IMG/VR virus record: IMGVR_UViG_3300029953_000012
Coordinates: 1 to 64,000 of that record
Origin: a virus
Direction: 5' to 3' (one strand)
Length of the DNA: 64,000 nucleotides
Part shown: positions 1 through 64,000 of the stretch, piece by piece
Numbering within the stretch: the first letter of the stretch is position 1
Layout: each line of letters starts with the position of its first letter
Translations under genes and position numbers: made by a program
Notes under the pieces: model-generated
Told to the model about the DNA's origin: nothing
Databases searched by the model: none
The model's input: the letters and a program-made list of their open reading frames with translations, nothing else

Positions 1-61
1 CCGCCGAATCACCCGAAGACCCGTTTCTCTAAAATTTAGTTAGCTCAATAAAAATACCAAA

Positions 62-87
62 TAGGGGGCTTGAAATACAGCCTCCTA
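62..87 (+). terminator. Hairpin, probable terminator of the upstream gene
   Basis: TAGGGGGCT-tgaaatac-AGCCTCCTA 9-bp stem (one G-U pair) followed by an AT-rich tract. Confidence 0.4.
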
Positions 88-103
88 ATTTAAATTTAAA
101 AAT

Positions 104-400
104 ATGAAAATACTAACCGAAGGTTATAAATACGAATTGGAAAATCACGAACATCCAATTAATGTTCCAAACCAAACTTTACAATTCATAGAGAAACAAC
201 CCGCTCCAGAAATGTTCCCTAGCGGTTCTCTTATAACAGTTAATGAAGGTACTACAAATGAAGATATTCTTGCTGTTTTAATTGACCGTATGAATTATTT
301 GCAGAATAAATTCTCGTGTCGCGAAAATGCTATTGTTTTAACTCACCTTGAAACGGCTTTGCTTTGGTTAGGAAAGCGTACTGCCGACCGAAAAGCCTGA
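104..400 (+). CDS. tad1: Tad1-like (Thoeris anti-defence sponge) protein, truncated by an in-frame TGA; read-through would end at 427
   Basis: GTTNEDILAVLIDRMNYLQNKFSCRENAIVLTHLETALLWLGKRTADR resembles the Tad1 core as I recall it ([37 protein letters not shown]); KVEGMNLK follows the TGA. Confidence 0.7.
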   Translation: MKILTEGYKYELENHEHPINVPNQTLQFIEKQPAPEMFPSGSLITVNEGTTNEDILAVLIDRMNYLQNKFSCRENAIVLTHLETALLWLGKRTADRKA

Positions 401-430
401 AAGGTAGAAGGAATGAATTTAAAATAATTT

Positions 431-1546
431 ATGCAAAAAATAGCATTTGAACTACCGTTAAATTCCGTTTCATTTGGAGATGTAAGTATCTTAATTTTAA
501 GGACAATCTTTGAACAAGAAAGGATTAATGGCCAGAAATATGATATTTCTCTGTTTCCTATTGGTCATGTAGATTTTAGTGCTCAAACTCAAAACTTAGA
601 ATTCCAAAAATGGATTAATTCTAAAATCCAAAATGGACTTGAAAACCATTCTAAGGATACTAATATTTTCAAATTGTGGCATTTATCCAATGGAATTCAA
701 TCTTACTCAAAAAACCAGACTCTACTTTCATTCTATGAATTAGACGAGCCAACAAAGATTGAACTTAATGCCGCCAAAAATAACAAAACCCTCTTTTCGT
801 CCAAATATACCTGCGAAATTTTCCGACAATTTGGGGTGGAAACGGGTCATATAAATTTAGCGTTTGACTCTTACAATTTTAATCAAAAACTTAAAAAGAT
901 TCACTCTGACGGGAGAATCGTTTTTAATGTTTTGGGAAAATTCGAAAAGAGAAAAGGTCATGAAAAGGTTATTAAGGCTTGGATTCGTAAATACGGAAAT
1001 AATCCAAAATATGCACTCCAATGTGCTATCTTCAACCCATTTCTAGGGCGTACATCAGAAGAAATTAATAATAATAACCAACAAATAGCCTCCAGATTGG
1101 TTGATGGTAAAAAACCCTACAATGTATCTTTTTATCCTAAAATGCAAGAAACTAGCGTCTATAATGAGTTTCTAAATTCCTCTGATATAGTTTTAGGACT
1201 CTCAGGTGGTGAGGGGTGGGGTCTTGGTGAGTTTCAAAGCGTTGCATTAGGCAAACACGCCGTTTTATTAAAGGCTCACTCTTATAAAGACTGGGCAACT
1301 GACGAAATGGTAACTTGGGTAAATCCGAGTGGTAAAATACCCGCTTACGATGGATTATTCTTTCAAAAGGGTCAGTCTATTAATCAAGGTAATATCTTTA
1401 ACTTTAATGAGGAAGAGTTTTTGGCGGCATGTGATACTGCCGTTCGTAAAGTCGAAAATAATAGAGTCAACCAATCTGGTTTGACGCTTCAAACTACTTA
1501 TACTAAAGAAAAATTAGTGGATAATATAATTTCTCACTTAACTTAG
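431..1546 (+). CDS. Glycosyltransferase, GT-B/GT4-like
   Basis: GKFEKRKG motif and EGWGLGEFQSVALGK (E-x7-E-like) GT4 signature. Confidence 0.8.
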   Translation: MQKIAFELPLNSVSFGDVSILILRTIFEQERINGQKYDISLFPIGHVDFSAQTQNLEFQKWINSKIQNGLENHSKDTNIFKLWHLSNGIQSYSKNQTLLSFYELDEPTKIELNAAKNNKTLFSSKYTCEIFRQFGVETGHINLAFDSYNFNQKLKKIHSDGRIVFNVLGKFEKRKGHEKVIKAWIRKYGNNPKYALQCAIFNPFLGRTSEEINNNNQQIASRLVDGKKPYNVSFYPKMQETSVYNEFLNSSDIVLGLSGGEGWGLGEFQSVALGKHAVLLKAHSYKDWATDEMVTWVNPSGKIPAYDGLFFQKGQSINQGNIFNFNEEEFLAACDTAVRKVENNRVNQSGLTLQTTYTKEKLVDNIISHLT

Positions 1547-1547
1547 A

Positions 1548-2243
1548 ATGCTCCCAGAAATAACAACCCGCTCTTTTTCCAACGATTCTCAAATCTTTGA
1601 CGAGGTTTTTTTTGCTAATAAGTATAAAATCAAAGGAAACAAAGACCCAAATTCACCTCAAAAGGTGTTTTTAGACATCGGTGCTCACGCAGGATTTTTC
1701 TCTTTTTTAGCTTTAAACCTCAACGTTCGTGTGTATGCCTTTGAACCTTTTGTTGATAACTTTAACCTTCTTTTAAAGAATTGCTATAATCATAATTTCG
1801 CGGCAAACTTCACCCCCTATAACGTCGGCGTATATACCGAAAAACTACTTGGAAAGTTTAGTTCCCCCGAACTTATTGGTAATGCTTATCTGGATTTCGC
1901 ATATATCGGTTTATCGACTAATAGCCATAATAAAAGAGAATATCCATGTAACTGTGAAAGACTAGACGAAATATTAGCCACTTTTTGCTTCGGTGATAAA
2001 ATCGACGTGCTGAAAATTTCAATAGGATATTCTGAAAGAGAGATTTTAACAGGCTCACTACTTCTAAGAGACCAAGTTAACTCAATTTGCGGTGAGATAA
2101 CCGCTAATGATGTTCAGCTTTCTGAATTCAAAAAATCAATTGGAATTGCCGGTTTTGCGAGTTTTTTCTCTGAACCAGTGAAAAACGAACGTGTTGTATT
2201 TTGGGCATCTAAAACGAATTTGTCAGATAACTTTATAATATAA
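1548..2243 (+). CDS. FkbM-family SAM methyltransferase
   Basis: FLDIGAHAGFFS, VYAFEP, IDVLKI motifs. Confidence 0.85.
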   Translation: MLPEITTRSFSNDSQIFDEVFFANKYKIKGNKDPNSPQKVFLDIGAHAGFFSFLALNLNVRVYAFEPFVDNFNLLLKNCYNHNFAANFTPYNVGVYTEKLLGKFSSPELIGNAYLDFAYIGLSTNSHNKREYPCNCERLDEILATFCFGDKIDVLKISIGYSEREILTGSLLLRDQVNSICGEITANDVQLSEFKKSIGIAGFASFFSEPVKNERVVFWASKTNLSDNFII

Positions 2244-2244
2244 T

Positions 2245-2442
2245 ATGAACAAGATATTACTTTTATTATTAAGAAAATGGTGGAATCCTATTTCTATCAA
2301 AAGAATTGAAAGAACGAGTTGTTTTACAATACCAGTTTCTGATAAAAACATTATTAAAGACGCACAACAAAAAGTTTATTATATTAGAGATTTTGAAGAC
2401 TTTATGAAGACTTTAAAAATTTGTATTTCTTTCCAGAATTAG
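2245..2442 (+). CDS. Hypothetical protein
   Basis: 65-aa ORF starting 1 nt after the previous stop. Confidence 0.55.
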   Translation: MNKILLLLLRKWWNPISIKRIERTSCFTIPVSDKNIIKDAQQKVYYIRDFEDFMKTLKICISFQN

Positions 2443-2555
2443 CTTTAAAATTAATATTGGCTAATAAAAAAGAATTAGATATAGATATTAAAAATATAAA
2501 ATCTTATAAAGTAGAATCCTTTGAAGATGTTATTAAAGGAAGAAATTAAAAATTT

Positions 2556-2741
2556 ATGAACATTAAAATAACTGCCGAAACCACGGGCGATGAAATCTCC
2601 CAAACTATCGTAAATCAATTGGCTGCTAACCAACCTCCAATAACAGCCTCCGCTACTGATATTAAAGCTTTTGTCCTTAATAAGGATAATAAGTGGATTG
2701 AAGTAGATTATAATAAAGTTAAATTTGTATATAATAAGTAA
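2556..2741 (+). CDS. Hypothetical protein
   Basis: 61-aa ORF abutting the next start (TAAATG). Confidence 0.65.
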   Translation: MNIKITAETTGDEISQTIVNQLAANQPPITASATDIKAFVLNKDNKWIEVDYNKVKFVYNK

Positions 2742-3104
2742 ATGCCCATTTATCTTTTCATAGATAACCGCACTGGAAAAGTTAGTGAAATTGTCCAAAA
2801 AATGGACGACAAACATGAAGCTTTTGCCGAAGACGGTTATAAATTAGATAGAATTTTTACGAAGCCGAGAGCGTCCGTGGATACTCAGGTAGACCCCAAT
2901 TCTTCAAAAGACTTCATACGTAGAACCGCCAAAAATGGAATGACAATAGGCGAAATGATGGATTTATCGGCGGAATTAAGTGAAAAACGTTCAGGAACTT
3001 CCGGTCAAGACGAAATTAGACACAAAGCCGAAACTTCGTACTCGAAACGCTGCGGCGGTAAAAAGCATCCACACGCCAAGAAGCAAAAGACTTTTTTTGC
3101 TTGA
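2742..3104 (+). CDS. FmdB-like protein that has lost its zinc-ribbon cysteines
   Basis: MPIYLF..(no CxxC)..EIVQKMDD..RIF N-terminus typical of phage FmdB-like proteins. Confidence 0.5.
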   Translation: MPIYLFIDNRTGKVSEIVQKMDDKHEAFAEDGYKLDRIFTKPRASVDTQVDPNSSKDFIRRTAKNGMTIGEMMDLSAELSEKRSGTSGQDEIRHKAETSYSKRCGGKKHPHAKKQKTFFA

Positions 3105-3145
3105 AATAGTTTGAATTTTAGTCATAAATAAGCATCTAACTTTAA

Positions 3146-3904
3146 ATGACTAAACCACGCGTCTCTATAATTACATCTTTATATAAAAGTGAATCTTTTA
3201 TCGAGCACTTTCTTAATGATGTTGCGCGTCAGTCAATCTTTCCTGAGTGCGAAATTTTGCTTCTAAATGCTCAATCGCCGGAAAATGAGGAAAAATATAT
3301 TTTAGATTTTCAAAAAGTTTTCCCAAATAACGTTGTTTATAAAAAACTAGACAAAAGGTATTCTGTAAATGAAACTTGTAATATGGGTATAGATTTGGCA
3401 TCGTCTGATATTTTGACTATTTGGAATGTTGACGATAGAAGAGTTTTTAATTCTCTTGAATTTCAGGTTGATGAATTCGAAAAAGACCCTGCTCTTGATG
3501 TTTGTTATGGTCCGACCCTAACCACCAATATACCCAACGAATTAGTTGAAAATTGTACTTCTAATACTGGTTTTGGATGTTTTGATGCCACCTTAACTTC
3601 AATGCTGGAAAATAACTCCCCGCATTGTTTGCCAATGTGGAGAAAAGACCTTAATAAGCGTTTTGGTTATTTCAACACATCGTATACTATTGCGGCTGAC
3701 TACGAAATGTGGTTAAGGGCTTTAGTTGGTGGTGCCAAATTTAAAATGATAAAAAGACTTGTGGGTTCATATTATAGAAACCCAACGGGATTATCTTCTG
3801 ACCCACAGCACCTTGAAAGAGCTTGGAAAGAGATAACTGAGATTAGAAATATATACAAAAGTCCTATAGTACATCAAACTGATTTAAGAAACGAATTAGT
3901 ATGA
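3146..3904 (+). CDS. Glycosyltransferase family 2 (GT-A)
   Basis: VSIITSLYK, CNMGI, WNVDD (DxD-like), ADYEMWLR. Confidence 0.9.
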   Translation: MTKPRVSIITSLYKSESFIEHFLNDVARQSIFPECEILLLNAQSPENEEKYILDFQKVFPNNVVYKKLDKRYSVNETCNMGIDLASSDILTIWNVDDRRVFNSLEFQVDEFEKDPALDVCYGPTLTTNIPNELVENCTSNTGFGCFDATLTSMLENNSPHCLPMWRKDLNKRFGYFNTSYTIAADYEMWLRALVGGAKFKMIKRLVGSYYRNPTGLSSDPQHLERAWKEITEIRNIYKSPIVHQTDLRNELV

Positions 3905-4641
3905 ACAAAAAAGAGTTAATGTCGTGTATTTTGACTACCGCCTTTAAAAATAAAGAAGGGCATATTGCTAGTGCATTTTCAATTTTGGATTTTATGCTTA
4001 GTCTCTATAATGGTGTTATCACCAATGATGACGAATTTATCTTAAGTAAAGGACATTCCAGCCTAGCATTATACGCTATTATGTTGGCAAAAAAACAAAT
4101 TTCTATTGAAGATTTTTTTTTATTTTGTGAATTTGATTCTAAACTAGGAGGACATCCATCTTCTAAGAAACTACCTAATGTAAAAATATCAACAGGCTCA
4201 TTGGGTCATGGATTTCCATATGCTGTTGGAGTAGCAATGGCAAAAAAAATGAAAAAAGAAAAGGGTATCGTTTATTGTCTAATAGGAGATGGAGAAGCGA
4301 ACGAAGGAACTATTTGGGAATCCGCTTTATTGGCGGGTTCTCAAAAATTAGATAATTTAGTATGTGTTATGGATTTTAATGGTTCTGGGGAAAGAGCTAT
4401 TAAATTAGTTTCTTGTGTAGAGAAATTTAGGTCTTTTTTTTGGAATTCTATCGCGGTTGACGGCCATAAAGAATCAGAAATAAAAAATAGTCTTTTATTT
4501 AAAAGTAATATTCCAAAATTTATTGAACTAAGAACTATAAAAGGAAAAGGTTGTCCAATTATGGAAAATAATCCTGAATGGCATCACAAGCAGCCGTCAT
4601 CTGAACAAGAACTATCTACTCTAATAGAGTCGCTATACTAA
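3901..4641 (+). CDS. Transketolase, N-terminal (TPP-binding) subunit
   Basis: GHIASAFS, FILSKGH, STGSLGHG, GDGEANEG..WE, TIKGKG, WHH. Confidence 0.93.
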   Translation: MNKKELMSCILTTAFKNKEGHIASAFSILDFMLSLYNGVITNDDEFILSKGHSSLALYAIMLAKKQISIEDFFLFCEFDSKLGGHPSSKKLPNVKISTGSLGHGFPYAVGVAMAKKMKKEKGIVYCLIGDGEANEGTIWESALLAGSQKLDNLVCVMDFNGSGERAIKLVSCVEKFRSFFWNSIAVDGHKESEIKNSLLFKSNIPKFIELRTIKGKGCPIMENNPEWHHKQPSSEQELSTLIESLY

Positions 4642-5525
4642 TGAGAAAACAATTCTATAAACACTTATCTAATCTGTTTGTTTCAAATCCAAAGGTCGCT
4701 ATTATTTTGGGTGATATTGGAGTATTTTCTTTTCAAGGGTGCTTTTCTCATGATAGTAAGCGTATTTTTAATCTTGGGATTATGGAGCAGACCATGATTG
4801 GTGTTTCTAGTGCTCTATCCGCCAATGGATTTATACCATTTGTCCATTCCATTGCTCCATTTGTAACTGAACGTTGCTATGAACAGTTGAAATTGGATTT
4901 AGGATATGAAAGCCAAAATGTGTTTGTTGTAAGCGTCGGTAATTCATATGACTATTCTGCGCTTGGTTCTACTCATCATTGCCCAAATGATTTATTAATC
5001 ACTAGCGCCATTCCCAATTTTAAGACATTTTGCCCCGGAAATTCATTCGATGTAGAACAAATTATTGAAGAAAATTTAAACATCAGTCAACCAAAATATA
5101 TTAGATTATCTGAACAGGAAAATAATCTAGGTAGAAGAACGGAAGATTTGGAAATATTAGACAGTTGTTCTTTTAATGGTCTTGTTATTATTGTTGGAAA
5201 CGCAATTAAAGATATAAATAAATTTATTAAAAGCGATATTGATGCTTGTATATTGTACACTTATAATATATCGGATTTTAATATTGATAAATTAAATAAA
5301 ATTATTTTAGAATTGGCTGTTAGGAAAAATATCATAGTTGTAGAACCATCGGCTGATTCAGGTATTATAACTAAAATAAGCCTTGGCGTTAGAAATATTT
5401 CTAAGTTAAGTCATATTGGATTTCCAAAAATCTTTCTTGATAAGTATGGTTCTAAACAAGAATTAGACAGACACTTGGGACTAGACGACGAATCAATAAT
5501 CCAAAAAATCAAAAAAATATTATGA
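4641..5525 (+). CDS. Transketolase, C-terminal subunit
   Basis: RIFNLGIMEQTMIG, RCYEQ, GSTHH, YIRL. Confidence 0.92.
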   Translation: MRKQFYKHLSNLFVSNPKVAIILGDIGVFSFQGCFSHDSKRIFNLGIMEQTMIGVSSALSANGFIPFVHSIAPFVTERCYEQLKLDLGYESQNVFVVSVGNSYDYSALGSTHHCPNDLLITSAIPNFKTFCPGNSFDVEQIIEENLNISQPKYIRLSEQENNLGRRTEDLEILDSCSFNGLVIIVGNAIKDINKFIKSDIDACILYTYNISDFNIDKLNKIILELAVRKNIIVVEPSADSGIITKISLGVRNISKLSHIGFPKIFLDKYGSKQELDRHLGLDDESIIQKIKKIL

Positions 5526-6238
5526 ATATAAGCGCCTACATGTCCTCTGTCAAAACCTACAGATGGCTTCCCATTCATGAGCAGTTAAAAAAGACGGGTC
5601 TTTCATTTGAAATATCTGTTATTGGCCCTATTGAACCCGACTTCGCGTTACCGCCTGAAATAAAGTTTTTAAAGAGTGACGTAAAACCATCTCAATGTTT
5701 TCAAATTGCTGGTCAGAATTGTTCTGGCGAGGTGATGTTTCAATTAGTTGATGATTTAGAGTATTCGGACGGTGCTATTAAAAATATGTTTGAGGCTGTT
5801 ATTTCAGCAGATAACGTTATGTCAACCTCCCACCATTTTGAGGATTCAGCAGACCTGACTCTTCAACAAAATATCGCCGGTGTTTCAGCCAATCACCTTC
5901 CTCTTTTGCCTGTTTGCGGCATGTTTCCACGCAAGGCATGGTTGGACAATAGGGGTCTAGATGTAAGATTTGATGGTATAATGAGCGAACTCGACTTTTA
6001 TATGAGGCTATCAATTAATGGATATCAAACTCAATTTATAAATGGAATCGTAACAGAAATGTCATCTCACAGAAAATCTGATACTAATGGCCGTCTTAGT
6101 CATAGGTATTGGGAAAAAGACAGGGGTTCCTTTGTTAAATTATGGTCTAGTAATGGAAAATTATATCCAATTCGTAAAGATATTATGAGGCCATACAAAA
6201 ACGAAGATTTGTTAACAGTTAATCAATATTATGGATAA
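5522..6238 (+). CDS. Divergent GT2-like glycosyltransferase
   Basis: LVDD motif and GLDVRF....ELDFYMRL resemble the GT-A C-terminal motif; lies inside the glycan cluster. Confidence 0.6.
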   Translation: MNISAYMSSVKTYRWLPIHEQLKKTGLSFEISVIGPIEPDFALPPEIKFLKSDVKPSQCFQIAGQNCSGEVMFQLVDDLEYSDGAIKNMFEAVISADNVMSTSHHFEDSADLTLQQNIAGVSANHLPLLPVCGMFPRKAWLDNRGLDVRFDGIMSELDFYMRLSINGYQTQFINGIVTEMSSHRKSDTNGRLSHRYWEKDRGSFVKLWSSNGKLYPIRKDIMRPYKNEDLLTVNQYYG

Positions 6239-7169
6239 TTTTTTTAATGGAAAGAAAATCCTAATTACAGGAGCTACTGGAGTAGTTGGAGCCAACCTAT
6301 ATCTTGCTCTAAAAAATAGTGGCGCGATAATACATCTTAATCACCTTCATGATATAGATGAAAGATTATACACTGCTTTCGATGGATTTACTTCTATAAA
6401 ATTTGATATTTGTGATGTCAAGGCTATATCAAAACTTGATGAATACGATATTATTTTCCATTGTGCTGGGTATGGCCAGCCCCAAAAATTCATTAAAAAT
6501 CCAGAAAAAACTTTCTTACTTAATACTTCGTCGCTAGTGGCTTTAGCCAACAAAGTCAAAGTTGGAGGTTATTTTCTATTTATTAGCACTAGCGAAATTT
6601 ACATTAATAATACTACCACCGAAGAGGACGTGTTTATTAATATAAACCCAAATAACATTAGAAATTGTTATATACTTGGTAAATTGTGTGGTGAAAATCT
6701 TCTGGAATGGACATCAAAATCGCGGGGTATAAATTTCAAAAATATTAGGCTCTGTCTTGCTTTTGGACCTTATTTCCGCCGTTCTGATACTAGAGTATTA
6801 AACGAATTGATTTTTAAGGCGATTACCCATAAAAGAATCTCTCTTATTGATGATGGTTCGGCTATACGTCAATATATCTACGTAGACGATGCTATAAAAA
6901 TGATGTTAAATATCCTCATAAATGGCAAACAAAATACCTATAATATAGGTGGAAAAGAAGTGGTATCTATTTTGGATTTAGCAAAAATTATATCCAAAAA
7001 AATAAACTGTGAAATTATAGTCGGCAATTCTAAAAATAAATTAAAAAACAGTCCATCTTTCGCTGGAGTTTGTATAAAAAGATACGAGCAAGAATTTGGA
7101 GAAGTATCACTTACTAAAATTGAAGAAGGAATTGATAAATGTATCAATTGGGCTAATAAAATAATATGA
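6231..7169 (+). CDS. NAD-dependent epimerase/dehydratase (extended SDR, UDP-GlcA decarboxylase-like)
   Basis: ILITGATGVVG, ISTSEIY, catalytic YILGK (YxxxK), RQYIYVDD. Confidence 0.9.
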   Translation: MDNFFNGKKILITGATGVVGANLYLALKNSGAIIHLNHLHDIDERLYTAFDGFTSIKFDICDVKAISKLDEYDIIFHCAGYGQPQKFIKNPEKTFLLNTSSLVALANKVKVGGYFLFISTSEIYINNTTTEEDVFININPNNIRNCYILGKLCGENLLEWTSKSRGINFKNIRLCLAFGPYFRRSDTRVLNELIFKAITHKRISLIDDGSAIRQYIYVDDAIKMMLNILINGKQNTYNIGGKEVVSILDLAKIISKKINCEIIVGNSKNKLKNSPSFAGVCIKRYEQEFGEVSLTKIEEGIDKCINWANKII

Positions 7170-8077
7170 AAATAGTAACAATATCAGACATAGAAAGTAA
7201 TGTTGGATTCGAGATAAATCCGCTGGTTAAATCAAGGATTCTTAAAGATAGACTCCTTTATTATCCGCTTGAAGGTCAGGAGTATGACTCTTATATTTTA
7301 GAGTACCTCAAAGTATTGTCTCTAGACTTATCAAAAACCGGCGAACACCGTAAGGGAGAATGGGAAAAAGGATGGAAGGAGAACTTAGATATATTCCGCT
7401 CCAATGGTAATATTGAATCTCTAGTTCCTAAATACCACGTAAAATCAAACATTGCCAGACTTAACAATCGAATCGTGAAGAGCATTCATCCCCAATTCGA
7501 TTTTAAATTACACTCTTATTTTGTTGACGCCGTTTTAACAAAATATATTCCAGACTACCAAAAAGTATGCGAATTTGGATGCGGAACAGGATACCATCTT
7601 TTTCGTTTGGAAAAATATTTTCCATTAGTTACTTTTTTAGGGTTGGATTGGTCCAAAACATCTCAAGAAATTATAAAAGAAGTGGCTCAATTTACTAAAG
7701 CTGATGTTTTTGGTCTTAATTTCGATTACTATAATCCCGATTACTCTTTTGATATAGAAGGAAACTTAATTTATACCGTCGCCTCTCTTGAACAGGTTGG
7801 AGAAAGACACGAAGAATTTTTGAAGTATCTTATTGAGAAGAAACCGGGTCTATGTGTTCATTTTGAACCCATCTCCGAAGTTTTCGATAAAGATAACAAT
7901 TTATTAGATTTCCTTACAGCAAAATATTTTGAAAAACGAAATTACCTAAAAAAGTTTCTGTCTAGACTTGAAGAACTCGAACGACTTAATAAAATTAAGA
8001 TTTTAGAAGTTCGCCGTCTTAATTATGGAAGCAAGTTCATTGAAGGACATACTCTAATTATATGGAAGCCTCTTTAA
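7166..8077 (+). CDS. Class I SAM-dependent methyltransferase
   Basis: VCEFGCGTG, GLDWS, SLEQ, HFEP. Confidence 0.8.
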   Translation: MKIVTISDIESNVGFEINPLVKSRILKDRLLYYPLEGQEYDSYILEYLKVLSLDLSKTGEHRKGEWEKGWKENLDIFRSNGNIESLVPKYHVKSNIARLNNRIVKSIHPQFDFKLHSYFVDAVLTKYIPDYQKVCEFGCGTGYHLFRLEKYFPLVTFLGLDWSKTSQEIIKEVAQFTKADVFGLNFDYYNPDYSFDIEGNLIYTVASLEQVGERHEEFLKYLIEKKPGLCVHFEPISEVFDKDNNLLDFLTAKYFEKRNYLKKFLSRLEELERLNKIKILEVRRLNYGSKFIEGHTLIIWKPL

Positions 8078-8544
8078 ACGACATTCAAGAATTTTCACTT
8101 TACTCTACCGAAGATTTTCGTGGAGAAATTTACACCATCTACAAAGATGGGTCTTTGCCGATTAAATTTAACCATGATAAGATTTGTATTAGATACAAGG
8201 ATGTTCTTGTTGGAATTCATGGAGACGCCAATACTTGGAAATTAATTAATTGTCTTTACGGTAGAGTTTTCTGTGTTTTGGTTGATAATCGCAAAGAGTC
8301 CAAAGATTACCTTAAGCATAAGACATATATTTTAAGTCACGAAAATAAAAAGCAACTCCTAATACCGCCGAATGTTGGTAATAGTTTCTTGGTTTTGTCT
8401 GACTTTTGTGTTTATAGTTATAAATTAAGTTATGTGGGCGAATATACTGACTGCGACAAACAATTTACTCTTCCATGGAATTCCTCAACTTTGAATATAA
8501 AATGGCCAATAACAAATCCTATTCTAAGCGAAAGAGATGCTTAA
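8062..8544 (+). CDS. rmlC: dTDP-4-dehydrorhamnose 3,5-epimerase family (RmlC cupin)
   Basis: DFRG, GIH, KLINC..G.V..V.VD.R..S, IPP.VG, WP..NPILSERD. Confidence 0.85.
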   Translation: MEASLNDIQEFSLYSTEDFRGEIYTIYKDGSLPIKFNHDKICIRYKDVLVGIHGDANTWKLINCLYGRVFCVLVDNRKESKDYLKHKTYILSHENKKQLLIPPNVGNSFLVLSDFCVYSYKLSYVGEYTDCDKQFTLPWNSSTLNIKWPITNPILSERDA

Positions 8545-8589
8545 ATAAATACTTTGGTTTAATTTACACATTTAACATATAATAAGTAT

Positions 8590-9144
8590 ATGGGTAGAAA
8601 ATCGACATTTGAAAATTATCGTGGTAAAATTATAAATGGAGTTCAACTTTTAGATAAAAAAGGAATTATTAATGGTAGATTAATAGTAAATTGTAAATGT
8701 ATCCCATGTGGGAAAATATTTGAAGAACAATTTCATAATGTCTATCATGGCGGCAGAAGAAGCTGTGGTTGTTTGGTCGGAGCCAAAAAATCAAAAAGTG
8801 TCAGGTGGAAGGGTTTTGGAGAAATAGGAAAAAGTTATTTTACCTCTCTTAAGAGGGGTGCGAAATCACGCAATTTAATTTTCGATATCTCTTTAGAATA
8901 TATGTGGGAACTTTTTTTACAACAAAATAGAAAATGTATCATGACAGGAGAAGTGTTAAAATTTTCTGATTCGAGGATAAGCTGTAATGGAACGGCATCT
9001 TTAGATAGAAAAGACCCAAAAATTGGATATGTAAAAGGAAACATCCAGTGGATTAGGAAAGATATAAATTTCATGAAACAAACCAAGAATGATTTAGAAT
9101 TTTTAGATATAGTGGGAAAAATATCAAAATATAGAAATTTATGA
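8590..9144 (+). mobile_element. Free-standing HNH-type homing endonuclease
   Basis: CKC..CG, SCGC and ASLDRKDPKIGYVKGNIQW...IN.MK; sits between rmlC and gmd. Confidence 0.8.
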
Positions 9145-10295
9145 GTAAAATAAAAAATGTTATCATCACTGGCGTCTCTGGTCAGGATGGTTCTTATATG
9201 TCGGACTACTTATTGGAAAATACAGACTGTAAAGTTTTTGGCATGATTCGTCGTTCATCTAAACCCGACTATTCTAATCTTCAAAAAGCACTAAAAAATC
9301 CAAGATTTGAGTTTGTAATTGGAGATTTATCCGATTCAAACTCAATTGAAAATCTTGTAAGGGAAATTCAGCCTGATTATTTTATTAATTTTGCCGCTCA
9401 GTCTTTTGTAGGTGCTAGTTGGCAAATTTCAGAACAAACTTTTGACGTTACTGCCACTGGAGTTTTAAGAATTCTTGAGTCTATTCGTAAACACACACCA
9501 CACTGCCGCTTCTATAGCGCCGGGAGTTCGGAAGAGATGGGGGACGTAATTTACTCACCACAAGATATAAATCATCCAATACGACCTCGCAGCCCCTACG
9601 CCGCCGCCAAAGCAGCCAGTCGATTTCTTACCAAGGTCTATAGAGAGTCTTATAATCTTTATGCTGTTCACTGCATTCTTTACAATCATGAATCAGAAAG
9701 ACGTGGAGAAGAGTTTGTTACCCGCAAAATAACAAAAAATGTAGCCAGAATCAAGTATGCTATCGATAATAGAATTAATTTTGGTCCACTCGAATTAGGA
9801 AACATTGATTCAAAGAGGGATTGGTCACATGCTAAAGATTTTGTAGAGGGTATTTGGCTTATGATGAATCAACCAATCCTTATTGAGACTGATGGCGTCA
9901 AGCATCAAAAAGGAACTTGCTGCGGCACAATCATTGACCACAAGCCAAAAGAATACATCCTTTCCTCTGGAGAAACCCATTCTATTAGGGAGTTTGTTGA
10001 AAAGGCTTTTAAAGTAGCAGGGATTAATGGTACTTGGATTGGCAAAGGCCAAGAAGAGGTATTTATTAGAACATTAAATTATCCTAATGCTACTTTAGGT
10101 GGTGGCTGTTTAGTGAAAATTAATCCTAAATTTTATCGTCCTGCTGAAGTTGACATTCTTTTAGGTGATTCAGCTCCCGCTCGTGAAGAATTAGGCTGGA
10201 AACCAAAGATTTCGTTTGACAAACTTGTGTCTGGTATGGTATTATCAGATATAGATGAGTTCCGAAAAGCCCAAAAAGCCGCGCAAACCCAGTAA
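9141..10295 (+). CDS. gmd: GDP-mannose 4,6-dehydratase
   Basis: ITGVSGQDGSY, AAQSFV, PRSPYAAAK, NHESERRGEEFVTRKIT, RDWSHAKD, YRPAEVD.LLGD. Confidence 0.96.
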   Translation: MSKIKNVIITGVSGQDGSYMSDYLLENTDCKVFGMIRRSSKPDYSNLQKALKNPRFEFVIGDLSDSNSIENLVREIQPDYFINFAAQSFVGASWQISEQTFDVTATGVLRILESIRKHTPHCRFYSAGSSEEMGDVIYSPQDINHPIRPRSPYAAAKAASRFLTKVYRESYNLYAVHCILYNHESERRGEEFVTRKITKNVARIKYAIDNRINFGPLELGNIDSKRDWSHAKDFVEGIWLMMNQPILIETDGVKHQKGTCCGTIIDHKPKEYILSSGETHSIREFVEKAFKVAGINGTWIGKGQEEVFIRTLNYPNATLGGGCLVKINPKFYRPAEVDILLGDSAPAREELGWKPKISFDKLVSGMVLSDIDEFRKAQKAAQTQ

Positions 10296-10656
10296 TCAAC
10301 AGGTACTGATTGGTAAATTTGTTGACCCATCATCATTTTCTAATAAGTACTTCTGGCCAAGGGAGATGAAAATGGCCAACAAACTCGTTGCGGAGTATAA
10401 TTTGGAGTTTCTCCTCTGGGTAATCCCACCATACGGCAAGAAAGTACCTTCATTGGCATATTTTATGGCTGATTATGGTAAACAATATTTAAGTGAACAA
10501 TATTTTAATTATTTAAAACAAACCACCGACCTTTCACCAAAAAACGAAAAGATTGTGCTATCTGACACTAAAATAGGAGAGGACGCGCCAATTATCAGTA
10601 GTGGGCCTAAAACATTAAAAGAATTTCTAAGTTTATTTACAAATAAAACAACATAA
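10255..10656 (+). CDS. Hypothetical protein
   Basis: 133-aa ORF overlapping the gmd end and running up to the recA-like gene. Confidence 0.75.
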   Translation: MSSEKPKKPRKPSNQQVLIGKFVDPSSFSNKYFWPREMKMANKLVAEYNLEFLLWVIPPYGKKVPSLAYFMADYGKQYLSEQYFNYLKQTTDLSPKNEKIVLSDTKIGEDAPIISSGPKTLKEFLSLFTNKTT

Positions 10657-10660
10657 AATT

Positions 10661-11821
10661 ATGGCAAAAAAAGAAAAAGAAGAGTTTATTGATTCCGTAA
10701 AAATTGCAGCAGAGAACTTTTTTAAGGCAAATAAAGATAATATTTATAGCCCCGACCAAGTATCAGAACCATTTACCGTCTCTACTGGCGTAATTGGACT
10801 TGATACTATGCTGGGAGGAGGCGTCCCTAGTGGTATTTTATGTCGTTTACTTGGGCCTCCTTCTACCGGAAAATCGTCCGAAGGTCTTTTGATTATAAAG
10901 AATTTCTTGGAAACTCGCAAGAAATCTCGTGGTTTGATTATACCTACTGAAGCTCGTCTTACCGAAAAACTTCAAAATCGTTCTGGCGTAAAATTTGTTC
11001 ATAGTCCAGAGGAATGGGTTAATGGAACCTGTTTGATTTTGCCAATGAATATTTACGAAAAAATTGCTAATTTTATTTGGACTTTGGTAAAAACCAATGA
11101 ACTTCATAAAAAAGAAGATAGAGAAAATTTTATTATCATGATTGATTGTATGGACTATTTAGTTCTTGCAGATGATATGAAAAAAGAACTAGGCGAATCT
11201 AATAAAGTAGCTGGTCCTCAATATTTAACCAAAATGATGTGGACAAAAATAGCTCTTCCTTTTAACGCTGGACAACATATTTTATTGGCTACTTCTCAAC
11301 AAAGTGCCGCTCCTAAGATAGACAAATATGCAAAAGACCCGCTTCGTCAAGGTGGTTCTAGTGGTGGTACGAATGTCCAGTATCAAGCTTCTTTGGTGTT
11401 AGATTTTAGTTTGCGTTATGAAGGAGACTATATTCTTGCTGATGAAAATCTTGAAAAATATGACGAAAAGAAAAACCCAAAAATTGGTCATATTGTTAAG
11501 GGATTTATTCGTAAATCTGACAATGAAAAGTATGATGCAAAATTTGAATATGCCGTAAAATATGGACGTAATAATGGTAACAGTATTTGGGTCGAAAAAG
11601 ATGTGCTTGACCAATTACTTACTTGGGGTCTCTTAAAAAGAGAGGGTAACAAGGAAAAAGGTTCTTTATTATTTGATGAATCCTTAATAAAAGAATTAGA
11701 ATCTATAGATAAAGACATTCCTAATAAATTCAGAGGAATAAATGCTGCTTTGAAATATTTAGAATCAAACGCTGCTATTACCAACTTTTTAAATGAAAAG
11801 CTAAAAGCTAGTCTTTGCTAA
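10661..11821 (+). CDS. recA: RecA/UvsX-like recombinase
   Basis: STGVIGLDTMLGGGVPSG, Walker A GPPSTGKS, SGGTNVQYQAS. Confidence 0.85.
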   Translation: MAKKEKEEFIDSVKIAAENFFKANKDNIYSPDQVSEPFTVSTGVIGLDTMLGGGVPSGILCRLLGPPSTGKSSEGLLIIKNFLETRKKSRGLIIPTEARLTEKLQNRSGVKFVHSPEEWVNGTCLILPMNIYEKIANFIWTLVKTNELHKKEDRENFIIMIDCMDYLVLADDMKKELGESNKVAGPQYLTKMMWTKIALPFNAGQHILLATSQQSAAPKIDKYAKDPLRQGGSSGGTNVQYQASLVLDFSLRYEGDYILADENLEKYDEKKNPKIGHIVKGFIRKSDNEKYDAKFEYAVKYGRNNGNSIWVEKDVLDQLLTWGLLKREGNKEKGSLLFDESLIKELESIDKDIPNKFRGINAALKYLESNAAITNFLNEKLKASLC

Positions 11822-12237
11822 TGAGACTTTATGATGTAAATGGCCGACTTGTTAATAGAAATGTTAGCAAGTATTCGATAAAATGGGACGGCAAGTGTCG
11901 TTCTAATATACAATTTACTGTAAAGAAATTTCTGCGTCCTTACTGGGAGCCACACATTATGTTCGAAGAGTTTCCGGTATTTGGCACCAAATTAAAGGTA
12001 GATATCTTAAATTTGACCATGAAAATAGCCATTGAAGTTAATGGCAATCAACACGAATCTTATAATTCTTTTTTTCATAAAGGTAATCCGGCTAATTTCT
12101 TAAAAGGATTTAAGAATGATGATAAAAAAATAAAATGGCTGGAATTAAATGGATTCAAAGTAATAGAAATATACGAAAATGAAGTCCCACACCTATCCCG
12201 CGAATTCTTCAAAGAGAAATTTGACATTACACTTTAA
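11815..12237 (+). CDS. Vsr/DUF559-like endonuclease
   Basis: EEFPV..LKVD...KIAIEVNG.QH...D.KK..W...NG.K.IEI. Confidence 0.7.
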   Translation: MLMRLYDVNGRLVNRNVSKYSIKWDGKCRSNIQFTVKKFLRPYWEPHIMFEEFPVFGTKLKVDILNLTMKIAIEVNGNQHESYNSFFHKGNPANFLKGFKNDDKKIKWLELNGFKVIEIYENEVPHLSREFFKEKFDITL

Positions 12238-12314
12238 TTTTTTTTATATAAAAAATATTATTTAATAAGTGATTAAATATCCCTTATAATAAAGAAGGTG
12301 TAATTATGCTTAAG

Positions 12315-12608
12315 ATGTCAAACACAAAAAAAATTGAACCATCAGATGGCACGATACCATTACCTGTTATTAATCAACTTAATGAACATACTGCCGGTGG
12401 ATTTATATTATTTTATTTTAATAGCAAGGATGGAACCCCAGAAGAATTTATTACATTCGATTCTCCCGCTCATTGTTTAGCCCTTGAACAACATGTAGGA
12501 AACTGGTCTACAGCCATCAAAGAAATAAATATTGATATGGAAAAACACCATATTATAAGTTCCTGTCAATCTGAAAAAAAACAAGATGGTGAAGGTCAGG
12601 AAGTTTAA
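12315..12608 (+). CDS. Hypothetical protein (start moved from 12306 to 12315, downstream of the late-promoter motif)
   Basis: ORF track; GTGTAATTA at 12298-12306 overlaps the first ATG. Confidence 0.65.
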   Translation: MSNTKKIEPSDGTIPLPVINQLNEHTAGGFILFYFNSKDGTPEEFITFDSPAHCLALEQHVGNWSTAIKEINIDMEKHHIISSCQSEKKQDGEGQEV

Positions 12609-12610
12609 TC

Positions 12611-12639
12611 TTGACATTTTTGGAAGTATTAGGCATACT
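12611..12639 (+). promoter_or_regulatory. Sigma70-type promoter for dnaB
   Basis: TTGACA-17 nt-CATACT, followed by AAGGAAT-ATG. Confidence 0.7.
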
Positions 12640-12649
12640 ATAAAGGAAT

Positions 12650-15127
12650 ATGCCCTTACAATCTCTTCAAATAGAAAAACATGTTATAGGTGGTCTAATA
12701 AATAATCAAGACGTAATCGCTGAAATTGATGGATTCGTTAAGGGAAATGACTTCGTTGCACAGCCTCATTCGACTATTTTTAATATTTTAGTTTCTTCTT
12801 ATCTTGCAAAAGAGACTATTGACAAGGTTATTCTTGCTCAAAAGATTAAAAATTTAGGTATTTCATTTAAAGATAACATAAATATTTATGATTATATTGA
12901 AAGTATTTCGTTTGCTCCTATTACTAAAGAAGCTACAATTCGAGCCTGTAAAGAGTTAGTTAGGTACCGAGTTCTTAGAGATATTGATTCTACTCTTTCT
13001 GTTATGAAAGAGAAGATAAATAATAGCGGTAATGATGATTTAACCGAAACCATTTCTTCTATTGACGCTGTATATGGCCACAGAATGAATGCTTTCGAGG
13101 CCACAGACGAACCAAAAATTCTTTTTGAGGGATTTTATGATGAAGTAGAAGAACGAGGTAATAATCCAGTTAATGAAACTGGTCTAGCTACTCCATATGC
13201 GGAATTCAATCGTTTTTATGGAGGTTTTAGAAGGAAAAATCTTTATATTATAGCTGCTAGGGCCAAGGCTGGCAAAGCCCTTGAAGAAAATACTCCAATC
13301 CCAACTCCGAAAGGATTTACAAAAATAAAAGACCTTGTTATTGGAGATGAAGTGTTTGCTGTTGATGGCAGTATTACTACAGTTACAAACATAGCGAAAT
13401 GGAATAATAGAAATTTATTTAAAGTAAATACTTGTGATAATCAACATGTAATTTGCGATGAAGAACACGAGTGGACTATCAAAAAACGAGTTGATTATAA
13501 ATGGGAAACAATAAACACAAAATTATTATATCAATACAACAAATCACAAGAAAATAAAAAACGTCCACAAACTCCATCTTTACCTATTTCTGGTGCATTA
13601 CGTCTTCCAGAAATATCTTTACCAATTGACCCATATATTTTAGGTATATGGTTGGGAGACGGAACTTCTGCTACAACACATATTACGACATCCGACAAAT
13701 TTATTGTAAATAAATTAAAGGAATTTGCTGTAAAAAATAATTTAACCGTTAAAAATCCAGAAAAATATAAATATACTCTATCAAATAATTGGAAGGGAAA
13801 TGTTTTTCTTGATAATCTTAAAAATCTTAATTTAATAAACAACAAACATATCCCTAGTATCTATCTAAGGGCATCCATCGACCAAAGAAAATCCCTGCTT
13901 CAAGGGCTAATTGATAGCGATGGATGTACCTCTAAAAGAAATGGCAGAGTAGAATTCTGTAATAAAAATGAAATATTATCCATTCAAACACTAGAATTAG
14001 TACATTCTATTGGTATTAAGGCTTCTATGCGAGCCAATAAATCCTCTTTATATGGAAAGGATTGTGGAATACGATATAGAATATGTTTCTTTTATAATGA
14101 AGCGTGTCTTTTACCCAGAAAAAAGATTAATTTTTCAAAAAGGAAAGAAAAATTTTCTAATAGACACATAAAGGCGGTTCCTTATGGTACCGGAAATACC
14201 GTATGTATTGAAATTAAACATAACTCTCATTTGTATCTATGCGGAAACGCCATGATTCCTACCCATAATAGTACTCTCTTAGCCGAAATGGGATGTGAAA
14301 TGAGTCGTATTCATGATTGTCCTGTTTTAATATTAGATACAGAAATGTCCCGTGAAGAAGTAAAGTATCGTTCTGGTGCAGCCAAATCAGAAGTCCCACT
14401 CTGGTATCTTAAAACTGGAAATTGGCGTAAGAATCCAGAGTATGTCAGAAAAGTCAGAGAAGGGTCGGTTAAGGGTCTGCATAATAAATACCCCAAAGTA
14501 TATCACATGTCGGTTGGTAATAAGTCTATTGAAGAAATAGCCTCTATCTGCCGCCGTTGGTACTTGAGAATAGTTGGTCGTGGCAAAGATTGCTTGGTTA
14601 TTTATGACTATGTAAAAATGGTAGGTAATGACGAAAGACAGCGTAAGGAATATCAGGAAATGGGCGATAAAGTTGATTTCTTAAAGAAGTTGGCTGAAGA
14701 ATTAGATTTGCCTATTGTAACTGCATGTCAAAATAATAGAGAGGGTGTGGTCGGTGGTCGTGAAGCCTCAGAAATCTCTGATGACGAAAGGTCAATTGGT
14801 ATTTCCGACCGTATTACCCATTTCGCTTCTGGTGTGTGGATTTTCAGAAGAAGAACTCCAGAAGAAATTATTCTAGACACAGTGGAAAGTGGAACTCACA
14901 AATTAATTGAAGTAGTCTGTCGCGAACAAGGAAAGGATGCGGCTGGACACCAAGATAATATTAGACGAGTTTTTCCTGATGATAAAGTGAAATATGTTAA
15001 GAATTTCATTAATTTCAATATCAATAACTTTAGCGTTGAAGAGAGAGGGTCATTGTTAGATTCTATAGCTAGACAAAATGCCCAGTTTCGAGTAGCCAAT
15101 CCCGAACCCGCCGAATTAACCTTATGA
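12650..15127 (+). CDS. dnaB: Replicative DNA helicase DnaB containing an intein
   Basis: DnaB N-terminus, Walker A ARAKAGK|S split by the intein, LDTEM, IYDY, ACQNNR. Confidence 0.92.
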   Translation: MPLQSLQIEKHVIGGLINNQDVIAEIDGFVKGNDFVAQPHSTIFNILVSSYLAKETIDKVILAQKIKNLGISFKDNINIYDYIESISFAPITKEATIRACKELVRYRVLRDIDSTLSVMKEKINNSGNDDLTETISSIDAVYGHRMNAFEATDEPKILFEGFYDEVEERGNNPVNETGLATPYAEFNRFYGGFRRKNLYIIAARAKAGKALEENTPIPTPKGFTKIKDLVIGDEVFAVDGSITTVTNIAKWNNRNLFKVNTCDNQHVICDEEHEWTIKKRVDYKWETINTKLLYQYNKSQENKKRPQTPSLPISGALRLPEISLPIDPYILGIWLGDGTSATTHITTSDKFIVNKLKEFAVKNNLTVKNPEKYKYTLSNNWKGNVFLDNLKNLNLINNKHIPSIYLRASIDQRKSLLQGLIDSDGCTSKRNGRVEFCNKNEILSIQTLELVHSIGIKASMRANKSSLYGKDCGIRYRICFFYNEACLLPRKKINFSKRKEKFSNRHIKAVPYGTGNTVCIEIKHNSHLYLCGNAMIPTHNSTLLAEMGCEMSRIHDCPVLILDTEMSREEVKYRSGAAKSEVPLWYLKTGNWRKNPEYVRKVREGSVKGLHNKYPKVYHMSVGNKSIEEIASICRRWYLRIVGRGKDCLVIYDYVKMVGNDERQRKEYQEMGDKVDFLKKLAEELDLPIVTACQNNREGVVGGREASEISDDERSIGISDRITHFASGVWIFRRRTPEEIILDTVESGTHKLIEVVCREQGKDAAGHQDNIRRVFPDDKVKYVKNFINFNINNFSVEERGSLLDSIARQNAQFRVANPEPAELTL
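13277..14269 (+). mobile_element. Class 3 intein (Ala1) with a LAGLIDADG endonuclease, 331 aa
   Basis: Starts ALEENTPIPT, block B CDEEHEW, LAGLIDADG motifs LGIWLGDG and LQGLIDSDG, block F TVCIEI, ends IPTHN/S. Confidence 0.9.
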
Positions 15128-16023
15128 GTGTTTTAGAAGTATTAAATAACATTGGTTACGTCCAACTTAATGACTTCGGTCTTCATTGGCGTTGCGACCC
15201 CTTGTACCGTCAGTGTCGCAGTCGTAATTCTTTAGCCATTAAAAAAGACACCGGACAGTGGTTTGACCATTCAGAACGTATTGGAGGTAGTCTCGCCCAG
15301 TTAATTCAGACTACTCTTAATTTGCCTTCAATTGAAGCCACTAAACAATATTTGGGAGACTTACCTATTACCGTAGATACCAGAGAGTTGGTTGAACTTA
15401 GTGATATAAAGAAGTTCCCAATAGATATCTTAGTAAAACTCCAAAAAGACAACTCTTATTGGCGTTCTCGTGGTATTAGTGATGCTACCTTAGACCTATT
15501 TAAAGGTGGAGTGGTTAATACCAAAGGAAGGATGATAGGAAGATATGTCTTTCCTATTTTTGACGAACGAAAAGACCTCATAGGTTTTGCAGGAAGATTA
15601 CTCTATAAAAGTGATACGGCTCCTAAATGGAAGTTATTGGGTCAGAAAAAGAACTTTATTTTTCCATTAGATAATGATTCCGATATTCGCAAACAGAATT
15701 CCGTTATTCTAGTTGAATCCATTGGAGATTGTTTAAAAATTATGGATTGTGGAATTTTTAATGTCTTAGTTACCTTTGGAGTTAGTCTTAGTACCAAAGT
15801 TATTCAACATCTTTTAAAACTCGACGTGGGGAAGATACTTATATCTCTTAATAATGACGAAGACGCGGGATTTGTCGGAAATCAGGCTTCAGAAGAATAT
15901 AGGGCTGAATTACATAAATATTTTGATGCAAACCAAATCATTGTAGCACTGCCTACAGCCAAAGATTTCGGAGAGATGTCCTGCGAAGAAATTAAAGTCT
16001 GGAAGGAAAAGTATTTGGCATGA
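15124..16023 (+). CDS. dnaG: DNA primase (DnaG-like, Toprim)
   Basis: RYVFPI.....IGFAGR......PKW, ILVES..D, LNND, KDFGEM. Confidence 0.85.
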   Translation: MSVLEVLNNIGYVQLNDFGLHWRCDPLYRQCRSRNSLAIKKDTGQWFDHSERIGGSLAQLIQTTLNLPSIEATKQYLGDLPITVDTRELVELSDIKKFPIDILVKLQKDNSYWRSRGISDATLDLFKGGVVNTKGRMIGRYVFPIFDERKDLIGFAGRLLYKSDTAPKWKLLGQKKNFIFPLDNDSDIRKQNSVILVESIGDCLKIMDCGIFNVLVTFGVSLSTKVIQHLLKLDVGKILISLNNDEDAGFVGNQASEEYRAELHKYFDANQIIVALPTAKDFGEMSCEEIKVWKEKYLA

Positions 16024-17093
16024 AAATAGAAACAGATGCAACATTTTACAAGTCTGACGAAATTTTCCAGAGAAGTTCGGCTTTAAAGACGTTTGACTCC
16101 TGTAGTTGGTCATACTACTGCAATTACGTCCTTAAATTGCCTCATATGGATAATCAGGGGGCATTAATGGGTAATTGTTGTCATTCATTCTTTGAATGTA
16201 TGTTGCATCCAAGGCACAAGAAGTCATTTAAGCCAATAATTAGGGAGGAAACCGTTTGCGCCGTTCCAGCCGCAGAAAGATACGTAAGGAAATTAATAAT
16301 TAAAAATAAGCTCCCCCAAACCGATACCATCTTTAATAAGATAAATGCAATGATACTTGTGGGTTTAAAGACTGATTTTTATGTAAAAGGTGGTAAAATA
16401 GTAGGAAACGAATTTAGATTTAAATGGAAAAATGAATCTCCTAGATATTCTATTTATGGTACAATTGATAAGGTTTCGCTTATTGAGAAGGGAAAAATTG
16501 TTCAAATTGATGATTTTAAGTCTTCTAAGATGAAATATTCAGGTGAAGATAAAGATTCTGGCGTCCAAGCTCTTCTATATTCATTAGCTTGCAAAAAACT
16601 ATGGCCCGAATATAAACCAAAAGTTAGGTTCTTTTTCTTGCAGTTTCCTGAAGACCCAATTCAATATGCTGAATTTAGTGATGATGTTTTAAAAGGATTC
16701 GAATATTATCTAGAAAATACTCAAAAAAAGTTCGAACAATTTACCGAACGAGACGCTTATTTAAATTTCGCAGCCGACCAAGGTATGCCTTCAGATGGCT
16801 CATTCGGCGGTAAATTGTCTTGTGGATTTGCAAAAAAACCCGGCCAATTAAAGAAAGATGGGACTTCAATGTACCACTGTCCGTTTAAATTTAAATACAA
16901 TTACTATGTTTTGGTTAGAGATGGAAAAGATATCAAATCTTCATTAAAAAAAGAAGAACTAATTCCTCAAGATGAAGAAACGATAGAAACTAGGTATTAC
17001 GATGGCTGTCCGCGTTTTAGGGACAAATTAGATAGTATGACTGCCCCCAAAATAATTAGACCAGTACAGGTGTGTTTGTTGGACGACTTCTAA
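16020..17093 (+). CDS. PD-(D/E)XK nuclease (RecB/Cas4-like)
   Basis: SALKTFDSC, G...H...E, GTIDK, IDDFKS, Q...Y. Confidence 0.85.
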   Translation: MKIETDATFYKSDEIFQRSSALKTFDSCSWSYYCNYVLKLPHMDNQGALMGNCCHSFFECMLHPRHKKSFKPIIREETVCAVPAAERYVRKLIIKNKLPQTDTIFNKINAMILVGLKTDFYVKGGKIVGNEFRFKWKNESPRYSIYGTIDKVSLIEKGKIVQIDDFKSSKMKYSGEDKDSGVQALLYSLACKKLWPEYKPKVRFFFLQFPEDPIQYAEFSDDVLKGFEYYLENTQKKFEQFTERDAYLNFAADQGMPSDGSFGGKLSCGFAKKPGQLKKDGTSMYHCPFKFKYNYYVLVRDGKDIKSSLKKEELIPQDEETIETRYYDGCPRFRDKLDSMTAPKIIRPVQVCLLDDF

Positions 17094-17115
17094 TTGGGTT
17101 TTGAGAAATAAAAAC

Positions 17116-17144
17116 TTGACAATTAAAGAAAAAACCTTTACTAT
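17116..17144 (+). promoter_or_regulatory. Sigma70-type promoter
   Basis: TTGACA-17 nt-TACTAT. Confidence 0.65.
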
Positions 17145-17156
17145 ATAGAGAATGAT

Positions 17157-17915
17157 ATGCAAAAGATTGCTCTATACAAATCCCATTATAGCCTCGGAAA
17201 ATCAATTTTAACTCTCAACAAACCAGTCGGGGATATCGAGAAGCATCCAGTCTCAATTATCGACCTTGTTGTGCATTCTAAGCAAGATAGTTTGACGTTA
17301 GTAGAGAATAATATGACTAGTTTCTTGGAGGCTAGTTCTCGTTGTCAAGAAAAGAAAATAAAACTCATTTATGGATTGAGACTTGAATTCACGCAGGACA
17401 TCTCTGCTCAGGACGAGGCTTCGCTTAAAAAGCGGGCAAAATACATAATATTTGCCAAAAATAATTTGGGGTACAAGGCTCTCATAAAAATTTGGAGCAC
17501 AGCCGCAAAAGAAGGATTCTACTACAATAGCTGTATCGATTTCAAAAATCTAAAGCGTTTTTGGTGTGAAGGTTTAGTGCTTGTGGTGCCATTTTATGAT
17601 TCCTTCCTGCATCTTAATTCTCTGGAAGGACACTCTCATGTGCCAGAATTTGATGGTATAAAGCCCATACTCTTTTTAGAAGATAACCAACTTCCATTTG
17701 ACCCACTACTGCGTTCTAAAGCATTATTCTATGCGGAACAGAATGGATTGGATACGCTAGAAGTACAGAGTATTTTTTACAAATCTAAACTTGACTTTAT
17801 TGCTTACAATACCTTCCGCTGTATTAGCGATAGAACTAATATAGAGAAACCCGAGCTAAACAATTTTGGTAGCGATTTATTCTCCTATGATAGATGGTTA
17901 CAAAATAATTTATGA
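17157..17915 (+). CDS. Stand-alone PHP domain of DNA polymerase III alpha
   Basis: KSHYSLGKS, IKLIYGL, IFAKNNLGYKALIKIWS match the DnaE N-terminal PHP pattern with degenerate metal ligands. Confidence 0.8.
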   Translation: MQKIALYKSHYSLGKSILTLNKPVGDIEKHPVSIIDLVVHSKQDSLTLVENNMTSFLEASSRCQEKKIKLIYGLRLEFTQDISAQDEASLKKRAKYIIFAKNNLGYKALIKIWSTAAKEGFYYNSCIDFKNLKRFWCEGLVLVVPFYDSFLHLNSLEGHSHVPEFDGIKPILFLEDNQLPFDPLLRSKALFYAEQNGLDTLEVQSIFYKSKLDFIAYNTFRCISDRTNIEKPELNNFGSDLFSYDRWLQNNL

Positions 17916-18418
17916 ACAAAACTTTAAAATTAAATCTGGGGTGCGGAAAAGACATCAAAGAGAATTATATCAATGTTGACGATAATTCCATGTGGCCAGA
18001 TAAATTACCCGCCAATGTTGTACCACATAATCTTAGCGTTTTTCCTTGGCCATTCAAAGATTACAGTTCCGAAGAAATCTATATGAGTCACGTACTAGAA
18101 CATCTTCCAGACACCACTCGCACTTTAAAGGAAATTAAACGAATCCTAAAAATAGGAGGAATATTTTGGGGAGTAGTTCCCGTAGGTAATTCTTTAAACG
18201 GCCAAACTCATTGGCAACATTGTCGTTATTTTAACAAGTGGTCTTTCTGTGATATATCAAAAGATTTTGGTATGGAATTAATTTATTCTAAATTTGATGT
18301 CTTGCACGATACCACATTTAAACGAATTAGGAATTTAGTTCCTTTTAAAGAAGTTCTCTACAAAGCAGGATGGAATAATGCTTATGATTTGGTTCATTTT
18401 AAACTAAAGAAAATATGA
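17912..18418 (+). CDS. Methyltransferase type 11-like
   Basis: KLNLGCG, YINVD, PWPF.D, SHVLEHL, EIKRILK.GG. Confidence 0.85.
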   Translation: MNKTLKLNLGCGKDIKENYINVDDNSMWPDKLPANVVPHNLSVFPWPFKDYSSEEIYMSHVLEHLPDTTRTLKEIKRILKIGGIFWGVVPVGNSLNGQTHWQHCRYFNKWSFCDISKDFGMELIYSKFDVLHDTTFKRIRNLVPFKEVLYKAGWNNAYDLVHFKLKKI

Positions 18419-18525
18419 AGGCATTTAAAGAAGAAAAAAATGCTGTTATTTTTACGATTACTTTTATAATAGTAATTTTTACAATTATCCGATTACTTGG
18501 ACTATATGCCTCTTATCATTTATGA
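18415..18525 (+). CDS. 36-aa single-transmembrane protein (not in the ORF track)
   Basis: MKAFKEEKNAVIFTITFIIVIFTIIRLLGLYASYHL; ATGA overlaps at both ends. Confidence 0.65.
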   Translation: MKAFKEEKNAVIFTITFIIVIFTIIRLLGLYASYHL

Positions 18526-18959
18526 AAACTCATTATACTCTTGGTTTCTTATTTAGCAATGATTTTAAAAAGGTGGTGCTCATTAAGAAAAAGCGTCCAA
18601 CTTGGCAAGCTGGACGACTTAATGGTGTCGGAGGACATATGGAAGAAGGAGAACGTCCTGAATTTTGTATGTATCGAGAATTCCATGAGGAAATTTGGTA
18701 TAATTATCTTTCCGCTCCTACGTGGAAAGAATACGCTAGATTAGAGGCAGAAGATTTCGTTGTTGACTGTTTTGCGACCACTGGTCAGGTAGATGCATGT
18801 AATGCTAGAACCGACGAAGAAATAGTAATTATAGATACCGAATTAATTCATTCCATGAGGATTTATGACATGGTAGAAAATGTACCTTGGTTGGTTTCAA
18901 TGGCAATAGATTTTCTTAAGGACGGACGCCCTTCATTTGCAACAATAAAATATGAGTAA
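18522..18959 (+). CDS. NUDIX hydrolase (MutT-like)
   Basis: Nudix box GGHMEEGERPEFCMYREFHEE. Confidence 0.9.
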   Translation: MKTHYTLGFLFSNDFKKVVLIKKKRPTWQAGRLNGVGGHMEEGERPEFCMYREFHEEIWYNYLSAPTWKEYARLEAEDFVVDCFATTGQVDACNARTDEEIVIIDTELIHSMRIYDMVENVPWLVSMAIDFLKDGRPSFATIKYE

Positions 18960-19422
18960 AAAAACATTCAATAAAATCTTTAACTTCCAAACTCAGATGG
19001 CGGTTGGAGACGTGGGAGAACAGGCTTTTATAAAAGCTTATTCTAATCTAGGTCCAGTAAAAAGCAAAGACCGCGCTTTTGACTTTCACTTAAAAGATGG
19101 TAAAACCGTAGAATTAAAGAGTGATTCATATGCCATGGAAGATACCGAAAATTTCTTTATGGAAATAAGCGCCCACGGAGGACTTGGAGGACCATATAGA
19201 GCCTTAAATGATAATGTAGATTTTTTTATTTATTATTTTCTTAAAAATAAAACGTTTTTTTGGTTTGATACCAAGAAGTTATGCGCGAAACTAGACGAGT
19301 TAATATTAACTAAAAAATACAAAATAAAATCCATTCGTAGCACTTCTTGGGTGGTTGAAGGTTATACTATTCCTCGTTCTGACTTAGAGTGTGTCTTACA
19401 GAGAAAAGACGTTTTTTCTTGA
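18952..19422 (+). CDS. Putative PD-(D/E)XK-fold nuclease
   Basis: G..GE, FDF, VELKSD, NFFME, DFFIYYF. Confidence 0.55.
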   Translation: MSKKTFNKIFNFQTQMAVGDVGEQAFIKAYSNLGPVKSKDRAFDFHLKDGKTVELKSDSYAMEDTENFFMEISAHGGLGGPYRALNDNVDFFIYYFLKNKTFFWFDTKKLCAKLDELILTKKYKIKSIRSTSWVVEGYTIPRSDLECVLQRKDVFS

Positions 19423-19447
19423 CTTTAAAGTAAAAGTATGGTAATCT
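19419..19447 (+). promoter_or_regulatory. Sigma70-type promoter
   Basis: TTGACT-17 nt-TAATCT with an extended -10 TG. Confidence 0.5.
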
Positions 19448-19454
19448 ATATAAA

Positions 19455-20102
19455 ATGAGTGAAGAAAATTGGCTAAGATTTAGCAAAACCACCAAATATG
19501 CAGTTATTGACACAGAAACCTTTAATTTAGGTCTGACGTTTCAAACTAATAGACCTTGGCAGGTAGCAGCACTTCAGGTAGTTGGAGAAACTATTCAAAA
19601 GGAAGTTAACTGTTTTGTTAAATGGGAAGATTGTAAATTTAAAATTGGTGATGGAGCGGCTTTTGTTAATCATTTCAATCAACACGAGTTCGATAGTAAA
19701 TGTATTTCTCCAGATGACGCATTCCCACAATTCTGGCCCCTATTAAAATGGGCTGACCGTATTATCTGGCATAATGGTTTACGTTTCGATATGTATATGC
19801 TGAAGGGCTATGCTGAATTTATGGGTGAGGACTGGTCATTTATTCTTCCAAAAGTCATTGATACTAAAGCCGTAGCTCAAGGAATCAAACTTGGCCGTCC
19901 GTATCAACCAAGTCAAGATAATTGGATTGATTATCAATATCGAATGGCCTCTGACCATACGAAGGGGATTAAAACCAATCTCACCACTCTTGGAAAAGAA
20001 TTTGCCATCCCTTTTGATTACGAAACCTTGCACGATGGGGTCAATGACTGCCGCCTAAATCTTCTGGTTTGGAACAAATTAAAATATCAATTAGAACTTT
20101 AG
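19455..20102 (+). CDS. dnaQ: DEDDh 3'-5' exonuclease (DnaQ/epsilon-like)
   Basis: IDTET (ExoI), HNGLRFD (ExoII), HDGVND (ExoIII). Confidence 0.85.
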   Translation: MSEENWLRFSKTTKYAVIDTETFNLGLTFQTNRPWQVAALQVVGETIQKEVNCFVKWEDCKFKIGDGAAFVNHFNQHEFDSKCISPDDAFPQFWPLLKWADRIIWHNGLRFDMYMLKGYAEFMGEDWSFILPKVIDTKAVAQGIKLGRPYQPSQDNWIDYQYRMASDHTKGIKTNLTTLGKEFAIPFDYETLHDGVNDCRLNLLVWNKLKYQLEL

Positions 20103-20120
20103 TTCACGAAGGCGTATAAT

Positions 20121-20942
20121 ATGTATATGAAACCATATACCAAAACAGAAGAAAATATCCTAAAAGAACATTATAGTCTTACGGGCGTTAGTGGCGTCCA
20201 AAAATATATTAAACGCTCTGCTGATTCCATAAGGCACAAAGCAAAATCTTTAGGTATTACTAGAAAAGTCGGATTTAGACACTCCAACCTTAATTTAGAC
20301 GAATTTTATGTAAAAATTACACCTAATGGAGCATACTTTCTTGGACTATTGTGGGGAGATGGGAACTTAAAGATTAACAAAAGACACAATTCTATTTCTA
20401 TCACTTTGCAAGAGAAAGACTTTAATAATTTAAGATATATTTTTAATAAATTTCATATTCATAAAGTTAAAAAGAAAAAACAGAGTTGGCAACAATGTTT
20501 CAAGGCTTATATTGGTCATTTTGATTTTGCCACATTCCTTTTTGAGAACGACTATGTTGAAAAAAGCACCCTTTCTCCTTACAAGATACTATCTTTTATT
20601 AAAGATAAATACCATCATTATTTTTTAAGAGGCTGGTTTGATGCAGATGGGGCATGCAATGAACTTCCAAAAGGAAAATATCATATTTCCTTATCTGGCT
20701 CGTTCAATCAAGATTGGACGGCCTTTACAAGATTGTGCGAAAATTTAGATATAAAAACTAGAATTTATTTTGCAAATGCAAAAAACGGAAATAAGTCTTC
20801 GCACGTTTCAATAATTGGATTTAACAATATCATTCGTTTTAGAGATTTCTTATATTCGGGCAAGAAGATTGGACTTGACAGAAAAAGAAATAAATTTTAC
20901 TCTATAAGACCTCCTTTGAGAGAAGGAGCGTTGAATCCATGA
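20121..20942 (+). mobile_element. Free-standing LAGLIDADG homing endonuclease
   Basis: YFLGLLWGDG and FLRGWFDADG; N-terminal HTH-like segment; no intein splicing motifs. Confidence 0.85.
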
Positions 20943-21118
20943 GCTACATCATTATCAACCATACAATGCGTCAAATAGAACGCGCCAAGCGCGGTGAAAT
21001 TTCGTGGAACTCTCTCAAACAAACCAGTGGAGAAAGATGGTTCTGTCTAATTTTTGGAACCTTTTTCCTTACATTATTCGTTCTATCAATCGTAAAACAA
21101 ATAATTTGCGCCAATTAA
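20939..21118 (+). CDS. 59-aa membrane protein (not in the ORF track)
   Basis: MSYIIINH...WFCLIFGTFFLTLFVLSIVKQIICAN; ATGA overlap upstream, stop 4 nt before dnaE. Confidence 0.6.
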   Translation: MSYIIINHTMRQIERAKRGEISWNSLKQTSGERWFCLIFGTFFLTLFVLSIVKQIICAN

Positions 21119-21122
21119 CATC

Positions 21123-23765
21123 ATGCTAATAGAACAATTTACATCACAATTTTCTGGTATAGAAAACCCTATTCGCGGGGTAAGATTGCCTCAAATTACC
21201 TTTGAAGAACGTCATCGTAAGGAATTAAAACTCGCTGACGATTGTAGTAACTTCGAATTCCTACGGGCCTTGTGTTTAAAAGGTTTCGCTAACCTAAAAC
21301 TAGACAAGGGTTCAAATAAATACAAAGAATATTCTGCTCGCGTTAAATCAGAGTTAGATACCCTTAATGAACTGGGGTTTGTGGATTATATCCTTCTAGT
21401 TTGGGATGTAGTTAACTTCTGCCGCGAAAACAATATTCCAACAGGTCCGGGGCGTGGTTCCGCTGCTGGTAGCCTAGTACTTTACCTTATTGGGGTTACA
21501 AAGATTGATTCCGTCAAATATGGCCTCTATTTTGAGCGTTTTGTGTCCAAGACTCGCGCCAAAAAAACGGTTATTGATGGAATCACCTATCTTGATGGTT
21601 CTCTTATGCCTGACATCGACGTTGACTTTGATTATTACCAGCGGCAGAAGGTATTGGAGTACGTAGATTTAAAATATAAAGGTAGAACAGCTAAGATTTT
21701 AACGCTAAATAGTCTCTCTTCTAAGCTTTGTATCAAAGAAGTAGGCAAAGTACTCGGAATGAAATCTGAGGACGAAATGAGCATGGTTACAAGTATGATT
21801 CCCAAGACCCACGGAATTGTTGTTGGAATTAAAGAGTCCATTAATGGTCTCAAAGATGAAAAAACTGGTAAATGGAAAATTCAACCAACAGTCGAACTTC
21901 AGGACTGGTTTCAAGAAAATCCAATGATATTGGATAACGCTTATAAATTAGAAGACCTTGTTAAAAATAAGGGCGTCCATCCTTCAGGTATCCTAATTTC
22001 CTATGACCCGCTAGATGAATGCTGCCCAATTGAAATGTCTTCTGACAAGGAAGCGGTTTCGGGTTATGATATGAATTGGGTGTCTCTTTTCTCGGTTAAA
22101 TTGGACGCCTTGGGACTCAGAAGCGTGTCTGTGGTTGATGACTGTTGTAAGTCTATTGGCATTAAAGCTGAGGATATTGATATTGATGACCCAATGATTT
22201 ATCGTCAACTTCAAGATTTGAAAAATCCTCACGGACTATTTCAAATTGAAGCAGATGTCAATTATAAGGTAACTCAAAAGGTAAAACCAAGGAATCTAGA
22301 AGAATTATCAGCGGTTTTAAGTTTGGGTAGGCCCGGAGCCATTCAATTCGTTGACCAATACGCCACATTTACTAATACGGGAGTTATTAAAATGTCCAGT
22401 GGTTCCGACGCGCTTGATAAAATACTTGCTGAAACGGGAGGATGTTGTTTGTTTCAAGAAACGATGATGCGTTGTTGTAAAGAAGTGTTTGGTCTATCTC
22501 TTGAAGAGGCTGAATTAGTTCGTCGTGCCTGTGGAAAGAAGAAAAAAGAAGACATGATGAAGTTTGAAAAAATCATCAAAGAAAGCGCCAAACAAAAGAA
22601 TATTGAATCTGCGGGTGAGTTTTTCTGGCAATTAATGCTTGATTCGGCTGATTATAGTTTTAACAAATCTCACGCTGTTTCGTATGCTGTTCTATCTGCC
22701 CAGACAATTTATCTCAAATTTAAATATCCTGTCCAATTTTACTTGTCATTACTTAAGATGACAAGACATGAACCAGACCCAATTGGAGAAATATCCAAGA
22801 TTCACAAGGAAATGCTGGCTTTAGGAGTACAGTTACTACCGCCTAGTTTAACTGAATCAGAGGTGGGTTTCTCTATTCAGAATGGTAATATTCGTTTTGG
22901 ACTTTCTTCCATAAAGGGTATTAGTGAAAAGACTATGGAGAAATTGAATGATTTTGAAAGAGTCCAATCAGATAAATTAACTCTATTTATATCTGCCAAA
23001 GCAGCGGGAATTGGTATTGGGGTTCTATCTGCGCTAATTCAAGCTGGTACTTTGGATTCTATATCTAAGAATCGTGTATTTTTGGTTTATGAAGCTCAAA
23101 TCTGGAATGAGTTAACTGACCGAGAAAAAAAATATGTGCTAAATTACGCCAAGGATTATAACGGTAGTGTCGTAAAAACTGTAAAAGCACTAGTAGAAAC
23201 TATTAAGGATGATAAGAGCAAACCCATTATCAAAGCTTCCAGACTCGAAACTATTAGGCGTGATACAGACCGTTTTAAAAAGATTTACGAACAAAATAGT
23301 ATTAGTCAACCGTTTGCCAACTGGTGGTACGAAAATAAGTTACTTGGCTATACCCATCAACAAACATTAATGGAAATATTCCATGACAAAATTGACTCTT
23401 TAGAAAGCGTTTCTCAAATTAAAACATATCCCGCAAAAACAGAATGTGATTTTATTGGTATCGTAGATGAAGCCGGAAAAACTTCTAAATCTAAAGCCGG
23501 AACTCCATACGCTAAATTCCAAATTTCTGATGAAACTGGTTCATTGAGGGTTATGATTTTTGGTATATCTGATAAACAGAAGACTTCAAAAGGAAGATTT
23601 AATAGAGATAAGTTACAGGAATGTAAGGACTTAAATGGCTCCCTTCCAAAAGAAGGCGACATAGTCATTGTCAAAGGACAAAAAATGGAAGATGATTGTT
23701 TGTTCGCAGATACAATCGCATGTCAGCAAAATAAAATCTATACCAAGCTATCTGAAATAAAATAA
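21123..23765 (+). CDS. dnaE: DNA polymerase III alpha catalytic subunit lacking the PHP domain
   Basis: GPGRGSAAGSLVLYL, FERF, MPDIDVDF, HPSG, KLDALGL, YSFNKSHAVSY, C-terminal OB fold. Confidence 0.95.
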   Translation: MLIEQFTSQFSGIENPIRGVRLPQITFEERHRKELKLADDCSNFEFLRALCLKGFANLKLDKGSNKYKEYSARVKSELDTLNELGFVDYILLVWDVVNFCRENNIPTGPGRGSAAGSLVLYLIGVTKIDSVKYGLYFERFVSKTRAKKTVIDGITYLDGSLMPDIDVDFDYYQRQKVLEYVDLKYKGRTAKILTLNSLSSKLCIKEVGKVLGMKSEDEMSMVTSMIPKTHGIVVGIKESINGLKDEKTGKWKIQPTVELQDWFQENPMILDNAYKLEDLVKNKGVHPSGILISYDPLDECCPIEMSSDKEAVSGYDMNWVSLFSVKLDALGLRSVSVVDDCCKSIGIKAEDIDIDDPMIYRQLQDLKNPHGLFQIEADVNYKVTQKVKPRNLEELSAVLSLGRPGAIQFVDQYATFTNTGVIKMSSGSDALDKILAETGGCCLFQETMMRCCKEVFGLSLEEAELVRRACGKKKKEDMMKFEKIIKESAKQKNIESAGEFFWQLMLDSADYSFNKSHAVSYAVLSAQTIYLKFKYPVQFYLSLLKMTRHEPDPIGEISKIHKEMLALGVQLLPPSLTESEVGFSIQNGNIRFGLSSIKGISEKTMEKLNDFERVQSDKLTLFISAKAAGIGIGVLSALIQAGTLDSISKNRVFLVYEAQIWNELTDREKKYVLNYAKDYNGSVVKTVKALVETIKDDKSKPIIKASRLETIRRDTDRFKKIYEQNSISQPFANWWYENKLLGYTHQQTLMEIFHDKIDSLESVSQIKTYPAKTECDFIGIVDEAGKTSKSKAGTPYAKFQISDETGSLRVMIFGISDKQKTSKGRFNRDKLQECKDLNGSLPKEGDIVIVKGQKMEDDCLFADTIACQQNKIYTKLSEIK

Positions 23766-23780
23766 CAATTTAAATAATTT

Positions 23781-23849
23781 TTGGGGGCGTAAGCAAAGTA
23801 CATCCTACGAAAAAATTCGTATTGGCACTGCGTATCTTACGTTCCCCAA
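23781..23849. other. Long bulged hairpin between convergent genes (terminator or small RNA)
   Basis: TTGGGGGCGTAAG...CTTACGTTCCCCAA enclosing TACGAA-AAAA-TTCGTA. Confidence 0.6.
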
Positions 23850-23860
23850 CTTAAATTTAT

Positions 23861-26800
23861 TTACACCTTGAAATTTTGCAAATTAACAGCCATTGTCAAT
23901 GAGTTTCCCTCGCTCGTTAATATGCCAGAAAGATTTCCAGAATCCAGAATATTAGTCGTGCCTTCTCCAGAAAAAATACATACTCCAGTGTTATAAATCG
24001 AATTTGTGGATGTGGAATCTATAAAACCATATTGGGCAATCGCTTTATATGTAACATTTTCCGATAAATTAAAGCCAGTGGCGCTAATTTTTTGGCCTTG
24101 AGATGCGCTAAACGTTAAATAACTCCCCATAAAGACATTTCCATCATCAGGCGGCATTTGTTCATATATAAGTTCAGGATTTAATAGTCCTAAGTCACTC
24201 CAAGCTGGCCACAAGAAAGAATTATAACCAGAATCAAAATATGGCGAGGCGTTGGTATAAATATCTCCACCAGTAATATAAAAATAATTTTGACGAGACT
24301 TCATATATGATGGCGCTGGCAAAACCGGCTGATAACCACTTCCAGAAGGGATATTAAAAATACCAGTCGGTATTCTACTAAGAACATCTGAAACATAAAT
24401 CGGTTGAAATAGTCCAGATAAAGACCTTGCTCCAGAAATACCGGAGAGACATATCCCGTCACTTATGACGGCACTTTCAGCTTGTCCCGTATATCCAAAT
24501 ATTCCACTAACAATACATTCACCAGAAGGTACAATTATTTGTTGACTTTGATAAGGAATTTGTCCTATTCCCGAAATTAACAAATTATTAATTGTGAAAG
24601 AAATCCTTGTAACATCCCTAATACCAGTAAAATATGCATTAGGTGTTTTTTTTGACCAATAATATGCCGTTGGATTTCTGGGATAAGTAGTGTTACCGAA
24701 CGCATCTACACCAGTAGGAACAATGCTATAAAAATCAATATCTGGTTGAGGATAAAAAATAGTACTATTTATTGCTGTTTCGTATGTGAATGATTGTCCT
24801 ACAAGACTTTGAAAATCAAAATTTTGGAATGGAACACTAAACTGACTTTCAGCATTATTATTAATAAATCTTGAAAAATCCAAATACCTAGAGTCACCAA
24901 ATTGAGAAGAGTGCTCTTCTCCATTAACTGGGTCGTCAAAAGAATTAGAAGCAAAAATTTTTCTTGCCCTAATAGTAGCTAAAGATTTTGACGAAAATCC
25001 CATTAGTGTTCCAGTATTTCCTGAAATATTAATATTAGCTATAGTACCTTCTGGAATTAATCCAAAAGTAGTAATAACAGGACTTCTATTATTAATACCG
25101 GGGGCAATACCAGAGTCTAATACGAAATTTTGTGCAATTGTAGGGCAAACTCCAACAGAACCAGTTTGAGTTATTGGAATATTATTTAATAACAAAACTC
25201 CACTAGGAAATAATAAATTTCCTGTTGCTACACATAATTCTACATCTCTATCAAAAGGTCCAATATTTAGACCCCCACTAGAATATAAGACTCCGGTATT
25301 ATAAAAAAGTGGAAATGACGTAGATAAATCAAAATCAAAATAATATTCTGTCCCAATCCACCTAGAATTAAAATTAATACCCTGAGACGAAATGATACTT
25401 GTGAACGGCTGAACATTATAATTGTAGTAATAAGGGTAATAATTTAAATTTTTAGAATAAATATTTAATCCAGAAGATGTTAATCCCAAGACAAACAGGT
25501 AGTTGTCGTTTTCTGGTGCTCTTACATGATAAAATGAATCGGAATTTGCTCCTATGAAACAAGGATTACAGTCTTCTGCTATTCTAGTCCCCCATTGAAA
25601 AATATTTACATCATACCAAGCGTCTCCGATTATTCCATGAGGATGATTTCCTCCTTCTGACTCGGCACCACTACCAATTCTGCCCCCAATATATTTATAA
25701 AAAATTGGGTCTTGTCCACTAAAAAACGTATTTCCATCTAAAAGTGCCCCACTGTCTCCATTTAATGATATTGTTTGATTTCCTTCAAAACACGATACAC
25801 CAGCTCCATTTGTATAATTATTTATTCCTGAGTCAAGTACTAAAGAAGATATAAGTTCCCCAGATTCTAAATTAAAAATCGGAAACGTATAATTCATTGT
25901 GCCACTCATTGTTTTCCCAGTGTAACCCCAAAATAATGGCTTTTGGGCAGGACTTAAAATATAGATAGAACCACTTTTGTTTATTCCTGTCATTACAGTC
26001 TTTGTAGTTGTCCCTGAAATAGCTTTGACTCCGCAGTTCCATCTAGATGTTATATAATCAGTACCGAAATTTGAATTATATAAAAAAGAATTTAACGAAG
26101 GGTCTGAAGTAAAATTTATTGAAGGAACATAATTTGAATCCACCATATTAAAACCAAGATAAGCAGAATATTGGAAACCCCCATTTTGAAGGTAAAAACC
26201 AGTATTAGAGAAGGAATACGAGGAGTCAAAATTATGATTATCTGGAACAAAAGGCTCAGCCATACTACTTTTTAATTTTCCCGTTAAAGAATAGCCGGTC
26301 GCTCTTATTGCATTTGGATAAATGTATTGTCCGTATTGATTTTTTAAACAATAGACTTCGGTTACTGTTTCTTCGTTAACTTGTATATTGTAATTTACTG
26401 ATGTAGGAAAACCGTTAATAGAAGCCGAATAGTCCTGAAATACCGCTTGAGCGTTAGGATAAAGAAATGTATTTTCATAACTTAAATAAGGCCCACTAGA
26501 GTAACGAGGAATAAAATTTTCTACTTTTTGGGTATTATATATTGCTCCATAATTAGAAGGATTTCCAATCACAGAACTAGGAATAGGAGCAAAAATAGAC
26601 CAACCAGTATTGACCGCGCCCAATGTTCCATCTGGATAATAAGAATATAAAATAGGTTTGCCAAAATAATTAACACCAGTAGATGTATCTCCTGTAATAA
26701 TAAATGCATATTGTTGAACCAAAGGATATACTATCCCACCAACGCCAGTAAATCCAGAAATATAGTTTATTTTTGAATAAGAAGAACCAATGGTGTTTGA

Positions 26801-28621
26801 ATATTCTAATAATAGTTGATTCAAGGAAACTAAATTTCCACTTAAATAGTATTGATATCCAGTATATGAATAACCCGCATTTAATTCTAAACTTTGAGAA
26901 CCAGAAACCCCACTCCCTCCAAAATTATCACCAATAGCTAAACATTTTTTTGTTACATCGTCGTAAGTTGAAATTCCAGAAGAAGTTATTATATTATAAA
27001 TCGGTATGCTTGTCTGGGCTGAAAACACAGGATAATGAACGGAAGATTCTCCGGTAGATATTAGATTATAGTTGGAGATGTTATAACTACCCCCAGACAA
27101 CATTGCGGCTCTCATTACTATAGAAGGATAACTAGGAAATGATATATTATCAAACGTTTGATAAAAGGCAAACCCCGGCAACGTAGGATTATTGTTACTT
27201 AATTGAGGAGGACCAACAACTCCAGTACAAGTTAAAGTCCCATCTCCTGTATCAGTTGCGTTATTATAAGGAGATGTATTTATATTTAATGCTCTTTTTG
27301 TTACTCTTCCAGTGTCCATTTCTGGATTCATTTGTAAAAACTCATAATTTTTTGCTAAAGAATCCTTTAATTCTAATGGTGCAAATTTCCAACCCGTCCA
27401 ATTATTGAGCCAGCCAGTATATCCACAACCAGCAGAACAATGTCCCATTCCATCAGTTCCTAGACAATATTTATAAAGAACCCATTTAGGACTATTATCC
27501 CCTTGGTGCATACTCATAAAAGGTAAACCAGTTCCAGTATAATCCGCCCAAATAAATAACTCTTGATTGGTATTAGTAAAATCACCAAGTCCCCAAGAAC
27601 AATAAAAATCATTAGTTAAAATATTCGTCCTTCCATTTCCATATTCATTATTCGAACTAAAAAATCCTTGTGAATCTACCTGACCACCACTAATAAGATA
27701 TTGGAAATATCCACTAGAATTTCTTTCATTTGAATATAAAATATCGTTATTAGAGTGGTAGTCATTATAATTTAAAACAGCTTCATCAAAAGACACATAT
27801 GCTGCTTCTGTAGCAGAATCAAAATAACCCGAACTATCAGGCCCGTCATTAAATTCTCTAAAAAATTTTATACCAGAAATTGGGCCTATATAGGTATCTG
27901 GATTGATACATGGAGAGTTTGTAATAACTGACAATACTAAAGTCCCAGTATTTGTCGTAATATTCTGGTTAAACTGAATACATGGAGTCAAACCCGATGG
28001 AATAGATGGATAAATAAATTCCCCAGATACAAAATAGTATTGGTTTTCAGAATCTTTTATATTCTGGGCTAAACTATTAAAATTAGGATTGGCAAAAAGT
28101 ACTGATGAATCATACCAATTATAATTAATGGCTTTTTGAATATCTCCCGAACTTCCTGATATTTGTGCTAATGCACCGTTGACCCCAGATAAACTAAAAC
28201 TTTCTATCGCGGCTGAAACGCCAGAATTTGTTACCGAATAAAACGGACCTCCATAATAATAATTAAGAACACCACAAAAAGAATTAATATATCCAACCAC
28301 CATCGACTCTTCAATATTTGGGAAATTAGCGTAAGAATAGATTATTGCAGCAGTGCCAATTAATGCATTTCCATTCATCCCCAAAATATTCCCTACTGAA
28401 TCTTCTAATAAACTGGTATAAGCATCAGAAGAACCAAATCCAGAAGTTGTAAATCCTGTTTGGGCGTTAAATATGTTATAAACGTAAATTCCGTCGCCAG
28501 TCGTTGCACCAAAACCCGATGCCAGAGACGATAATACCGCCAAAGCATTATTCCCAGAACCACCACAACGAGCATACGCTGCCGCACTCGCTACCCCAAA
28601 CATTTGACTGACTATACTCAT
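23861..28621 (-). CDS. Large virion structural protein (putative tail fibre/baseplate), 1586 aa
   Basis: S/G/T/N/Y-rich, very low in Lys/Arg, distal end of the tail gene block. Confidence 0.65.
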   Translation of the reverse strand: MSIVSQMFGVASAAAYARCGGSGNNALAVLSSLASGFGATTGDGIYVYNIFNAQTGFTTSGFGSSDAYTSLLEDSVGNILGMNGNALIGTAAIIYSYANFPNIEESMVVGYINSFCGVLNYYYGGPFYSVTNSGVSAAIESFSLSGVNGALAQISGSSGDIQKAINYNWYDSSVLFANPNFNSLAQNIKDSENQYYFVSGEFIYPSIPSGLTPCIQFNQNITTNTGTLVLSVITNSPCINPDTYIGPISGIKFFREFNDGPDSSGYFDSATEAAYVSFDEAVLNYNDYHSNNDILYSNERNSSGYFQYLISGGQVDSQGFFSSNNEYGNGRTNILTNDFYCSWGLGDFTNTNQELFIWADYTGTGLPFMSMHQGDNSPKWVLYKYCLGTDGMGHCSAGCGYTGWLNNWTGWKFAPLELKDSLAKNYEFLQMNPEMDTGRVTKRALNINTSPYNNATDTGDGTLTCTGVVGPPQLSNNNPTLPGFAFYQTFDNISFPSYPSIVMRAAMLSGGSYNISNYNLISTGESSVHYPVFSAQTSIPIYNIITSSGISTYDDVTKKCLAIGDNFGGSGVSGSQSLELNAGYSYTGYQYYLSGNLVSLNQLLLEYSNTIGSSYSKINYISGFTGVGGIVYPLVQQYAFIITGDTSTGVNYFGKPILYSYYPDGTLGAVNTGWSIFAPIPSSVIGNPSNYGAIYNTQKVENFIPRYSSGPYLSYENTFLYPNAQAVFQDYSASINGFPTSVNYNIQVNEETVTEVYCLKNQYGQYIYPNAIRATGYSLTGKLKSSMAEPFVPDNHNFDSSYSFSNTGFYLQNGGFQYSAYLGFNMVDSNYVPSINFTSDPSLNSFLYNSNFGTDYITSRWNCGVKAISGTTTKTVMTGINKSGSIYILSPAQKPLFWGYTGKTMSGTMNYTFPIFNLESGELISSLVLDSGINNYTNGAGVSCFEGNQTISLNGDSGALLDGNTFFSGQDPIFYKYIGGRIGSGAESEGGNHPHGIIGDAWYDVNIFQWGTRIAEDCNPCFIGANSDSFYHVRAPENDNYLFVLGLTSSGLNIYSKNLNYYPYYYNYNVQPFTSIISSQGINFNSRWIGTEYYFDFDLSTSFPLFYNTGVLYSSGGLNIGPFDRDVELCVATGNLLFPSGVLLLNNIPITQTGSVGVCPTIAQNFVLDSGIAPGINNRSPVITTFGLIPEGTIANINISGNTGTLMGFSSKSLATIRARKIFASNSFDDPVNGEEHSSQFGDSRYLDFSRFINNNAESQFSVPFQNFDFQSLVGQSFTYETAINSTIFYPQPDIDFYSIVPTGVDAFGNTTYPRNPTAYYWSKKTPNAYFTGIRDVTRISFTINNLLISGIGQIPYQSQQIIVPSGECIVSGIFGYTGQAESAVISDGICLSGISGARSLSGLFQPIYVSDVLSRIPTGIFNIPSGSGYQPVLPAPSYMKSRQNYFYITGGDIYTNASPYFDSGYNSFLWPAWSDLGLLNPELIYEQMPPDDGNVFMGSYLTFSASQGQKISATGFNLSENVTYKAIAQYGFIDSTSTNSIYNTGVCIFSGEGTTNILDSGNLSGILTSEGNSLTMAVNLQNFKV

Positions 28622-28629
28622 ATGTTATA

Positions 28630-31600
28630 TTATAGATTAACCGACGCCGATGCCAAAACCGAATTAGACATGAAACTTGAGCGTTGTGATTCCTGATACA
28701 TCGATGAACCATAATTTAGAGTCGGTGTAATATAATTACAGTGGTCAGCCCCACCATCAAAACATGGAGAAAAACCATTCAATTCAACCCCCGAAAGACT
28801 ATATCCCCCAGCAAAAAGTGCCCCTGTTAAATATTGTAAGTGAGGAGTTCCAAAAGCTCCTCTAAAATATGTTCCAGATGCATCTATTAAAGTCATATTT
28901 TGGGTTGTATTACCAATTACTGGACTATTTGCTACAATTCGATATCCATGACCACTGGGATAATTAGTTGTTAATTCTTGTTGTTTTCCTCCTGCTAAAA
29001 AACCAAATTGATATCTCATACTTAAACATGGGTCGAAACAGTCTCCATTTTTTAAATCAGAATCTGAACATCCATATAATTGAAATTCTTGATTTTGAGC
29101 AAAATAAATTCCAGACTGAACATACTCTGATGTTATTCCTGAATTATCTGGTAAATACCCCAAAAATACATCACCATAAGCCCTACCTTCTTGTCCAGAA
29201 TCGGCGATTACACCAAATCGCGTTGTTTTAACTCCCTGTAGATTTTCAGGACCAAATACTTGTAATCTGGCATTGTTCATTGTTGCGATGTCTTTTGTCG
29301 ATTGGCCATATTTAATACTTAAACCATAAATTGCCGGAGCATCATATTGTTGTGAATAATTCTGGTTCCATCCATAAGAATAGAAACCTTGTGATACTCC
29401 ATTTCCATTTCTGTCTCTATTCTGAGGGCGAGTCTTCCAATGATAAGCATATGGTCCAAACAAAGGATATCTTTCTAAGTAAGTATTATTAGGCTTACCA
29501 AGCCAAAAATACTGCATTGAACTATTAGTACTTCTTAGCCCCGGACTCATATAATTTAAATTAACTACGTTTTTCTTTTTAAGCGTATCGCAATAATCAT
29601 AAAAAGAACTAAAACCCTCAATCCAATAAATCATATTTCTTCCAAGGCCATTTTTATGCCAACCACAGTTATCTCCCGCTAAAACCCCATCACTAAGAAG
29701 ATTTTTCTTAAGCGTTTCAAAATCTGATGCAGATAATTGATAAGGAGTCTGAGAAAGTATGGATTGTGGAGAGTTCCAACCAAATAAATGAATGGTGCCT
29801 AAGTTATTACCCCATTGCCATTGGCCAATTCCCGGTGATATTGTTACTTGTCCAGCGTTTGTAATTTCCACAGAAGGGACATATAATTCACCAGCGTTTC
29901 CTAATTGGTTCCATTCGACTCCATATTTTCCATCGGTATCAACTATCGGATATTGCATATTAGCCCAATGAACAACACCATTTATGACTACCCTTATACC
30001 ATCCTGCATAGAAGCCATTTCATAATTCGTACATACCGGCAAATGATTTCTTCCATAAAGGAAATCTCCATCTGTTTGAGTTAACGTCTTTGTATACTTT
30101 GCTAAAGAACCATAATGTAACATTCTTCCCCAATCTTCAATAAGTCCCCTTGTATCATATAAAGTTCCGGGTGTATAACTTTGACCCGCTCCTCTATATC
30201 CCCACAAACCCAAAAATTTATAAGAATATACATCTCCCCATCCAGCGTTAGGAGGAGGTAATTGTTCTTCTACCACATCTTCTGGAATAGCGTATGGGTC
30301 ATTGACAAAACCGGCATAATTTTCAACACCTGAAGATTCCATATTAACTGAATAACTATTAGTACTATCTTGGAATGAAACCGTTGGAGCCGCTCCGACA
30401 TTACCACCATTTAAAATACTTAAATCAAATTTTAACCAATTTTCAATAAATAATTTTGATGGTTCACTAATTCTAATTCCAAACCTACCTTTAACCATAC
30501 AAAAGTAATAATATTGGTCGTCTATCCCTTTTTCAGCCCCTTTAATAAAGGTCATGTAAAAATTATTCTGTTTGGCCGTTTGATAATTCGAATCATTAAT
30601 AAATTCATAAGACCAAGCGGGATTGTATGAATTATAGGGTGGTATACATGCTTGAGGATGAATTAATGTACAAACTGGTCCATTACCCTCTAATGGGCAC
30701 CAATTTCCAGTAGGACTAGCTGGGTCAAGAGCACCCCAATTAGGATTAAGAAGAAAATTTCTAAAATCATTTCCAGCGAATGTTCCTATACACGAACTAA
30801 TTGGAATACGATACCACTGATAAGATAGCGGGTAAAGATTGTTGTAATTTTCATCAACCATTTTGAGTTTGGTAGTCCAATAAACAATTTCGGGATAGCG
30901 AATATTTATCTTATCTTCGGGGATAGTGTGATAATCTACTGCTAAAGCACGAAAAGTGGGTGATTGACCTATTTTACAGTATGTTGTATTAAATGGCTGT
31001 TGAATAAAAATTGGAGTAAAGCACGAAAAATTTCCCTGAAGTTTCCCAATGCCATTATATCCCATAGCCAACCATCCATTACCCACATATCCTTCTCCCA
31101 TGACTGTTCCTGTAACAACTGGTTCATAAGTTGGGATTGGTAACTCTGCGCTGATATTAGAATTGAAATATCCGGGATAGAATGATGAATTATTTATATT
31201 TGCCACTTCTCCGATAAAACTACTTAGTCCAGATACGTTTTGCCCATTACCATAAGTACCCAAAAAGAATGACCTTGTTAAACCGCTATCTGCAAAGTAA
31301 TGATTCAAACCAAAACCACCGTAAGCTTTCCCCCAATTAATACTGTTAATAAAATTACCAGCTTTGTCGTAACTAAAGGCTATTTTATTAGTAGGGTATA
31401 GGTCTATTGGATTTCCTTTAATATAATTTTCCAAATATCTCGACGACATTCTTTGTTGTTTCGCCGACGCCAAACCACTATAAAAATTTGTGTCAATATT
31501 CCCAACGGATTGCAATACTACATATCCATATGTATTTTCTATATTAGTCCAATGATAATTATCACCGGCTCCGGTTAAAATTCCATTTAAACTTTGTTTA

Positions 31601-33393
31601 AAATTCATGTATACATCATTATTACTTAGAATAGGATATATCATCCCGGTAGCGTATAGCACAGAGGCCGCGCCACTTTCAAATAATGGTTGGCCATTTA
31701 ACAAAGAGTAAATTCCACTAGGGAAAACAGCACTTAATCCATTAAATAAATTATTATACAACACTAAGAAACTCTGATTACCAGTTAACGCATTATAATC
31801 AGAAGATTGAGCTATTAAACCTGAATTAGCCCATAGAAATAATGCCATATTCAAACTATAGAAATCAGAACTATCTTGTTCGGCTTGTGCAACATTAAGT
31901 AGATTGGCGTATGCGGCAAAACTCCAATTAATTCCTGCGTCACCATTTAAAACGGTGTCAGTGGTTCCATCCGTAGAGGTATAAGTCACTCCTGTATCTA
32001 TTTCCACGGCATCTGGATAAGCTGGATTACCACTAACCGCATAATCAAAAGGTAAACTAACACAGCCATTAAAAAACCTTGTTCCATAAAAGCCAAATTT
32101 GTTTAATGCGGCATAATAGGGAATATCAAAGTAATAGGACGGACAAGCATAAATTGAAGCACCAAATGTATGTGGGAGAAAATTTACTGTTTCTGGACAT
32201 TGACGCCTAGCCCAATAATCATCAGAATCAGCTAAGGTATAATTAAACAATTCGCTTCCAAATGCTGGTTGATTAGAAGTGGCTGCGATACCTACATTAC
32301 CTCCATTATTATCTTGTCCATTACTAAATGGAAAACCGTCAGAGTTTTCTTTATAGAGTAGGTGCCATATATTCCACCAATTAAAAAAATCAAAATTAGA
32401 AGTCGAATCTGTATTATCAACATCAGGAGCGTCTAACAGAAAACTTTCTACAGAAGTTCCAACACCATTTAAGGAACCTTCTGCTACTAATCCCGGACAC
32501 GTAGGCATAACATTAAAAATAGAATACTGTTGAGATATAGTATAATAAGGAACTGGTCTACCTGAGATATAGGAAACTATATTTTCGTTTTGAGCAGAAG
32601 TAGTACCATCGCCATTTGGTACATTAGGAAGACCGCTAGAAGTAAAAGCATAACGATACACCGTGTTAATAGCAAAATTATCTAACGATGTTGGAATTGG
32701 GTTGGTATTGTAATAAGTATTACCGGCGACTGAAGATGCTGTTCCGCCAATTATGTTATATTGAACTTCGTCCCAATAAAACGCCACACTTAAATCTTGT
32801 GGACACGCAATAGCAGGAGAATTGATAAAAGCGGTTGCACTAGTAGAAGACGCACTAATACCGGGGTCAAGTTGGGTGTTAATTCCGAATAAATCATTAT
32901 ATTCGCTATTCGTTAATGTCGAACAAGAACCGTTTTCGGCTAAAGCATCTGTACCGTCTTGGTTCATTTGATAAATACTGGCGTTTTGACCAAAAGGTGG
33001 GGCGAAATATCCGTCTTGACAAAAGGCGTTGTAGAAGTTGTAACCTGAATACCAACAATTTGAATCTGAGCCGACTCCATGGCAAACGCCTATTAATGGC
33101 TGAGAGATTCGATAGTAGAGGTATCCGCTTAGGTCAGAAGCATTTGCTGTCGCACCAGAAATTACACCCGTTGGACTTTGCAGGTACCCTGAATCGATGT
33201 TAGCGTTCCCAGATTGGAAGAATACTAAAATTCCGGTAACACCTGTTGCGTTAAGGCCGTTTGCGATTAAACTCGGAGCTATATTATCATCAAGAATTGA
33301 ATTACCTGTGGACAACCCACTTTGGGATAACCATAAAGAGTAATTTCCATCGAAAATATTATTAACGATGACGCCTGAACCTGTGATATTCAT
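28630..33393 (-). CDS. Large virion structural protein with an Ig-like segment, 1587 aa
   Basis: PIFIQQP..TF...YQWYR...YYFCMV pattern of an I-set Ig domain; Cys- and aromatic-rich. Confidence 0.65.
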   Translation of the reverse strand: MNITGSGVIVNNIFDGNYSLWLSQSGLSTGNSILDDNIAPSLIANGLNATGVTGILVFFQSGNANIDSGYLQSPTGVISGATANASDLSGYLYYRISQPLIGVCHGVGSDSNCWYSGYNFYNAFCQDGYFAPPFGQNASIYQMNQDGTDALAENGSCSTLTNSEYNDLFGINTQLDPGISASSTSATAFINSPAIACPQDLSVAFYWDEVQYNIIGGTASSVAGNTYYNTNPIPTSLDNFAINTVYRYAFTSSGLPNVPNGDGTTSAQNENIVSYISGRPVPYYTISQQYSIFNVMPTCPGLVAEGSLNGVGTSVESFLLDAPDVDNTDSTSNFDFFNWWNIWHLLYKENSDGFPFSNGQDNNGGNVGIAATSNQPAFGSELFNYTLADSDDYWARRQCPETVNFLPHTFGASIYACPSYYFDIPYYAALNKFGFYGTRFFNGCVSLPFDYAVSGNPAYPDAVEIDTGVTYTSTDGTTDTVLNGDAGINWSFAAYANLLNVAQAEQDSSDFYSLNMALFLWANSGLIAQSSDYNALTGNQSFLVLYNNLFNGLSAVFPSGIYSLLNGQPLFESGAASVLYATGMIYPILSNNDVYMNFKQSLNGILTGAGDNYHWTNIENTYGYVVLQSVGNIDTNFYSGLASAKQQRMSSRYLENYIKGNPIDLYPTNKIAFSYDKAGNFINSINWGKAYGGFGLNHYFADSGLTRSFFLGTYGNGQNVSGLSSFIGEVANINNSSFYPGYFNSNISAELPIPTYEPVVTGTVMGEGYVGNGWLAMGYNGIGKLQGNFSCFTPIFIQQPFNTTYCKIGQSPTFRALAVDYHTIPEDKINIRYPEIVYWTTKLKMVDENYNNLYPLSYQWYRIPISSCIGTFAGNDFRNFLLNPNWGALDPASPTGNWCPLEGNGPVCTLIHPQACIPPYNSYNPAWSYEFINDSNYQTAKQNNFYMTFIKGAEKGIDDQYYYFCMVKGRFGIRISEPSKLFIENWLKFDLSILNGGNVGAAPTVSFQDSTNSYSVNMESSGVENYAGFVNDPYAIPEDVVEEQLPPPNAGWGDVYSYKFLGLWGYRGAGQSYTPGTLYDTRGLIEDWGRMLHYGSLAKYTKTLTQTDGDFLYGRNHLPVCTNYEMASMQDGIRVVINGVVHWANMQYPIVDTDGKYGVEWNQLGNAGELYVPSVEITNAGQVTISPGIGQWQWGNNLGTIHLFGWNSPQSILSQTPYQLSASDFETLKKNLLSDGVLAGDNCGWHKNGLGRNMIYWIEGFSSFYDYCDTLKKKNVVNLNYMSPGLRSTNSSMQYFWLGKPNNTYLERYPLFGPYAYHWKTRPQNRDRNGNGVSQGFYSYGWNQNYSQQYDAPAIYGLSIKYGQSTKDIATMNNARLQVFGPENLQGVKTTRFGVIADSGQEGRAYGDVFLGYLPDNSGITSEYVQSGIYFAQNQEFQLYGCSDSDLKNGDCFDPCLSMRYQFGFLAGGKQQELTTNYPSGHGYRIVANSPVIGNTTQNMTLIDASGTYFRGAFGTPHLQYLTGALFAGGYSLSGVELNGFSPCFDGGADHCNYITPTLNYGSSMYQESQRSSFMSNSVLASASVNL

Positions 33394-33442
33394 CCATTAT
33401 TAATACACTTTTTTGACTTTAAAGAGGTTTTTTTGAATTATT

Positions 33443-33458
33443 TGTTTCTAAAACACTC
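33443..33458 (+). repeat. 16-bp direct repeat, copy 1 (copy 2 at 38232-38247)
   Basis: TGTTTCTAAAACACTC identical at both flanks of the + strand cassette. Confidence 0.75.
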
Positions 33459-33497
33459 TAATCTAGTATAATAAATAAAACTAAAATTATTAAAAAT

Positions 33498-34004
33498 ATG
33501 CAAAAAATTCTCGCCTTTTACAAACCAAATTCAAAAAACAGCGGCCACTGCGCCAGCTTTAGTCAATCCCCCAAAGACGGAACCATTTTTGCGTCAATCC
33601 TCAAACAATCAGGGTGGAATGACGAAAAGAAAATTGGTTCTTTCTTGGAAAGTCGTAATGACCCCCTTAAAAACGTTAACGTTAAACTCTCTCAAACTGA
33701 AGCCGCTGCTATTTTAGACTGCTTAGAAAGAAATAGACCGCTATCTACCGTCCATGATTCGGACACATCACTTAAGACAATTCAGTTCACGCCTTGGATG
33801 AATAAACCCTTAAATCCAGAAGATAAGGCTACTCAAAAAGGTTTCTCTTTTTCAATATCAATAACAAACAAGCAGGATTCTACTTCACCAAAATTAGCTT
33901 TTTATATTGGTTTTTCATTTTCTGAGGGCAGACTTATTCGCTCATACTTAGACGAATCCTTAAGAAGGTCGTTTGAAAGTGTGGAAGTAGTTGATTCAAT
34001 TTAA
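33498..34004 (+). CDS. Whirly-like ssDNA-binding protein
   Basis: Collinear motifs FYK / KLSQTEAAAIL / VHD / KTIQFTP / GFSFSISITNK / FYIGFSFSE resemble plant Whirly as recalled. Confidence 0.55.
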   Translation: MQKILAFYKPNSKNSGHCASFSQSPKDGTIFASILKQSGWNDEKKIGSFLESRNDPLKNVNVKLSQTEAAAILDCLERNRPLSTVHDSDTSLKTIQFTPWMNKPLNPEDKATQKGFSFSISITNKQDSTSPKLAFYIGFSFSEGRLIRSYLDESLRRSFESVEVVDSI

Positions 34005-34006
34005 AT

Positions 34007-36163
34007 ATGGAAACTTCTAGAAAAAAAAGAGTGATGATTCACTCAGATTTTCCGCTCGCACTCACTGGCTTCGGAAAACATTGCCGCAACATAATGGAAT
34101 ATCTCCATGCAACAAATAAATATGAACTTTGTAATCTGGCGGTTGGTAGTATGGCAAATGCTCCTGACCTAACTAGAACCCCTTGGAAAACAATGGGTAC
34201 AGTTGAACCACAAAAAATCGAAGCATTAAGAAGTCAAAATGACCCAAAAAATTGGGACGGTATTTTGAGGATGGCTGGTTATGGCCAATTTATAATTCAA
34301 GACGCGGTAAAAGAATTTAAGCCAGATGTTCTATTTAGTATTCAGGATATTTGGGGTATTGATTTTTGTCTTCAAGCTCCTTGGTTTGATAAAATAACAT
34401 GTGTTCAATGGACCACTCTTGACTCACTTCCTATTTTAGACAAAGCTATTCTAGCTGCAAAGAAATCCAAAAACTTTTGGTCTTGGGCAGAATTCGCCAC
34501 TAAAGCTCTTCACGACGTAAACCATAAACACGTTAAAACTGTTCGTGGTTCACTAAATGTAAAGAATTTTTTTAAGTTAGATAATTCCAAAAGACTTTCT
34601 TTGCGTGAAAAATTTGGTATTTCTCCTGATACTTTTGTGATTGGATTTGTATTTAGAAATCAACTAAGAAAAAGCGTCCCAAATCTTATTAAAGGATTCA
34701 AGTTATTTAGGCAAAATAATCCTACAACCAAAACCAAGTTACTACTTCACACGCATTGGAATGAAGGTTGGAATATCAAGAAACTCTGCGAGGAACATCA
34801 GGTTCCTTTATCTGACATTTTAACAACTTATGTTTGTCGTGGATGCCGTAAATATGAAATTAAAAACTTCAGCAATAATGAAGTAGATTGTAAATTTTGT
34901 AATGGTAAAAATACCCAAATAACTACAGGACCGGGATTTGGGGTATCAGAAGAACAATTAAATGAAGTCTATAATCTAATGGATTGTTATGCTCACCCGT
35001 TTACTAGTGGAGGAATGGAAATTCCATGTTTTGAAGCTAAGTTAGTGGAATTAGTGACTCTCGTTACTAATTATAGTTGTGGAGAAGATTTGTGTGAAGA
35101 CCCCGCTGGTTCATTACCATTGGAGTGGAACGAATATCGAGAACCAGACACGATGTTTATTAAAGCGAGTACGAATCCTAATTCTATCTGCAAACAACTA
35201 ACCAAAGTACTCAATATGAAACCTGAGACTAAAAAAGAATTTGGGAAAAAGGGTCGTCAATGGGTGATTGACAATTTTTCAATTGAAGTAATAGGAAAGT
35301 TTCTTGAAGAATTTATTGATAATGCTCCTGCGATTACTGACGAATCGATATTCGAACCAATAAAAATAAACCCCAATCCGTATTATGTCATGCCAGCTAA
35401 TATTTTGGATGACTCTCAATGGATAACCCACCTTTATCATAATATCTTAGACCGTAAAGAAATTGACGCTATAGACGAGGGTCACAAACACTGGATGGGT
35501 AGAATAAACAAGGAATTAAGTAGAGAACATATTGAAAAATATTTCCGCGAAGTTGCATTTAAAACTTTGCAAGAGCAAAAAGCTGGTGGGGTAAAATTCG
35601 AAGACTTACTTAATCCCAATGATAAAGGGCGCGTATTAGTTGTTATTAATGGCGATGACAAAGACGTTTTTAATGCTACTTCTATTTTCGAGTCCATAAA
35701 ATCCAGATATCCAGACTGGAAATTATATGTATCGACTCACGCACAATATGGTCCTATTTTGGATGGAAATTTGCTTGTAGATAAATGGATTCCTCACAAT
35801 CCAATCCTTGAGAATTATATTTTCACAGAAGGCAATAATCAAAGTAAGGGATTTTTTAATGTTTGCTATAATTTACCCTGCCAGCCAACTCCTCATAATG
35901 ACTTAGATAAAATAGATTCAAATCTTATAACTACCACACCCCCTCTAGGTAGTATTAATTATTCCTCAACTCAGATTGAAAAGTCTCTAGAAGACCCTTC
36001 TGTGAGAATTTTTCCTTATATTCCACAAATTCAAATGACGGGTATTCCACCCAAAATTTCTGATTTGAGAAAAAATGGAACTGCCGGATTAGGAACAATA
36101 GGTTATTTCTATGATGATTCTGGTAATTTAATAAATGCCAGTAAAATAAATTCGTTTCTTTAA
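34007..36163 (+). CDS. Multidomain glycosyltransferase: GT4 with CxxC..CxxC insert, DUF4214-like segment and GT9 N-terminal half
   Basis: TGFG, RNQLRK, GGMEIPCFEA; CRGC..CKFC; WITHLYHNILDR..D.G..HW; RVLVV....DVFNATSIFESIKSRYPDWKLYVST. Confidence 0.8.
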   Translation: METSRKKRVMIHSDFPLALTGFGKHCRNIMEYLHATNKYELCNLAVGSMANAPDLTRTPWKTMGTVEPQKIEALRSQNDPKNWDGILRMAGYGQFIIQDAVKEFKPDVLFSIQDIWGIDFCLQAPWFDKITCVQWTTLDSLPILDKAILAAKKSKNFWSWAEFATKALHDVNHKHVKTVRGSLNVKNFFKLDNSKRLSLREKFGISPDTFVIGFVFRNQLRKSVPNLIKGFKLFRQNNPTTKTKLLLHTHWNEGWNIKKLCEEHQVPLSDILTTYVCRGCRKYEIKNFSNNEVDCKFCNGKNTQITTGPGFGVSEEQLNEVYNLMDCYAHPFTSGGMEIPCFEAKLVELVTLVTNYSCGEDLCEDPAGSLPLEWNEYREPDTMFIKASTNPNSICKQLTKVLNMKPETKKEFGKKGRQWVIDNFSIEVIGKFLEEFIDNAPAITDESIFEPIKINPNPYYVMPANILDDSQWITHLYHNILDRKEIDAIDEGHKHWMGRINKELSREHIEKYFREVAFKTLQEQKAGGVKFEDLLNPNDKGRVLVVINGDDKDVFNATSIFESIKSRYPDWKLYVSTHAQYGPILDGNLLVDKWIPHNPILENYIFTEGNNQSKGFFNVCYNLPCQPTPHNDLDKIDSNLITTTPPLGSINYSSTQIEKSLEDPSVRIFPYIPQIQMTGIPPKISDLRKNGTAGLGTIGYFYDDSGNLINASKINSFL

Positions 36164-36166
36164 TAT

Positions 36167-37351
36167 ATGAATAAATTAACTAAAATTTCTCTATCTACTG
36201 GTTCTAAAATTAGCAAGCCATATATTTATACTCAGTTTTTCCCACTGCCATTTGACAAGTATATTACTTTTCATTCTGATAACGTAGGAACTGCTAAGAA
36301 TTATGATTATATTCAAGATGTTATTAATATTTTATTACCCGTTTTAAATAAAGAAAACATTAAAATCGTTCAACTCGGTGCGGCGACCGATAGACAGTTC
36401 TCTAATTGTGTTTCTTTACGTGGTAATACTAGCGTCAATCAAACCGCTTATATCATTCAAAATTCCATGTTGCATTTTGGGGTAGATGGATTTTCTACCC
36501 ATATCGCGGCTAGTTTTGATATTCCACTAGTTAGTTTATTTTCTAATAATTTTGTAGGTTGTGATAAACCTTATTTTGGTTCTCCAGAAAAACAAGTTCT
36601 GATAACGTCGTATGACCGAACCGAAAGTAAGAAACCTTCATTTGCCAATGACGAAATGCCTAAGAGTATTAATCTTATAAAGCCAGAAGAAATTGCGGCT
36701 GCGGTTTTTAAATTACTTAAAATTAATTTCGAAATTCCTTTTGAAACTGTTTTTACAGGTAAAAAATATTCTAATATGATGATTCAGGAATCTTATCCAA
36801 ATCACCGCCGCTCCCTATTTAAAGATGATTTATTGGTTGAAATTAGGGCTGATAAGGGTCAATTCAACGAGGAAGATATGTTTTATCAGTTAGCTCAGTA
36901 CAAGAAATCCATCCTTGTTCTGGACAAACCCATTAATTTAAATGTCGTTCGTCAATTCCGCCCGCATGTTCAGATGATTGCTTTTAAAATCACCGAGATT
37001 GATTATAGGCCATTTCTTTCAGAACTAGAGGCGTTGGGATGTAAATTGATGTTAATTTCAGACCTTCCCACCGAAACCATTAACTCACTCAAGATAAAAT
37101 ACTACGATATTGGTATGATTCAGCCATTTAATAATGTTTTGGATGACAAAATTAACGAATTAAAAAAAGATGCGGATAATCTTTATTACCGCTCTTGTAA
37201 AATCACAGCCTCCAAGGATAAATTGTTTTCAAGCCAAGCGGGGGAAGAGAGTGATTTGCCCATGCAGAATCTTGATTCGTATCAAAAAGTTATTGATTTA
37301 CCCGTGTTTTGGAAAGAATTGGATTTTTATACCATCATTCGTAAGAAATAA
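36167..37351 (+). CDS. GT9 (heptosyltransferase-like) C-terminal half fused to an unknown domain
   Basis: KNY, IVQLG, LRGNTS..QTA.II, GVDGFSTHIAASFDIPLVSLF. Confidence 0.8.
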   Translation: MNKLTKISLSTGSKISKPYIYTQFFPLPFDKYITFHSDNVGTAKNYDYIQDVINILLPVLNKENIKIVQLGAATDRQFSNCVSLRGNTSVNQTAYIIQNSMLHFGVDGFSTHIAASFDIPLVSLFSNNFVGCDKPYFGSPEKQVLITSYDRTESKKPSFANDEMPKSINLIKPEEIAAAVFKLLKINFEIPFETVFTGKKYSNMMIQESYPNHRRSLFKDDLLVEIRADKGQFNEEDMFYQLAQYKKSILVLDKPINLNVVRQFRPHVQMIAFKITEIDYRPFLSELEALGCKLMLISDLPTETINSLKIKYYDIGMIQPFNNVLDDKINELKKDADNLYYRSCKITASKDKLFSSQAGEESDLPMQNLDSYQKVIDLPVFWKELDFYTIIRKK

Positions 37352-37355
37352 ATAC

Positions 37356-37384
37356 TTGACTTTTTCCGAAAAGTGTTATATTCT
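37356..37384 (+). promoter_or_regulatory. Sigma70-type promoter
   Basis: TTGACT-17 nt-TATTCT. Confidence 0.55.
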
Positions 37385-37390
37385 TAATTC

Positions 37391-38188
37391 ATGAGTGAAA
37401 TTGTTTCTGAAACCGTTGCCGAAATTAAACCAGAAGAAGTCGCAACAGATTTTGCCTCGACAGCCATGCCACCAAGATTATTTGCCCGAAATGGTCATGG
37501 TCTTATAAGAGATGGTAGTATTAAATATGTTTATGATTCTGATGGGTTAGTTAACTGGAGGGCTATGATTGACCCAAAATATCTCGCTATTAACAAATCA
37601 AATTTCGAGAAAAGACAACGCCCCATTCCTGATTCTATTATTGGTCTTGAAGACAAAGACCTTCTTATACTTTTGCCCGGAGTAAAAAAACTCTCTCAGG
37701 TCAGGGGATATGACTCAGTTACTTATTCTGTTGTTTCTCCATCAAAAGATTATGTTGTGGCAACGTGTGAAATAAATTGGATTCCTAATTACGAGACAGA
37801 AAACAAGTCAATAAAATTTAGTGCAATTGGTGATGCTAGTCCCGAAAATACCACAAGTTTTGGTAAGAATTATCTTGGCCCTATTGCTGAAAATCGTGCT
37901 TTTGTCCGCGCCGTGAGGAACTTTTTGAAGATTAATATTGTTTCACAAGAAGAATTAGGCCAAAACGCCATGTCCTCAGACTCCAACACTATCGACCCAA
38001 GTCTTGAAAGTATGTTGGCTGTAATGGACGCATTTGGAATTACGTTCGAGAAGATTAAGGCAACTTTAATTAAAGACGGATTCCCTGATGCAGATAAATT
38101 AGAGAGACTATCTGATATTCCTGCTATAACTAGATTTTCCTTGGTCGGTCGCATTAAGAAGAAAGCTAAAGAGAAGGCGGTAAGTTAA
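37391..38188 (+). CDS. Rad52/Sak-like single-strand annealing protein (putative)
   Basis: GDASPEN.......IAENRAFVRAVRNFLKI...SQEE resembles the Rad52-fold signature helix. Confidence 0.55.
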   Translation: MSEIVSETVAEIKPEEVATDFASTAMPPRLFARNGHGLIRDGSIKYVYDSDGLVNWRAMIDPKYLAINKSNFEKRQRPIPDSIIGLEDKDLLILLPGVKKLSQVRGYDSVTYSVVSPSKDYVVATCEINWIPNYETENKSIKFSAIGDASPENTTSFGKNYLGPIAENRAFVRAVRNFLKINIVSQEELGQNAMSSDSNTIDPSLESMLAVMDAFGITFEKIKATLIKDGFPDADKLERLSDIPAITRFSLVGRIKKKAKEKAVS

Positions 38189-38189
38189 T

Positions 38190-38287
38190 CATAATCTTTC
38201 TGCGCTGCGTAAATATACGTTGGTAGAAGTGTGTTTCTAAAACACTCACAGAAAGAAAATATAAATTTACAAAACATACTTTACGCA
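38190..38287 (-). ncRNA. Pseudoknotted structured RNA, copy B (orphan)
   Basis: P1/P2/P3 helices covary with the copy at 48468-48563; preceded by GCGTAATTA. Confidence 0.7.
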
Positions 38288-38319
38288 TAGATAATTACGC
38301 ACAAAATTATGTTTGTGAA

Positions 38320-39252
38320 TTAAGATTTTACGAAATATGTCGGGGAATAGTTTATCAAACTCGAAGCTCTTGAAGCTGGAACAGTGACTGGATTCGAGAG
38401 TACAATGAGCGGAATGCAGTTCGTTATACTTTCACGGGCCTTCAACCCAAAGTTTACATCCTCATACTTACAGAAATTAAACGGCAAAGTTGTATTGTTA
38501 TAGAAAGCGTAACCACCGTTCGAGGAATAATAAAACTTGAAATTTGACGACCCATTAAATAAACTAATTAGTGAAGTTGCTTGGTCTGGGAAAATTGAAA
38601 GTTCGAACGCCTCATATTGCAATTTATTTAACTGAATTGAATAATTAGTATTTGTCCCATCTGTCGGTAAAATTGTTTTAATTTCCAACACGCTGGCTCC
38701 GTTGCTGTTTACGATGTAAGGATTACTGTTCAAGCCTTGATTATGCCATCCTTGATAATATCCAATGGCGGAACTATTAGCATCCCAAATATTGCATTGC
38801 GAACTAAAAAATGCGTTCTGATTCAATAAATAATAAAAATCATCATCCTTAATTAATTTAACCTTAATTTTCTCACCGAGTTGGTATGGATTATTGATTG
38901 GTGCGATGGCGTTGACCGAGTAGTTGACCGCTGTTCCAACATTAGTGTTTAGGTTTGCGTCTACCCTCTGTTGTGTCGCTGGGTTATTCTGCCAACCGCC
39001 CTGATAATTTATCCAAAGTGATTCTGGCCTCTTCACAACGATAACCATGTTTTTGTACTTATCACTCGTTAAAACGCGGTTGGAGGATTCCAATTTGCAG
39101 ATAACATATCTACTTAACAAATCCGCCTGATAGTCTTCTTGAAGACCGGGGTCGCCGTAATTAGCAATAACGGTTGCGTCATAAATAGCGTCTTTGGATT
39201 CCAAATTTCTATTCGTTGTAGTAAGATAATTAAATGTTGTATCGGTTGCCAT
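38320..39252 (-). CDS. Putative virion/baseplate protein
   Basis: N/Y/T-rich; lies in the tail operon. Confidence 0.55.
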   Translation of the reverse strand: MATDTTFNYLTTTNRNLESKDAIYDATVIANYGDPGLQEDYQADLLSRYVICKLESSNRVLTSDKYKNMVIVVKRPESLWINYQGGWQNNPATQQRVDANLNTNVGTAVNYSVNAIAPINNPYQLGEKIKVKLIKDDDFYYLLNQNAFFSSQCNIWDANSSAIGYYQGWHNQGLNSNPYIVNSNGASVLEIKTILPTDGTNTNYSIQLNKLQYEAFELSIFPDQATSLISLFNGSSNFKFYYSSNGGYAFYNNTTLPFNFCKYEDVNFGLKARESITNCIPLIVLSNPVTVPASRASSLINYSPTYFVKS

Positions 39253-39254
39253 AA

Positions 39255-41225
39255 TTAAAATGTAATAATATTATCTACAGTGCCTCCGTCATAACTTCCT
39301 TGATAGGTTGAGTCTAATGGGTCTGTGTTCAAGATGTATGATAGGTCTGTCAAAGGAAAATACGAAATAACAGGAGAGGAATAAGGTAGCAATGCCCCAG
39401 TATTTAAATTAAATGACCTAGTTTGGTAAATGACTTGTTGGTTTGTGATTGTTTGAGAACCTCCAGAAATGATAACTGTTAATAGTCCAGAAACAGCCGA
39501 TGTATTATCAAGACCAGAACAGTTTATTTGAATCCCCATGTTTCCGTCCCCATAAAGACCAATTCCAGTTCCTGAGTAATATCCGGTATAATCAGTTAAT
39601 ACTTGATTTCCGCTTCCTAGATTAAAAGAAATGTCCCAAAATTGGTCAAACTGATAAAGCCCAGTTGTTTTATATAAAAATAAACCACTAGCATCATTTT
39701 CACTACCTTCAACATAAATAATTCCACCCATTAAATCATATACTATACCTCCAGTGAGGTCATAAAGAGGCTGAAGACCCAAACTATCTCCAGTCGCCCT
39801 CAGAAAACTAACATTAGGAGGGTATCCCGTTGAATATCCAAACCCTATATTTGTTATTTCAAGACCCGTCACATAATAAAGGGTACCATCAAAATAAGTC
39901 TGGACAAGACCCGTAAGCCCTGCTGCTTGAGCATAAACAGCCCCAAGACCGTTTGCGAATTTGAATTGCGCGGTTTGATATCCCGATAAATCAGGAACGC
40001 TGTAGCAGCCTCCTCCGGTTCCAAGAATAAAATTTGGGGGTTGTTGATACCCTTTTCCGCTAGAAATCCCAAAAAAGCCGCTTACGACCATAAAATTTGC
40101 TATACCAGTATTATAAATACCGCTTAAAAGAACAGGTTTTAGATATAAAATACCACTTGCTCCTGAAATTGGGCTTCCTCCAGTAAAAGAAACCGGAATT
40201 GTACCCGTACACCCAGAACTGAAAAGAAAACTCTGTAATTGATTTTGAATACCCGTTACATAATAATATTGTGAAAATTCTGCCGTCGGTGGAACAGCGT
40301 ATTCTCCAGAAGCCATTATATTAACTCCAGTTATATATTGAGATAAATATACACCAGTTTCAATTGGGTTAAGGGGTTGAAATACAATACTTAATAACGA
40401 ATTATTAGATATTCCAATATAGGTATGATTGCTGTATTTATAACCCAAATTATAGTTCAACGGATTATCTACATAAACAAATTGATTGCCGCTCCAATAT
40501 CCATTAAATAAAGACGTTTGAGTATAAACGTTTTCGGTAGACGGCGTTAATAATAAAATAGATTGGCTAAGTACGCCTCCGCGATAAGAACTTGAATTAA
40601 CCCCAATATTACCAAAAGTTGTTGGTAAAGAAATGTAAAAATTATTTTGGTATTCAAATAAAGATGGGTCAGCATCTGGCAAAAGGAGATAATTATTACC
40701 GGAATTCGCCACAAGCCCAGTATTATAATTATTGGTTAGCAATGTCTGATTAGAACTTAAAAACTGCAAACTAGGAGGATTTATTGGGAAAACCGTATCG
40801 GAAATGAGAGTCCCAGTTAAAGTCTGGTAATATTCATAGACTGGGTTAAAAGTTAAAGAATAATTTATTTGTTGTGAAGATAAACTCAAATCACATACGA
40901 CATTTGAAGAATTAGCTTGTATAGTTACCTGATTTAACTTTGTAAATGATATATTTTCTTGACCAAAAATACCATTAACTAAATAATTTAAAACTCCACT
41001 TTGATAATACCCAGAGATAGAATTTGCATCTATGGTATTATATGTGCAGACTGGACTTTTTGCAGATAATATACCACCAGAAAAGATAAAAGAAAACACT
41101 CCGCTACCTGTATCATAAAAATTAAAATTTATAATACCAGTATCTGAGACCCTTATCCCAGTGAGACAAAAACTAAAATGACTCACTTGAGGTAAAAATA
41201 CCGAACTTGTTCCCGTAAACTGCAT
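39255..41225 (-). CDS. Baseplate-associated structural protein (start moved from 41309 to 41225)
   Basis: Repeats of the ITGVNI..SG.Y..PP / VTGLEITNIGFGY...PP.V type; ATG 1 nt after the upstream stop. Confidence 0.65.
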   Translation of the reverse strand: MQFTGTSSVFLPQVSHFSFCLTGIRVSDTGIINFNFYDTGSGVFSFIFSGGILSAKSPVCTYNTIDANSISGYYQSGVLNYLVNGIFGQENISFTKLNQVTIQANSSNVVCDLSLSSQQINYSLTFNPVYEYYQTLTGTLISDTVFPINPPSLQFLSSNQTLLTNNYNTGLVANSGNNYLLLPDADPSLFEYQNNFYISLPTTFGNIGVNSSSYRGGVLSQSILLLTPSTENVYTQTSLFNGYWSGNQFVYVDNPLNYNLGYKYSNHTYIGISNNSLLSIVFQPLNPIETGVYLSQYITGVNIMASGEYAVPPTAEFSQYYYVTGIQNQLQSFLFSSGCTGTIPVSFTGGSPISGASGILYLKPVLLSGIYNTGIANFMVVSGFFGISSGKGYQQPPNFILGTGGGCYSVPDLSGYQTAQFKFANGLGAVYAQAAGLTGLVQTYFDGTLYYVTGLEITNIGFGYSTGYPPNVSFLRATGDSLGLQPLYDLTGGIVYDLMGGIIYVEGSENDASGLFLYKTTGLYQFDQFWDISFNLGSGNQVLTDYTGYYSGTGIGLYGDGNMGIQINCSGLDNTSAVSGLLTVIISGGSQTITNQQVIYQTRSFNLNTGALLPYSSPVISYFPLTDLSYILNTDPLDSTYQGSYDGGTVDNIITF

Positions 41226-41226
41226 T

Positions 41227-44200
41227 TTAGTTGTATGTTCCTTTGATTCTTGCCCCAATTTTATTAAGGATAGTCTCTGGTTTTGGTAAAACTTTCGGTC
41301 TATCTGCAAAAATCAAGTCTGTTTTTACTCCATTATCAGATACACTTAACGTAAGGGACTGTAGTCCAGCAGCCGGTGTTAAATAATTAATAAATGCCCC
41401 AAACTGACTAGGAGGACCAGCCAAAGTTAAACTAACCTCCTTAGTGGGTGTAGTTAAATTGTAGTTGTTGAGATTTTTAACATATTCATAATATGCATCT
41501 GGCGTATTAATAATACTACTTCCTGTCCCATCCAAAACCGTTATATAGGGTCTGATTTGACTAGTTAATGGGTCAAGAATTGGGTCTAGTAGATTATCTA
41601 CGGTATTTTGGACAAACTTAAACGAAGAAGTATTATTTCCTGTTTGGTTAACTGGTGTACCAAATACTTGAGCAAAAGCTGGAATACGAAATTCAGTTGT
41701 TATATCTGATGTCATAATCCCAGAATAATTAGCAATACCACTTGGAAAAGATTGTATCGGATATACGATTTGATTAAAAACAGTAGTATTATCTAACACT
41801 AAATTACCCAAATTCAAATCGGCATAATAATAGTCTCCATTTTCATCAAAAGTCGGATAGATGTTTCGATTAGGATTTTTGGTTATTGTAATGTCAAGGC
41901 ATCTCGAATTTATACCATAAATAACACCAGTATTAAAACCTTCTAACATTATGTTATTTTTATCTTCTATAATAACGCATCCAGTTTGTTGGGTTGTTAA
42001 AGGAGGATTAAATATCTGACTAAATCCAGAAGCCCCAGATTGAATATTTCTACACATTTCATCTAATAAAGAAATAGAACAAATACTTGGTGTTTCTGTT
42101 GTATCTTTCCTATATTGGGCCTCAAATAATTTCTGGGTATAAGCCTGAAGCACCTGATTGTTATTTACGCTAACTGGTTGGGGGGCAAAAACTAATTCTA
42201 TGTTAGGGTGATTTAATGTATCTGGAATAATTATGAGATGTAATTTCTTACATTCTTTTTTCTCAATAAAATGAAGGGTAGTATAAGTTGTCCAAATTTG
42301 GTCTGCGATGCCAGAAAAATTAACCGCATCACTTTGAATAAATTCTGCTACACTGGATAGGTCTGCAATAACTTTTGGTTTAAAATAATCTAGTTTCCAA
42401 TCTTGTAATGTAGCATTGGTATCTGTTAAAATTTTAGAAACGCTCGGGTCCAAAGAATAATTATCAGCACATGGGTCTCCTAAATTATAAGATAAACCAG
42501 CTTGAAAATAAATAGGTAAAGTTCCCCAACGATTATCTAATGTCGAACTCCATAATCCGGTTGGTAATCTACCGGGATAATCAGAATATCCCGGTGGAAT
42601 AAATGGAAAATATTTATTGCTTCCACTATAATAAACACCTGATGAACCCGGAGTGACAACATAGCCAGAGTATAACATTACATCAACGTATGGAGTATGT
42701 CTAACATCCAAATAGCGTTGGGTTTCTGGAATAAAAGAACTCTGTATCCTATTGTAAACTAGTCCACTTGCGCCATAAAATCCAGCCGTAGGAGAAATAT
42801 CGGTTAAAGTATCTATTGATGAAAATGGAGCTTCTATTAGTGGTCCCTGTGTAATAACTCCGTATTTATACATAGCTTCAGCAGCTATTTTTTCCCAAGT
42901 AGTTATATCGGATTTCAAATCCTCGTAATAATACCCCAAAAATACACGGAAATATTTCTGGTCACTATTGATATTAGCAATTCCATCGTGTTCTGCGTCT
43001 TTAAAATTTTCAAGGACAATATTTGTTTTAAGTTCTGAATCTGTGATTTCCATTATTGGGAACAGACCCAAGGCTGCAAAGTTCGCACGACAATATGCAT
43101 TTTCCAAAGGCCAAAAAGTGTCGGCGGTATTATCGGATGGTGTCCAGTTAATTTGGGTAGTAGCAACCCCGTCTAAATCCCAAGCATTAAATAAACATCT
43201 TTGAGCAACAAATAATTCCCTTAATGTTTCATCAAAGTTACTTAAAGCAATCGCTGCGTCCAAATCACTATAACTTCTACCATCCAATCTAGCAAAATTG
43301 GCAAAATATCCATCAGTGAACCAACTTGAGCCTTGTGCATCTACCCCAGAATCAAACCATGGAATTTCTAATCCAGTTCTTTGAAATGGTGTTCCATAAA
43401 TATTAATATCATTAACCATCCCGGTATAAATCTGATTTAATGAACAAGGATGAAGAGGAGTAATACCCACAAATTTTTTAACGCTTTTCTCTACCGTCTT
43501 TTCTGTTACCGGATAACTATTGTCACAAATAACAGACTGAATAAAAGTATTATCCAGAGATGTTTTTGATTTAAAATTTAATATAGCTGTATTGCCTCCA
43601 CTAGTTATACTGCCAGAAGAATTAATTTCAAAATATTGACCAACCGAACTAGTCGGGTCGGCGATTTGAGTTATAGCCGTTATATCAATTGGATTTTGAA
43701 GATTTATACCCACAAAAGTTCTTCCGCTGGTATAGAAGGTGTATGCTAAGTCAGACATCCAACTTTGTAAAACTTCTCTCAGGCTACCATTATAACTAGT
43801 TCTATAAACATAATCTGAATCTCCCGTGCCCGATGGAAAACTTCCCGCGAATTGAATGCCGTTTAATCTCAACGCCGAAATAAGTTCAATAAAACTATAA
43901 TTAATATTTGGAGCCGAATTACATCTTTCTTCCGTGGCGGCATCTGTTCCTAAAATAAGATATCCTCCATTTAAGTCAAATTGATTTAATACTTGTCCAT
44001 TTTGAGCCGGTATAATAATGTTTTGTTCCCACGTATTAAAAACATTGGTCGGAGTGTAATAAACGTTTTGCATTAAGTCAAAAGTATTTCCATTATTACC
44101 AGCATAACACGCGAAATTAATGTCTCGATAAGCAAATCCCGTTCCGGTGAATGCAGAACCAGTATATTCACAACTTAAACAGGATACTGGAAGTTGTAAT

Positions 44201-44655
44201 TGACAACTAACGGAATGTGGATATGTATAACCCTGTTTCCTAAAAAGACCCACATATATTTTATCCAAAAGAACAGAATAATCTTTAAAAGTTACATTAA
44301 GAATCTTCTGTCCGGCCTCTATTGCAAAGTCATATGAGTATAGAAGGAAGTTCTTCAACTCAAACCCATCTAAATTAATATCAAACCATATTTCATTAGA
44401 CAATCCTCCTACACCTCCGTCGCAATGCAAATCCGTCTCTCGGATATCAAAGTATGCTGCCGATTGAGAAAATGTGGAGGTTTCTAAAACACAACTTATC
44501 GTAATTTCTGTGGGTTTCTGGTCGAATCCAAGAGTTGTAGATGCGTTATAAATCCAAGAATTAAAGGCTTGGGATGGTACCCAGTTCTGTGCGACAAATC
44601 TGTTATTACCACCTTGTGGTGTTATAGTTATTCCTTTTAATATTTGAATGGACAT
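41227..44655 (-). CDS. Putative baseplate hub / tail-tip protein, 1142 aa
   Basis: Size, position downstream of the tape measure, C-terminal GLQSLTLSVSDNGVKT. Confidence 0.55.
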   Translation of the reverse strand: MSIQILKGITITPQGGNNRFVAQNWVPSQAFNSWIYNASTTLGFDQKPTEITISCVLETSTFSQSAAYFDIRETDLHCDGGVGGLSNEIWFDINLDGFELKNFLLYSYDFAIEAGQKILNVTFKDYSVLLDKIYVGLFRKQGYTYPHSVSCQLQLPVSCLSCEYTGSAFTGTGFAYRDINFACYAGNNGNTFDLMQNVYYTPTNVFNTWEQNIIIPAQNGQVLNQFDLNGGYLILGTDAATEERCNSAPNINYSFIELISALRLNGIQFAGSFPSGTGDSDYVYRTSYNGSLREVLQSWMSDLAYTFYTSGRTFVGINLQNPIDITAITQIADPTSSVGQYFEINSSGSITSGGNTAILNFKSKTSLDNTFIQSVICDNSYPVTEKTVEKSVKKFVGITPLHPCSLNQIYTGMVNDINIYGTPFQRTGLEIPWFDSGVDAQGSSWFTDGYFANFARLDGRSYSDLDAAIALSNFDETLRELFVAQRCLFNAWDLDGVATTQINWTPSDNTADTFWPLENAYCRANFAALGLFPIMEITDSELKTNIVLENFKDAEHDGIANINSDQKYFRVFLGYYYEDLKSDITTWEKIAAEAMYKYGVITQGPLIEAPFSSIDTLTDISPTAGFYGASGLVYNRIQSSFIPETQRYLDVRHTPYVDVMLYSGYVVTPGSSGVYYSGSNKYFPFIPPGYSDYPGRLPTGLWSSTLDNRWGTLPIYFQAGLSYNLGDPCADNYSLDPSVSKILTDTNATLQDWKLDYFKPKVIADLSSVAEFIQSDAVNFSGIADQIWTTYTTLHFIEKKECKKLHLIIIPDTLNHPNIELVFAPQPVSVNNNQVLQAYTQKLFEAQYRKDTTETPSICSISLLDEMCRNIQSGASGFSQIFNPPLTTQQTGCVIIEDKNNIMLEGFNTGVIYGINSRCLDITITKNPNRNIYPTFDENGDYYYADLNLGNLVLDNTTVFNQIVYPIQSFPSGIANYSGIMTSDITTEFRIPAFAQVFGTPVNQTGNNTSSFKFVQNTVDNLLDPILDPLTSQIRPYITVLDGTGSSIINTPDAYYEYVKNLNNYNLTTPTKEVSLTLAGPPSQFGAFINYLTPAAGLQSLTLSVSDNGVKTDLIFADRPKVLPKPETILNKIGARIKGTYN

Positions 44656-44674
44656 AAATTTTATTTATATATTA

Positions 44675-46735
44675 TTATATAAAAAAACCAACAGAATCAG
44701 TTGCTGTATTATATAGACTGAAAGCAAATTGCGGGTCAACGTAATTCCCGCTGCACGTTCTGCATCTTGGGTATTGAAAATAATCTAATCCTTTATATTG
44801 TCTTAAGCCGTTTATCCACACTTGAGAACTAAAACCCGACACCCCGCTAATATAAGAACCACTTCCAGAAAATTCAACAAAAGTTCTAATTAAACCTAAA
44901 TATTGAGGAATGAACTTGATTTCCAAAAAATCTCCTGAAGGGTCATTTATATCGCCTAAATCATTGCCAGAAACTGAAATATAAGATGAATTTGTGAAAA
45001 AGGTATATATTGGACCATTAAATTCAAATCCTGTTTCTGTCCATTGACCCGTCGGAACAGAACTTGGTACTCCAGAAGCTGTATAAAGTGTTGAAAATGC
45101 AGTATAAATCCATTCAGAACCATTATAAGTTATACTTCCAGCGTTATTAGAAGCTTCATATTCCAATGAACCACCAACTCCTGTTCCGTTTATATAGTAA
45201 GTTCCATTAAACGCTGCTGAACCACCAACGCCTCCGCTTACATTTAGAATATTTTGACTCTGGACTGAATAGTTCAATCCACTAGCCATTTTTTGCCCAT
45301 TTAAATATATATCTGAAGCAAAATTAGCAAGAGACATACCACTAACGCCCGTTATATTAACAAAATTACTACCTGTAGTACCAGTTTGGATATATCCGGT
45401 ATTATACGGCATGGTGTAAGTGGCTGGATAAATATCATACTGTAAAATATCATTTCCATCAAACCCTATAATTAAATTATTAAATGCCACACTAAAATCT
45501 ACTCCGCTTGTTTCTGCCAAGCCGTTGCCATAAATTTGGACCACTGAATTCGAACTGGGATATTGAAGATTAGTTGGTTGGAAACCGACATTAGTGTTAA
45601 ATGGAGAATAGGTATAAATTTCTACTATATCACCAGAAGTAAAACCTTGAGGGAAATAATAATCAAATAAAATTCCACTTGCTGCTTGAGTAGAATTATA
45701 TCCAAAAGAAATTCCGCTATTATATACCGTCCCACTTATTATTTCAGATAATGGAATTAATACTTTACCCACTTGTATTAAACCAGAAATACCAGAATCT
45801 ACATAAACATATCCTGTCCCACCACCAACCAATGGATAAGGAGTTTGGACTTGAGTTGTTGAAATTAACCCACTTTCATAAATTCCTGACCAAATTGAGC
45901 CAGTAATTTGGGTTTCTGTGTAATTAATAGGCGTGGAAGTGGTAACATAGCCAGTGACAAAAGCGCAATTAATACAACCACCCATGAAACTGTTATTTAA
46001 TAAACCGCTAAATAAGTAGGCTTCGTTTATTTTACCAGAATAACCAGTAAGACTTGTGGAATAAGATAATGCTCCTCCAATTGTCAAATCAACAACATTT
46101 ATAATTTGACTTCCTTCGTCATAGCCCTTAGAATAAAAAATATTGTCAGCGACACTAAATAATCCAAAATTTACAAATCTATTTCCTAAAACACTAAAAT
46201 AAGCGAAATCTCCAAACCCAATCTCTTTTGTAATCGTGTAAGCATAATCTGGTGTTTGTAAAAATAATCTATTAGATGGCGTTATGCCTAATATGGCACC
46301 AGAAACAGAACTTGTTTGAATTAATAATTGATTTTTGGTTCCGGTATAATTACATCCACTATAACCGAGATAAAGAATTATCGAAAAATCCTCGGTAAAA
46401 ATATCGGAAATTTGGTAAAAGTAATTTCCGGTTAGGTTTCCGCTTGTTTGAGAACCCACTCCATTGTATATCATTGGCAGGGCATCATTGTAAGGGAAAG
46501 ATGTGGAAGATGAAGATGAGTCATCTAAAACACTTCCACCAGCATCAGTAATAGGAGAATCTTCTGGGTCGTAAATTTGATTGCCGCTACTAAACACAAA
46601 ATAATGATAGCCCGTTGGATAAATTTGGTTCCAGACAATCAAACTATCTCCGCTAGAAAAGTCGTATAGACCCAACGCTGTGCCAGTGTTGATTCCTGTA
46701 GCCCCTAAACAATTTATAAATGGGAGAAATTTCAT
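44675..46735 (-). CDS. Virion structural protein with a LamG-like segment
   Basis: LTIGG.....YSGKINEAYLFSG resembles the LamG C-terminus; [ST]G-rich. Confidence 0.55.
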   Translation of the reverse strand: MKFLPFINCLGATGINTGTALGLYDFSSGDSLIVWNQIYPTGYHYFVFSSGNQIYDPEDSPITDAGGSVLDDSSSSSTSFPYNDALPMIYNGVGSQTSGNLTGNYFYQISDIFTEDFSIILYLGYSGCNYTGTKNQLLIQTSSVSGAILGITPSNRLFLQTPDYAYTITKEIGFGDFAYFSVLGNRFVNFGLFSVADNIFYSKGYDEGSQIINVVDLTIGGALSYSTSLTGYSGKINEAYLFSGLLNNSFMGGCINCAFVTGYVTTSTPINYTETQITGSIWSGIYESGLISTTQVQTPYPLVGGGTGYVYVDSGISGLIQVGKVLIPLSEIISGTVYNSGISFGYNSTQAASGILFDYYFPQGFTSGDIVEIYTYSPFNTNVGFQPTNLQYPSSNSVVQIYGNGLAETSGVDFSVAFNNLIIGFDGNDILQYDIYPATYTMPYNTGYIQTGTTGSNFVNITGVSGMSLANFASDIYLNGQKMASGLNYSVQSQNILNVSGGVGGSAAFNGTYYINGTGVGGSLEYEASNNAGSITYNGSEWIYTAFSTLYTASGVPSSVPTGQWTETGFEFNGPIYTFFTNSSYISVSGNDLGDINDPSGDFLEIKFIPQYLGLIRTFVEFSGSGSYISGVSGFSSQVWINGLRQYKGLDYFQYPRCRTCSGNYVDPQFAFSLYNTATDSVGFFI

Positions 46736-46752
46736 TTACCGTTTTCCTACTG

Positions 46753-46761
46753 TAATTACAC
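46753..46761 (-). promoter_or_regulatory. Late-promoter motif GTGTAATTA (representative copy)
   Basis: Recurs upstream of structural genes at 33400, 48420, 57815, 59805 and 61694, with variants elsewhere. Confidence 0.65.
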
Positions 46762-46762
46762 A

Positions 46763-48409
46763 TTAATAACCAAAGAAAAATCCCGAATTTCTTGTTGGGA
46801 CGCTTATAGTGTTACTACCAACAGCCTGTAGTGATAATAGACCCGCGCTAATACCATTATCCTGACCAATCCAAGTTTGAGTATGTGAAACATCAAATAC
46901 TCCAGTGGTGATTTCAGCATTAACTAAAAATGCGGTCACATTACTTTCAGAACCGGATTGAACGTAAGTAGAAGATATTCCCTGTAAATATCCACTCAAA
47001 ATACTAAGTCCACTGGCGGTATTATAGGTATTTCCTTCAAATGTAAATTTTTGTTTAGGTCTGGTTGCTGCTTGTAAATTTTGCACAACGTAGTCGCCTT
47101 CTATTGTAGCTCCAGCTAATAATTCATAAATCCATCTAGAAGGTTCTGAATCCATCGCATATTTCAAACTATCAAGACCCATAGGTTCAAATCCGTCTTC
47201 CATATTTAAGGATAATTTTAGTTCTGCCAATTGACTATTCTCGGTGACTTCTACATCACAATTAGGAGAAAAGTTAACAGCATTATTGTGATTACCCGAA
47301 AAAACAGGTGAACTTATAATTAAACCTGTTAAAAAGGTTCTCCAATTATTCCCACCGTTGGTATTTTTGAAGATTTGGATTTGATTTAGGCGATAGTCGA
47401 GAGGGCCGAACGTTCGAAAATCACCTTCTATCTTCCAATTTTCTGTATTGTTTAGAAAGTTTTGTGTGCAAGTCACGCTGTAATCTAGGAAACCTGAAGG
47501 ATTAGCTCCAGACACATATCCGACTTTAATATCAATAGTTGCCGCGCCAGAATCTACACTTGCATTATAAGTGTTCTTAATCCAATTCGTAGTGTTATAT
47601 CCAAACTCATTCTGTATGTCCGCCAACATTCCATAATTCAGATTATTAGTAATAATAGAATTAAGATTATTGTTTATGGGAGAACCTTGAATTTTTAAAT
47701 TATAATCCACCACCCTAAATTCTTCAGTTATACCGTCAGAAATTTCTAATGAAGTTTTTTTGACGAAAGGAGAAATAACTCCAGTATTATAAAGATAGTT
47801 CTCTGTAACTGAATAAATTGCTTCTGCACGATTAATATTTTCAGAGACAGATAATAATACCCCGGAACCCGAAGGGACAAGATAAGGAATACACGAGCCA
47901 AAAGCATCCTGACCCGTAAAAGTTTGAACAAATGAGATAGCGTTTTGAAAAGCGGGATTGGAATTTCTTACTCCTTGAGCACTGATTGAATGCAAAACTG
48001 AAACTGAACCATCTTCTCGTTCGGTGAAACTATAGGCGTTGCTAGGTTGTAAAATTCCTGATGGCATCGCCCATGATTTTAGTTTTATATTATACTTAAC
48101 GAATGAGCCTTGGAAATAAGTATTTTGGTCTAAACTAATAGACTCTACTGTAATTCCAGACCAGTTATATAGAACATTATTTTGGTCGTCTTGGACTAAT
48201 AAATCTTGGAACTGATTAGAAAAAATTCCGGTTAGATAATTTATTACTTGTCCTGTGTTTGTAATTCCTGTTACAAAACCTTGTAAATCAATGGCGGTTT
48301 CGTAAGAATATAAATATCCAAATTGTATAGGAATTTGTGAAAAATTACATAGGGGTGTCGGTGGCCCTAGGGTCACGCCGCCATAACTGATATAAATTCC
48401 AGTAGTCAT
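46763..48409 (-). CDS. Tail/baseplate protein
   Basis: Beta-rich; shares a 'YSF...DG....H..S' motif with 49374-51143; downstream of the tape measure. Confidence 0.55.
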   Translation of the reverse strand: MTTGIYISYGGVTLGPPTPLCNFSQIPIQFGYLYSYETAIDLQGFVTGITNTGQVINYLTGIFSNQFQDLLVQDDQNNVLYNWSGITVESISLDQNTYFQGSFVKYNIKLKSWAMPSGILQPSNAYSFTEREDGSVSVLHSISAQGVRNSNPAFQNAISFVQTFTGQDAFGSCIPYLVPSGSGVLLSVSENINRAEAIYSVTENYLYNTGVISPFVKKTSLEISDGITEEFRVVDYNLKIQGSPINNNLNSIITNNLNYGMLADIQNEFGYNTTNWIKNTYNASVDSGAATIDIKVGYVSGANPSGFLDYSVTCTQNFLNNTENWKIEGDFRTFGPLDYRLNQIQIFKNTNGGNNWRTFLTGLIISSPVFSGNHNNAVNFSPNCDVEVTENSQLAELKLSLNMEDGFEPMGLDSLKYAMDSEPSRWIYELLAGATIEGDYVVQNLQAATRPKQKFTFEGNTYNTASGLSILSGYLQGISSTYVQSGSESNVTAFLVNAEITTGVFDVSHTQTWIGQDNGISAGLLSLQAVGSNTISVPTRNSGFFFGY

Positions 48410-48467
48410 TCCTAATCATTAATTACACTATTTTGTTATTTTTTTCTATTTTATGTGTATAATATTA

Positions 48468-48563
48468 TGTACAGATAATATGAGATTAGTTAGACCATTT
48501 TGGGCTTTTCGTGAGCGTTTTGGAAACGCACTTCTTCTCATAGAACTGTACAGCACGAAAGGC
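48468..48563 (+). ncRNA. Pseudoknotted structured RNA, copy A (leader of the GIY-YIG gene)
   Basis: P1 TGTACAG..TATGAGA/TCTCATA..CTGTACA; P2 GCTTTTCGTG/CACGAAAGGC; P3 GCGTTT/AAACGC. Confidence 0.72.
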
Positions 48564-48567
48564 TTTT

Positions 48568-49377
48568 ATGAATAAAATATCGGGGATATACCAAATAATA
48601 AATACAAAAAATGGCAAATTTTACGTTGGAAGCTTAAAGGATTGTTACGCAAGAAAAGGGAGGCATTTTAGGCACTTAAAAAATAGAACTCATTATAATG
48701 ATTATTTACAAAGGTCTTTTGATAAATACGGGGAATCTTCGTTTGTATTTTTAGTCTTGGAAGAAGATATACCTGAAAATAGTTTGCTTTCTATAGAGCA
48801 ATTATATTTAGACGAAATATCTAAAGATAAACAACATTCTATGAATGCTGGTTTTATAGCTGGTAGAGTAGAAATGACAGACGAAATTAAACAAAAAATA
48901 AGAATAACAAGGATAGGGAAGAAAATGAGTGAAGTTACAAAAAAGAAACTTTCTGAATTGGGGTTGGGGGAAAAGAATCACTTTTTTGGGAAACACCATA
49001 CACAAGAATCAAAAAAGAAAATTGGTAAAAAGGGAGAAAAACATCCATTTTTTGGTAAACGTCATTCTGAAGCAAGTAAAAGAAAAATATCCAAAGCTAA
49101 TAAGGGAAGAGTCCTGTCGGTCTTGACTAGAAAAAATATATCTCTTGCTAAAAAAGGAGTTCCTCGTTCAAAAGAGGCTATAAGGAAAACACAATTAGCG
49201 ATAATGATTCCAATAAAACAATTAGACAAAATAACTGGAAATATTATTAAAATTTGGCCGTCTATGAAGGATGCATCAATATCATTAGGAATTAGCAATG
49301 GTTATACTGGCAATATTAGTAGAGCATGTTCAAAAATAAAACCATCTGCCTACGGTTTCAAATGGGAATACGCTTAA
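48568..49377 (+). mobile_element. GIY-YIG homing endonuclease with NUMOD3 repeats and a NUMOD1-like C-terminal HTH
   Basis: SGIYQI.....FYVGS, FFGKHHTQESKKKI / FFGKRHSEASKRKIS, C-terminal AYGFKWEY; antisense within the tail operon. Confidence 0.92.
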
Positions 49378-51143
49378 GGATTATTTGCCGAAAGCCGCTT
49401 TTTCCAAGTATATACGTAATTGATTTCTACGACCAATTTTCCATCTGAGTTAAACGAGTAACGAGAAGATTCTAGAAACCAGTTTAACGTTAGATTAGGA
49501 GTATTCAATTGATTTAAAAAAGTTGTCCCTCCGTACTGATATAGAGCCGTCAAGTAATTCGCCAAAGGAATCCCGTTTATAGTAGAAAAATTTCCAGATG
49601 GAAGAGCGAATTGATTACTCTGTTTTCCTAACTGAGTATTAAAACTGATGGAGATTTCCCCTTTCTCTGTTTGATAAGCGTAAGATAGGACTGATAAATT
49701 GTTTGGCCTATTTACAATTTTAAATTCATTTACAATATCCACGGGTTTTTTATTTGAAATTTTCACATCCAACACATTAAACTCCAACCCATTTACGGTA
49801 ACAAAATAAGAAGGGTTGTTTGAATATTCGAACTTACAAGACCCCCTAGTTTTTATATTGGGCCACGTAAATTCCCGTGAAACCATGTTCATTTCTGGCA
49901 ACTCCGAGTCAATAACAGAAAAATTATTAGTGTAGTAGTTACTAATAGTTGTTGGACTAATCCCGGTTGTGTTATTCATTAGTGTCTGAAAATATCCCGA
50001 ATTATTTATAATACGGTTTACTGTATAATCAAAAGTATGTGATGCCTCAATAAGATTGTAAGTTCCTATCTTAAATTCTATCAATTGGGCAGTAATTGTT
50101 CCGTCTCCAGAAAATGTTGGATTGTTGGTAAACGATGTTTCGTAAGAGGCCGACAGACTTCTAGCATCATAAGTCTTAATGGTCTTCACTGGCGTATTTA
50201 TTAGTGGGAGTAAACCAGAATTACTTATAACTAAATATTGACTATCTTGGTTAATCACGCCGCTATTATAAAATCCACTATAAATATTAACACATCTGCC
50301 ATAAGAGTTAGATAGGTAATAATCTAATGTAGTTTCTGCCACCGCGAAATTGATTTTCCCAAAGGTAGAAGTTCTCTCTGAAACTTGGATAACACCATCC
50401 GTGCCCATCTCCAGAGAGTTAGTCAGGTTATAGATTATACCAGAACCATCGAAAGGTAGTTCCTCTCTCTTACGCGAAAAGGAATATTGGTTTTTAAATA
50501 GGTCTACTGACTCAGTATAGTAGTTTCTGAATATACCAGTATTTCCTACTCCACTTATCTGGTTGACCATAGTATATAGGCCGAATGAAGTTCCAGTATC
50601 TCCAGCGAAAATCCCGCTGGCTATCTGAGCCGCCAAAGCCCTTCTTCCCGTGGCTGTATTCGTACCAGAAATACCCGTTCTAATTCCGAAAGATAAAGCA
50701 TGATTAAAGTTTCTATTTCCATCAGCATTAGTAGCAAACGAAAAATCTTCCTTGAAGTCTAGAATCGTTGTTCCAAAATTTATGAAAAAACCCGTATCCA
50801 AACCTTCATAATAATTCCCTGTTAGTTCAGGAAACATTGATACAATATTAGTTACTGGGGAATGTACTTCCACCGTAACATTAAATTTAGATGCCTTTAA
50901 AGAGTCCGACGGGAAAGCGTATGTGTTTTGTGTTTGGAATACGGTAGTATTAATATCCCCGCTATAAACTTGCAAAAATTGCTGTTGTATTTGACTTTGA
51001 ATTGTCTGAGCAGAAACCAGATAATCCGTGCTATAAATTTCAAAACTATAAACAGAGACATCCTTTAAAGCAATAGAATTAGCTAAAAATTGCCTCGAAA
51101 CTTGCACTCCCAAAGAACCCGTTACCAAGCCAGAAATATTCAT
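49374..51143 (-). CDS. Tail/baseplate protein immediately downstream of the tape measure
   Basis: Position and beta-rich composition. Confidence 0.55.
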   Translation of the reverse strand: MNISGLVTGSLGVQVSRQFLANSIALKDVSVYSFEIYSTDYLVSAQTIQSQIQQQFLQVYSGDINTTVFQTQNTYAFPSDSLKASKFNVTVEVHSPVTNIVSMFPELTGNYYEGLDTGFFINFGTTILDFKEDFSFATNADGNRNFNHALSFGIRTGISGTNTATGRRALAAQIASGIFAGDTGTSFGLYTMVNQISGVGNTGIFRNYYTESVDLFKNQYSFSRKREELPFDGSGIIYNLTNSLEMGTDGVIQVSERTSTFGKINFAVAETTLDYYLSNSYGRCVNIYSGFYNSGVINQDSQYLVISNSGLLPLINTPVKTIKTYDARSLSASYETSFTNNPTFSGDGTITAQLIEFKIGTYNLIEASHTFDYTVNRIINNSGYFQTLMNNTTGISPTTISNYYTNNFSVIDSELPEMNMVSREFTWPNIKTRGSCKFEYSNNPSYFVTVNGLEFNVLDVKISNKKPVDIVNEFKIVNRPNNLSVLSYAYQTEKGEISISFNTQLGKQSNQFALPSGNFSTINGIPLANYLTALYQYGGTTFLNQLNTPNLTLNWFLESSRYSFNSDGKLVVEINYVYTWKKRLSANNP

Positions 51144-51146
51144 ATA

Positions 51147-54100
51147 TTATTGTACCTTTGCTGGCAGCGGCTGATTACTAGTTACACTCTTAATTAAATC
51201 CAGTATCCCTGCCGCATTTGGAGTAACTGTAATATTAATTGGTGCCAAACCTTTAGACAATATCTCTGCCGCTGCCGTCATCAATTTTGCGGCTGTCATT
51301 AAATCAACTGCTCCCGTTTGCAAATTCTTAAATCCTTCCTGATTTTTCTGGAGTTCATCCTGTCTATTATCTTTCGTGGCAGTAAGATTTTGTTTATCCA
51401 AAATACTTTGTGGAGTTTGATTTCCAAATTGTTTCTGAGTAAGACTAGAAGCAGATTTTGATGCCAAGTCGTCGTTATATTTTAGATATGCCAATCCCGC
51501 ACTACTCTTAGTTAAATTGCGCTCAATCATCTGCCTCTGGGCTTCTCTGTCCTTCTGATACTTAGCCTCTAATTCTGGAGAATCTTTACCCAAGGCAGAA
51601 TAACTTTGGTTTCCTAATCCTCCTTTATAACCATATAAATAGCCGTTTCTATTAATGGTGTGTTCAGGTAAAATTCTGTTTTGGAAAATATTACTTTTTG
51701 TTTGGTTAAAATAGTTATTGGCGTCCTTATCGGTTAGGGCTTTTTCTATTCTGGCACTTTTTGAATGCATACCCGTCGCGTGTTCGTAATTTTGATTAAA
51801 TACTTCGTCGGTAGAAGTCCTATATTTGTCTCCATACTTTTTGATAAAATTCATTCTATCATCAAGTCTTTTGCCGCGAACTTCTTCTGTTTCAATTTGG
51901 GAACCGTATTGCATCCTTTCACTATTTTTATCAACCAAATATCTTCCCGCCATAGCTACATAGCTTAATGGACTCTTGCTAACCCCTAATAAGCCAAGAC
52001 CCATATTACCAATTCCTTCTGAATAGTGTCCTTGTTTAAAATCGTCATATGATTCCTTAGCAGCAAATCCGACTCCTACCGCTCCTAACGCAGTACCTCC
52101 CACTCTGGCAAATTTACCAAGTTTACCAGCGTTTTTCCATCCAGAAAGTGGGTTTAGAGAATCTGCTAATGAGCCAAATTTAAGTGAAAAAGCCTCCTTT
52201 ACTCCACTAGAGGTTGAAGAAACGTTTTTTGCTAATGAATCACGTAAAGAAACTCTTCTTGCTATTTCAGTGTCATAAGCTGTTCCACTGCCATAACGTA
52301 AAGGTTCTACTTTAAGTGATTTTCCAATTTTTTGAGATTCTTGACTATTTATGGTTGAAATTCTATCATTCAAAACTCCTTCACGAGCAGAATTTCCTAA
52401 TAATAAATTCCTAGCTCTTGTATATTCCCTTAAGGCTGTTTTTCCTCCCTTTAGAGAAGAGGTATTAACTTGACCAGCGAGTATATCATAATGTTCTGGA
52501 AGAAGACCTTTTTCTTGACCACCAAGATATGTTTGTTTAATATATTCCGGCATTCTTTCCTGACGAACCTTAAGAATCTTATCATAGGCATCCTGCATTC
52601 TTTTTTCATAAATAGCTTTATTTGACGCTAAAGTTTTAAGTTCTGCTTTGGCGTCTTCAATAGGACTAAAAGCGGTTCCTGTTGGTGCGGCAAGTTTAGA
52701 ATTCGAATTTATAGCGAAATTAGATTGTTTCTCTAATGTTGGAATACCAAAATTTCCTTTAATTTCTTGAGCTACTTTTGAGGCAGCTTTTTCTCCAGCA
52801 GCAATCGCAGACTCACCAGCTTGAGCCGTTTTAGGATTTATAATTGCTTCTTTAAGTCCTTTAAATTCTGTTACTAATTCCTTTGTGGCTTCTCCCCCTC
52901 CACGACCCTTGAACATTGCCCCAATAGATAAAATTAATGCACCCGCAGATAACATAGCCCCACCAGACGGAATGGCGTTCATTCCCAATGTTTGATACCA
53001 CTTAGCAGGGGGTGGTGTCGGAGGAGGTGTAGAATTATCTGTTCCGTTAGGAGTATATTTATTAGACTCGGCGGTTTTAGCGTCTTCTGACTTTTGAATT
53101 AAGTCCTGAAAAGTTTTAAAATTAGTACCTAGTGTTTCAAGACTATGAGAAAAAATATCCAAATCACCAGAAGCGCGTTTTACTGAGGTATCCAATGGAC
53201 TAATATCCAAACCACTTTGTCCTCCGGGTATAGGGCTATTAATATCCAAAGATGGCGTATTAACCCCCTTATACTTTCCAAAAGTTCTATCGAATGACCT
53301 TTCATCACTATTAGCAAATTGCTGTAAACCAGAACCAGCGTAAATATAATTATAAGCCGCTCTTGAACCAGCTTGAGCAGTGTCATACAAACCTCGTATT
53401 TGAGGATTATTATAATCTCTCTCGTCAGAAGGTATGAAATTAAGCAAATCTCTAGCTGCCTCACCTCGGCGTATGGTGCTGCGACTGTGAGTCATTGTAT
53501 ATTCATCTCGGCGAAGTTCTATACGAGCACTTCTAGCACCCCCACGAGCCAATTCATCAATACCTTTAATACCATCCGCTAGTTCGCTAAATCTGGCAGT
53601 CTTAATCTCAGCAAGTAAGTCATACAAAGCCTTAGTTTGTTCTTCGGCGTTCTTTTCTGCAATAGTCTTGGATTCAAGAAGGATATTACCGATATCTTCG
53701 GTTTTGCTTGAAAGTGCGCTGCTTAAAGAACTCTGTAAACCACTAAATTGAACGGGTTTAAACATCTCATTTCCCGTTTCTCCAACAGTAGCTCCAGCCC
53801 CCAAAAAGTTCTTAATAAAAGAATCTTTGTCCGTTACTCCACTGAGAATATTTTGTGGGTTTTTGGAAAACTCAGATAACCTCGAAGCAAGATATTCATT
53901 TTGTCTTTGTTTGTCTGGTAATAACGTAGCAAGACCGGAGGCGTCTGTTGAATTTGTCAAAGTTGGACGAATAAATTCTTGAGTAACCTTTTGTAGACTT
54001 TCGCTAATAGATTTTTTGCCAGCAATATTATTTAATGACGAATCTCTCTGAAATTGGTCATTTAAGTCTTGGATTTTCAACGCATAACGCTGTTGAATTG

Positions 54101-57100
54101 TTGACGAGTCAGAAGTAGTTAAAGATGATAATTCGTTTTGTTTTCCACCTTTGTAAGTAGCCAAGGAAGCGGTTCTATAAGTTGACTCCGCGCCCGCCAC
54201 ACCAGATGCTAAATTGAAATTGGATATTAATGCACCTTTGGAAATAACATTTTGAAGTTCTTGGTTGTACTTTTGGCGGATTGCCATTTCTTGAATGTTA
54301 ATTTCATTAAGAGCCTTGATATGTCTATCCCATTCGTCAACTCCAACACCTTTTGGAATTTTAAATTTATTAATCTCGTAAGAAAGTTGTTTAAATAATT
54401 GAGCGGCAGATTGGGTTCCTAAATCTGTATAGATAGGATTTTTAACCGCTTCACTCATATAAGAACTTATGTCATTATCATTCAAAGCCCCTTTCTTCAT
54501 TCTGTCCGAAAACCCTTGAGGCATTAAATCAGAGTCCATAACCCTTTGACCAATTGCTACTGCTGCTTGACTTAATGTATTCTGTTTCTCTAATATGTCT
54601 GTCGGGTTTGTTCCTCCAAAAAGACCAGTATCAGTAGCAAAAATTCCACCCGCCCTAGACTCAGCGAAACTATGACCGGCAATAGAATTATTAGCCACCA
54701 TTTGGGCTAAATTCATTCGTATTTCAGTTTCGCTCTTGTCGGCGGATTGTGTGTTGATAGCCTGACTAAGAATATTCCTCTTTTCTTCCGATGTTCCTGC
54801 TCCTTCTAGTTTTTGAACGATTTCTGCACCGCCACCTTTTCCAGAGGCATCAGGATTTATTCCCGCTAAAGCTATTAGAGATTTGGAATACTTACTCTGA
54901 AGGGATTGGTATTCATCAAGGGTGACGGCTGTATCATTTGCTGCGGCTTTTAATTTATCAAAAGAATCAAGAACGTCATTACCCGCGCTTGATAGATTTT
55001 CAGCCCTCGTACTTGCCAAATCATAGGCTCTTTCAAAAGTCCCGAATTTAGAAGCAGTAATAGATAATGCATTTGACAAAGAATTTGCCGCTACTCCAGC
55101 GGCGGTGATTACTCCCAATTTATTTGGGAAAGTTAATAATAATTGACTAGCAGTTACTATTCCATTAGAAAACTCTTCTAAACCTTTTGAAGCATCAACG
55201 GCACCAAAGTTTTTTGAAAAACTAGCCGCCTGTTCTATTGCCATGGGCGCGGCAATCATACCATATATAGAACCGCTACTTATTTTTCCAGATATTCCAG
55301 AAACTCTTTGCCTATAGTTTTGGTATTCAGCATTTTGAGCAGCTTGAACGGTCGGGTCTTTTGAAAACGAACTGTTTTTAGATTTTATAGCATCAGCTAA
55401 TTTATCTACGTCATTATATTCTTGACCATTATATTTAGTAGAACCTTCAACTTGAATATTCTTTTGAAGAATGGCAAATTGTTCGTTAGTTTTTCTAATT
55501 AACTCGATTTGTTTTTCGTATCCGAAAGAAAGGGAGTTTAATATTCCTCCCATCTTATTTCCTAAAACACCCTGTAAAGAACCTAAAATTAAAGAATCGG
55601 TAATACCGAAATTCGGAACAAATCCACCTCCCATGTTTTTAACATCTGTTTGTCCAATTGTAGCGTGTTGATTTATTGCATCCTGTGGGCTATTCTGATA
55701 AGATTTATCATATACCATGGCTCCTAATGGATTGTTGGTGGAAACGGCTTCTGGAGAAAATCCGATAGTAGCAGAAGAAGAATTTTCTCTTATTAATGCT
55801 TTTCTAACGGCTTCTCGTTCGTAAAACCACTCTAAAATTTCTTTTCCTGCCAGTCTCTTATCCCCCACAACAATTTGTGCATTTGGATTTTTTGACATTG
55901 CAAGATAACTTGATAGTTCTATATCAGAACCCAATTTAGTAGTATATCTATATGCTCCATAATTTTGATTTTTTCTTTCTGCTGAAGCTTGCAATCCCCT
56001 TTTGTTGGCATAAACTCCCCTCTTAACAATATTTTGATTTTGGGTGTCCCAAATATGATATGGTTCGCTTGGGTCTGGCATTGCTGCATTTGGAACAGAA
56101 AAACCACCAGCAGGAGTTACCGATATATTTGCACCAATTTCTTTTCCAACAGCACTTACTATATTAGCTGAGAAAGCTTGATTAACATTTCCTTCATATA
56201 CCCTTTGCATTACTCCACTAGAAAGTTCTGTTAGAGCTTGTCTTTTTAATTGTACTCCTTTAGCTCCACCAATAGAATTAGCCTCATTAAGAAGGGCGAT
56301 ATATTTTTCCATCAATCCATTATTCTGAGAAAGAACTTGTCCAATTCCCTGTTGAATCATTTTCTGTTTTTCGGCTGGTTCGTTATAACCTAATTCAGTT
56401 TTTCCAGAAGCGATAGCGAACGCCCCGAATCCTTTTGTAATTTTAGCAATCAAAGCCGCTGCTATTTGAATACCGGGACCAGAAATAATATCTCCAAGAC
56501 CTTTCGCAAAACCTTGACCAATACTTTTACTAATCTTATCCCCCGTGTCGGATTTTTCAGTAATTGAATCTAGACTGTCTGCGATTTTTTGTATTTGACT
56601 ATTAAAAGAGTCTAACTGACTTTTTGCTCCACTACCCATACTTACATTTCCTAAAGACGAAACTAGTTTTGTGAATGTTAAAACTGTGGTATTAAGTTTG
56701 GAAGCGATAGTATCATTAAGAGATACCATACGTTGTTCGATAAGACCAGTTGATTGACCGGCAGCAATTACAGCCTTGTCGTAAATAGAAAATCCATGTC
56801 CCAAATCATTTAAAGAAGCCTTTAAAATGTTAACTTGATAAACACCACCAACAGCTTCTGTGACGAATGACTTTTGAGCATAATTAAGGTTATTGTATTG
56901 AGACGCGAGATTCTTTAAAATACTAATTAAAGGAAGAACTTGTCCTGCCGCATTTTTTGTTTGCACTCCAACGGCTTCCAAATCGTTTATAACTTCTGGT
57001 CTTCCTAACCTTGTAAAAATAGACTTGAAAGCGTTACCAATAACGGCACCACCACGAGCCGTAGCGGTCTGGACAGCGGTAACTAATCCCAATAATTGAT

Positions 57101-57785
57101 TAAACTGAACTCCAGCTTCTGTTGCAGTAGAACCGACACGACCAATGGCTTTTGCCAAGTCTTGTGCGCTAACAGCAAATTTAGTATCAACGGCGGTTAA
57201 TCTGCTAACAATATCATTAGCAGAAAGTCCTTCTTTACTAAAGGCGTTAATAGCCGCCGTAATTGCATTAACGGAATCAGCAGCGTCTAATCCTGAAATT
57301 CTCATTAACTGCATGGCTGCGGTCATACGATTAGCTGTCTCGGTAGCACTAACACCGTGACGAGCAAATTCCAACGCCACCTTACTAGCTGTTTGGAATG
57401 TCTGTCCAGTTTGTGCGGCGGCTTTAAACATATTAGCCGAAAACTGGTTAAGCCCGCTAGAACCAAGTTTTAAGATTGTATTTATATTTGCTAGACTCTG
57501 TTCAACCTCAATGGTAGAAGATACCATTTTTTTGAAGGCGTTATATACCAAATAAATACTTCCTGCTGATGCTCCGAAGGCTAACACACGAGCATTAGCG
57601 GCTGACATGGACTTTTGGAAATCTGAAGATTGGCCAGTTATCTTGCCCAATGGTTGCGAAGCCGCGTTCATCCCAGCACTAATATTCTGGGATAAACTTG
57701 CTCCTATCTTTTTTGCACTTGCATTAGCTGTAGCTTCATCAAAATGAGGCACAACCAACACGCCCAATTGCATTAAATCTGCCAT
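51147..57785 (-). CDS. Tail tape measure protein, 2212 aa
   Basis: TP901-type core (EFARHG, LTAVDTKFAVSAQDLA, GAVIGNAFKSIFTRL); long helical A/G/Q/K-rich body. Confidence 0.92.
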   Translation of the reverse strand: MADLMQLGVLVVPHFDEATANASAKKIGASLSQNISAGMNAASQPLGKITGQSSDFQKSMSAANARVLAFGASAGSIYLVYNAFKKMVSSTIEVEQSLANINTILKLGSSGLNQFSANMFKAAAQTGQTFQTASKVALEFARHGVSATETANRMTAAMQLMRISGLDAADSVNAITAAINAFSKEGLSANDIVSRLTAVDTKFAVSAQDLAKAIGRVGSTATEAGVQFNQLLGLVTAVQTATARGGAVIGNAFKSIFTRLGRPEVINDLEAVGVQTKNAAGQVLPLISILKNLASQYNNLNYAQKSFVTEAVGGVYQVNILKASLNDLGHGFSIYDKAVIAAGQSTGLIEQRMVSLNDTIASKLNTTVLTFTKLVSSLGNVSMGSGAKSQLDSFNSQIQKIADSLDSITEKSDTGDKISKSIGQGFAKGLGDIISGPGIQIAAALIAKITKGFGAFAIASGKTELGYNEPAEKQKMIQQGIGQVLSQNNGLMEKYIALLNEANSIGGAKGVQLKRQALTELSSGVMQRVYEGNVNQAFSANIVSAVGKEIGANISVTPAGGFSVPNAAMPDPSEPYHIWDTQNQNIVKRGVYANKRGLQASAERKNQNYGAYRYTTKLGSDIELSSYLAMSKNPNAQIVVGDKRLAGKEILEWFYEREAVRKALIRENSSSATIGFSPEAVSTNNPLGAMVYDKSYQNSPQDAINQHATIGQTDVKNMGGGFVPNFGITDSLILGSLQGVLGNKMGGILNSLSFGYEKQIELIRKTNEQFAILQKNIQVEGSTKYNGQEYNDVDKLADAIKSKNSSFSKDPTVQAAQNAEYQNYRQRVSGISGKISSGSIYGMIAAPMAIEQAASFSKNFGAVDASKGLEEFSNGIVTASQLLLTFPNKLGVITAAGVAANSLSNALSITASKFGTFERAYDLASTRAENLSSAGNDVLDSFDKLKAAANDTAVTLDEYQSLQSKYSKSLIALAGINPDASGKGGGAEIVQKLEGAGTSEEKRNILSQAINTQSADKSETEIRMNLAQMVANNSIAGHSFAESRAGGIFATDTGLFGGTNPTDILEKQNTLSQAAVAIGQRVMDSDLMPQGFSDRMKKGALNDNDISSYMSEAVKNPIYTDLGTQSAAQLFKQLSYEINKFKIPKGVGVDEWDRHIKALNEINIQEMAIRQKYNQELQNVISKGALISNFNLASGVAGAESTYRTASLATYKGGKQNELSSLTTSDSSTIQQRYALKIQDLNDQFQRDSSLNNIAGKKSISESLQKVTQEFIRPTLTNSTDASGLATLLPDKQRQNEYLASRLSEFSKNPQNILSGVTDKDSFIKNFLGAGATVGETGNEMFKPVQFSGLQSSLSSALSSKTEDIGNILLESKTIAEKNAEEQTKALYDLLAEIKTARFSELADGIKGIDELARGGARSARIELRRDEYTMTHSRSTIRRGEAARDLLNFIPSDERDYNNPQIRGLYDTAQAGSRAAYNYIYAGSGLQQFANSDERSFDRTFGKYKGVNTPSLDINSPIPGGQSGLDISPLDTSVKRASGDLDIFSHSLETLGTNFKTFQDLIQKSEDAKTAESNKYTPNGTDNSTPPPTPPPAKWYQTLGMNAIPSGGAMLSAGALILSIGAMFKGRGGGEATKELVTEFKGLKEAIINPKTAQAGESAIAAGEKAASKVAQEIKGNFGIPTLEKQSNFAINSNSKLAAPTGTAFSPIEDAKAELKTLASNKAIYEKRMQDAYDKILKVRQERMPEYIKQTYLGGQEKGLLPEHYDILAGQVNTSSLKGGKTALREYTRARNLLLGNSAREGVLNDRISTINSQESQKIGKSLKVEPLRYGSGTAYDTEIARRVSLRDSLAKNVSSTSSGVKEAFSLKFGSLADSLNPLSGWKNAGKLGKFARVGGTALGAVGVGFAAKESYDDFKQGHYSEGIGNMGLGLLGVSKSPLSYVAMAGRYLVDKNSERMQYGSQIETEEVRGKRLDDRMNFIKKYGDKYRTSTDEVFNQNYEHATGMHSKSARIEKALTDKDANNYFNQTKSNIFQNRILPEHTINRNGYLYGYKGGLGNQSYSALGKDSPELEAKYQKDREAQRQMIERNLTKSSAGLAYLKYNDDLASKSASSLTQKQFGNQTPQSILDKQNLTATKDNRQDELQKNQEGFKNLQTGAVDLMTAAKLMTAAAEILSKGLAPINITVTPNAAGILDLIKSVTSNQPLPAKVQ

Positions 57786-57817
57786 AAACTCTTATTCCTG
57801 TGTGTTGTTACCACTAA

Positions 57818-58678
57818 TTACACAGTTTCTTGTTGATTTCTCTTACCAATATTTAAAGAATAATGAAGGTCATACCAAGCAGCTACGTCTTTGATTTTTG
57901 CATCAAGGTTCAAATCTGGAGGACTTCCCTTGGTATTTTCACGGACGTTTAGATTACGTGTGCCCAAAGAAAACAGATAACTCTGATGATGGGACATTGA
58001 AGATATGGACTTATTTAAGAACTTACTTATATCGTTTTTTACATAAGTTAATTTATTGAGAAACATTGGTAAAGATGCTATACCTTTAAGATTGTCTTCT
58101 GAAAACTTTTTGTATTGTTCGGATAAAGAAGCGCCTAATTCATTGATATTAGTAGGCTCCCATAGTTGAAAATCTTCATATGTTTTTTCAACATGTTCGG
58201 TTAATTCTGAATCCTTGTAAAAGGACAGGTAAATTACATAATCATTTACGTCATCATCAATTAAGTCTTCGATATTCCTTCCCAGAACCTGCTTTCTCTC
58301 AAATAAGATTTCTGAAAGTTGTTTTTTTCTTTCGTTGATGATTTTTTCAATAATAGGACGCTGTTGGTAAATAAGATTGGGAAGATTTCTCTCGTTATCT
58401 GAAATTTCGTATTTTAATTGAAGGATTTGTTCTTCTTTATCTTTAGACCACTCCTCATTATCAATGGCTGTTTTTAGTAAGTAGGATTCGTGAGGAACAC
58501 CTTCTTTTTCGTAATAATAGAATAGTTCAGTTCTTTTTTTTAAAATTGAATGGCTGTCTTTATCCGAAAAGTGTTTGATGTATAAAGAAGACTTAGGGTC
58601 ATAACTAAAACCATCAAGAATTTCAAAATAAATTAATTTTAAAACGTCAATTTCTGAGATATTGATGACCTGAGACAC
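57818..58678 (-). CDS. Putative tail assembly chaperone 2
   Basis: Charged helical protein directly upstream of the tape measure. Confidence 0.5.
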   Translation of the reverse strand: MSQVINISEIDVLKLIYFEILDGFSYDPKSSLYIKHFSDKDSHSILKKRTELFYYYEKEGVPHESYLLKTAIDNEEWSKDKEEQILQLKYEISDNERNLPNLIYQQRPIIEKIINERKKQLSEILFERKQVLGRNIEDLIDDDVNDYVIYLSFYKDSELTEHVEKTYEDFQLWEPTNINELGASLSEQYKKFSEDNLKGIASLPMFLNKLTYVKNDISKFLNKSISSMSHHQSYLFSLGTRNLNVRENTKGSPPDLNLDAKIKDVAAWYDLHYSLNIGKRNQQETV

Positions 58679-58680
58679 AT

Positions 58681-59499
58681 TTAAGCAGCCTTGGCTTCAA
58701 CCACTTCGGTCGTTACTGGCGGAATTTCTTTTTCTTCCTTAATTGCATACTCGGTTACGCTAAGATTATAGTTTTCTTCAGCAGATTTAAAGTCGTCAAG
58801 TTTGACTTCTGTTCCTACGGTTTGCCAAAAAGATACAAAATATGAGAGTTTCTTTATAACTTCATTCATAAATGGGTCACTTTTTTCCTCAATTTCATCA
58901 AGAGTTTTCATTCTAGCATCGAAGTCACCCTCACCGAAAACCGGCTTATATCCCTTATCATCCAAATCGACTAAACTAATATTCAATATCCAAAATTCTA
59001 TCGTTTCAGCCCTACTCTTAGCTTCGGCGGTATTAGAGAAAATTTCCGAATAGTTGTTTTGAATATCGCGGATGGTTTTGTTAATTTCATTTAACTCAAA
59101 AATAATAGCCGCTCGACGTTCAGTTTGAAAGTCGGTAAGTGGAGATTTCATGGCAAAGTACTCTTCCTGAAGTTTTACGTAAGTATCTCGTAATGATTGC
59201 ATTAACCGCTTCTCATCTTCACTCAATGGACCACCATCATTAAGATAACGCTTCGACACTAGAGAATGAGGTAGGAGTCCTTCTTTGAGAAAATAACTTA
59301 GTCTTTTGGCGTAAAATATTTCAGCCTCTTTATACTTTTTGCGGTCGGGTTTAAGAACGGCAATTTTAAAAGGTTTATTTTTTTTGACAGTCTTGATAAC
59401 TTCGATAGTCTCGCCATTTTCAATGCGGGTTTCTGGGACTTTTTCCTCGATTTCCTTTAGTACTGTCGATTCGTAGATGTATTTTTGAACTTTTTCCAT
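58681..59499 (-). CDS. Putative tail assembly chaperone 1
   Basis: Charged coiled-coil protein between the tail tube and the tape measure. Confidence 0.5.
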   Translation of the reverse strand: MEKVQKYIYESTVLKEIEEKVPETRIENGETIEVIKTVKKNKPFKIAVLKPDRKKYKEAEIFYAKRLSYFLKEGLLPHSLVSKRYLNDGGPLSEDEKRLMQSLRDTYVKLQEEYFAMKSPLTDFQTERRAAIIFELNEINKTIRDIQNNYSEIFSNTAEAKSRAETIEFWILNISLVDLDDKGYKPVFGEGDFDARMKTLDEIEEKSDPFMNEVIKKLSYFVSFWQTVGTEVKLDDFKSAEENYNLSVTEYAIKEEKEIPPVTTEVVEAKAA

Positions 59500-59509
59500 A
59501 GTAGTAGTA

Positions 59510-59782
59510 TTATAGTATAATTGGGGTTGATGTGATAGTCTTTCGATAGATAATTCTTTTAGACGCTTCCTCTACGCGTTGCGCGTTGATAACGAAATCA
59601 AAATAACTTAAAAATTGAAGTATTTCTCTGAGGGTGTCGTTGGAAGAATCTAGAACTTTCTTGCGAATAGCAGCGTGTTTTTCATCGTCTAATTTTAAGT
59701 CCTCTACTAAACCAAGGTAGTATTTAAATAAAGCCTTAATTTCCTTTTCCATCTGTAATTTAATAATACAATCTTCAACCAT
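59510..59782 (-). CDS. Hypothetical protein
   Basis: Late-promoter motif and AAGGA upstream. Confidence 0.7.
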   Translation of the reverse strand: MVEDCIIKLQMEKEIKALFKYYLGLVEDLKLDDEKHAAIRKKVLDSSNDTLREILQFLSYFDFVINAQRVEEASKRIIYRKTITSTPIIL

Positions 59783-59821
59783 AATTATTCCTTTATCCTA
59801 TATTATTATACACATTAAAAC

Positions 59822-59846
59822 AAAAAAACCCCGCCGAAGCGGGGTT
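59822..59846 (-). terminator. Rho-independent terminator after the tail tube gene
   Basis: AACCCCGC-TTCG-GCGGGGTT followed by a T tract on the minus strand. Confidence 0.9.
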
Positions 59847-59865
59847 GTAAATTTCACTATTACGA

Positions 59866-60777
59866 TTAAGCACCGTATGCAGGACCGAATCCAGTAATAT
59901 TGATACCAGTCTGAACATATCCACTGATAACTATATCAGTAAGGGTGGCAGAAACGTCTTCGGCGGAATAACTAAAGGACGCACTAACCTGACCAGCGGC
60001 GTTGCTGAACGAACGAGAATTAACCTTACCGTGAGGAAGGATGATGTTAATAGTTCCAATAGAAACACCTTGAGCCAAAACAGCATCAAGAATTGTTGGG
60101 TCAACGCCGTAACCTTCTACGGTCATACTTGTCTTGTAAGGAGCTTTAGTAGCGATAATGCTAATCAAATTACCCTGAGTAGCATTAGGGTTGTCACCCA
60201 AAGCGGAAAGATTTTCTGTTGGTAAATCATAGGAAAATTTAACAGATGTCGCAGCGACACCACTCAATAAGCCAGAACTTCCAACAGACATTGTAGTAAT
60301 AGGCGAAATAGCAAGAGGAGCAGCGCCAGCTACCAATCCAGTAGCTCCACTAGGCTGCACGATATAAGGATTACCAACACCAGCGAATCCAAGGTCAAAC
60401 ATACCAAGAGCACCCATTGAAATATCAAGACCCAAATTTGTAAGAACACCAGTCATTGAAAAACCATCAGGAGCCACGGTAATAACAATACCACCCGCAC
60501 CAGTGCCGGTTTGAGTAGCAGAAATTAAAGCGTTAATAACAGCAGCAGAAAGGGTTGTGATACCGGAACCTGAACCCAAATAACCCTTTAAACTAGATTT
60601 ACAAGTGGTTAATGCGGTTTGAGCTAAGTTTAATGAATTAAACGAACCGAATGAAGTAATAGCTTCAACCGGACGATTAACTTCGATGTTTGCGTGGTTG
60701 ATTGGGAGAACAACTGTTGTCCCACCATAAGTAAGACTACCACTTTGAGCGAAATATGCGATTCTATTTATTGCCAT
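59866..60777 (-). CDS. Probable major tail tube protein
   Basis: G/S/A/T-rich 303 aa, two-fold internal similarity, own promoter and strong terminator, upstream of the chaperones and tape measure. Confidence 0.65.
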   Translation of the reverse strand: MAINRIAYFAQSGSLTYGGTTVVLPINHANIEVNRPVEAITSFGSFNSLNLAQTALTTCKSSLKGYLGSGSGITTLSAAVINALISATQTGTGAGGIVITVAPDGFSMTGVLTNLGLDISMGALGMFDLGFAGVGNPYIVQPSGATGLVAGAAPLAISPITTMSVGSSGLLSGVAATSVKFSYDLPTENLSALGDNPNATQGNLISIIATKAPYKTSMTVEGYGVDPTILDAVLAQGVSIGTINIILPHGKVNSRSFSNAAGQVSASFSYSAEDVSATLTDIVISGYVQTGINITGFGPAYGA

Positions 60778-60853
60778 AATGAAATTTTCCTATTTTAGTA
60801 TCTAGGTTTATTTACAGTAAAATTGTCGTCTTGGGAAATCATTATTTGATTTT

Positions 60854-61684
60854 TTATTGGTGTGTGGCCCATAGGGAGATAGAAAAATCTACGGTACTAA
60901 ATTGGCGAGTTGAATCGGTATATGACTCGCTATTTGGCATGTCAGTAATTGTTACCTTACGAACAAATGGGGAATACGCACCATAATAAGACGAACCAAA
61001 GTAATTATAATTAATTCCTGTATAATTTCCAAGGTAATCAAAACTTGTGCTCGCAATAAGGGGGAATTGTTTTAGTTTGAGGTTTTTTAATATATTACTT
61101 ATACCCACTCGTTGGTAGGCGTTTTGACATACTATGACGCCGCGAATCCTCATAAAATTATCATCTAGCCCAGCAAACGCAAGGTCTTTTGCTTCTTGTG
61201 TTTTTGGAATTAGAAATATAGCTGGCATGACTTTTTCACCTAATGGTACACCCGTCGCTTGTTGTGAATATTTTGGATTTGATGAAAATTTTGTATCCAT
61301 AACTACCTTGTAATCAAGTGAATCTGATAAATACACGTTAAAATCTTTTATAGAAAAATTTCCACTAATAATGGTTCCACTTGGTAAAGGATTACTAAAA
61401 CTTACATTTCCATCGTAATGGTTGATTTTAGAAAGCCCGCTGGTTCCAATACCCACAAATGTATTATTAAGATAAACACCGGACATAATATTAGCCCCCG
61501 AAATCGAAGTATCATTTACAAGTTGTAAATAACTACAAGAATAAGTATAATCTCCTATAAATTCATCATTATCAGGGAAAAAAAGTCCACTCTGGTTTGA
61601 GAAAGAGCTTCCTTGGGTAAGTATCTGATTATCAAGAAATAACATAAAACTTGATACGAGAAGGTTATCTAACATTGGTATCAT
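60854..61684 (-). CDS. Putative tail terminator/neck protein
   Basis: Position; MPAIFL...FAG.D motif; ATG at 61684 follows GTGTAAGTA. Confidence 0.5.
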   Translation of the reverse strand: MIPMLDNLLVSSFMLFLDNQILTQGSSFSNQSGLFFPDNDEFIGDYTYSCSYLQLVNDTSISGANIMSGVYLNNTFVGIGTSGLSKINHYDGNVSFSNPLPSGTIISGNFSIKDFNVYLSDSLDYKVVMDTKFSSNPKYSQQATGVPLGEKVMPAIFLIPKTQEAKDLAFAGLDDNFMRIRGVIVCQNAYQRVGISNILKNLKLKQFPLIASTSFDYLGNYTGINYNYFGSSYYGAYSPFVRKVTITDMPNSESYTDSTRQFSTVDFSISLWATHQ

Positions 61685-61702
61685 AATCAATTATACTTAC
61701 AC

Positions 61703-62344
61703 TTATGCAAGGAATTTACTGGATGAATTATTAATTCTATTTCTGAAATTTTTTAGAATTTCCGTAATATAAGGTGTCGGAGAAAAATTTTCCTCAGAAT
61801 ACTGGTCTTTAATTTGAAATCCCGACTGAGACCTACTTCCCGACCAAGCCCTAACTATAAAATGGCTTAGAGCCGCTCCACCACCAAAATCACCATTTTC
61901 GACTGCAAAAGCCCACCCTACTCCATTATCACCCCAATTTAATTCAGTGGCTTCCGAAATTTCAGATTTAGTAGGATAATTGGTTATTTTGTAATCAATT
62001 ATATTTCTTTTGGTTGAACTTTTTTCGTAATCAATTTCTCCTAATAATTTTTCCAATTCTTCTGTTGGGTCTTGTCCCTGCCAAAATCCCAAAAATCCAA
62101 ATAAATTACCTTCTCCATTTGTTGTTCCGCTGATATTGGCAGTATCTGGGTCTGACGCCCCGGCTTTAAGTTCTTGTGTCACGGGATGCTCTAAGAAGTT
62201 TTTCATTAGGCTTTGTGACGCTCTACCAAATAAGTTTGCTACGATTAAGTTAGCCTTAACTTGGACTTGTGGCGCAAAAGCGACCCTTTCTTCTAAGGCT
62301 TTTTGAATGGCATTGCGGTCTATGCGGAAGTAGAGAAGGCTCAT
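61703..62344 (-). CDS. Putative neck/tail completion protein (start moved from 62440 to 62344)
   Basis: ATG 1 nt after the upstream stop; position in the head-tail block. Confidence 0.5.
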   Translation of the reverse strand: MSLLYFRIDRNAIQKALEERVAFAPQVQVKANLIVANLFGRASQSLMKNFLEHPVTQELKAGASDPDTANISGTTNGEGNLFGFLGFWQGQDPTEELEKLLGEIDYEKSSTKRNIIDYKITNYPTKSEISEATELNWGDNGVGWAFAVENGDFGGGAALSHFIVRAWSGSRSQSGFQIKDQYSEENFSPTPYITEILKNFRNRINNSSSKFLA

Positions 62345-62345
62345 T

Positions 62346-62801
62346 TTAGATTTTGGGCTTGAGTTGGTACATTGTATAAGTACTTCCAAGAAAAATTCTA
62401 GCCTCGGAAATCCCCTCAAAAACAAAGTCTCTTCCATCAAAACTAAATTTATCAGTTATACCGCTTTCTATAAAAGCCTGAGCATCAGGTCTAACCTTTA
62501 TCCTCACTGCTCCTTCTGGTATAAAAACATTCGTTTCTTTTAATAGGTCGGCTTCACCTATTTTGGTTCTTTCATAATAACGAATAACTGCTGGATATAT
62601 ACCGCTGACAGGCGTATATTGATATTGTTGTTCTTCTGGTGCGTTTCCAAATCCGAACAGTCCAGATGGCTGTTGTGATGCGGGAATGGGTACTTTAATA
62701 GGTGTCTTCCATACCACGACATTTCTTGTAAAAGTTTGAAAGACATTATCGAATAAACCTGTAAGAATACCCTGTTCAGTTGATGTTACGAGACTTGACA
62801 T
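62346..62801 (-). CDS. Putative head-closure protein
   Basis: Size, position and beta-rich C-terminus. Confidence 0.45.
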   Translation of the reverse strand: MSSLVTSTEQGILTGLFDNVFQTFTRNVVVWKTPIKVPIPASQQPSGLFGFGNAPEEQQYQYTPVSGIYPAVIRYYERTKIGEADLLKETNVFIPEGAVRIKVRPDAQAFIESGITDKFSFDGRDFVFEGISEARIFLGSTYTMYQLKPKI

Positions 62802-62810
62802 ACGTTTTCC

Positions 62811-63338
62811 TTAAATCGGACCCGGCCTTATATACCCATTCCATTCTACTCCTTCAAAATGTCCCGGAATACAATCATCTGATGCAACCTGTTGAGGCTG
62901 ACCATGATATGAGCGATAAAAATGAATTTGCATTTGTAATTCTTGAAGTGTGTCTTTTTTAAGAGCGGTAAGTGTTTTTAACAATTCCGATTTATTAACT
63001 TTTTCAATACTGAATTCTTGGTCAGTAGCCTTTAAGACCGAGTCAGTTATGACAGAATTCAACATATTCCTGATGTCTAAATTCGCCTGATATACAAGGT
63101 ACATCAACTTAAAAATCGACGCCGCATTACGTCCTATATACTTAGGATTTCCATTGTTATCAAGGCAGTTTCCGTGTCTGATTTCTAGAGTGGTTGGTTC
63201 GACCCAGAAATCTTCGTAGAGTAACAGGTTTAATTTTGAAACATTAGCCCTCAGAAAAAACGCAATCGCCGCAATAGAAGTCGTCGTAGGCATTCCCTGC
63301 TCAATCCAAATTTCATTTGCTAAATCTACAATCTTCAT
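62811..63338 (-). CDS. Putative head-tail adaptor
   Basis: Helical 175 aa upstream of the closure gene; GTATAAATA upstream. Confidence 0.45.
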   Translation of the reverse strand: MKIVDLANEIWIEQGMPTTTSIAAIAFFLRANVSKLNLLLYEDFWVEPTTLEIRHGNCLDNNGNPKYIGRNAASIFKLMYLVYQANLDIRNMLNSVITDSVLKATDQEFSIEKVNKSELLKTLTALKKDTLQELQMQIHFYRSYHGQPQQVASDDCIPGHFEGVEWNGYIRPGPI

Positions 63339-63360
63339 ATATTTATACTAAATTAATTAT

Positions 63361-63783
63361 TTATTCGCTTATTCCACTACTACCGGATTGCCAACTATTA
63401 GCATATTCCCAAGCGTTACCATATTGCCCACTGGCACCCGACCAAATAGAGTATCCTAATCCCGGAGAAATAAAAACATAACCTTCACTAACGACATAAG
63501 AAAAACCGCTATTATTTACTGAAACGTTATATATTGCTTGAGTAACGGGTAGTTTTGCTGAACCAGAAGAGGTTAGGTTAACATACATCAGACCACTAAC
63601 AAAAGATGGGTCAATTGTAACATTTAATGGCATCAAAGATACATCAGAACCATAACCATAAAATATTTGACCTGTGGTATTATATCCCGATAAATTTATC
63701 ACATTTCCACTTTGGTCTGTGGCGATAACGGTTAGATTTAATGTCGTCCCCTGCTCTATTGAAATATCAAATGGATTTGCCAT
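63361..63783 (-). CDS. Small virion protein (BppU-N-like Ig fold)
   Basis: DISIEQGTTLNL....D..G..INLSGY...QI motif common in large-phage virion proteins. Confidence 0.6.
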   Translation of the reverse strand: MANPFDISIEQGTTLNLTVIATDQSGNVINLSGYNTTGQIFYGYGSDVSLMPLNVTIDPSFVSGLMYVNLTSSGSAKLPVTQAIYNVSVNNSGFSYVVSEGYVFISPGLGYSIWSGASGQYGNAWEYANSWQSGSSGISE

Positions 63784-63784
63784 A

Positions 63785-64000
63785 TTATGTGTTAGACGTT
63801 AAAAGACCATTGGTAAAAGTCATTGTTCCAGTTGCTCCACCCGTTTTAATATATGATATAGTAGTCGATTTACCAGAAACTCCCCCAATAGAATAACTGT
63901 TAGCATTTAATGAGGTAACGTTCCAACTACCCGAAATTATACCATTAAACCAATCAATTAAAACCAAAGAACCAGCTTTTAATTGTCTATTTTGCCAATC
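63785..64000 (-). CDS. C-terminal part of a fibre-like structural protein, running off the window edge
   Basis: Frame is open to 64000 (DWQNRQLKAGSLVLIDWFNG...TFTNGLLT). Confidence 0.6.
   Translation of the reverse strand, partial: DWQNRQLKAGSLVLIDWFNGIISGSWNVTSLNANSYSIGGVSGKSTTISYIKTGGATGTMTFTNGLLTSNT

What the first reader, a model, noticed from the sequence alone, without database searches (positions are those of the whole stretch)
431..63783. Candidate phage-encoded virion O-glycosylation system: large glycan toolkit plus [S/T]-G enrichment in outer structural proteins
Seen: about 13 glyco-genes (5 glycosyltransferase genes, 3 methyltransferases, Gmd, RmlC, an SDR, and two transketolase halves). 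Approximate hand counts of SG/TG dipeptides: ~43 in 686 aa (44675-46735, versus ~18 for reversed GS/GT); ~42 in 656 aa (39255-41225); ~13 in 303 aa (tail tube). Controls are lower: ~29 in 2212 aa for the internal tape measure and ~9 in 880 aa for DnaE. Established: some mycobacteriophages glycosylate capsid and tail proteins with their own GTs, giant viruses make their own nucleotide sugars, and Ser-Gly is the eukaryotic proteoglycan attachment motif. Inference: [S/T]-G acts as a sequon for a dense methylated glycan coat on the tail and baseplate. Restriction-site avoidance in this genome argues weakly against the sugars being used to shield DNA.
Basis: partly seen in the sequence, partly recalled or inferred. 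Interest (0 to 1): 0.8.

Follow-up and report, generated by a model that had tools for sequence, protein, structure and literature searches.

The report
Ser/Thr-Gly-rich phage fibres beside glycosyltransferases
An uncultured peat phage, like the large group of phages it belongs to, packs unusually many serine/threonine-glycine pairs into its fibre proteins and carries two virus-only sugar-transferase genes, which suggests but does not prove that the fibres are sugar-coated at those pairs.

Summary
After composition correction, 13 of 73 ORFs of this 100.2-kb phage carry about 2.4 times the expected [ST]G (SG 251 vs 104.9, TG 180 vs 76.6). Reversed G[ST] is about 1, all codons are used, and the 13 proteins are almost all non-paralogous.

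Seven other phages gave 1 of 246 ORFs and 0 of 25 fibre-like proteins at the same threshold. The E. coli Ag43 beta-helix scores 0.98.

The trait is clade-wide. A virus-exclusive GT9-derived protein (924 clusters) and a GT4-like partner form a conserved block in 75-80 of 80 IMG/VR loci. Convergent genes beside the block are enriched (70 of 240 ORFs; 0 of 544 upstream). All 5 whole contigs examined have enriched sets.

Orthologues show lineage-specific XG to [ST]G conversion. Sec-signal fibre-like proteins, the tape measure, the probable capsid protein and the tail-tube family are not enriched.

A cytoplasmic O-glycosylation sequon, analogous to AIDA-I/TibA heptosylation, is my best reading (about 0.4) but is unproven. 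A clade-specific structural turn motif remains a serious rival. The scan noted this same stretch before only in another window of this same genome, not on other DNA.

The parts
431..1546 (+). GT-B-like glycosyltransferase candidate (weak)
   Evidence: Pfam Glycos_transf_1 E 0.0044, below cut-off. Weak PDB hit to chlorovirus GT B736L, E 0.18. 45% identical homologues lie next to the GT pair in L044, L070 and L071.
1548..2243 (+). FkbM-family methyltransferase
   Evidence: Pfam PF05050 E 3.6e-9; TIGR01444 E 3.8e-15.
3146..3904 (+). GT2 glycosyltransferase
   Evidence: Pfam PF00535 E 5e-12.
3901..5525 (+). Split transketolase: N half 3901-4641, pyrimidine-binding/C half 4641-5525
   Evidence: PF00456 E 2e-30 and PF02779 E 2e-17; NF004559 E 2e-53 and 7e-15.
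6231..7169 (+). SDR sugar-nucleotide epimerase/reductase
   Evidence: PF01370 E 4.9e-36.
7166..8077 (+). Class-I methyltransferase (weak)
   Evidence: Methyltransf_25/12/31 at E about 1e-4, below cut-offs.
8062..8544 (+). RmlC-like 3,5-epimerase (cupin)
   Evidence: PF00908 E 1.6e-30; TIGR01221 E 2.4e-25, below the equivalog cut-off.
9141..10295 (+). GDP-mannose 4,6-dehydratase (Gmd)
   Evidence: PF16363 E 8e-101; TIGR01472 340 bits against a cut-off of 415.
23861..28621 (-). 1586-aa giant protein, strongly [ST]G-enriched
   Evidence: 77 observed vs 32.1 expected, z 9.4. No Pfam or PHROG hit. Orthologue in L007.
28630..33393 (-). 1587-aa giant protein, only mildly enriched
   Evidence: O/E 1.38, z 2.3. 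Orthologues in L006, L007, L008 and L014.
33498..34004 (+). Whirly-like ssDNA-binding protein candidate; first gene of the conserved block
   Evidence: PF08536 E 5e-4, below cut-off. Homologue in 72 of 80 loci.
34007..36163 (+). GT4/RfaG-like glycosyltransferase with DUF4214; clade core gene
   Evidence: PF00534 26.4 bits, at the cut-off, plus PF13946. Atlas neighbours are viral GT4 clusters. Homologue in 75 of 80 loci. No tblastn hit in 50,697 phage records.
36167..37351 (+). GT9-derived protein: donor-binding lobe at residues ~50-185 plus an unknown 200-aa C-terminal domain; clade core gene
   Evidence: PF01075 27.5 bits (cut-off 22). 44 of 48 family members hit it. The profile hits WaaF 1psw at E 3e-8 across the D-S-x-x-x-H motif. 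924 clusters. Only 1 hit in 185,579 prokaryote species genomes.
37391..38188 (+). 265-aa conserved unknown; last gene of the block
   Evidence: Homologue in 79 of 80 loci. No Pfam, PHROG or NCBIfam hit. The Atlas gives only viral unknowns.
39255..41309 (-). 684-aa fibre/baseplate-like protein, enriched
   Evidence: 42 vs 15.8, z 7.4. Enriched orthologues in L006, L007, L014 and L035.
41227..44655 (-). 1142-aa protein, enriched in this lineage only
   Evidence: 25 vs 13.5, z 3.5. L006 has 29 sites, 23 of them shared. The L007, L014 and L035 orthologues have 7, 6 and 5 sites.
44675..46735 (-). 686-aa fibre-like protein, enriched; exact late motif 26 nt upstream
   Evidence: 43 vs 18.3, z 6.9. 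GTGTAATTA at 46761.
46763..48409 (-). 548-aa protein, enriched
   Evidence: 20 vs 9.0, z 4.0. Late motif at 48428.
49374..51143 (-). 589-aa protein directly after the tape measure, enriched
   Evidence: 20 vs 8.8, z 4.2.
51147..57785 (-). Tape measure protein; internal, not enriched (control)
   Evidence: phrog_4211 E 4e-44. O/E 0.97.
59866..60777 (-). 303-aa candidate major tail protein; marginal only
   Evidence: O/E 1.58, z 2.1. 78 homologues pool to 1.06. Its identity as tail tube was not confirmed by any HMM.
63361..63783 (-). 140-aa protein, enriched
   Evidence: 10 vs 3.9, z 3.7. phrog_1084 E 2e-13.
63785..64000 (-). C-terminal end of a 390-aa fibre-like protein (gene runs to 64957, outside the window), enriched
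   Evidence: 21 vs 10.3, z 4.1. Homologues P0002-P0006 have O/E 1.6-2.9. Not a capsid protein.

Best explanation
WHAT IS THERE. [ST]G is a trans-selected motif in the cytoplasmically made fibre, baseplate and giant proteins of a large uncultured phage clade. The Ser or Thr sits just before a turn glycine, between apolar, uncharged flanks.

MOST LIKELY MECHANISM (inferred, not shown). The motif is the acceptor site for O-glycosylation by the clade's own virus-exclusive enzymes. The GT9-derived protein (36167-37351) binds a nucleotide sugar with its heptosyltransferase-like lobe and uses its novel C-terminal domain to dock on the fibre. The GT4-like protein (34007-36163) and the accessory GT2 and GT1-like enzymes extend the glycan. 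In this phage the left-end cluster (Gmd, RmlC-like epimerase, SDR, methyltransferases, split transketolase) supplies a methylated GDP-6-deoxy sugar.

CLOSEST WORKING ANALOGUE. Cytoplasmic heptosylation of Ser, including Ser-Gly, in the beta-helix of AIDA-I/TibA by Aah/TibC.

SHOWN HERE. The motif statistics, their specificity, the lineage-specific gains, and the clade-wide co-occurrence with the GT genes.

INFERRED. Catalysis, the acceptor, the sugar, and any benefit such as shielding or stabilising the fibres.
For: 1. Enrichment is specific to both hydroxyl residues (SG 2.39x, TG 2.35x). It is directional (G[ST] about 0.9-1.0). It is independent of codon choice and absent from the phage's other proteins (SG 1.18, TG 1.02).
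2. It occurs in many unrelated proteins. The 13 own proteins are almost all non-paralogous. The 87 enriched proteins across the clade fall into 23 BLAST families.
3. It is not a generic fibre or beta-helix property. In 7 other phages, 1 of 246 ORFs and 0 of 25 fibre-like ORFs reach z >= 3.5. T4 gp34 is 1.01, gp37 1.13, lambda J 0.90. The Ag43 passenger is 0.98 and uses NG and GG instead.
4. Lineage-specific gain. In the 1142-aa orthologue family this phage has 25 sites and L006 has 29, but L007 (56% identical) has 7. L007 shows NG, IG, GG, DG, EG, VG, AG or YG at this phage's sites: the glycine is kept and the residue before it is converted. Ser/Thr before Gly is more conserved than other Ser/Thr (0.91 vs 0.73 against L006).
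5. Clade-wide co-occurrence. The GT4-like/GT9-like/265-aa block is in 75, 80 and 79 of 80 loci. Beside it, 70 of 240 convergent ORFs are enriched against 0 of 544 upstream. 22 of 29 dereplicated lineages show enrichment within 10 kb. The two complete genomes with nothing near the block have enriched sets elsewhere, giving 5 of 5 whole contigs.
6. The GT9-derived family keeps the donor-binding motif (D107 and H112 nearly invariant). 44 of 48 members hit PF01075. It is virus-exclusive.
7. Compartment. 0 of 27 enriched fibre-like proteins have a signal-peptide-like N-terminus, against 6 of 26 non-enriched ones. No glyco gene has a transmembrane segment.
8. Precedent. TibC heptosylates TibA Ser-313, which is followed by Gly, and its catalytic domain resembles heptosyltransferase WaaC (PMC4358343, passages).
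9. A DNA target is disfavoured. GATC occurs 0 times against 237 expected and many 6-bp palindromes are absent. No thymidylate-synthase-like or hydroxymethylase hit appeared in the ORFs scanned.
10. 8 of 8 clade contigs searched carry sugar-nucleotide SDR genes.
Against: - No experiment or structure links any [ST]G to a glycan.
- The co-occurrence is confined to one clade, so the counts are not phylogenetically independent. No relative lacking the GT pair was available for comparison.
- In some members the large fibre next to the GT pair is not enriched: L059 2699 aa at O/E 0.87, L023 1164 aa at 1.34. In G003 one 1496-aa protein is depleted (0.42).
- The GT operon lies at the end of the replication module, between an SSB-like gene and a possibly recombination-related gene. 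It lacks the late motif that precedes structural genes.
- In at least one family ([ST]G every 7 residues in the 2887-aa L011 protein) the motif is plainly part of a structural repeat.
- Some fibres of unrelated phages reach O/E 1.8-1.9: T5 pb4 at z 3.1, a P-SS2 fibre at z 3.0.
- The probable capsid protein (0.76; 120 homologues 0.80) and the tail-tube family (1.06) are not enriched.
- TibC modifies Ser but not Thr.
- Only about 130 residues of the 394-aa protein resemble GT9, and its C-terminal half matches nothing.
Confidence: 0.4

Rival explanations
1. Structural motif only. [ST]G is the preferred corner or turn of the beta-solenoid and beta-sandwich architecture used by this clade's fibres, for example Ser/Thr capping before a left-handed Gly. 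The glycosyltransferases serve another purpose.
For: - Strict 7-residue periodicity of [ST]G in the L011-type giants: 122 spacings of exactly 7.
- Apolar flanks with I, V, P or L at -1 and depletion of K, R, D and E, as expected for strand ends.
- The glycine is retained in orthologues that lack the Ser/Thr.
- Milder excess in some fibres of unrelated phages, up to O/E 1.87.
- Sites are spread evenly along whole proteins.
- The GT pair is retained beside non-enriched fibres.
Against: - Orthologues of the same fold tolerate N, D, E, G, A, I, V or Y before the glycine, so the fold does not need Ser/Thr.
- Canonical beta-helices and fibres use NG and GG, or show no bias.
- 23 unrelated families share the bias.
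- Sec-exported fibre-like proteins of the same genomes lack it.
- In this phage's own proteins periodicity is weak.
Confidence: 0.33
2. The glycosyltransferases and sugar genes remodel the infected cell's envelope (LPS core, O-antigen or capsule), for example to stop superinfection or to stop progeny being lost on debris. The [ST]G bias is unrelated.
For: - The nearest named relatives are LPS-core enzymes: RfaQ/RfaF-type heptosyltransferases and an 'RfaG' viral cluster.
- Gmd, RmlC-like, SDR, GT2 and methyltransferases are typical O-antigen/capsule genes.
- The operon is not late.
Against: - No flippase, polymerase, initiating transferase or any membrane protein lies among the glyco genes.
- The GT9-derived family is absent from prokaryote genomes, with 1 hit in 185,579 species, and has lost the acceptor lobe of LPS heptosyltransferases.
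- This reading does not explain the motif.
Confidence: 0.12
3. The GT pair glycosylates phage DNA, as T4 does. Its position in the replication module reflects that role, and the [ST]G bias is unrelated.
For: - The block follows DnaB, primase, nuclease, PHP and the 880-aa polymerase-like gene, and starts with an SSB-like gene.
- Phage GTs are often DNA-modifying (PMC12619734, passages).
Against: - Extreme avoidance of restriction sites (GATC 0 vs 237; ACCGGT and TCCGGA 0 vs about 14) implies the DNA is exposed to restriction.
- No hydroxymethylase or thymidylate-synthase homologue was found in the ORFs scanned. Not every small ORF was scanned.
Confidence: 0.08

Closest known systems
Autotransporter heptosyltransferases (BAHT: Aah, TibC) acting on AIDA-I/TibA
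   Same: - A heptosyltransferase-like (WaaC-like) enzyme hyper-glycosylates Ser in the turns of a repetitive beta-helical fibre.
- One mapped site is Ser-Gly (PMC4358343, passages). That this happens in the cytoplasm is recalled; a search of the paper for 'cytoplasm' found no occurrence.
- Here a GT9-derived gene sits beside [ST]G-rich fibre genes.
   Different: - There is no detectable sequence relation to TibC: no PDB hit other than WaaF and a GT9 entry.
- Only the donor lobe is recognisable, and the C-terminal domain is different.
- Thr is as enriched as Ser, whereas TibC modified Ser only.
- The setting is viral rather than bacterial.
- Ag43, a BAHT-type substrate scaffold, shows no [ST]G excess.
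Mycobacteriophage virion glycosylation (Che8 type)
   Same: Phage-encoded glycosyltransferases modify the phage's own structural proteins. I saw this only as cited in PMC12619734 passages. The primary paper, PMC10527164, is not held.
   Different: - There the glycans sit on the C-termini of the capsid and tail-tube subunits. Here the probable capsid and tail-tube families are not enriched, and the sites are spread along fibres.
- Che8 structural ORFs show no [ST]G excess: 0 of 24 ORFs.
- No homologue of the 718-aa GT exists in any cultured phage record.
Chlorovirus and giant-virus capsid or fibril glycosylation with virus-made sugars (recalled; no call)
   Same: The virus encodes Gmd, glycosyltransferases and methyltransferases, and builds methylated 6-deoxy-sugar glycans on structural proteins with a non-canonical sequon. 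GT 431-1546 has a weak hit to chlorovirus GT B736L (E 0.18).
   Different: Those are eukaryotic viruses with N-linked glycans on the capsid protein. The similarity here is weak and the acceptor is not established.
LPS-core glycosyltransferases: GT9 WaaC/WaaF/RfaQ and GT4 RfaG
   Same: These are the best sequence relatives of the two core enzymes. The donor-binding motif aligns with WaaF 1psw.
   Different: The N-terminal acceptor lobe is missing or replaced. The family is virus-exclusive. No lipid-linked pathway genes are present.
T4-type DNA glucosylation
   Same: Phage GT-B enzymes encoded among early or replication genes.
   Different: No hydroxymethyl-pyrimidine pathway was found, and restriction sites are strongly avoided.

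Membership tests
Glycosyltransferase family 9 (Pfam PF01075, heptosyltransferases) | HMM match above the curated cut-off | tested here: met
   27.5 bits against a cut-off of 22 for 36167-37351. 44 of 48 family members match, best E 7.6e-17.
Glycosyltransferase family 9 (Pfam PF01075, heptosyltransferases) | Conserved nucleotide-sugar-binding motif of the C-terminal lobe (D-S/T-G-x-x-H) | tested here: met
   The family consensus keeps D-S-F-x-x-H, with D107 and H112 at 90% or more. It aligns to WaaF 1psw residues 240-340 at E 3e-8.
Glycosyltransferase family 9 (Pfam PF01075, heptosyltransferases) | Complete two-lobe GT-B architecture with an N-terminal acceptor lobe | tested here: not met
   Only model positions 135-213 of 247 match, at protein residues 50-129. 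The GT9-like part lies in the N-terminal half. The C-terminal 200 aa give no PDB sequence match at E <= 5.
Glycosyltransferase family 9 (Pfam PF01075, heptosyltransferases) | Heptosyl transfer from ADP-heptose | not testable with these tools
   Needs an enzyme assay.
BAHT protein O-heptosyltransferases (TibC/Aah) | [quoted passage not shown] | tested here: not met
   The profile search of all PDB chains at E <= 1 returned WaaF, a GT9 entry, NDH subunits and cadherin-related chains. No TibC-named chain was listed.
BAHT protein O-heptosyltransferases (TibC/Aah) | Acceptor is Ser in the turns of a repetitive beta-helix | tested here: inconclusive
   [ST]G lies at repeat corners in the L011-type fibres and in apolar strand-end contexts. 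No modification data exist.
GDP-6-deoxyhexose pathway (Gmd + epimerase + reductase) | Gmd, a 3,5-epimerase and a 4-reductase are encoded | tested here: met
   PF16363 338 bits; PF00908 106 bits; PF01370 125 bits. All three are below NCBIfam equivalog cut-offs, so the exact sugar is unknown.
Phage virion glycosylation of the mycobacteriophage type | Glycans on C-termini of capsid and tail-tube subunits | tested here: inconclusive
   The probable capsid family has O/E 0.80 and the tail-tube family 1.06, so these proteins do not carry the [ST]G signature. C-terminal glycan tails were not examined.
T4-type DNA glycosylation | A hydroxymethyl-pyrimidine (or other modifiable base) pathway encoded with the GT | tested here: not met
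   No thymidylate-synthase-like or hydroxymethylase Pfam hit in the ORFs scanned. GATC 0 vs 237.

The most novel reading that the evidence does not exclude
A widespread, entirely uncultured clade of tailed phages from peat, freshwater and other metagenomes hyper-O-glycosylates its fibres at a simple two-residue sequon, [ST]G. One 2887-aa fibre carries up to 325 such sites. The enzyme is a virus-only, rearranged GT9-type protein with a novel protein-docking domain. This would be the first sequon-defined protein glycosylation system of tailed phages, and it would be readable directly from sequence.
Probability: 0.35. Interest if true: 0.85.

Novelty: new variant of a known kind. Interest (0 to 1): 0.68.

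Why it matters
Virion glycosylation by tailed phages is known only from a few actinobacteriophages, and no sequon has been described for it.

Here a strong and specific sequence signature is tied to a conserved, virus-exclusive glycosyltransferase pair across hundreds of metagenomic phages:
- 48% of all glycines in the affected proteins follow Ser or Thr.
- 23 unrelated protein families share the bias.
- Orthologues show lineage-specific conversion of XG to [ST]G.

If the link is causal, phage glycoproteins could be predicted from sequence. The function of a 924-cluster orphan enzyme family would be explained. A cheap test follows directly: co-express one fibre with two genes and weigh the product.

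If the link is not causal, the motif still marks an unrecognised fibre architecture, and the glycosyltransferase pair remains an unexplained core function of an abundant phage group.

Tried and rejected
REJECTED EXPLANATIONS FOR THE MOTIF
- Composition artefact. Rejected by per-protein shuffles and by Ser/Thr/Gly-rich proteins that show no excess: tape measure 0.97, and 86808-98013 at 1.0-1.28.
- DNA-level or codon-pair cause. Rejected: all Ser/Thr/Gly codons take part, and other NNT-GGN pairs (NG, IG, YG, VG, AG) are depleted.
- Paralogy. Rejected: all-vs-all blastp found only one pair among the 13 with extended similarity, plus a shared 21-aa N-terminus in another pair.
- Generic beta-turn or beta-helix preference. 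Rejected by the control phages and by Ag43.
- Avoidance of deamidation-prone NG or DG. Not supported: NG (0.61) is no more depleted than other XG, and DG is 0.98.
- N-glycosylation sequon. Not supported: Asn is not enriched at -2.

SEARCHES THAT GAVE NOTHING
- Cultured relatives: megablast of two window stretches, and tblastn of the 390-aa, 622-aa, 750-aa and 718-aa proteins, gave no match. TerL reached only 23.5% identity.
- IMG/VR search with the 390-aa protein gave nothing. The search with PhoH gave 7 loci, none with an enriched ORF.
- PDB sequence searches gave nothing useful for the two GTs as single sequences, the 396-, 533-, 238- and 184-aa proteins, and the GT9-like C-terminal domain.
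- The sigma-70 promoter scan of the GT operon was no better than shuffles: 22 sites found against a shuffle mean of 19.3.
- No RNA holder was listed among 24 peat metagenome runs.

LITERATURE
- Three full-text searches listed no paper on an [ST]G signature or on glycosylated fibres of such phages.
- Supplementary files were not consulted.

CORRECTION TO MY NOTEBOOK
- The notebook says 53 of 80 loci. The recount is 52 of 80.

Full report
WHAT THE DNA IS
The window is the first 64 kb of a single 100,200-bp phage contig with 36% G+C. It has no tRNA gene and no close relative among 50,697 deposited phage records. TerL reaches only 23.5% identity. Near-identical DNA occurs in peat metagenomes of 2019-2020: 24 runs were listed, 9 of them possible sources.

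Genes recognised:
- a left-end sugar cluster at 431-10295;
- two giant genes on the minus strand, 23861-33393;
- a plus-strand block made of a Whirly-like gene, a GT4-like gene, a GT9-like gene and a 265-aa gene, at 33498-38188;
- the tail genes, convergent on the minus strand, with the tape measure at 51147-57785.
Beyond the window lie the portal, TerL, a sigma factor, PhoH and fibre-like enzymes.

CHECKING THE OBSERVATION
I compared each ORF with 1000 shuffles of itself. 13 of 73 ORFs of at least 100 aa have z >= 3.5, and 8 of these start in the window.
- Pooled over the 13 proteins (8384 aa), SG is 251 against 104.9 expected and TG is 180 against 76.6.
- These are by far the two most deviant of all dipeptides.
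- Every other XG is at or below expectation (0.36-0.99, DG and MG about 1). GS is 0.87 and GT 1.02.
- 48% of all glycines follow Ser or Thr.
- The remaining 23,695 aa of the proteome give SG 1.18 and TG 1.02.
- All Ser, Thr and Gly codons contribute, so the signal is at the protein level.
- The 13 proteins are essentially unrelated by BLAST.
The 303-aa candidate tail tube reaches only z 2.1, and its 78 homologues pool to 1.06.

Of the glyco-genes, four glycosyltransferases have HMM support (one of them weak). Three methyltransferases do too, though one is weak and one lies in the replication module. Gmd, an RmlC-like epimerase, an SDR and the two transketolase halves are also supported. I found no fifth glycosyltransferase.

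IS IT A GENERIC PROPERTY OF FIBRES?
No.
- I analysed 246 ORFs of at least 150 aa from fetched parts of lambda, T4, T5, Cellulophaga phage phi38:1 (whole genome), Che8, crAss001 and P-SS2. One reaches z >= 3.5, and it is a truncated T5 polymerase ORF.
- None of 25 ORFs with fibre-like composition reaches that threshold. The pooled O/E is 1.16.
- T4 gp34, gp37 and gp12 are 1.01, 1.13 and 0.57. Lambda J is 0.90.
- Two control fibres come moderately close: T5 pb4 at 1.87 (z 3.1) and a P-SS2 fibre at 1.84 (z 3.0). A mild structural tendency therefore exists.
- The Ag43 passenger, a textbook beta-helix, has [ST]G at 0.98 and favours NG (18 vs 9) and GG (25 vs 16.7).
- Within the phage itself, fibre-like Ser/Thr/Gly-rich proteins at 86808-98013 are not enriched.

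THE CLADE
The 394-aa GT9-like protein has 924 representative relatives, almost all about 390 aa long. All ten clusters sampled are metagenomic and unnamed.
- 44 of 48 aligned members hit Pfam GT9.
- The family profile aligns to WaaF (1psw, E 3e-8) over the donor-binding motif.
- Only the N-terminal half is GT9-like. The C-terminal 200 aa match nothing in the PDB by sequence.
- In 185,579 prokaryote species genomes there is one hit, on a 25-kb MAG contig.
- IMG/VR has 284 contigs with a relative, and I fetched 80 loci.

Findings in those 80 loci:
- The Whirly-like, GT4-like, GT9-like and 265-aa genes recur in 72, 75, 80 and 79 loci. They are usually preceded by the same replication genes.
- 52 of 80 loci hold at least one enriched ORF, 74 of 1096 ORFs in all.
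- By position, 0 of 544 upstream ORFs are enriched, 70 of 240 convergent downstream ORFs, and 4 of 231 downstream plus-strand ORFs.
- Some z-scores are very high. A 2887-aa protein has 325 sites against 128.5 expected (z 22).
- Dereplicated at 70% identity of the GT9-like protein, 22 of 29 lineages are positive.
- With this phage's own 13, the 87 enriched proteins form 23 BLAST families.

Two complete genomes had shown nothing near the block, so I read them whole. G005 (209 kb) has 5 enriched ORFs (z 5.2-8.8). G006 (178 kb) has 5 (z 3.7-5.6). G001 has 11 and G003 has 3. With this phage, 5 of 5 whole contigs carry enriched sets, against 0 of 7 control phages with an enriched structural ORF. The nominal Fisher p is 0.0013, but the five are related, so the count is not independent. 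8 of 8 clade contigs searched carry one to five sugar-nucleotide SDR genes. The particular left-end cluster of this phage is accessory.

STRUCTURE OR SEQUON?
For structure:
- In the L011-type giants [ST]G recurs every 7 residues, in a unit with I or V before the Ser/Thr.
- Across the clade the flanks are apolar and poor in charged residues.

Against a purely structural cause:
- In the 1142-aa orthologue family this phage has 25 sites and L006 has 29, with 23 shared. The orthologues in L007 (56% identical), L014 and L035 have 7, 6 and 5. At this phage's sites L007 shows NG, IG, GG, DG, EG, VG, AG or YG. The turn glycine is old, and the Ser/Thr in front of it was installed in one lineage.
- Ser/Thr before Gly is conserved as a hydroxyl residue in 91% of sites against L006, compared with 73% for other Ser/Thr.
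- Only some fibre-like proteins of a genome carry the bias. All 6 with a signal-peptide-like N-terminus belong to the 26 non-enriched ones, and none to the 27 enriched ones (p 0.01).
- The tape measure (0.97), the portal (1.46, not significant), the probable capsid protein (0.76; 120 homologues 0.80) and TerL (0.51) are not enriched.
Together this looks like a trans-acting pressure on proteins that fold in the cytoplasm and end up on the outside of the tail.

WHAT THE GLYCOSYLTRANSFERASES MIGHT DO
- None of the glyco genes has a membrane segment, and no flippase, polymerase or initiating transferase was found.
- The DNA avoids restriction sites to an extreme degree. GATC occurs 0 times against 237 expected, and ten 6-bp palindromes with 5.8-14.5 expected occurrences are nearly all absent.
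- No hydroxymethylase-type enzyme was found in the ORFs scanned.
- These points argue against lipid-linked and DNA acceptors, and leave a soluble protein acceptor as the simplest option.
- A working precedent exists. TibC, whose catalytic domain resembles heptosyltransferase WaaC, heptosylates TibA at Ser-313, which is followed by Gly, and at Ser-322 (PMC4358343, passages).

Counter-evidence:
- The GT operon closes the replication module.
- It lacks the exact late motif that precedes the 686-aa, 548-aa, tape measure, 390-aa, 533-aa, portal and PhoH genes. That motif also precedes the ORF before DnaB.
- Some relatives keep the pair beside a non-enriched giant: L059, 2699 aa, O/E 0.87.

VERDICT
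It is a clade-wide signature coupled to a virus-exclusive GT pair. The glycosylation reading is the best single explanation (about 0.4) but rests on association and analogy. A clade-specific structural motif, with the GTs serving another role, is nearly as likely (about 0.33). Membership in GT9 holds only for the donor lobe. Membership in the BAHT family is not met. If the mechanism holds, this is a new variant of known kinds: phage virion glycosylation and heptosyltransferase-like protein O-glycosylation.

The earlier scan notes I used concern this same genome. One is the same stretch read in another window.

Noticed in passing
L001:785-1957 (genome 63785-64957) and L001:14884-17136 (genome 77884-80136): The 390-aa and 750-aa fibre-like proteins share an 86% identical 21-residue N-terminus containing IRLKQLNQ. 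The same start recurs in metagenomic homologues P0002-P0005 and in two G001 fibres. It is probably a common virion-attachment adaptor carrying different distal parts.
   Followed up: partly
whole genome; e.g. window-wide: GATC is completely absent (0 vs 237 expected). ACCGGT, TCCGGA, CCCGGG, GACGTC, CCGCGG, AGGCCT, CAGCTG, GGCGCC and CTGCAG are also absent. TCCGGA and ACCGGT would encode Ser-Gly and Thr-Gly, yet they are avoided despite the [ST]G excess.
   Followed up: partly
window 12650-15127: The DnaB-like helicase is interrupted by a LAGLIDADG/Hom_end segment at residues ~400-480, as an intein would be. LAGLIDADG domains also occur in 20121-20942 and in the 572-aa ORF at genome 65373-67091, whose C-terminal part matches PHROG 'homing endonuclease' families.
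   Followed up: no
window 23861-33393: Two adjacent giant genes of 1586 and 1587 aa show no detectable mutual similarity and no family hit. They are conserved in L006, L007, L008 and L014. Only the first is strongly [ST]G-enriched.
   Followed up: partly
genome 86808-98013 (L002): Four fibre-like proteins, one with a GDSL esterase domain and one with DUF4838, have signal-peptide-like N-termini and no [ST]G excess.
   Followed up: partly
genome 67183-68373 (L001:4183-5373): This 396-aa protein has more than 3000 relatives at E <= 0.001, and the 120 listed are 65-88% identical over full length. It is probably the major capsid protein of an abundant metagenomic phage group. A few relatives carry PF25209, which I could not look up.
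   Followed up: partly
window 3901-5525: A split transketolase sits inside a sugar-nucleotide cluster. It may feed sedoheptulose-7-phosphate or pentose-phosphate supply, or build a branched sugar. This is unresolved.
   Followed up: no
L099 (MAG contig CBFHLR010000041.1): The only prokaryote-genome hit of the GT9-derived family lies on a 25.5-kb contig binned as Coraliomargarita sp.. It could be a host hint or a binning artefact. No enriched ORF lies in the 14 kb held.
   Followed up: no
G003 (contig of L042), ORF at 85407, 1496 aa: This fibre-like protein is significantly depleted in [ST]G (O/E 0.42, z -3.0), in a genome whose three neighbouring fibres are strongly enriched.
   Followed up: no
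window 12298, 46761, 48428, 57823; genome 64974, 70642, 77864, 86781: Exact GTGTAATTA lies 8-44 nt upstream of gene starts. Most of these are structural genes, but the set also includes the ORF before DnaB and PhoH. The motif is absent before both glyco operons.
   Followed up: partly

Follow-up and report, generated by a model that had tools for sequence, protein, structure and literature searches.

A Structured Leader RNA Family Upstream of Homing Endonuclease Genes in Uncultured Phages and Its Possible Role in the Control of Nuclease Translation

Introduction

What does a structured RNA of about 100 bases do directly in front of a free-standing homing endonuclease gene of a phage, and does it belong to that gene alone? 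Homing endonuclease genes need to be expressed without harm to the phage that carries them, and to our knowledge the hairpins of the T-even phages, which are unrelated to one another, are the only well-studied solution to nuclease expression. The question is raised by a stretch of viral DNA of 64,000 nucleotides (IMG/VR record IMGVR_UViG_3300029953_000012, positions 1 to 64,000; called the window here), in which a pseudoknotted RNA motif is placed between a promoter-like motif and a GIY-YIG endonuclease gene, and a second copy of it lies elsewhere. The preliminary description of this locus offered three roles for the RNA, namely a translational switch, a self-cleaving element or a nuclease-bound RNA. 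The structure, the relatives and the surroundings of the leader are described below, and the possible roles are then weighed against them.

Structure of the Leader in the Window

The window contains copy A of the leader at 48468-48563 on the plus strand and copy B at 38287-38196 on the minus strand, and both stretches were read directly. In copy A, the promoter-like motif GTGTATAAT (TG plus TATAAT; 48455-48463, plus strand) is followed by ATTA, and P1 starts 4 nt on. The 5′ strand of P1 (48468-48485) consists of TGTACAG (48468-48474), the internal loop ATAA and TATGAGA (48479-48485); after a linker of variable sequence (48486-48503) comes the P2 5′ strand GCTTTTCGTG (48504-48513). Next is the conserved core (48514-48535), composed of a single A (48514), the P3 hairpin GCGTTT-TGG-AAACGC (48515-48529) and ACTTCT (48530-48535). 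The P1 3′ strand (48536-48552) is formed by TCTCATA (48536-48542), GAA and CTGTACA (48546-48552), and one junction G (48553) separates it from the P2 3′ strand CACGAAAGGC (48554-48563), which is purine-rich and Shine-Dalgarno-like; TTTT then leads to the ATG at 48568. Hence P1 of copy A is made up of two perfect 7-bp segments flanking a 4 × 3 internal loop, P2 has 10 bp including one G-U pair, and P3 has 6 bp closed by a 3-nt loop.

Copy B, read on the minus strand, is built in the same way. Its promoter-like motif GCGTAATTA lies at 38300-38292, with TTCACA 17 nt upstream of AATTAT. P1 (5′ strand 38287-38273, 3′ strand 38221-38206) has 15 bp, two of them G-U, and one bulge, P2 (5′ strand 38255-38247, 3′ strand 38204-38196) has 9-10 bp, one of them G-U, and P3 (38245-38231) differs from that of copy A by a single compensated pair; ACTTCT is at 38230-38225, the junction G at 38205 and the ATG at 38192-38190. 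All the segments that the preliminary description had assigned to the two copies are thus borne out, and so is the strand order P1-P2-P3-P3′-P1′-P2′, which holds in both copies and makes P1 cross P2. When a covariance model was derived from copy A only, it retrieved copy B (E = 6.7e-7) and had no other match in the window, and the complete 100.2-kb record has these two copies only.

Because the two helices cross, their spatial relation deserves attention. Nested folding selects P1 in some copies of the family and P2 in others. In a model of the fold, P1 can be stacked on P2 through their continuous 3′ strands, and the joint of one base favours such coaxial stacking. The simultaneous formation of P1 and P2, which we infer from this arrangement, is possible but tight, since the 6-9 nt that follow P3 must span P1.

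Distribution of the Leader

The leader is a structured RNA family with three covarying helices and a length of about 100 bases, and it occurs in uncultured phages of peat and groundwater. With a degenerate core pattern, five loci were obtained from metagenome contigs, four of which carry the whole fold: L066 (1305-1418), L063 with two copies (3035-3149 and 6049-6163), L064 (7081-7197) and L062 (526-627). The last is the counterpart of copy B, as L062 comes from a strain 97% identical to the window phage. In contig L065, the core was present without P1 or P2, and this was treated as a chance match. Another copy with a slightly different core pattern was found in L116 (7857-7964); the same copy is present in the IMG/VR contig L115, and this variant was also seen as loose ends of peat metagenome contigs aligned to the window. 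In total, there are seven independent copies (A, B, two in L063, and one each in L064, L066 and L116), or eight when the L062 strain variant is counted. The search beyond the two window copies that had been suggested, carried out with core patterns and covariance models over metagenome and IMG/VR contigs, therefore yielded five further independent copies, together with covariation among them.

No catalogued RNA corresponds to the leader. The covariance models of Rfam 15 gave no match over the whole window at gathering scores, and around both copies, with E up to 10 allowed, they gave chance-level matches only, the best reaching 18.7 bits against a cut-off of 43 bits; the surmise that the leader stands outside the known RNA families is upheld by this check. 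A scan of the window for tRNA and tmRNA found none. A full-text literature search returned no paper on such a leader, which is not proof of absence.

Outside the contigs listed above, the searches were negative in several directions. Window positions 46000-52000 had no megablast match among the INPHARED phages, and the first core pattern had zero matches in IMG/VR; a looser core pattern hit 12 IMG/VR and 14 GTDB genome loci, all of which were core-only chance matches or weak ones with broken pairs. The leader models found no leader over 60 loci of distant GIY-YIG relatives (L002-L061), so that it is not a general leader of GIY-YIG genes. There was likewise none in the 16 IMG/VR records that the phage sigma factor had shown to be related, and the neighbouring tail proteins, used as IMG/VR queries, retrieved no relatives. 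As a side observation, a NUMOD3 search in five of these 16 records had no match, the control being likewise unmatched. Nuclease relatives closer than the 60 distant loci also exist, namely P0002, with an 80% identical nuclease, and P0003. DNA of the window is present in many peat metagenome runs of one campaign, and permafrost metatranscriptome contigs of one RNA run cover only 49184-49449 and two short pieces, outside the leader.

Covariation and Conservation

Pairs were counted on the seven independent copies, a small set whose alignments were fitted to the same structures that were tested. Counted in this way, P1 together with P3 has standard pairs in 97.1% of the cells and both-sided changes in 13 of 20 pairs, compared with 38-58% standard pairs in register-slid controls; P2 together with P3 has 100% standard-pair cells and both-sided changes in 7 of 16 pairs, compared with 43-64%. 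For either combination, 0 of 500 shuffles reached the score. Helix by helix, both-sided changes affect 12 of 14 pairs in P1, 6 of 10 in P2 and one pair in P3, and the compensatory changes claimed for all three helices from two copies are thus seen across seven.

The three helices vary to very different degrees. The sequence of P1 is wholly different between copies, while its length stays within 14-17 bp; P2 measures about 10-12 bp across the family; and in P3 the second pair may be C-G, U-A, G-C, A-U or G-U, with the other pairs unchanging. Nearly invariant are the inner pairs of P2, the A between P2 and P3, P3 itself, ACUUCU and the single base at the junction of the P1 3′ and P2 3′ strands. 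ACTTCT and the single-G junction had earlier been called invariant, and this stands for most copies; the exceptions are ACTTCG in L116 and a junction A in L066, the junction base being G in the six other independent copies. About ten G-U pairs are compatible with the sense strand only, that is, plus for copy A and minus for copy B, and when the reverse strand of copy B is folded, it shows no advantage over shuffled sequence (z = -0.9).

Several further features were sought and set aside. By eye, ACUUCU has no conserved complement that would make it a triplex strand or give it a pairing partner. P3 with ACTTCT as a terminator was rejected, as the consensus scan flagged copy A only. A conserved leaderless mini-ORF starting from the 5′ AUG was rejected as well, the triplet being ACG in L064 and UUG in L116, with ORF lengths and frames that differ.

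Genes Behind the Leader

An ATG follows the end of the leader at a distance of 2-7 nt in every copy, and the P2 3′ strand always contains a purine tract, which is GAAAGG, AGAAAG, AAAAGA or AAAGGA. Behind copy A is an intact-looking gene of 269 aa (48568-49377, plus strand) for a free-standing GIY-YIG/NUMOD3 homing endonuclease. Its product has an N-terminal GIY-YIG domain (PF01541, 2.5e-7, 31.3 bits with a cut-off of 22.6) and NUMOD3 in three stretches (PF07460, 1.4e-19, 70.2 bits), and it also matches phrog_314 (4.7e-33); judged by these domain matches, it is predicted to combine both features of the I-TevI-like GIY-YIG homing endonucleases. The leaders of L063 precede a GIY-YIG/NUMOD3 gene (3147-4127) and a gene for a NUMOD3 protein with a GIY-YIG-like N-terminus (6165-6986).

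The remaining copies are connected with other genes or with hardly any gene. In L064, the leader is followed by an Endonuclease_7 gene (7078-6656) and then by a second one, and in L066 by an HNH/endonuclease VII-like gene (1419-2300). The ORF behind the leader of L116 has 44 aa and no nuclease domain; its homology is to the module that is repeated at the N-terminus of the L066 protein. Behind copy B, as in L062, there is an 8-codon stub and no nuclease gene, and this small ORF directly adjoins the convergent gene 37391-38188 at its stop codon. The tally of the downstream genes is accordingly three of the GIY-YIG/NUMOD3 type, two of the HNH/endonuclease VII type, one HNH-type remnant and one stub. 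That the RNA is the leader of a nuclease gene, as initially proposed, is true for copy A and for four metagenome copies, but copy B has no nuclease behind it.

Insertion and Mobility of the Cassette

In the related phage G014 (124 kb; sigma factor 66% identical), the genes on either side of each window copy have orthologues, with identities of 42-56%. At the site of copy A, two tail genes are 9 nt apart in G014, compared with 964 nt (48410-49373) in the window, and this segment holds, besides the leader and the nuclease gene, an outward-facing GTGTAATTA that serves the downstream gene; at the site of copy B, two convergent genes are 13 nt apart in G014, compared with 131 nt. Since the flanking genes are adjacent in G014 at both sites, copies A and B are both insertions. 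The idea of a mobile unit made of promoter-like motif, RNA and nuclease gains support from these empty sites. The cassettes run antisense to their neighbours in the window, in L063 (both copies), in L064 and in L116, and in the case of copy A the neighbours are tail genes.

Leader and ORF do not stay together. The centre and P2 of copy A are identical to those of the L116 copy, with both P1 strands and the downstream gene being different; on the other hand, the leaders of L063, in front of GIY-YIG genes, and of L064, in front of an endonuclease VII gene, are among the most similar (68-69%). Like leaders with unlike genes, together with the exchange pattern between A and L116, indicate that leader and ORF are exchangeable modules. 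In copy B and in L116, the cassette looks decayed with the leader kept, which fits the decay stage of the homing endonuclease cycle. Between the window and strain L062, differences are limited to one patch that ends inside the P1 5′ strand, and two changes lie within P1, where pairing is kept or improved.

Promoter-like Motif and Short Late Leaders

The distance from the end of a promoter-like motif to P1 is exactly 4 nt in each of the eight copies, and this motif takes the form of TG plus TAATAT, TATAAT, TAATTA or TAAATA. In six of the eight, copy A not being among them, TTCACA or a sequence matching it at four or five of six positions lies 17 nt upstream as a -35-like element (for example, CTCACA in L116 and TTCAAT in the first L063 copy). 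The -10 part of the motif resembles the late-type 9-mer GTGTAATTA, an exact copy of which (48420-48428, minus strand) is situated 10 nt upstream of the ATG of the gene 46763-48409, inside the inserted segment and pointing away from the nuclease gene. The window has more copies of the 9-mer than chance would give, namely five exact ones compared with 1.06 expected; genome-wide there are nine, and seven of them sit 8-35 nt upstream of an ORF start on the same strand. In L063, similar motifs are found only 3-6 nt ahead of ATGs. The phage encodes a sigma factor of its own (PF04542; L096, 2257-2943, minus strand).

From the positions of these motifs, the late messages of these phages seem to have very short leaders. 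As the motif is so close to the ORF starts, a structured leader of about 100 nt is exceptional in this phage. TATAATAA is part of the P1-P2 linker in four copies from metagenomes and not in copy A; its TATAAT might serve as an internal start, yet it is still upstream of the P2 5′ strand.

Proposed Function and Competing Explanations

The explanation to which we give slightly better than an even chance is that the leader represents a so far uncatalogued family of 5′ leader RNAs acting in cis, each carried in a mobile cassette of promoter-like motif, leader and homing endonuclease gene, and that it limits translation of the nuclease. The transcript would begin at or a few bases from the first nucleotide of P1, so that the P1 5′ strand would be at or next to the RNA 5′ end when the RNA folds. 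The P3 hairpin would form between the conserved A and ACUUCU, and the P2 3′ strand would follow one base after P1; P2, reinforced by its stacking on P1, would then pair the Shine-Dalgarno-like stretch of the ribosome-binding region just ahead of the AUG. Translation would be low or conditional, whichever nuclease is encoded. Among the roles first suggested, the translational switch fits the anatomy best, P2 being placed over the bases immediately ahead of the AUG, and the leader most likely keeps nuclease translation low or conditional.

Several observations weaken the masking reading or call for caution in wording it. Since the promoter-like motif is upstream of all helices, transcripts of the cassette hold both P2 strands, and no release mechanism is evident. 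To speak of masking a Shine-Dalgarno sequence may overstate the case, since the use of such sequences in this phage is weak: an SD-like 4-mer precedes 25% of the ORFs, compared with 11% in the background. The conservation of the core (A, P3 and ACUUCU) exceeds what a simple masking helix would require, and this excess hints at a bound factor or a tertiary fold. Copy B, moreover, keeps the fold without a gene to regulate.

These points lead to the rival readings. There is a small but not negligible probability that the invariant junction, with the RNA 5′ end docked next to it, is a functional pocket, which would make the leader a new ligand- or protein-sensing switch or a self-processing RNA. 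In its sensing form, which we regard as unlikely, binding to the pocket made of the inner P2, the A, P3, ACUUCU and the G would decide either the closure of P2 over the ribosome-binding region or the termination of transcription by P2 with the U-run behind it. Variable, covarying helices around nearly invariant unpaired bases form an aptamer-like pattern, five copies have a run of 3-5 U after P2, and the linker of the first L063 copy and of L064 is able to form an alternative hairpin (z = -3.1 and -2.5) with the outer part of the P2 5′ strand; the 3′ strand of P2 is thereby released, and the hairpin covaries as AAAAGAT/ATCTTTT versus AAAGAAT/ATTCTTT. In A, B, L066, L116 and the second L063 copy, however, this hairpin is weak or missing, and it was dropped as a family-wide feature; furthermore, the gene context yields no candidate ligand or protein, U-runs are common at 30-37% G+C, and the copies number seven only. 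Alternatively, P1, stacked on P2, may lock the 5′ end of the transcript as a shield against RNase or as a processing mark. The fixed gap of 4 nt in all copies, which would bring the RNA 5′ end to the P1/P2/P3 junction, the pairing of P1 kept under a varying sequence and the retention of the copy B fold without an ORF all agree with such protection, but it is quite unlikely, as the transcription start is a deduced one, a simple 5′ hairpin would suffice, and neither the position of P2 over the start region nor the invariant core would be explained. A self-cleaving HDV-like ribozyme that trims the transcript at the 5′ edge of P1 is very unlikely. HDV-like ribozymes occur in mobile elements, the leader has their strand order, and its conserved bases cluster where the P1 5′ end meets the junction; yet P4, P1.1 and a junction cytosine are missing, the dimensions of P1 and P3 deviate from those of the ribozymes, no Rfam ribozyme matches even with E up to 10, and a promoter 4 nt upstream leaves almost nothing to remove.

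If the helices were merely DNA palindromes, the element might act as an operator, as a site of homing or recombination, or as inverted repeats in a miniature mobile element, and there are signs that could be taken in this sense: P3 is a near-perfect palindrome, the differences between the window and L062 stop within the P1 5′ strand like a recombination boundary, and A and L116 have identical centres with both P1 strands different. Against this, the roughly ten G-U pairs would be A-C mismatches in DNA or on the other strand, three helices covary, one of them crossing, and the orientation to the downstream ATG is always fixed; a pure DNA-level role is made extremely improbable by the G-U pairs and the three covarying helices. 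Finally, the RNA adjoins nuclease genes and is in part highly conserved and in part variable, as would be expected of a nuclease-bound guide or cofactor RNA like the HEARO/omega RNAs. But one leader is shared by two unrelated nuclease superfamilies and by decayed stubs, which leaves this role with next to no probability; for DNA binding the nucleases have modules of their own (NUMOD3), neither RuvC nor an IscB-like protein is encoded, and Rfam gives no match to HEARO.

The control of nuclease translation by the leader is retained as the working explanation, in view of the position of P2 just before the AUG, and the family is of interest in several respects. In several diverged phages, all uncultured, nuclease genes of two unrelated superfamilies have in common one homologous leader with an almost invariant core, and this leader outlasts the decay of its nuclease gene. 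As a structured-RNA family it is new, and for so small a family its covariation is unusually clean; regulatory leader and nuclease ORF behave as interchangeable parts of a mobile cassette. At about 100 nt, the leader is a compact candidate for a new regulatory or catalytic RNA fold, and in phage metagenomes it may be used as a marker to find nuclease cassettes of the free-standing kind as well as what is left of decayed ones. If the pocket reading were true, cassettes of different nuclease families would carry the leader to time expression inside the phage.

Comparison with Known Systems

Compared with the HDV-like ribozymes, the leader has in common with them the strand order, the central position of the P1 5′ end in the fold and the association with mobile elements. 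The HDV-like fold is a nested double pseudoknot with P1.1 and P4, whereas the leader has one nucleotide between the P1 3′ and P2 3′ strands and no room for these. The catalytic cytosine of J4/2 in the former stands against the G or, in L066, A of the latter; the G-U at the base of a P1 of about 7 bp stands against a first pair that is U-A in six copies and C-G in one, in a P1 of 14-17 bp; and a P3 of 3 bp with a longer loop stands against one of 6 bp with a 3-nt loop. The likeness to HDV-type ribozymes that had been drawn does not extend beyond strand order and setting. The analogy with HEARO/omega RNAs fares no better: in both cases, a structured RNA is directly beside a mobile nuclease gene, but HEARO accompanies IscB (RuvC plus HNH) and supplies a guide, whereas the leader is the 5′ part of an mRNA whose partners are of the GIY-YIG or HNH/endonuclease VII type, none of them IscB-like.

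The closest functional parallel is found in the T-even phages. It has been reported that structures sequestering the ribosome-binding site control I-TevI, I-TevII, I-TevIII, segB and mobE in these phages, and that such control structures of T-even phages and Aeh1 occur with both GIY-YIG and HNH genes, in combination with a late-type promoter (PMC2988022). What the leader shares with them is a structure in front of a homing endonuclease gene that pairs the ribosome-binding region, a helix of this kind being present in the form of P2, with its purine-rich 3′ strand just ahead of the ATG. The T-even hairpins are simple and mutually unrelated, whereas the leader is one homologous pseudoknot-type fold with an invariant core, found across nuclease families and phages. 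In the T-even phages, the late promoter lies inside or after the 5′ arm and frees the late transcripts, whereas the promoter-like motif of the leader is upstream of both P2 strands in 8 of 8 copies, that is, upstream of all helices. The T-even genes are embedded in a polycistronic early or middle message, whereas the leader cassettes are antisense to their neighbours. In summary, the leader is predicted by analogy to work most like the translational control of the T-even phages, while constituting a distinct, homologous family of the pseudoknot type.

Leaders and promoter-like motifs

In L064, a metagenome contig of another phage carrying the structured leader, a single leader serves as the upstream element of two tandem Endonuclease_7 family genes on the minus strand (L064:6295-7078; 140 and 122 aa), which overlap by 8 nt. 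On the plus strand of the same contig, a 208-aa Cys-rich ORF (L064:11618-12267) is preceded by the promoter-like TTCACAA-N-TTGTAATAT in the same arrangement as before the leader, and its own leader is only about 14 nt long, without the structured motif; therefore, this promoter type is not tied to the structured leader.

Genome-wide, the late-type 9-mer GTGTAATTA (for example, window 46753-46761, 48420-48428 and 57815-57823, minus strand) is located just 8-35 nt upstream of late-gene ATGs, and in L063, a contig of a further leader-carrying phage, similar motifs are located 3-6 nt upstream of ATGs. Since these motifs are so near the start codons, late mRNAs may be leaderless or nearly so. SD-like 4-mers were found upstream of only 25% of ORFs, against a background of 11%.

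The consensus terminator scan flagged P3 and the T-rich run after it in copy A only (window 48515-48545, plus strand), and this call is probably incidental.

Strain differences and other genes

The window and L062, otherwise near-identical strains, differ in a divergent patch of about 60 nt (window 38290-38345), which covers the 3′-terminal part of gene 38320-39252 and reaches into the P1 5′ strand of copy B, and in a 23-nt indel within that gene (about 38510-38532). These differences look like the boundary of a recombination or co-conversion tract.

Two adjacent giant ORFs of 1586 and 1587 aa (window 23861-28621 and 28630-33393, minus strand) gave no Pfam match.

The DnaB-like helicase gene (window 12650-15127, plus strand) carries LAGLIDADG/Hom_end homing endonuclease domains mid-protein (residues about 401-479), and this region is probably an intein. 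A 572-aa late-region protein encoded beyond the window (L095:1373-3091, i.e., genome 65373-67091, minus strand), has a LAGLIDADG_3 match close to its N-terminus, which may reflect another intein or else a homing endonuclease fused to the protein.
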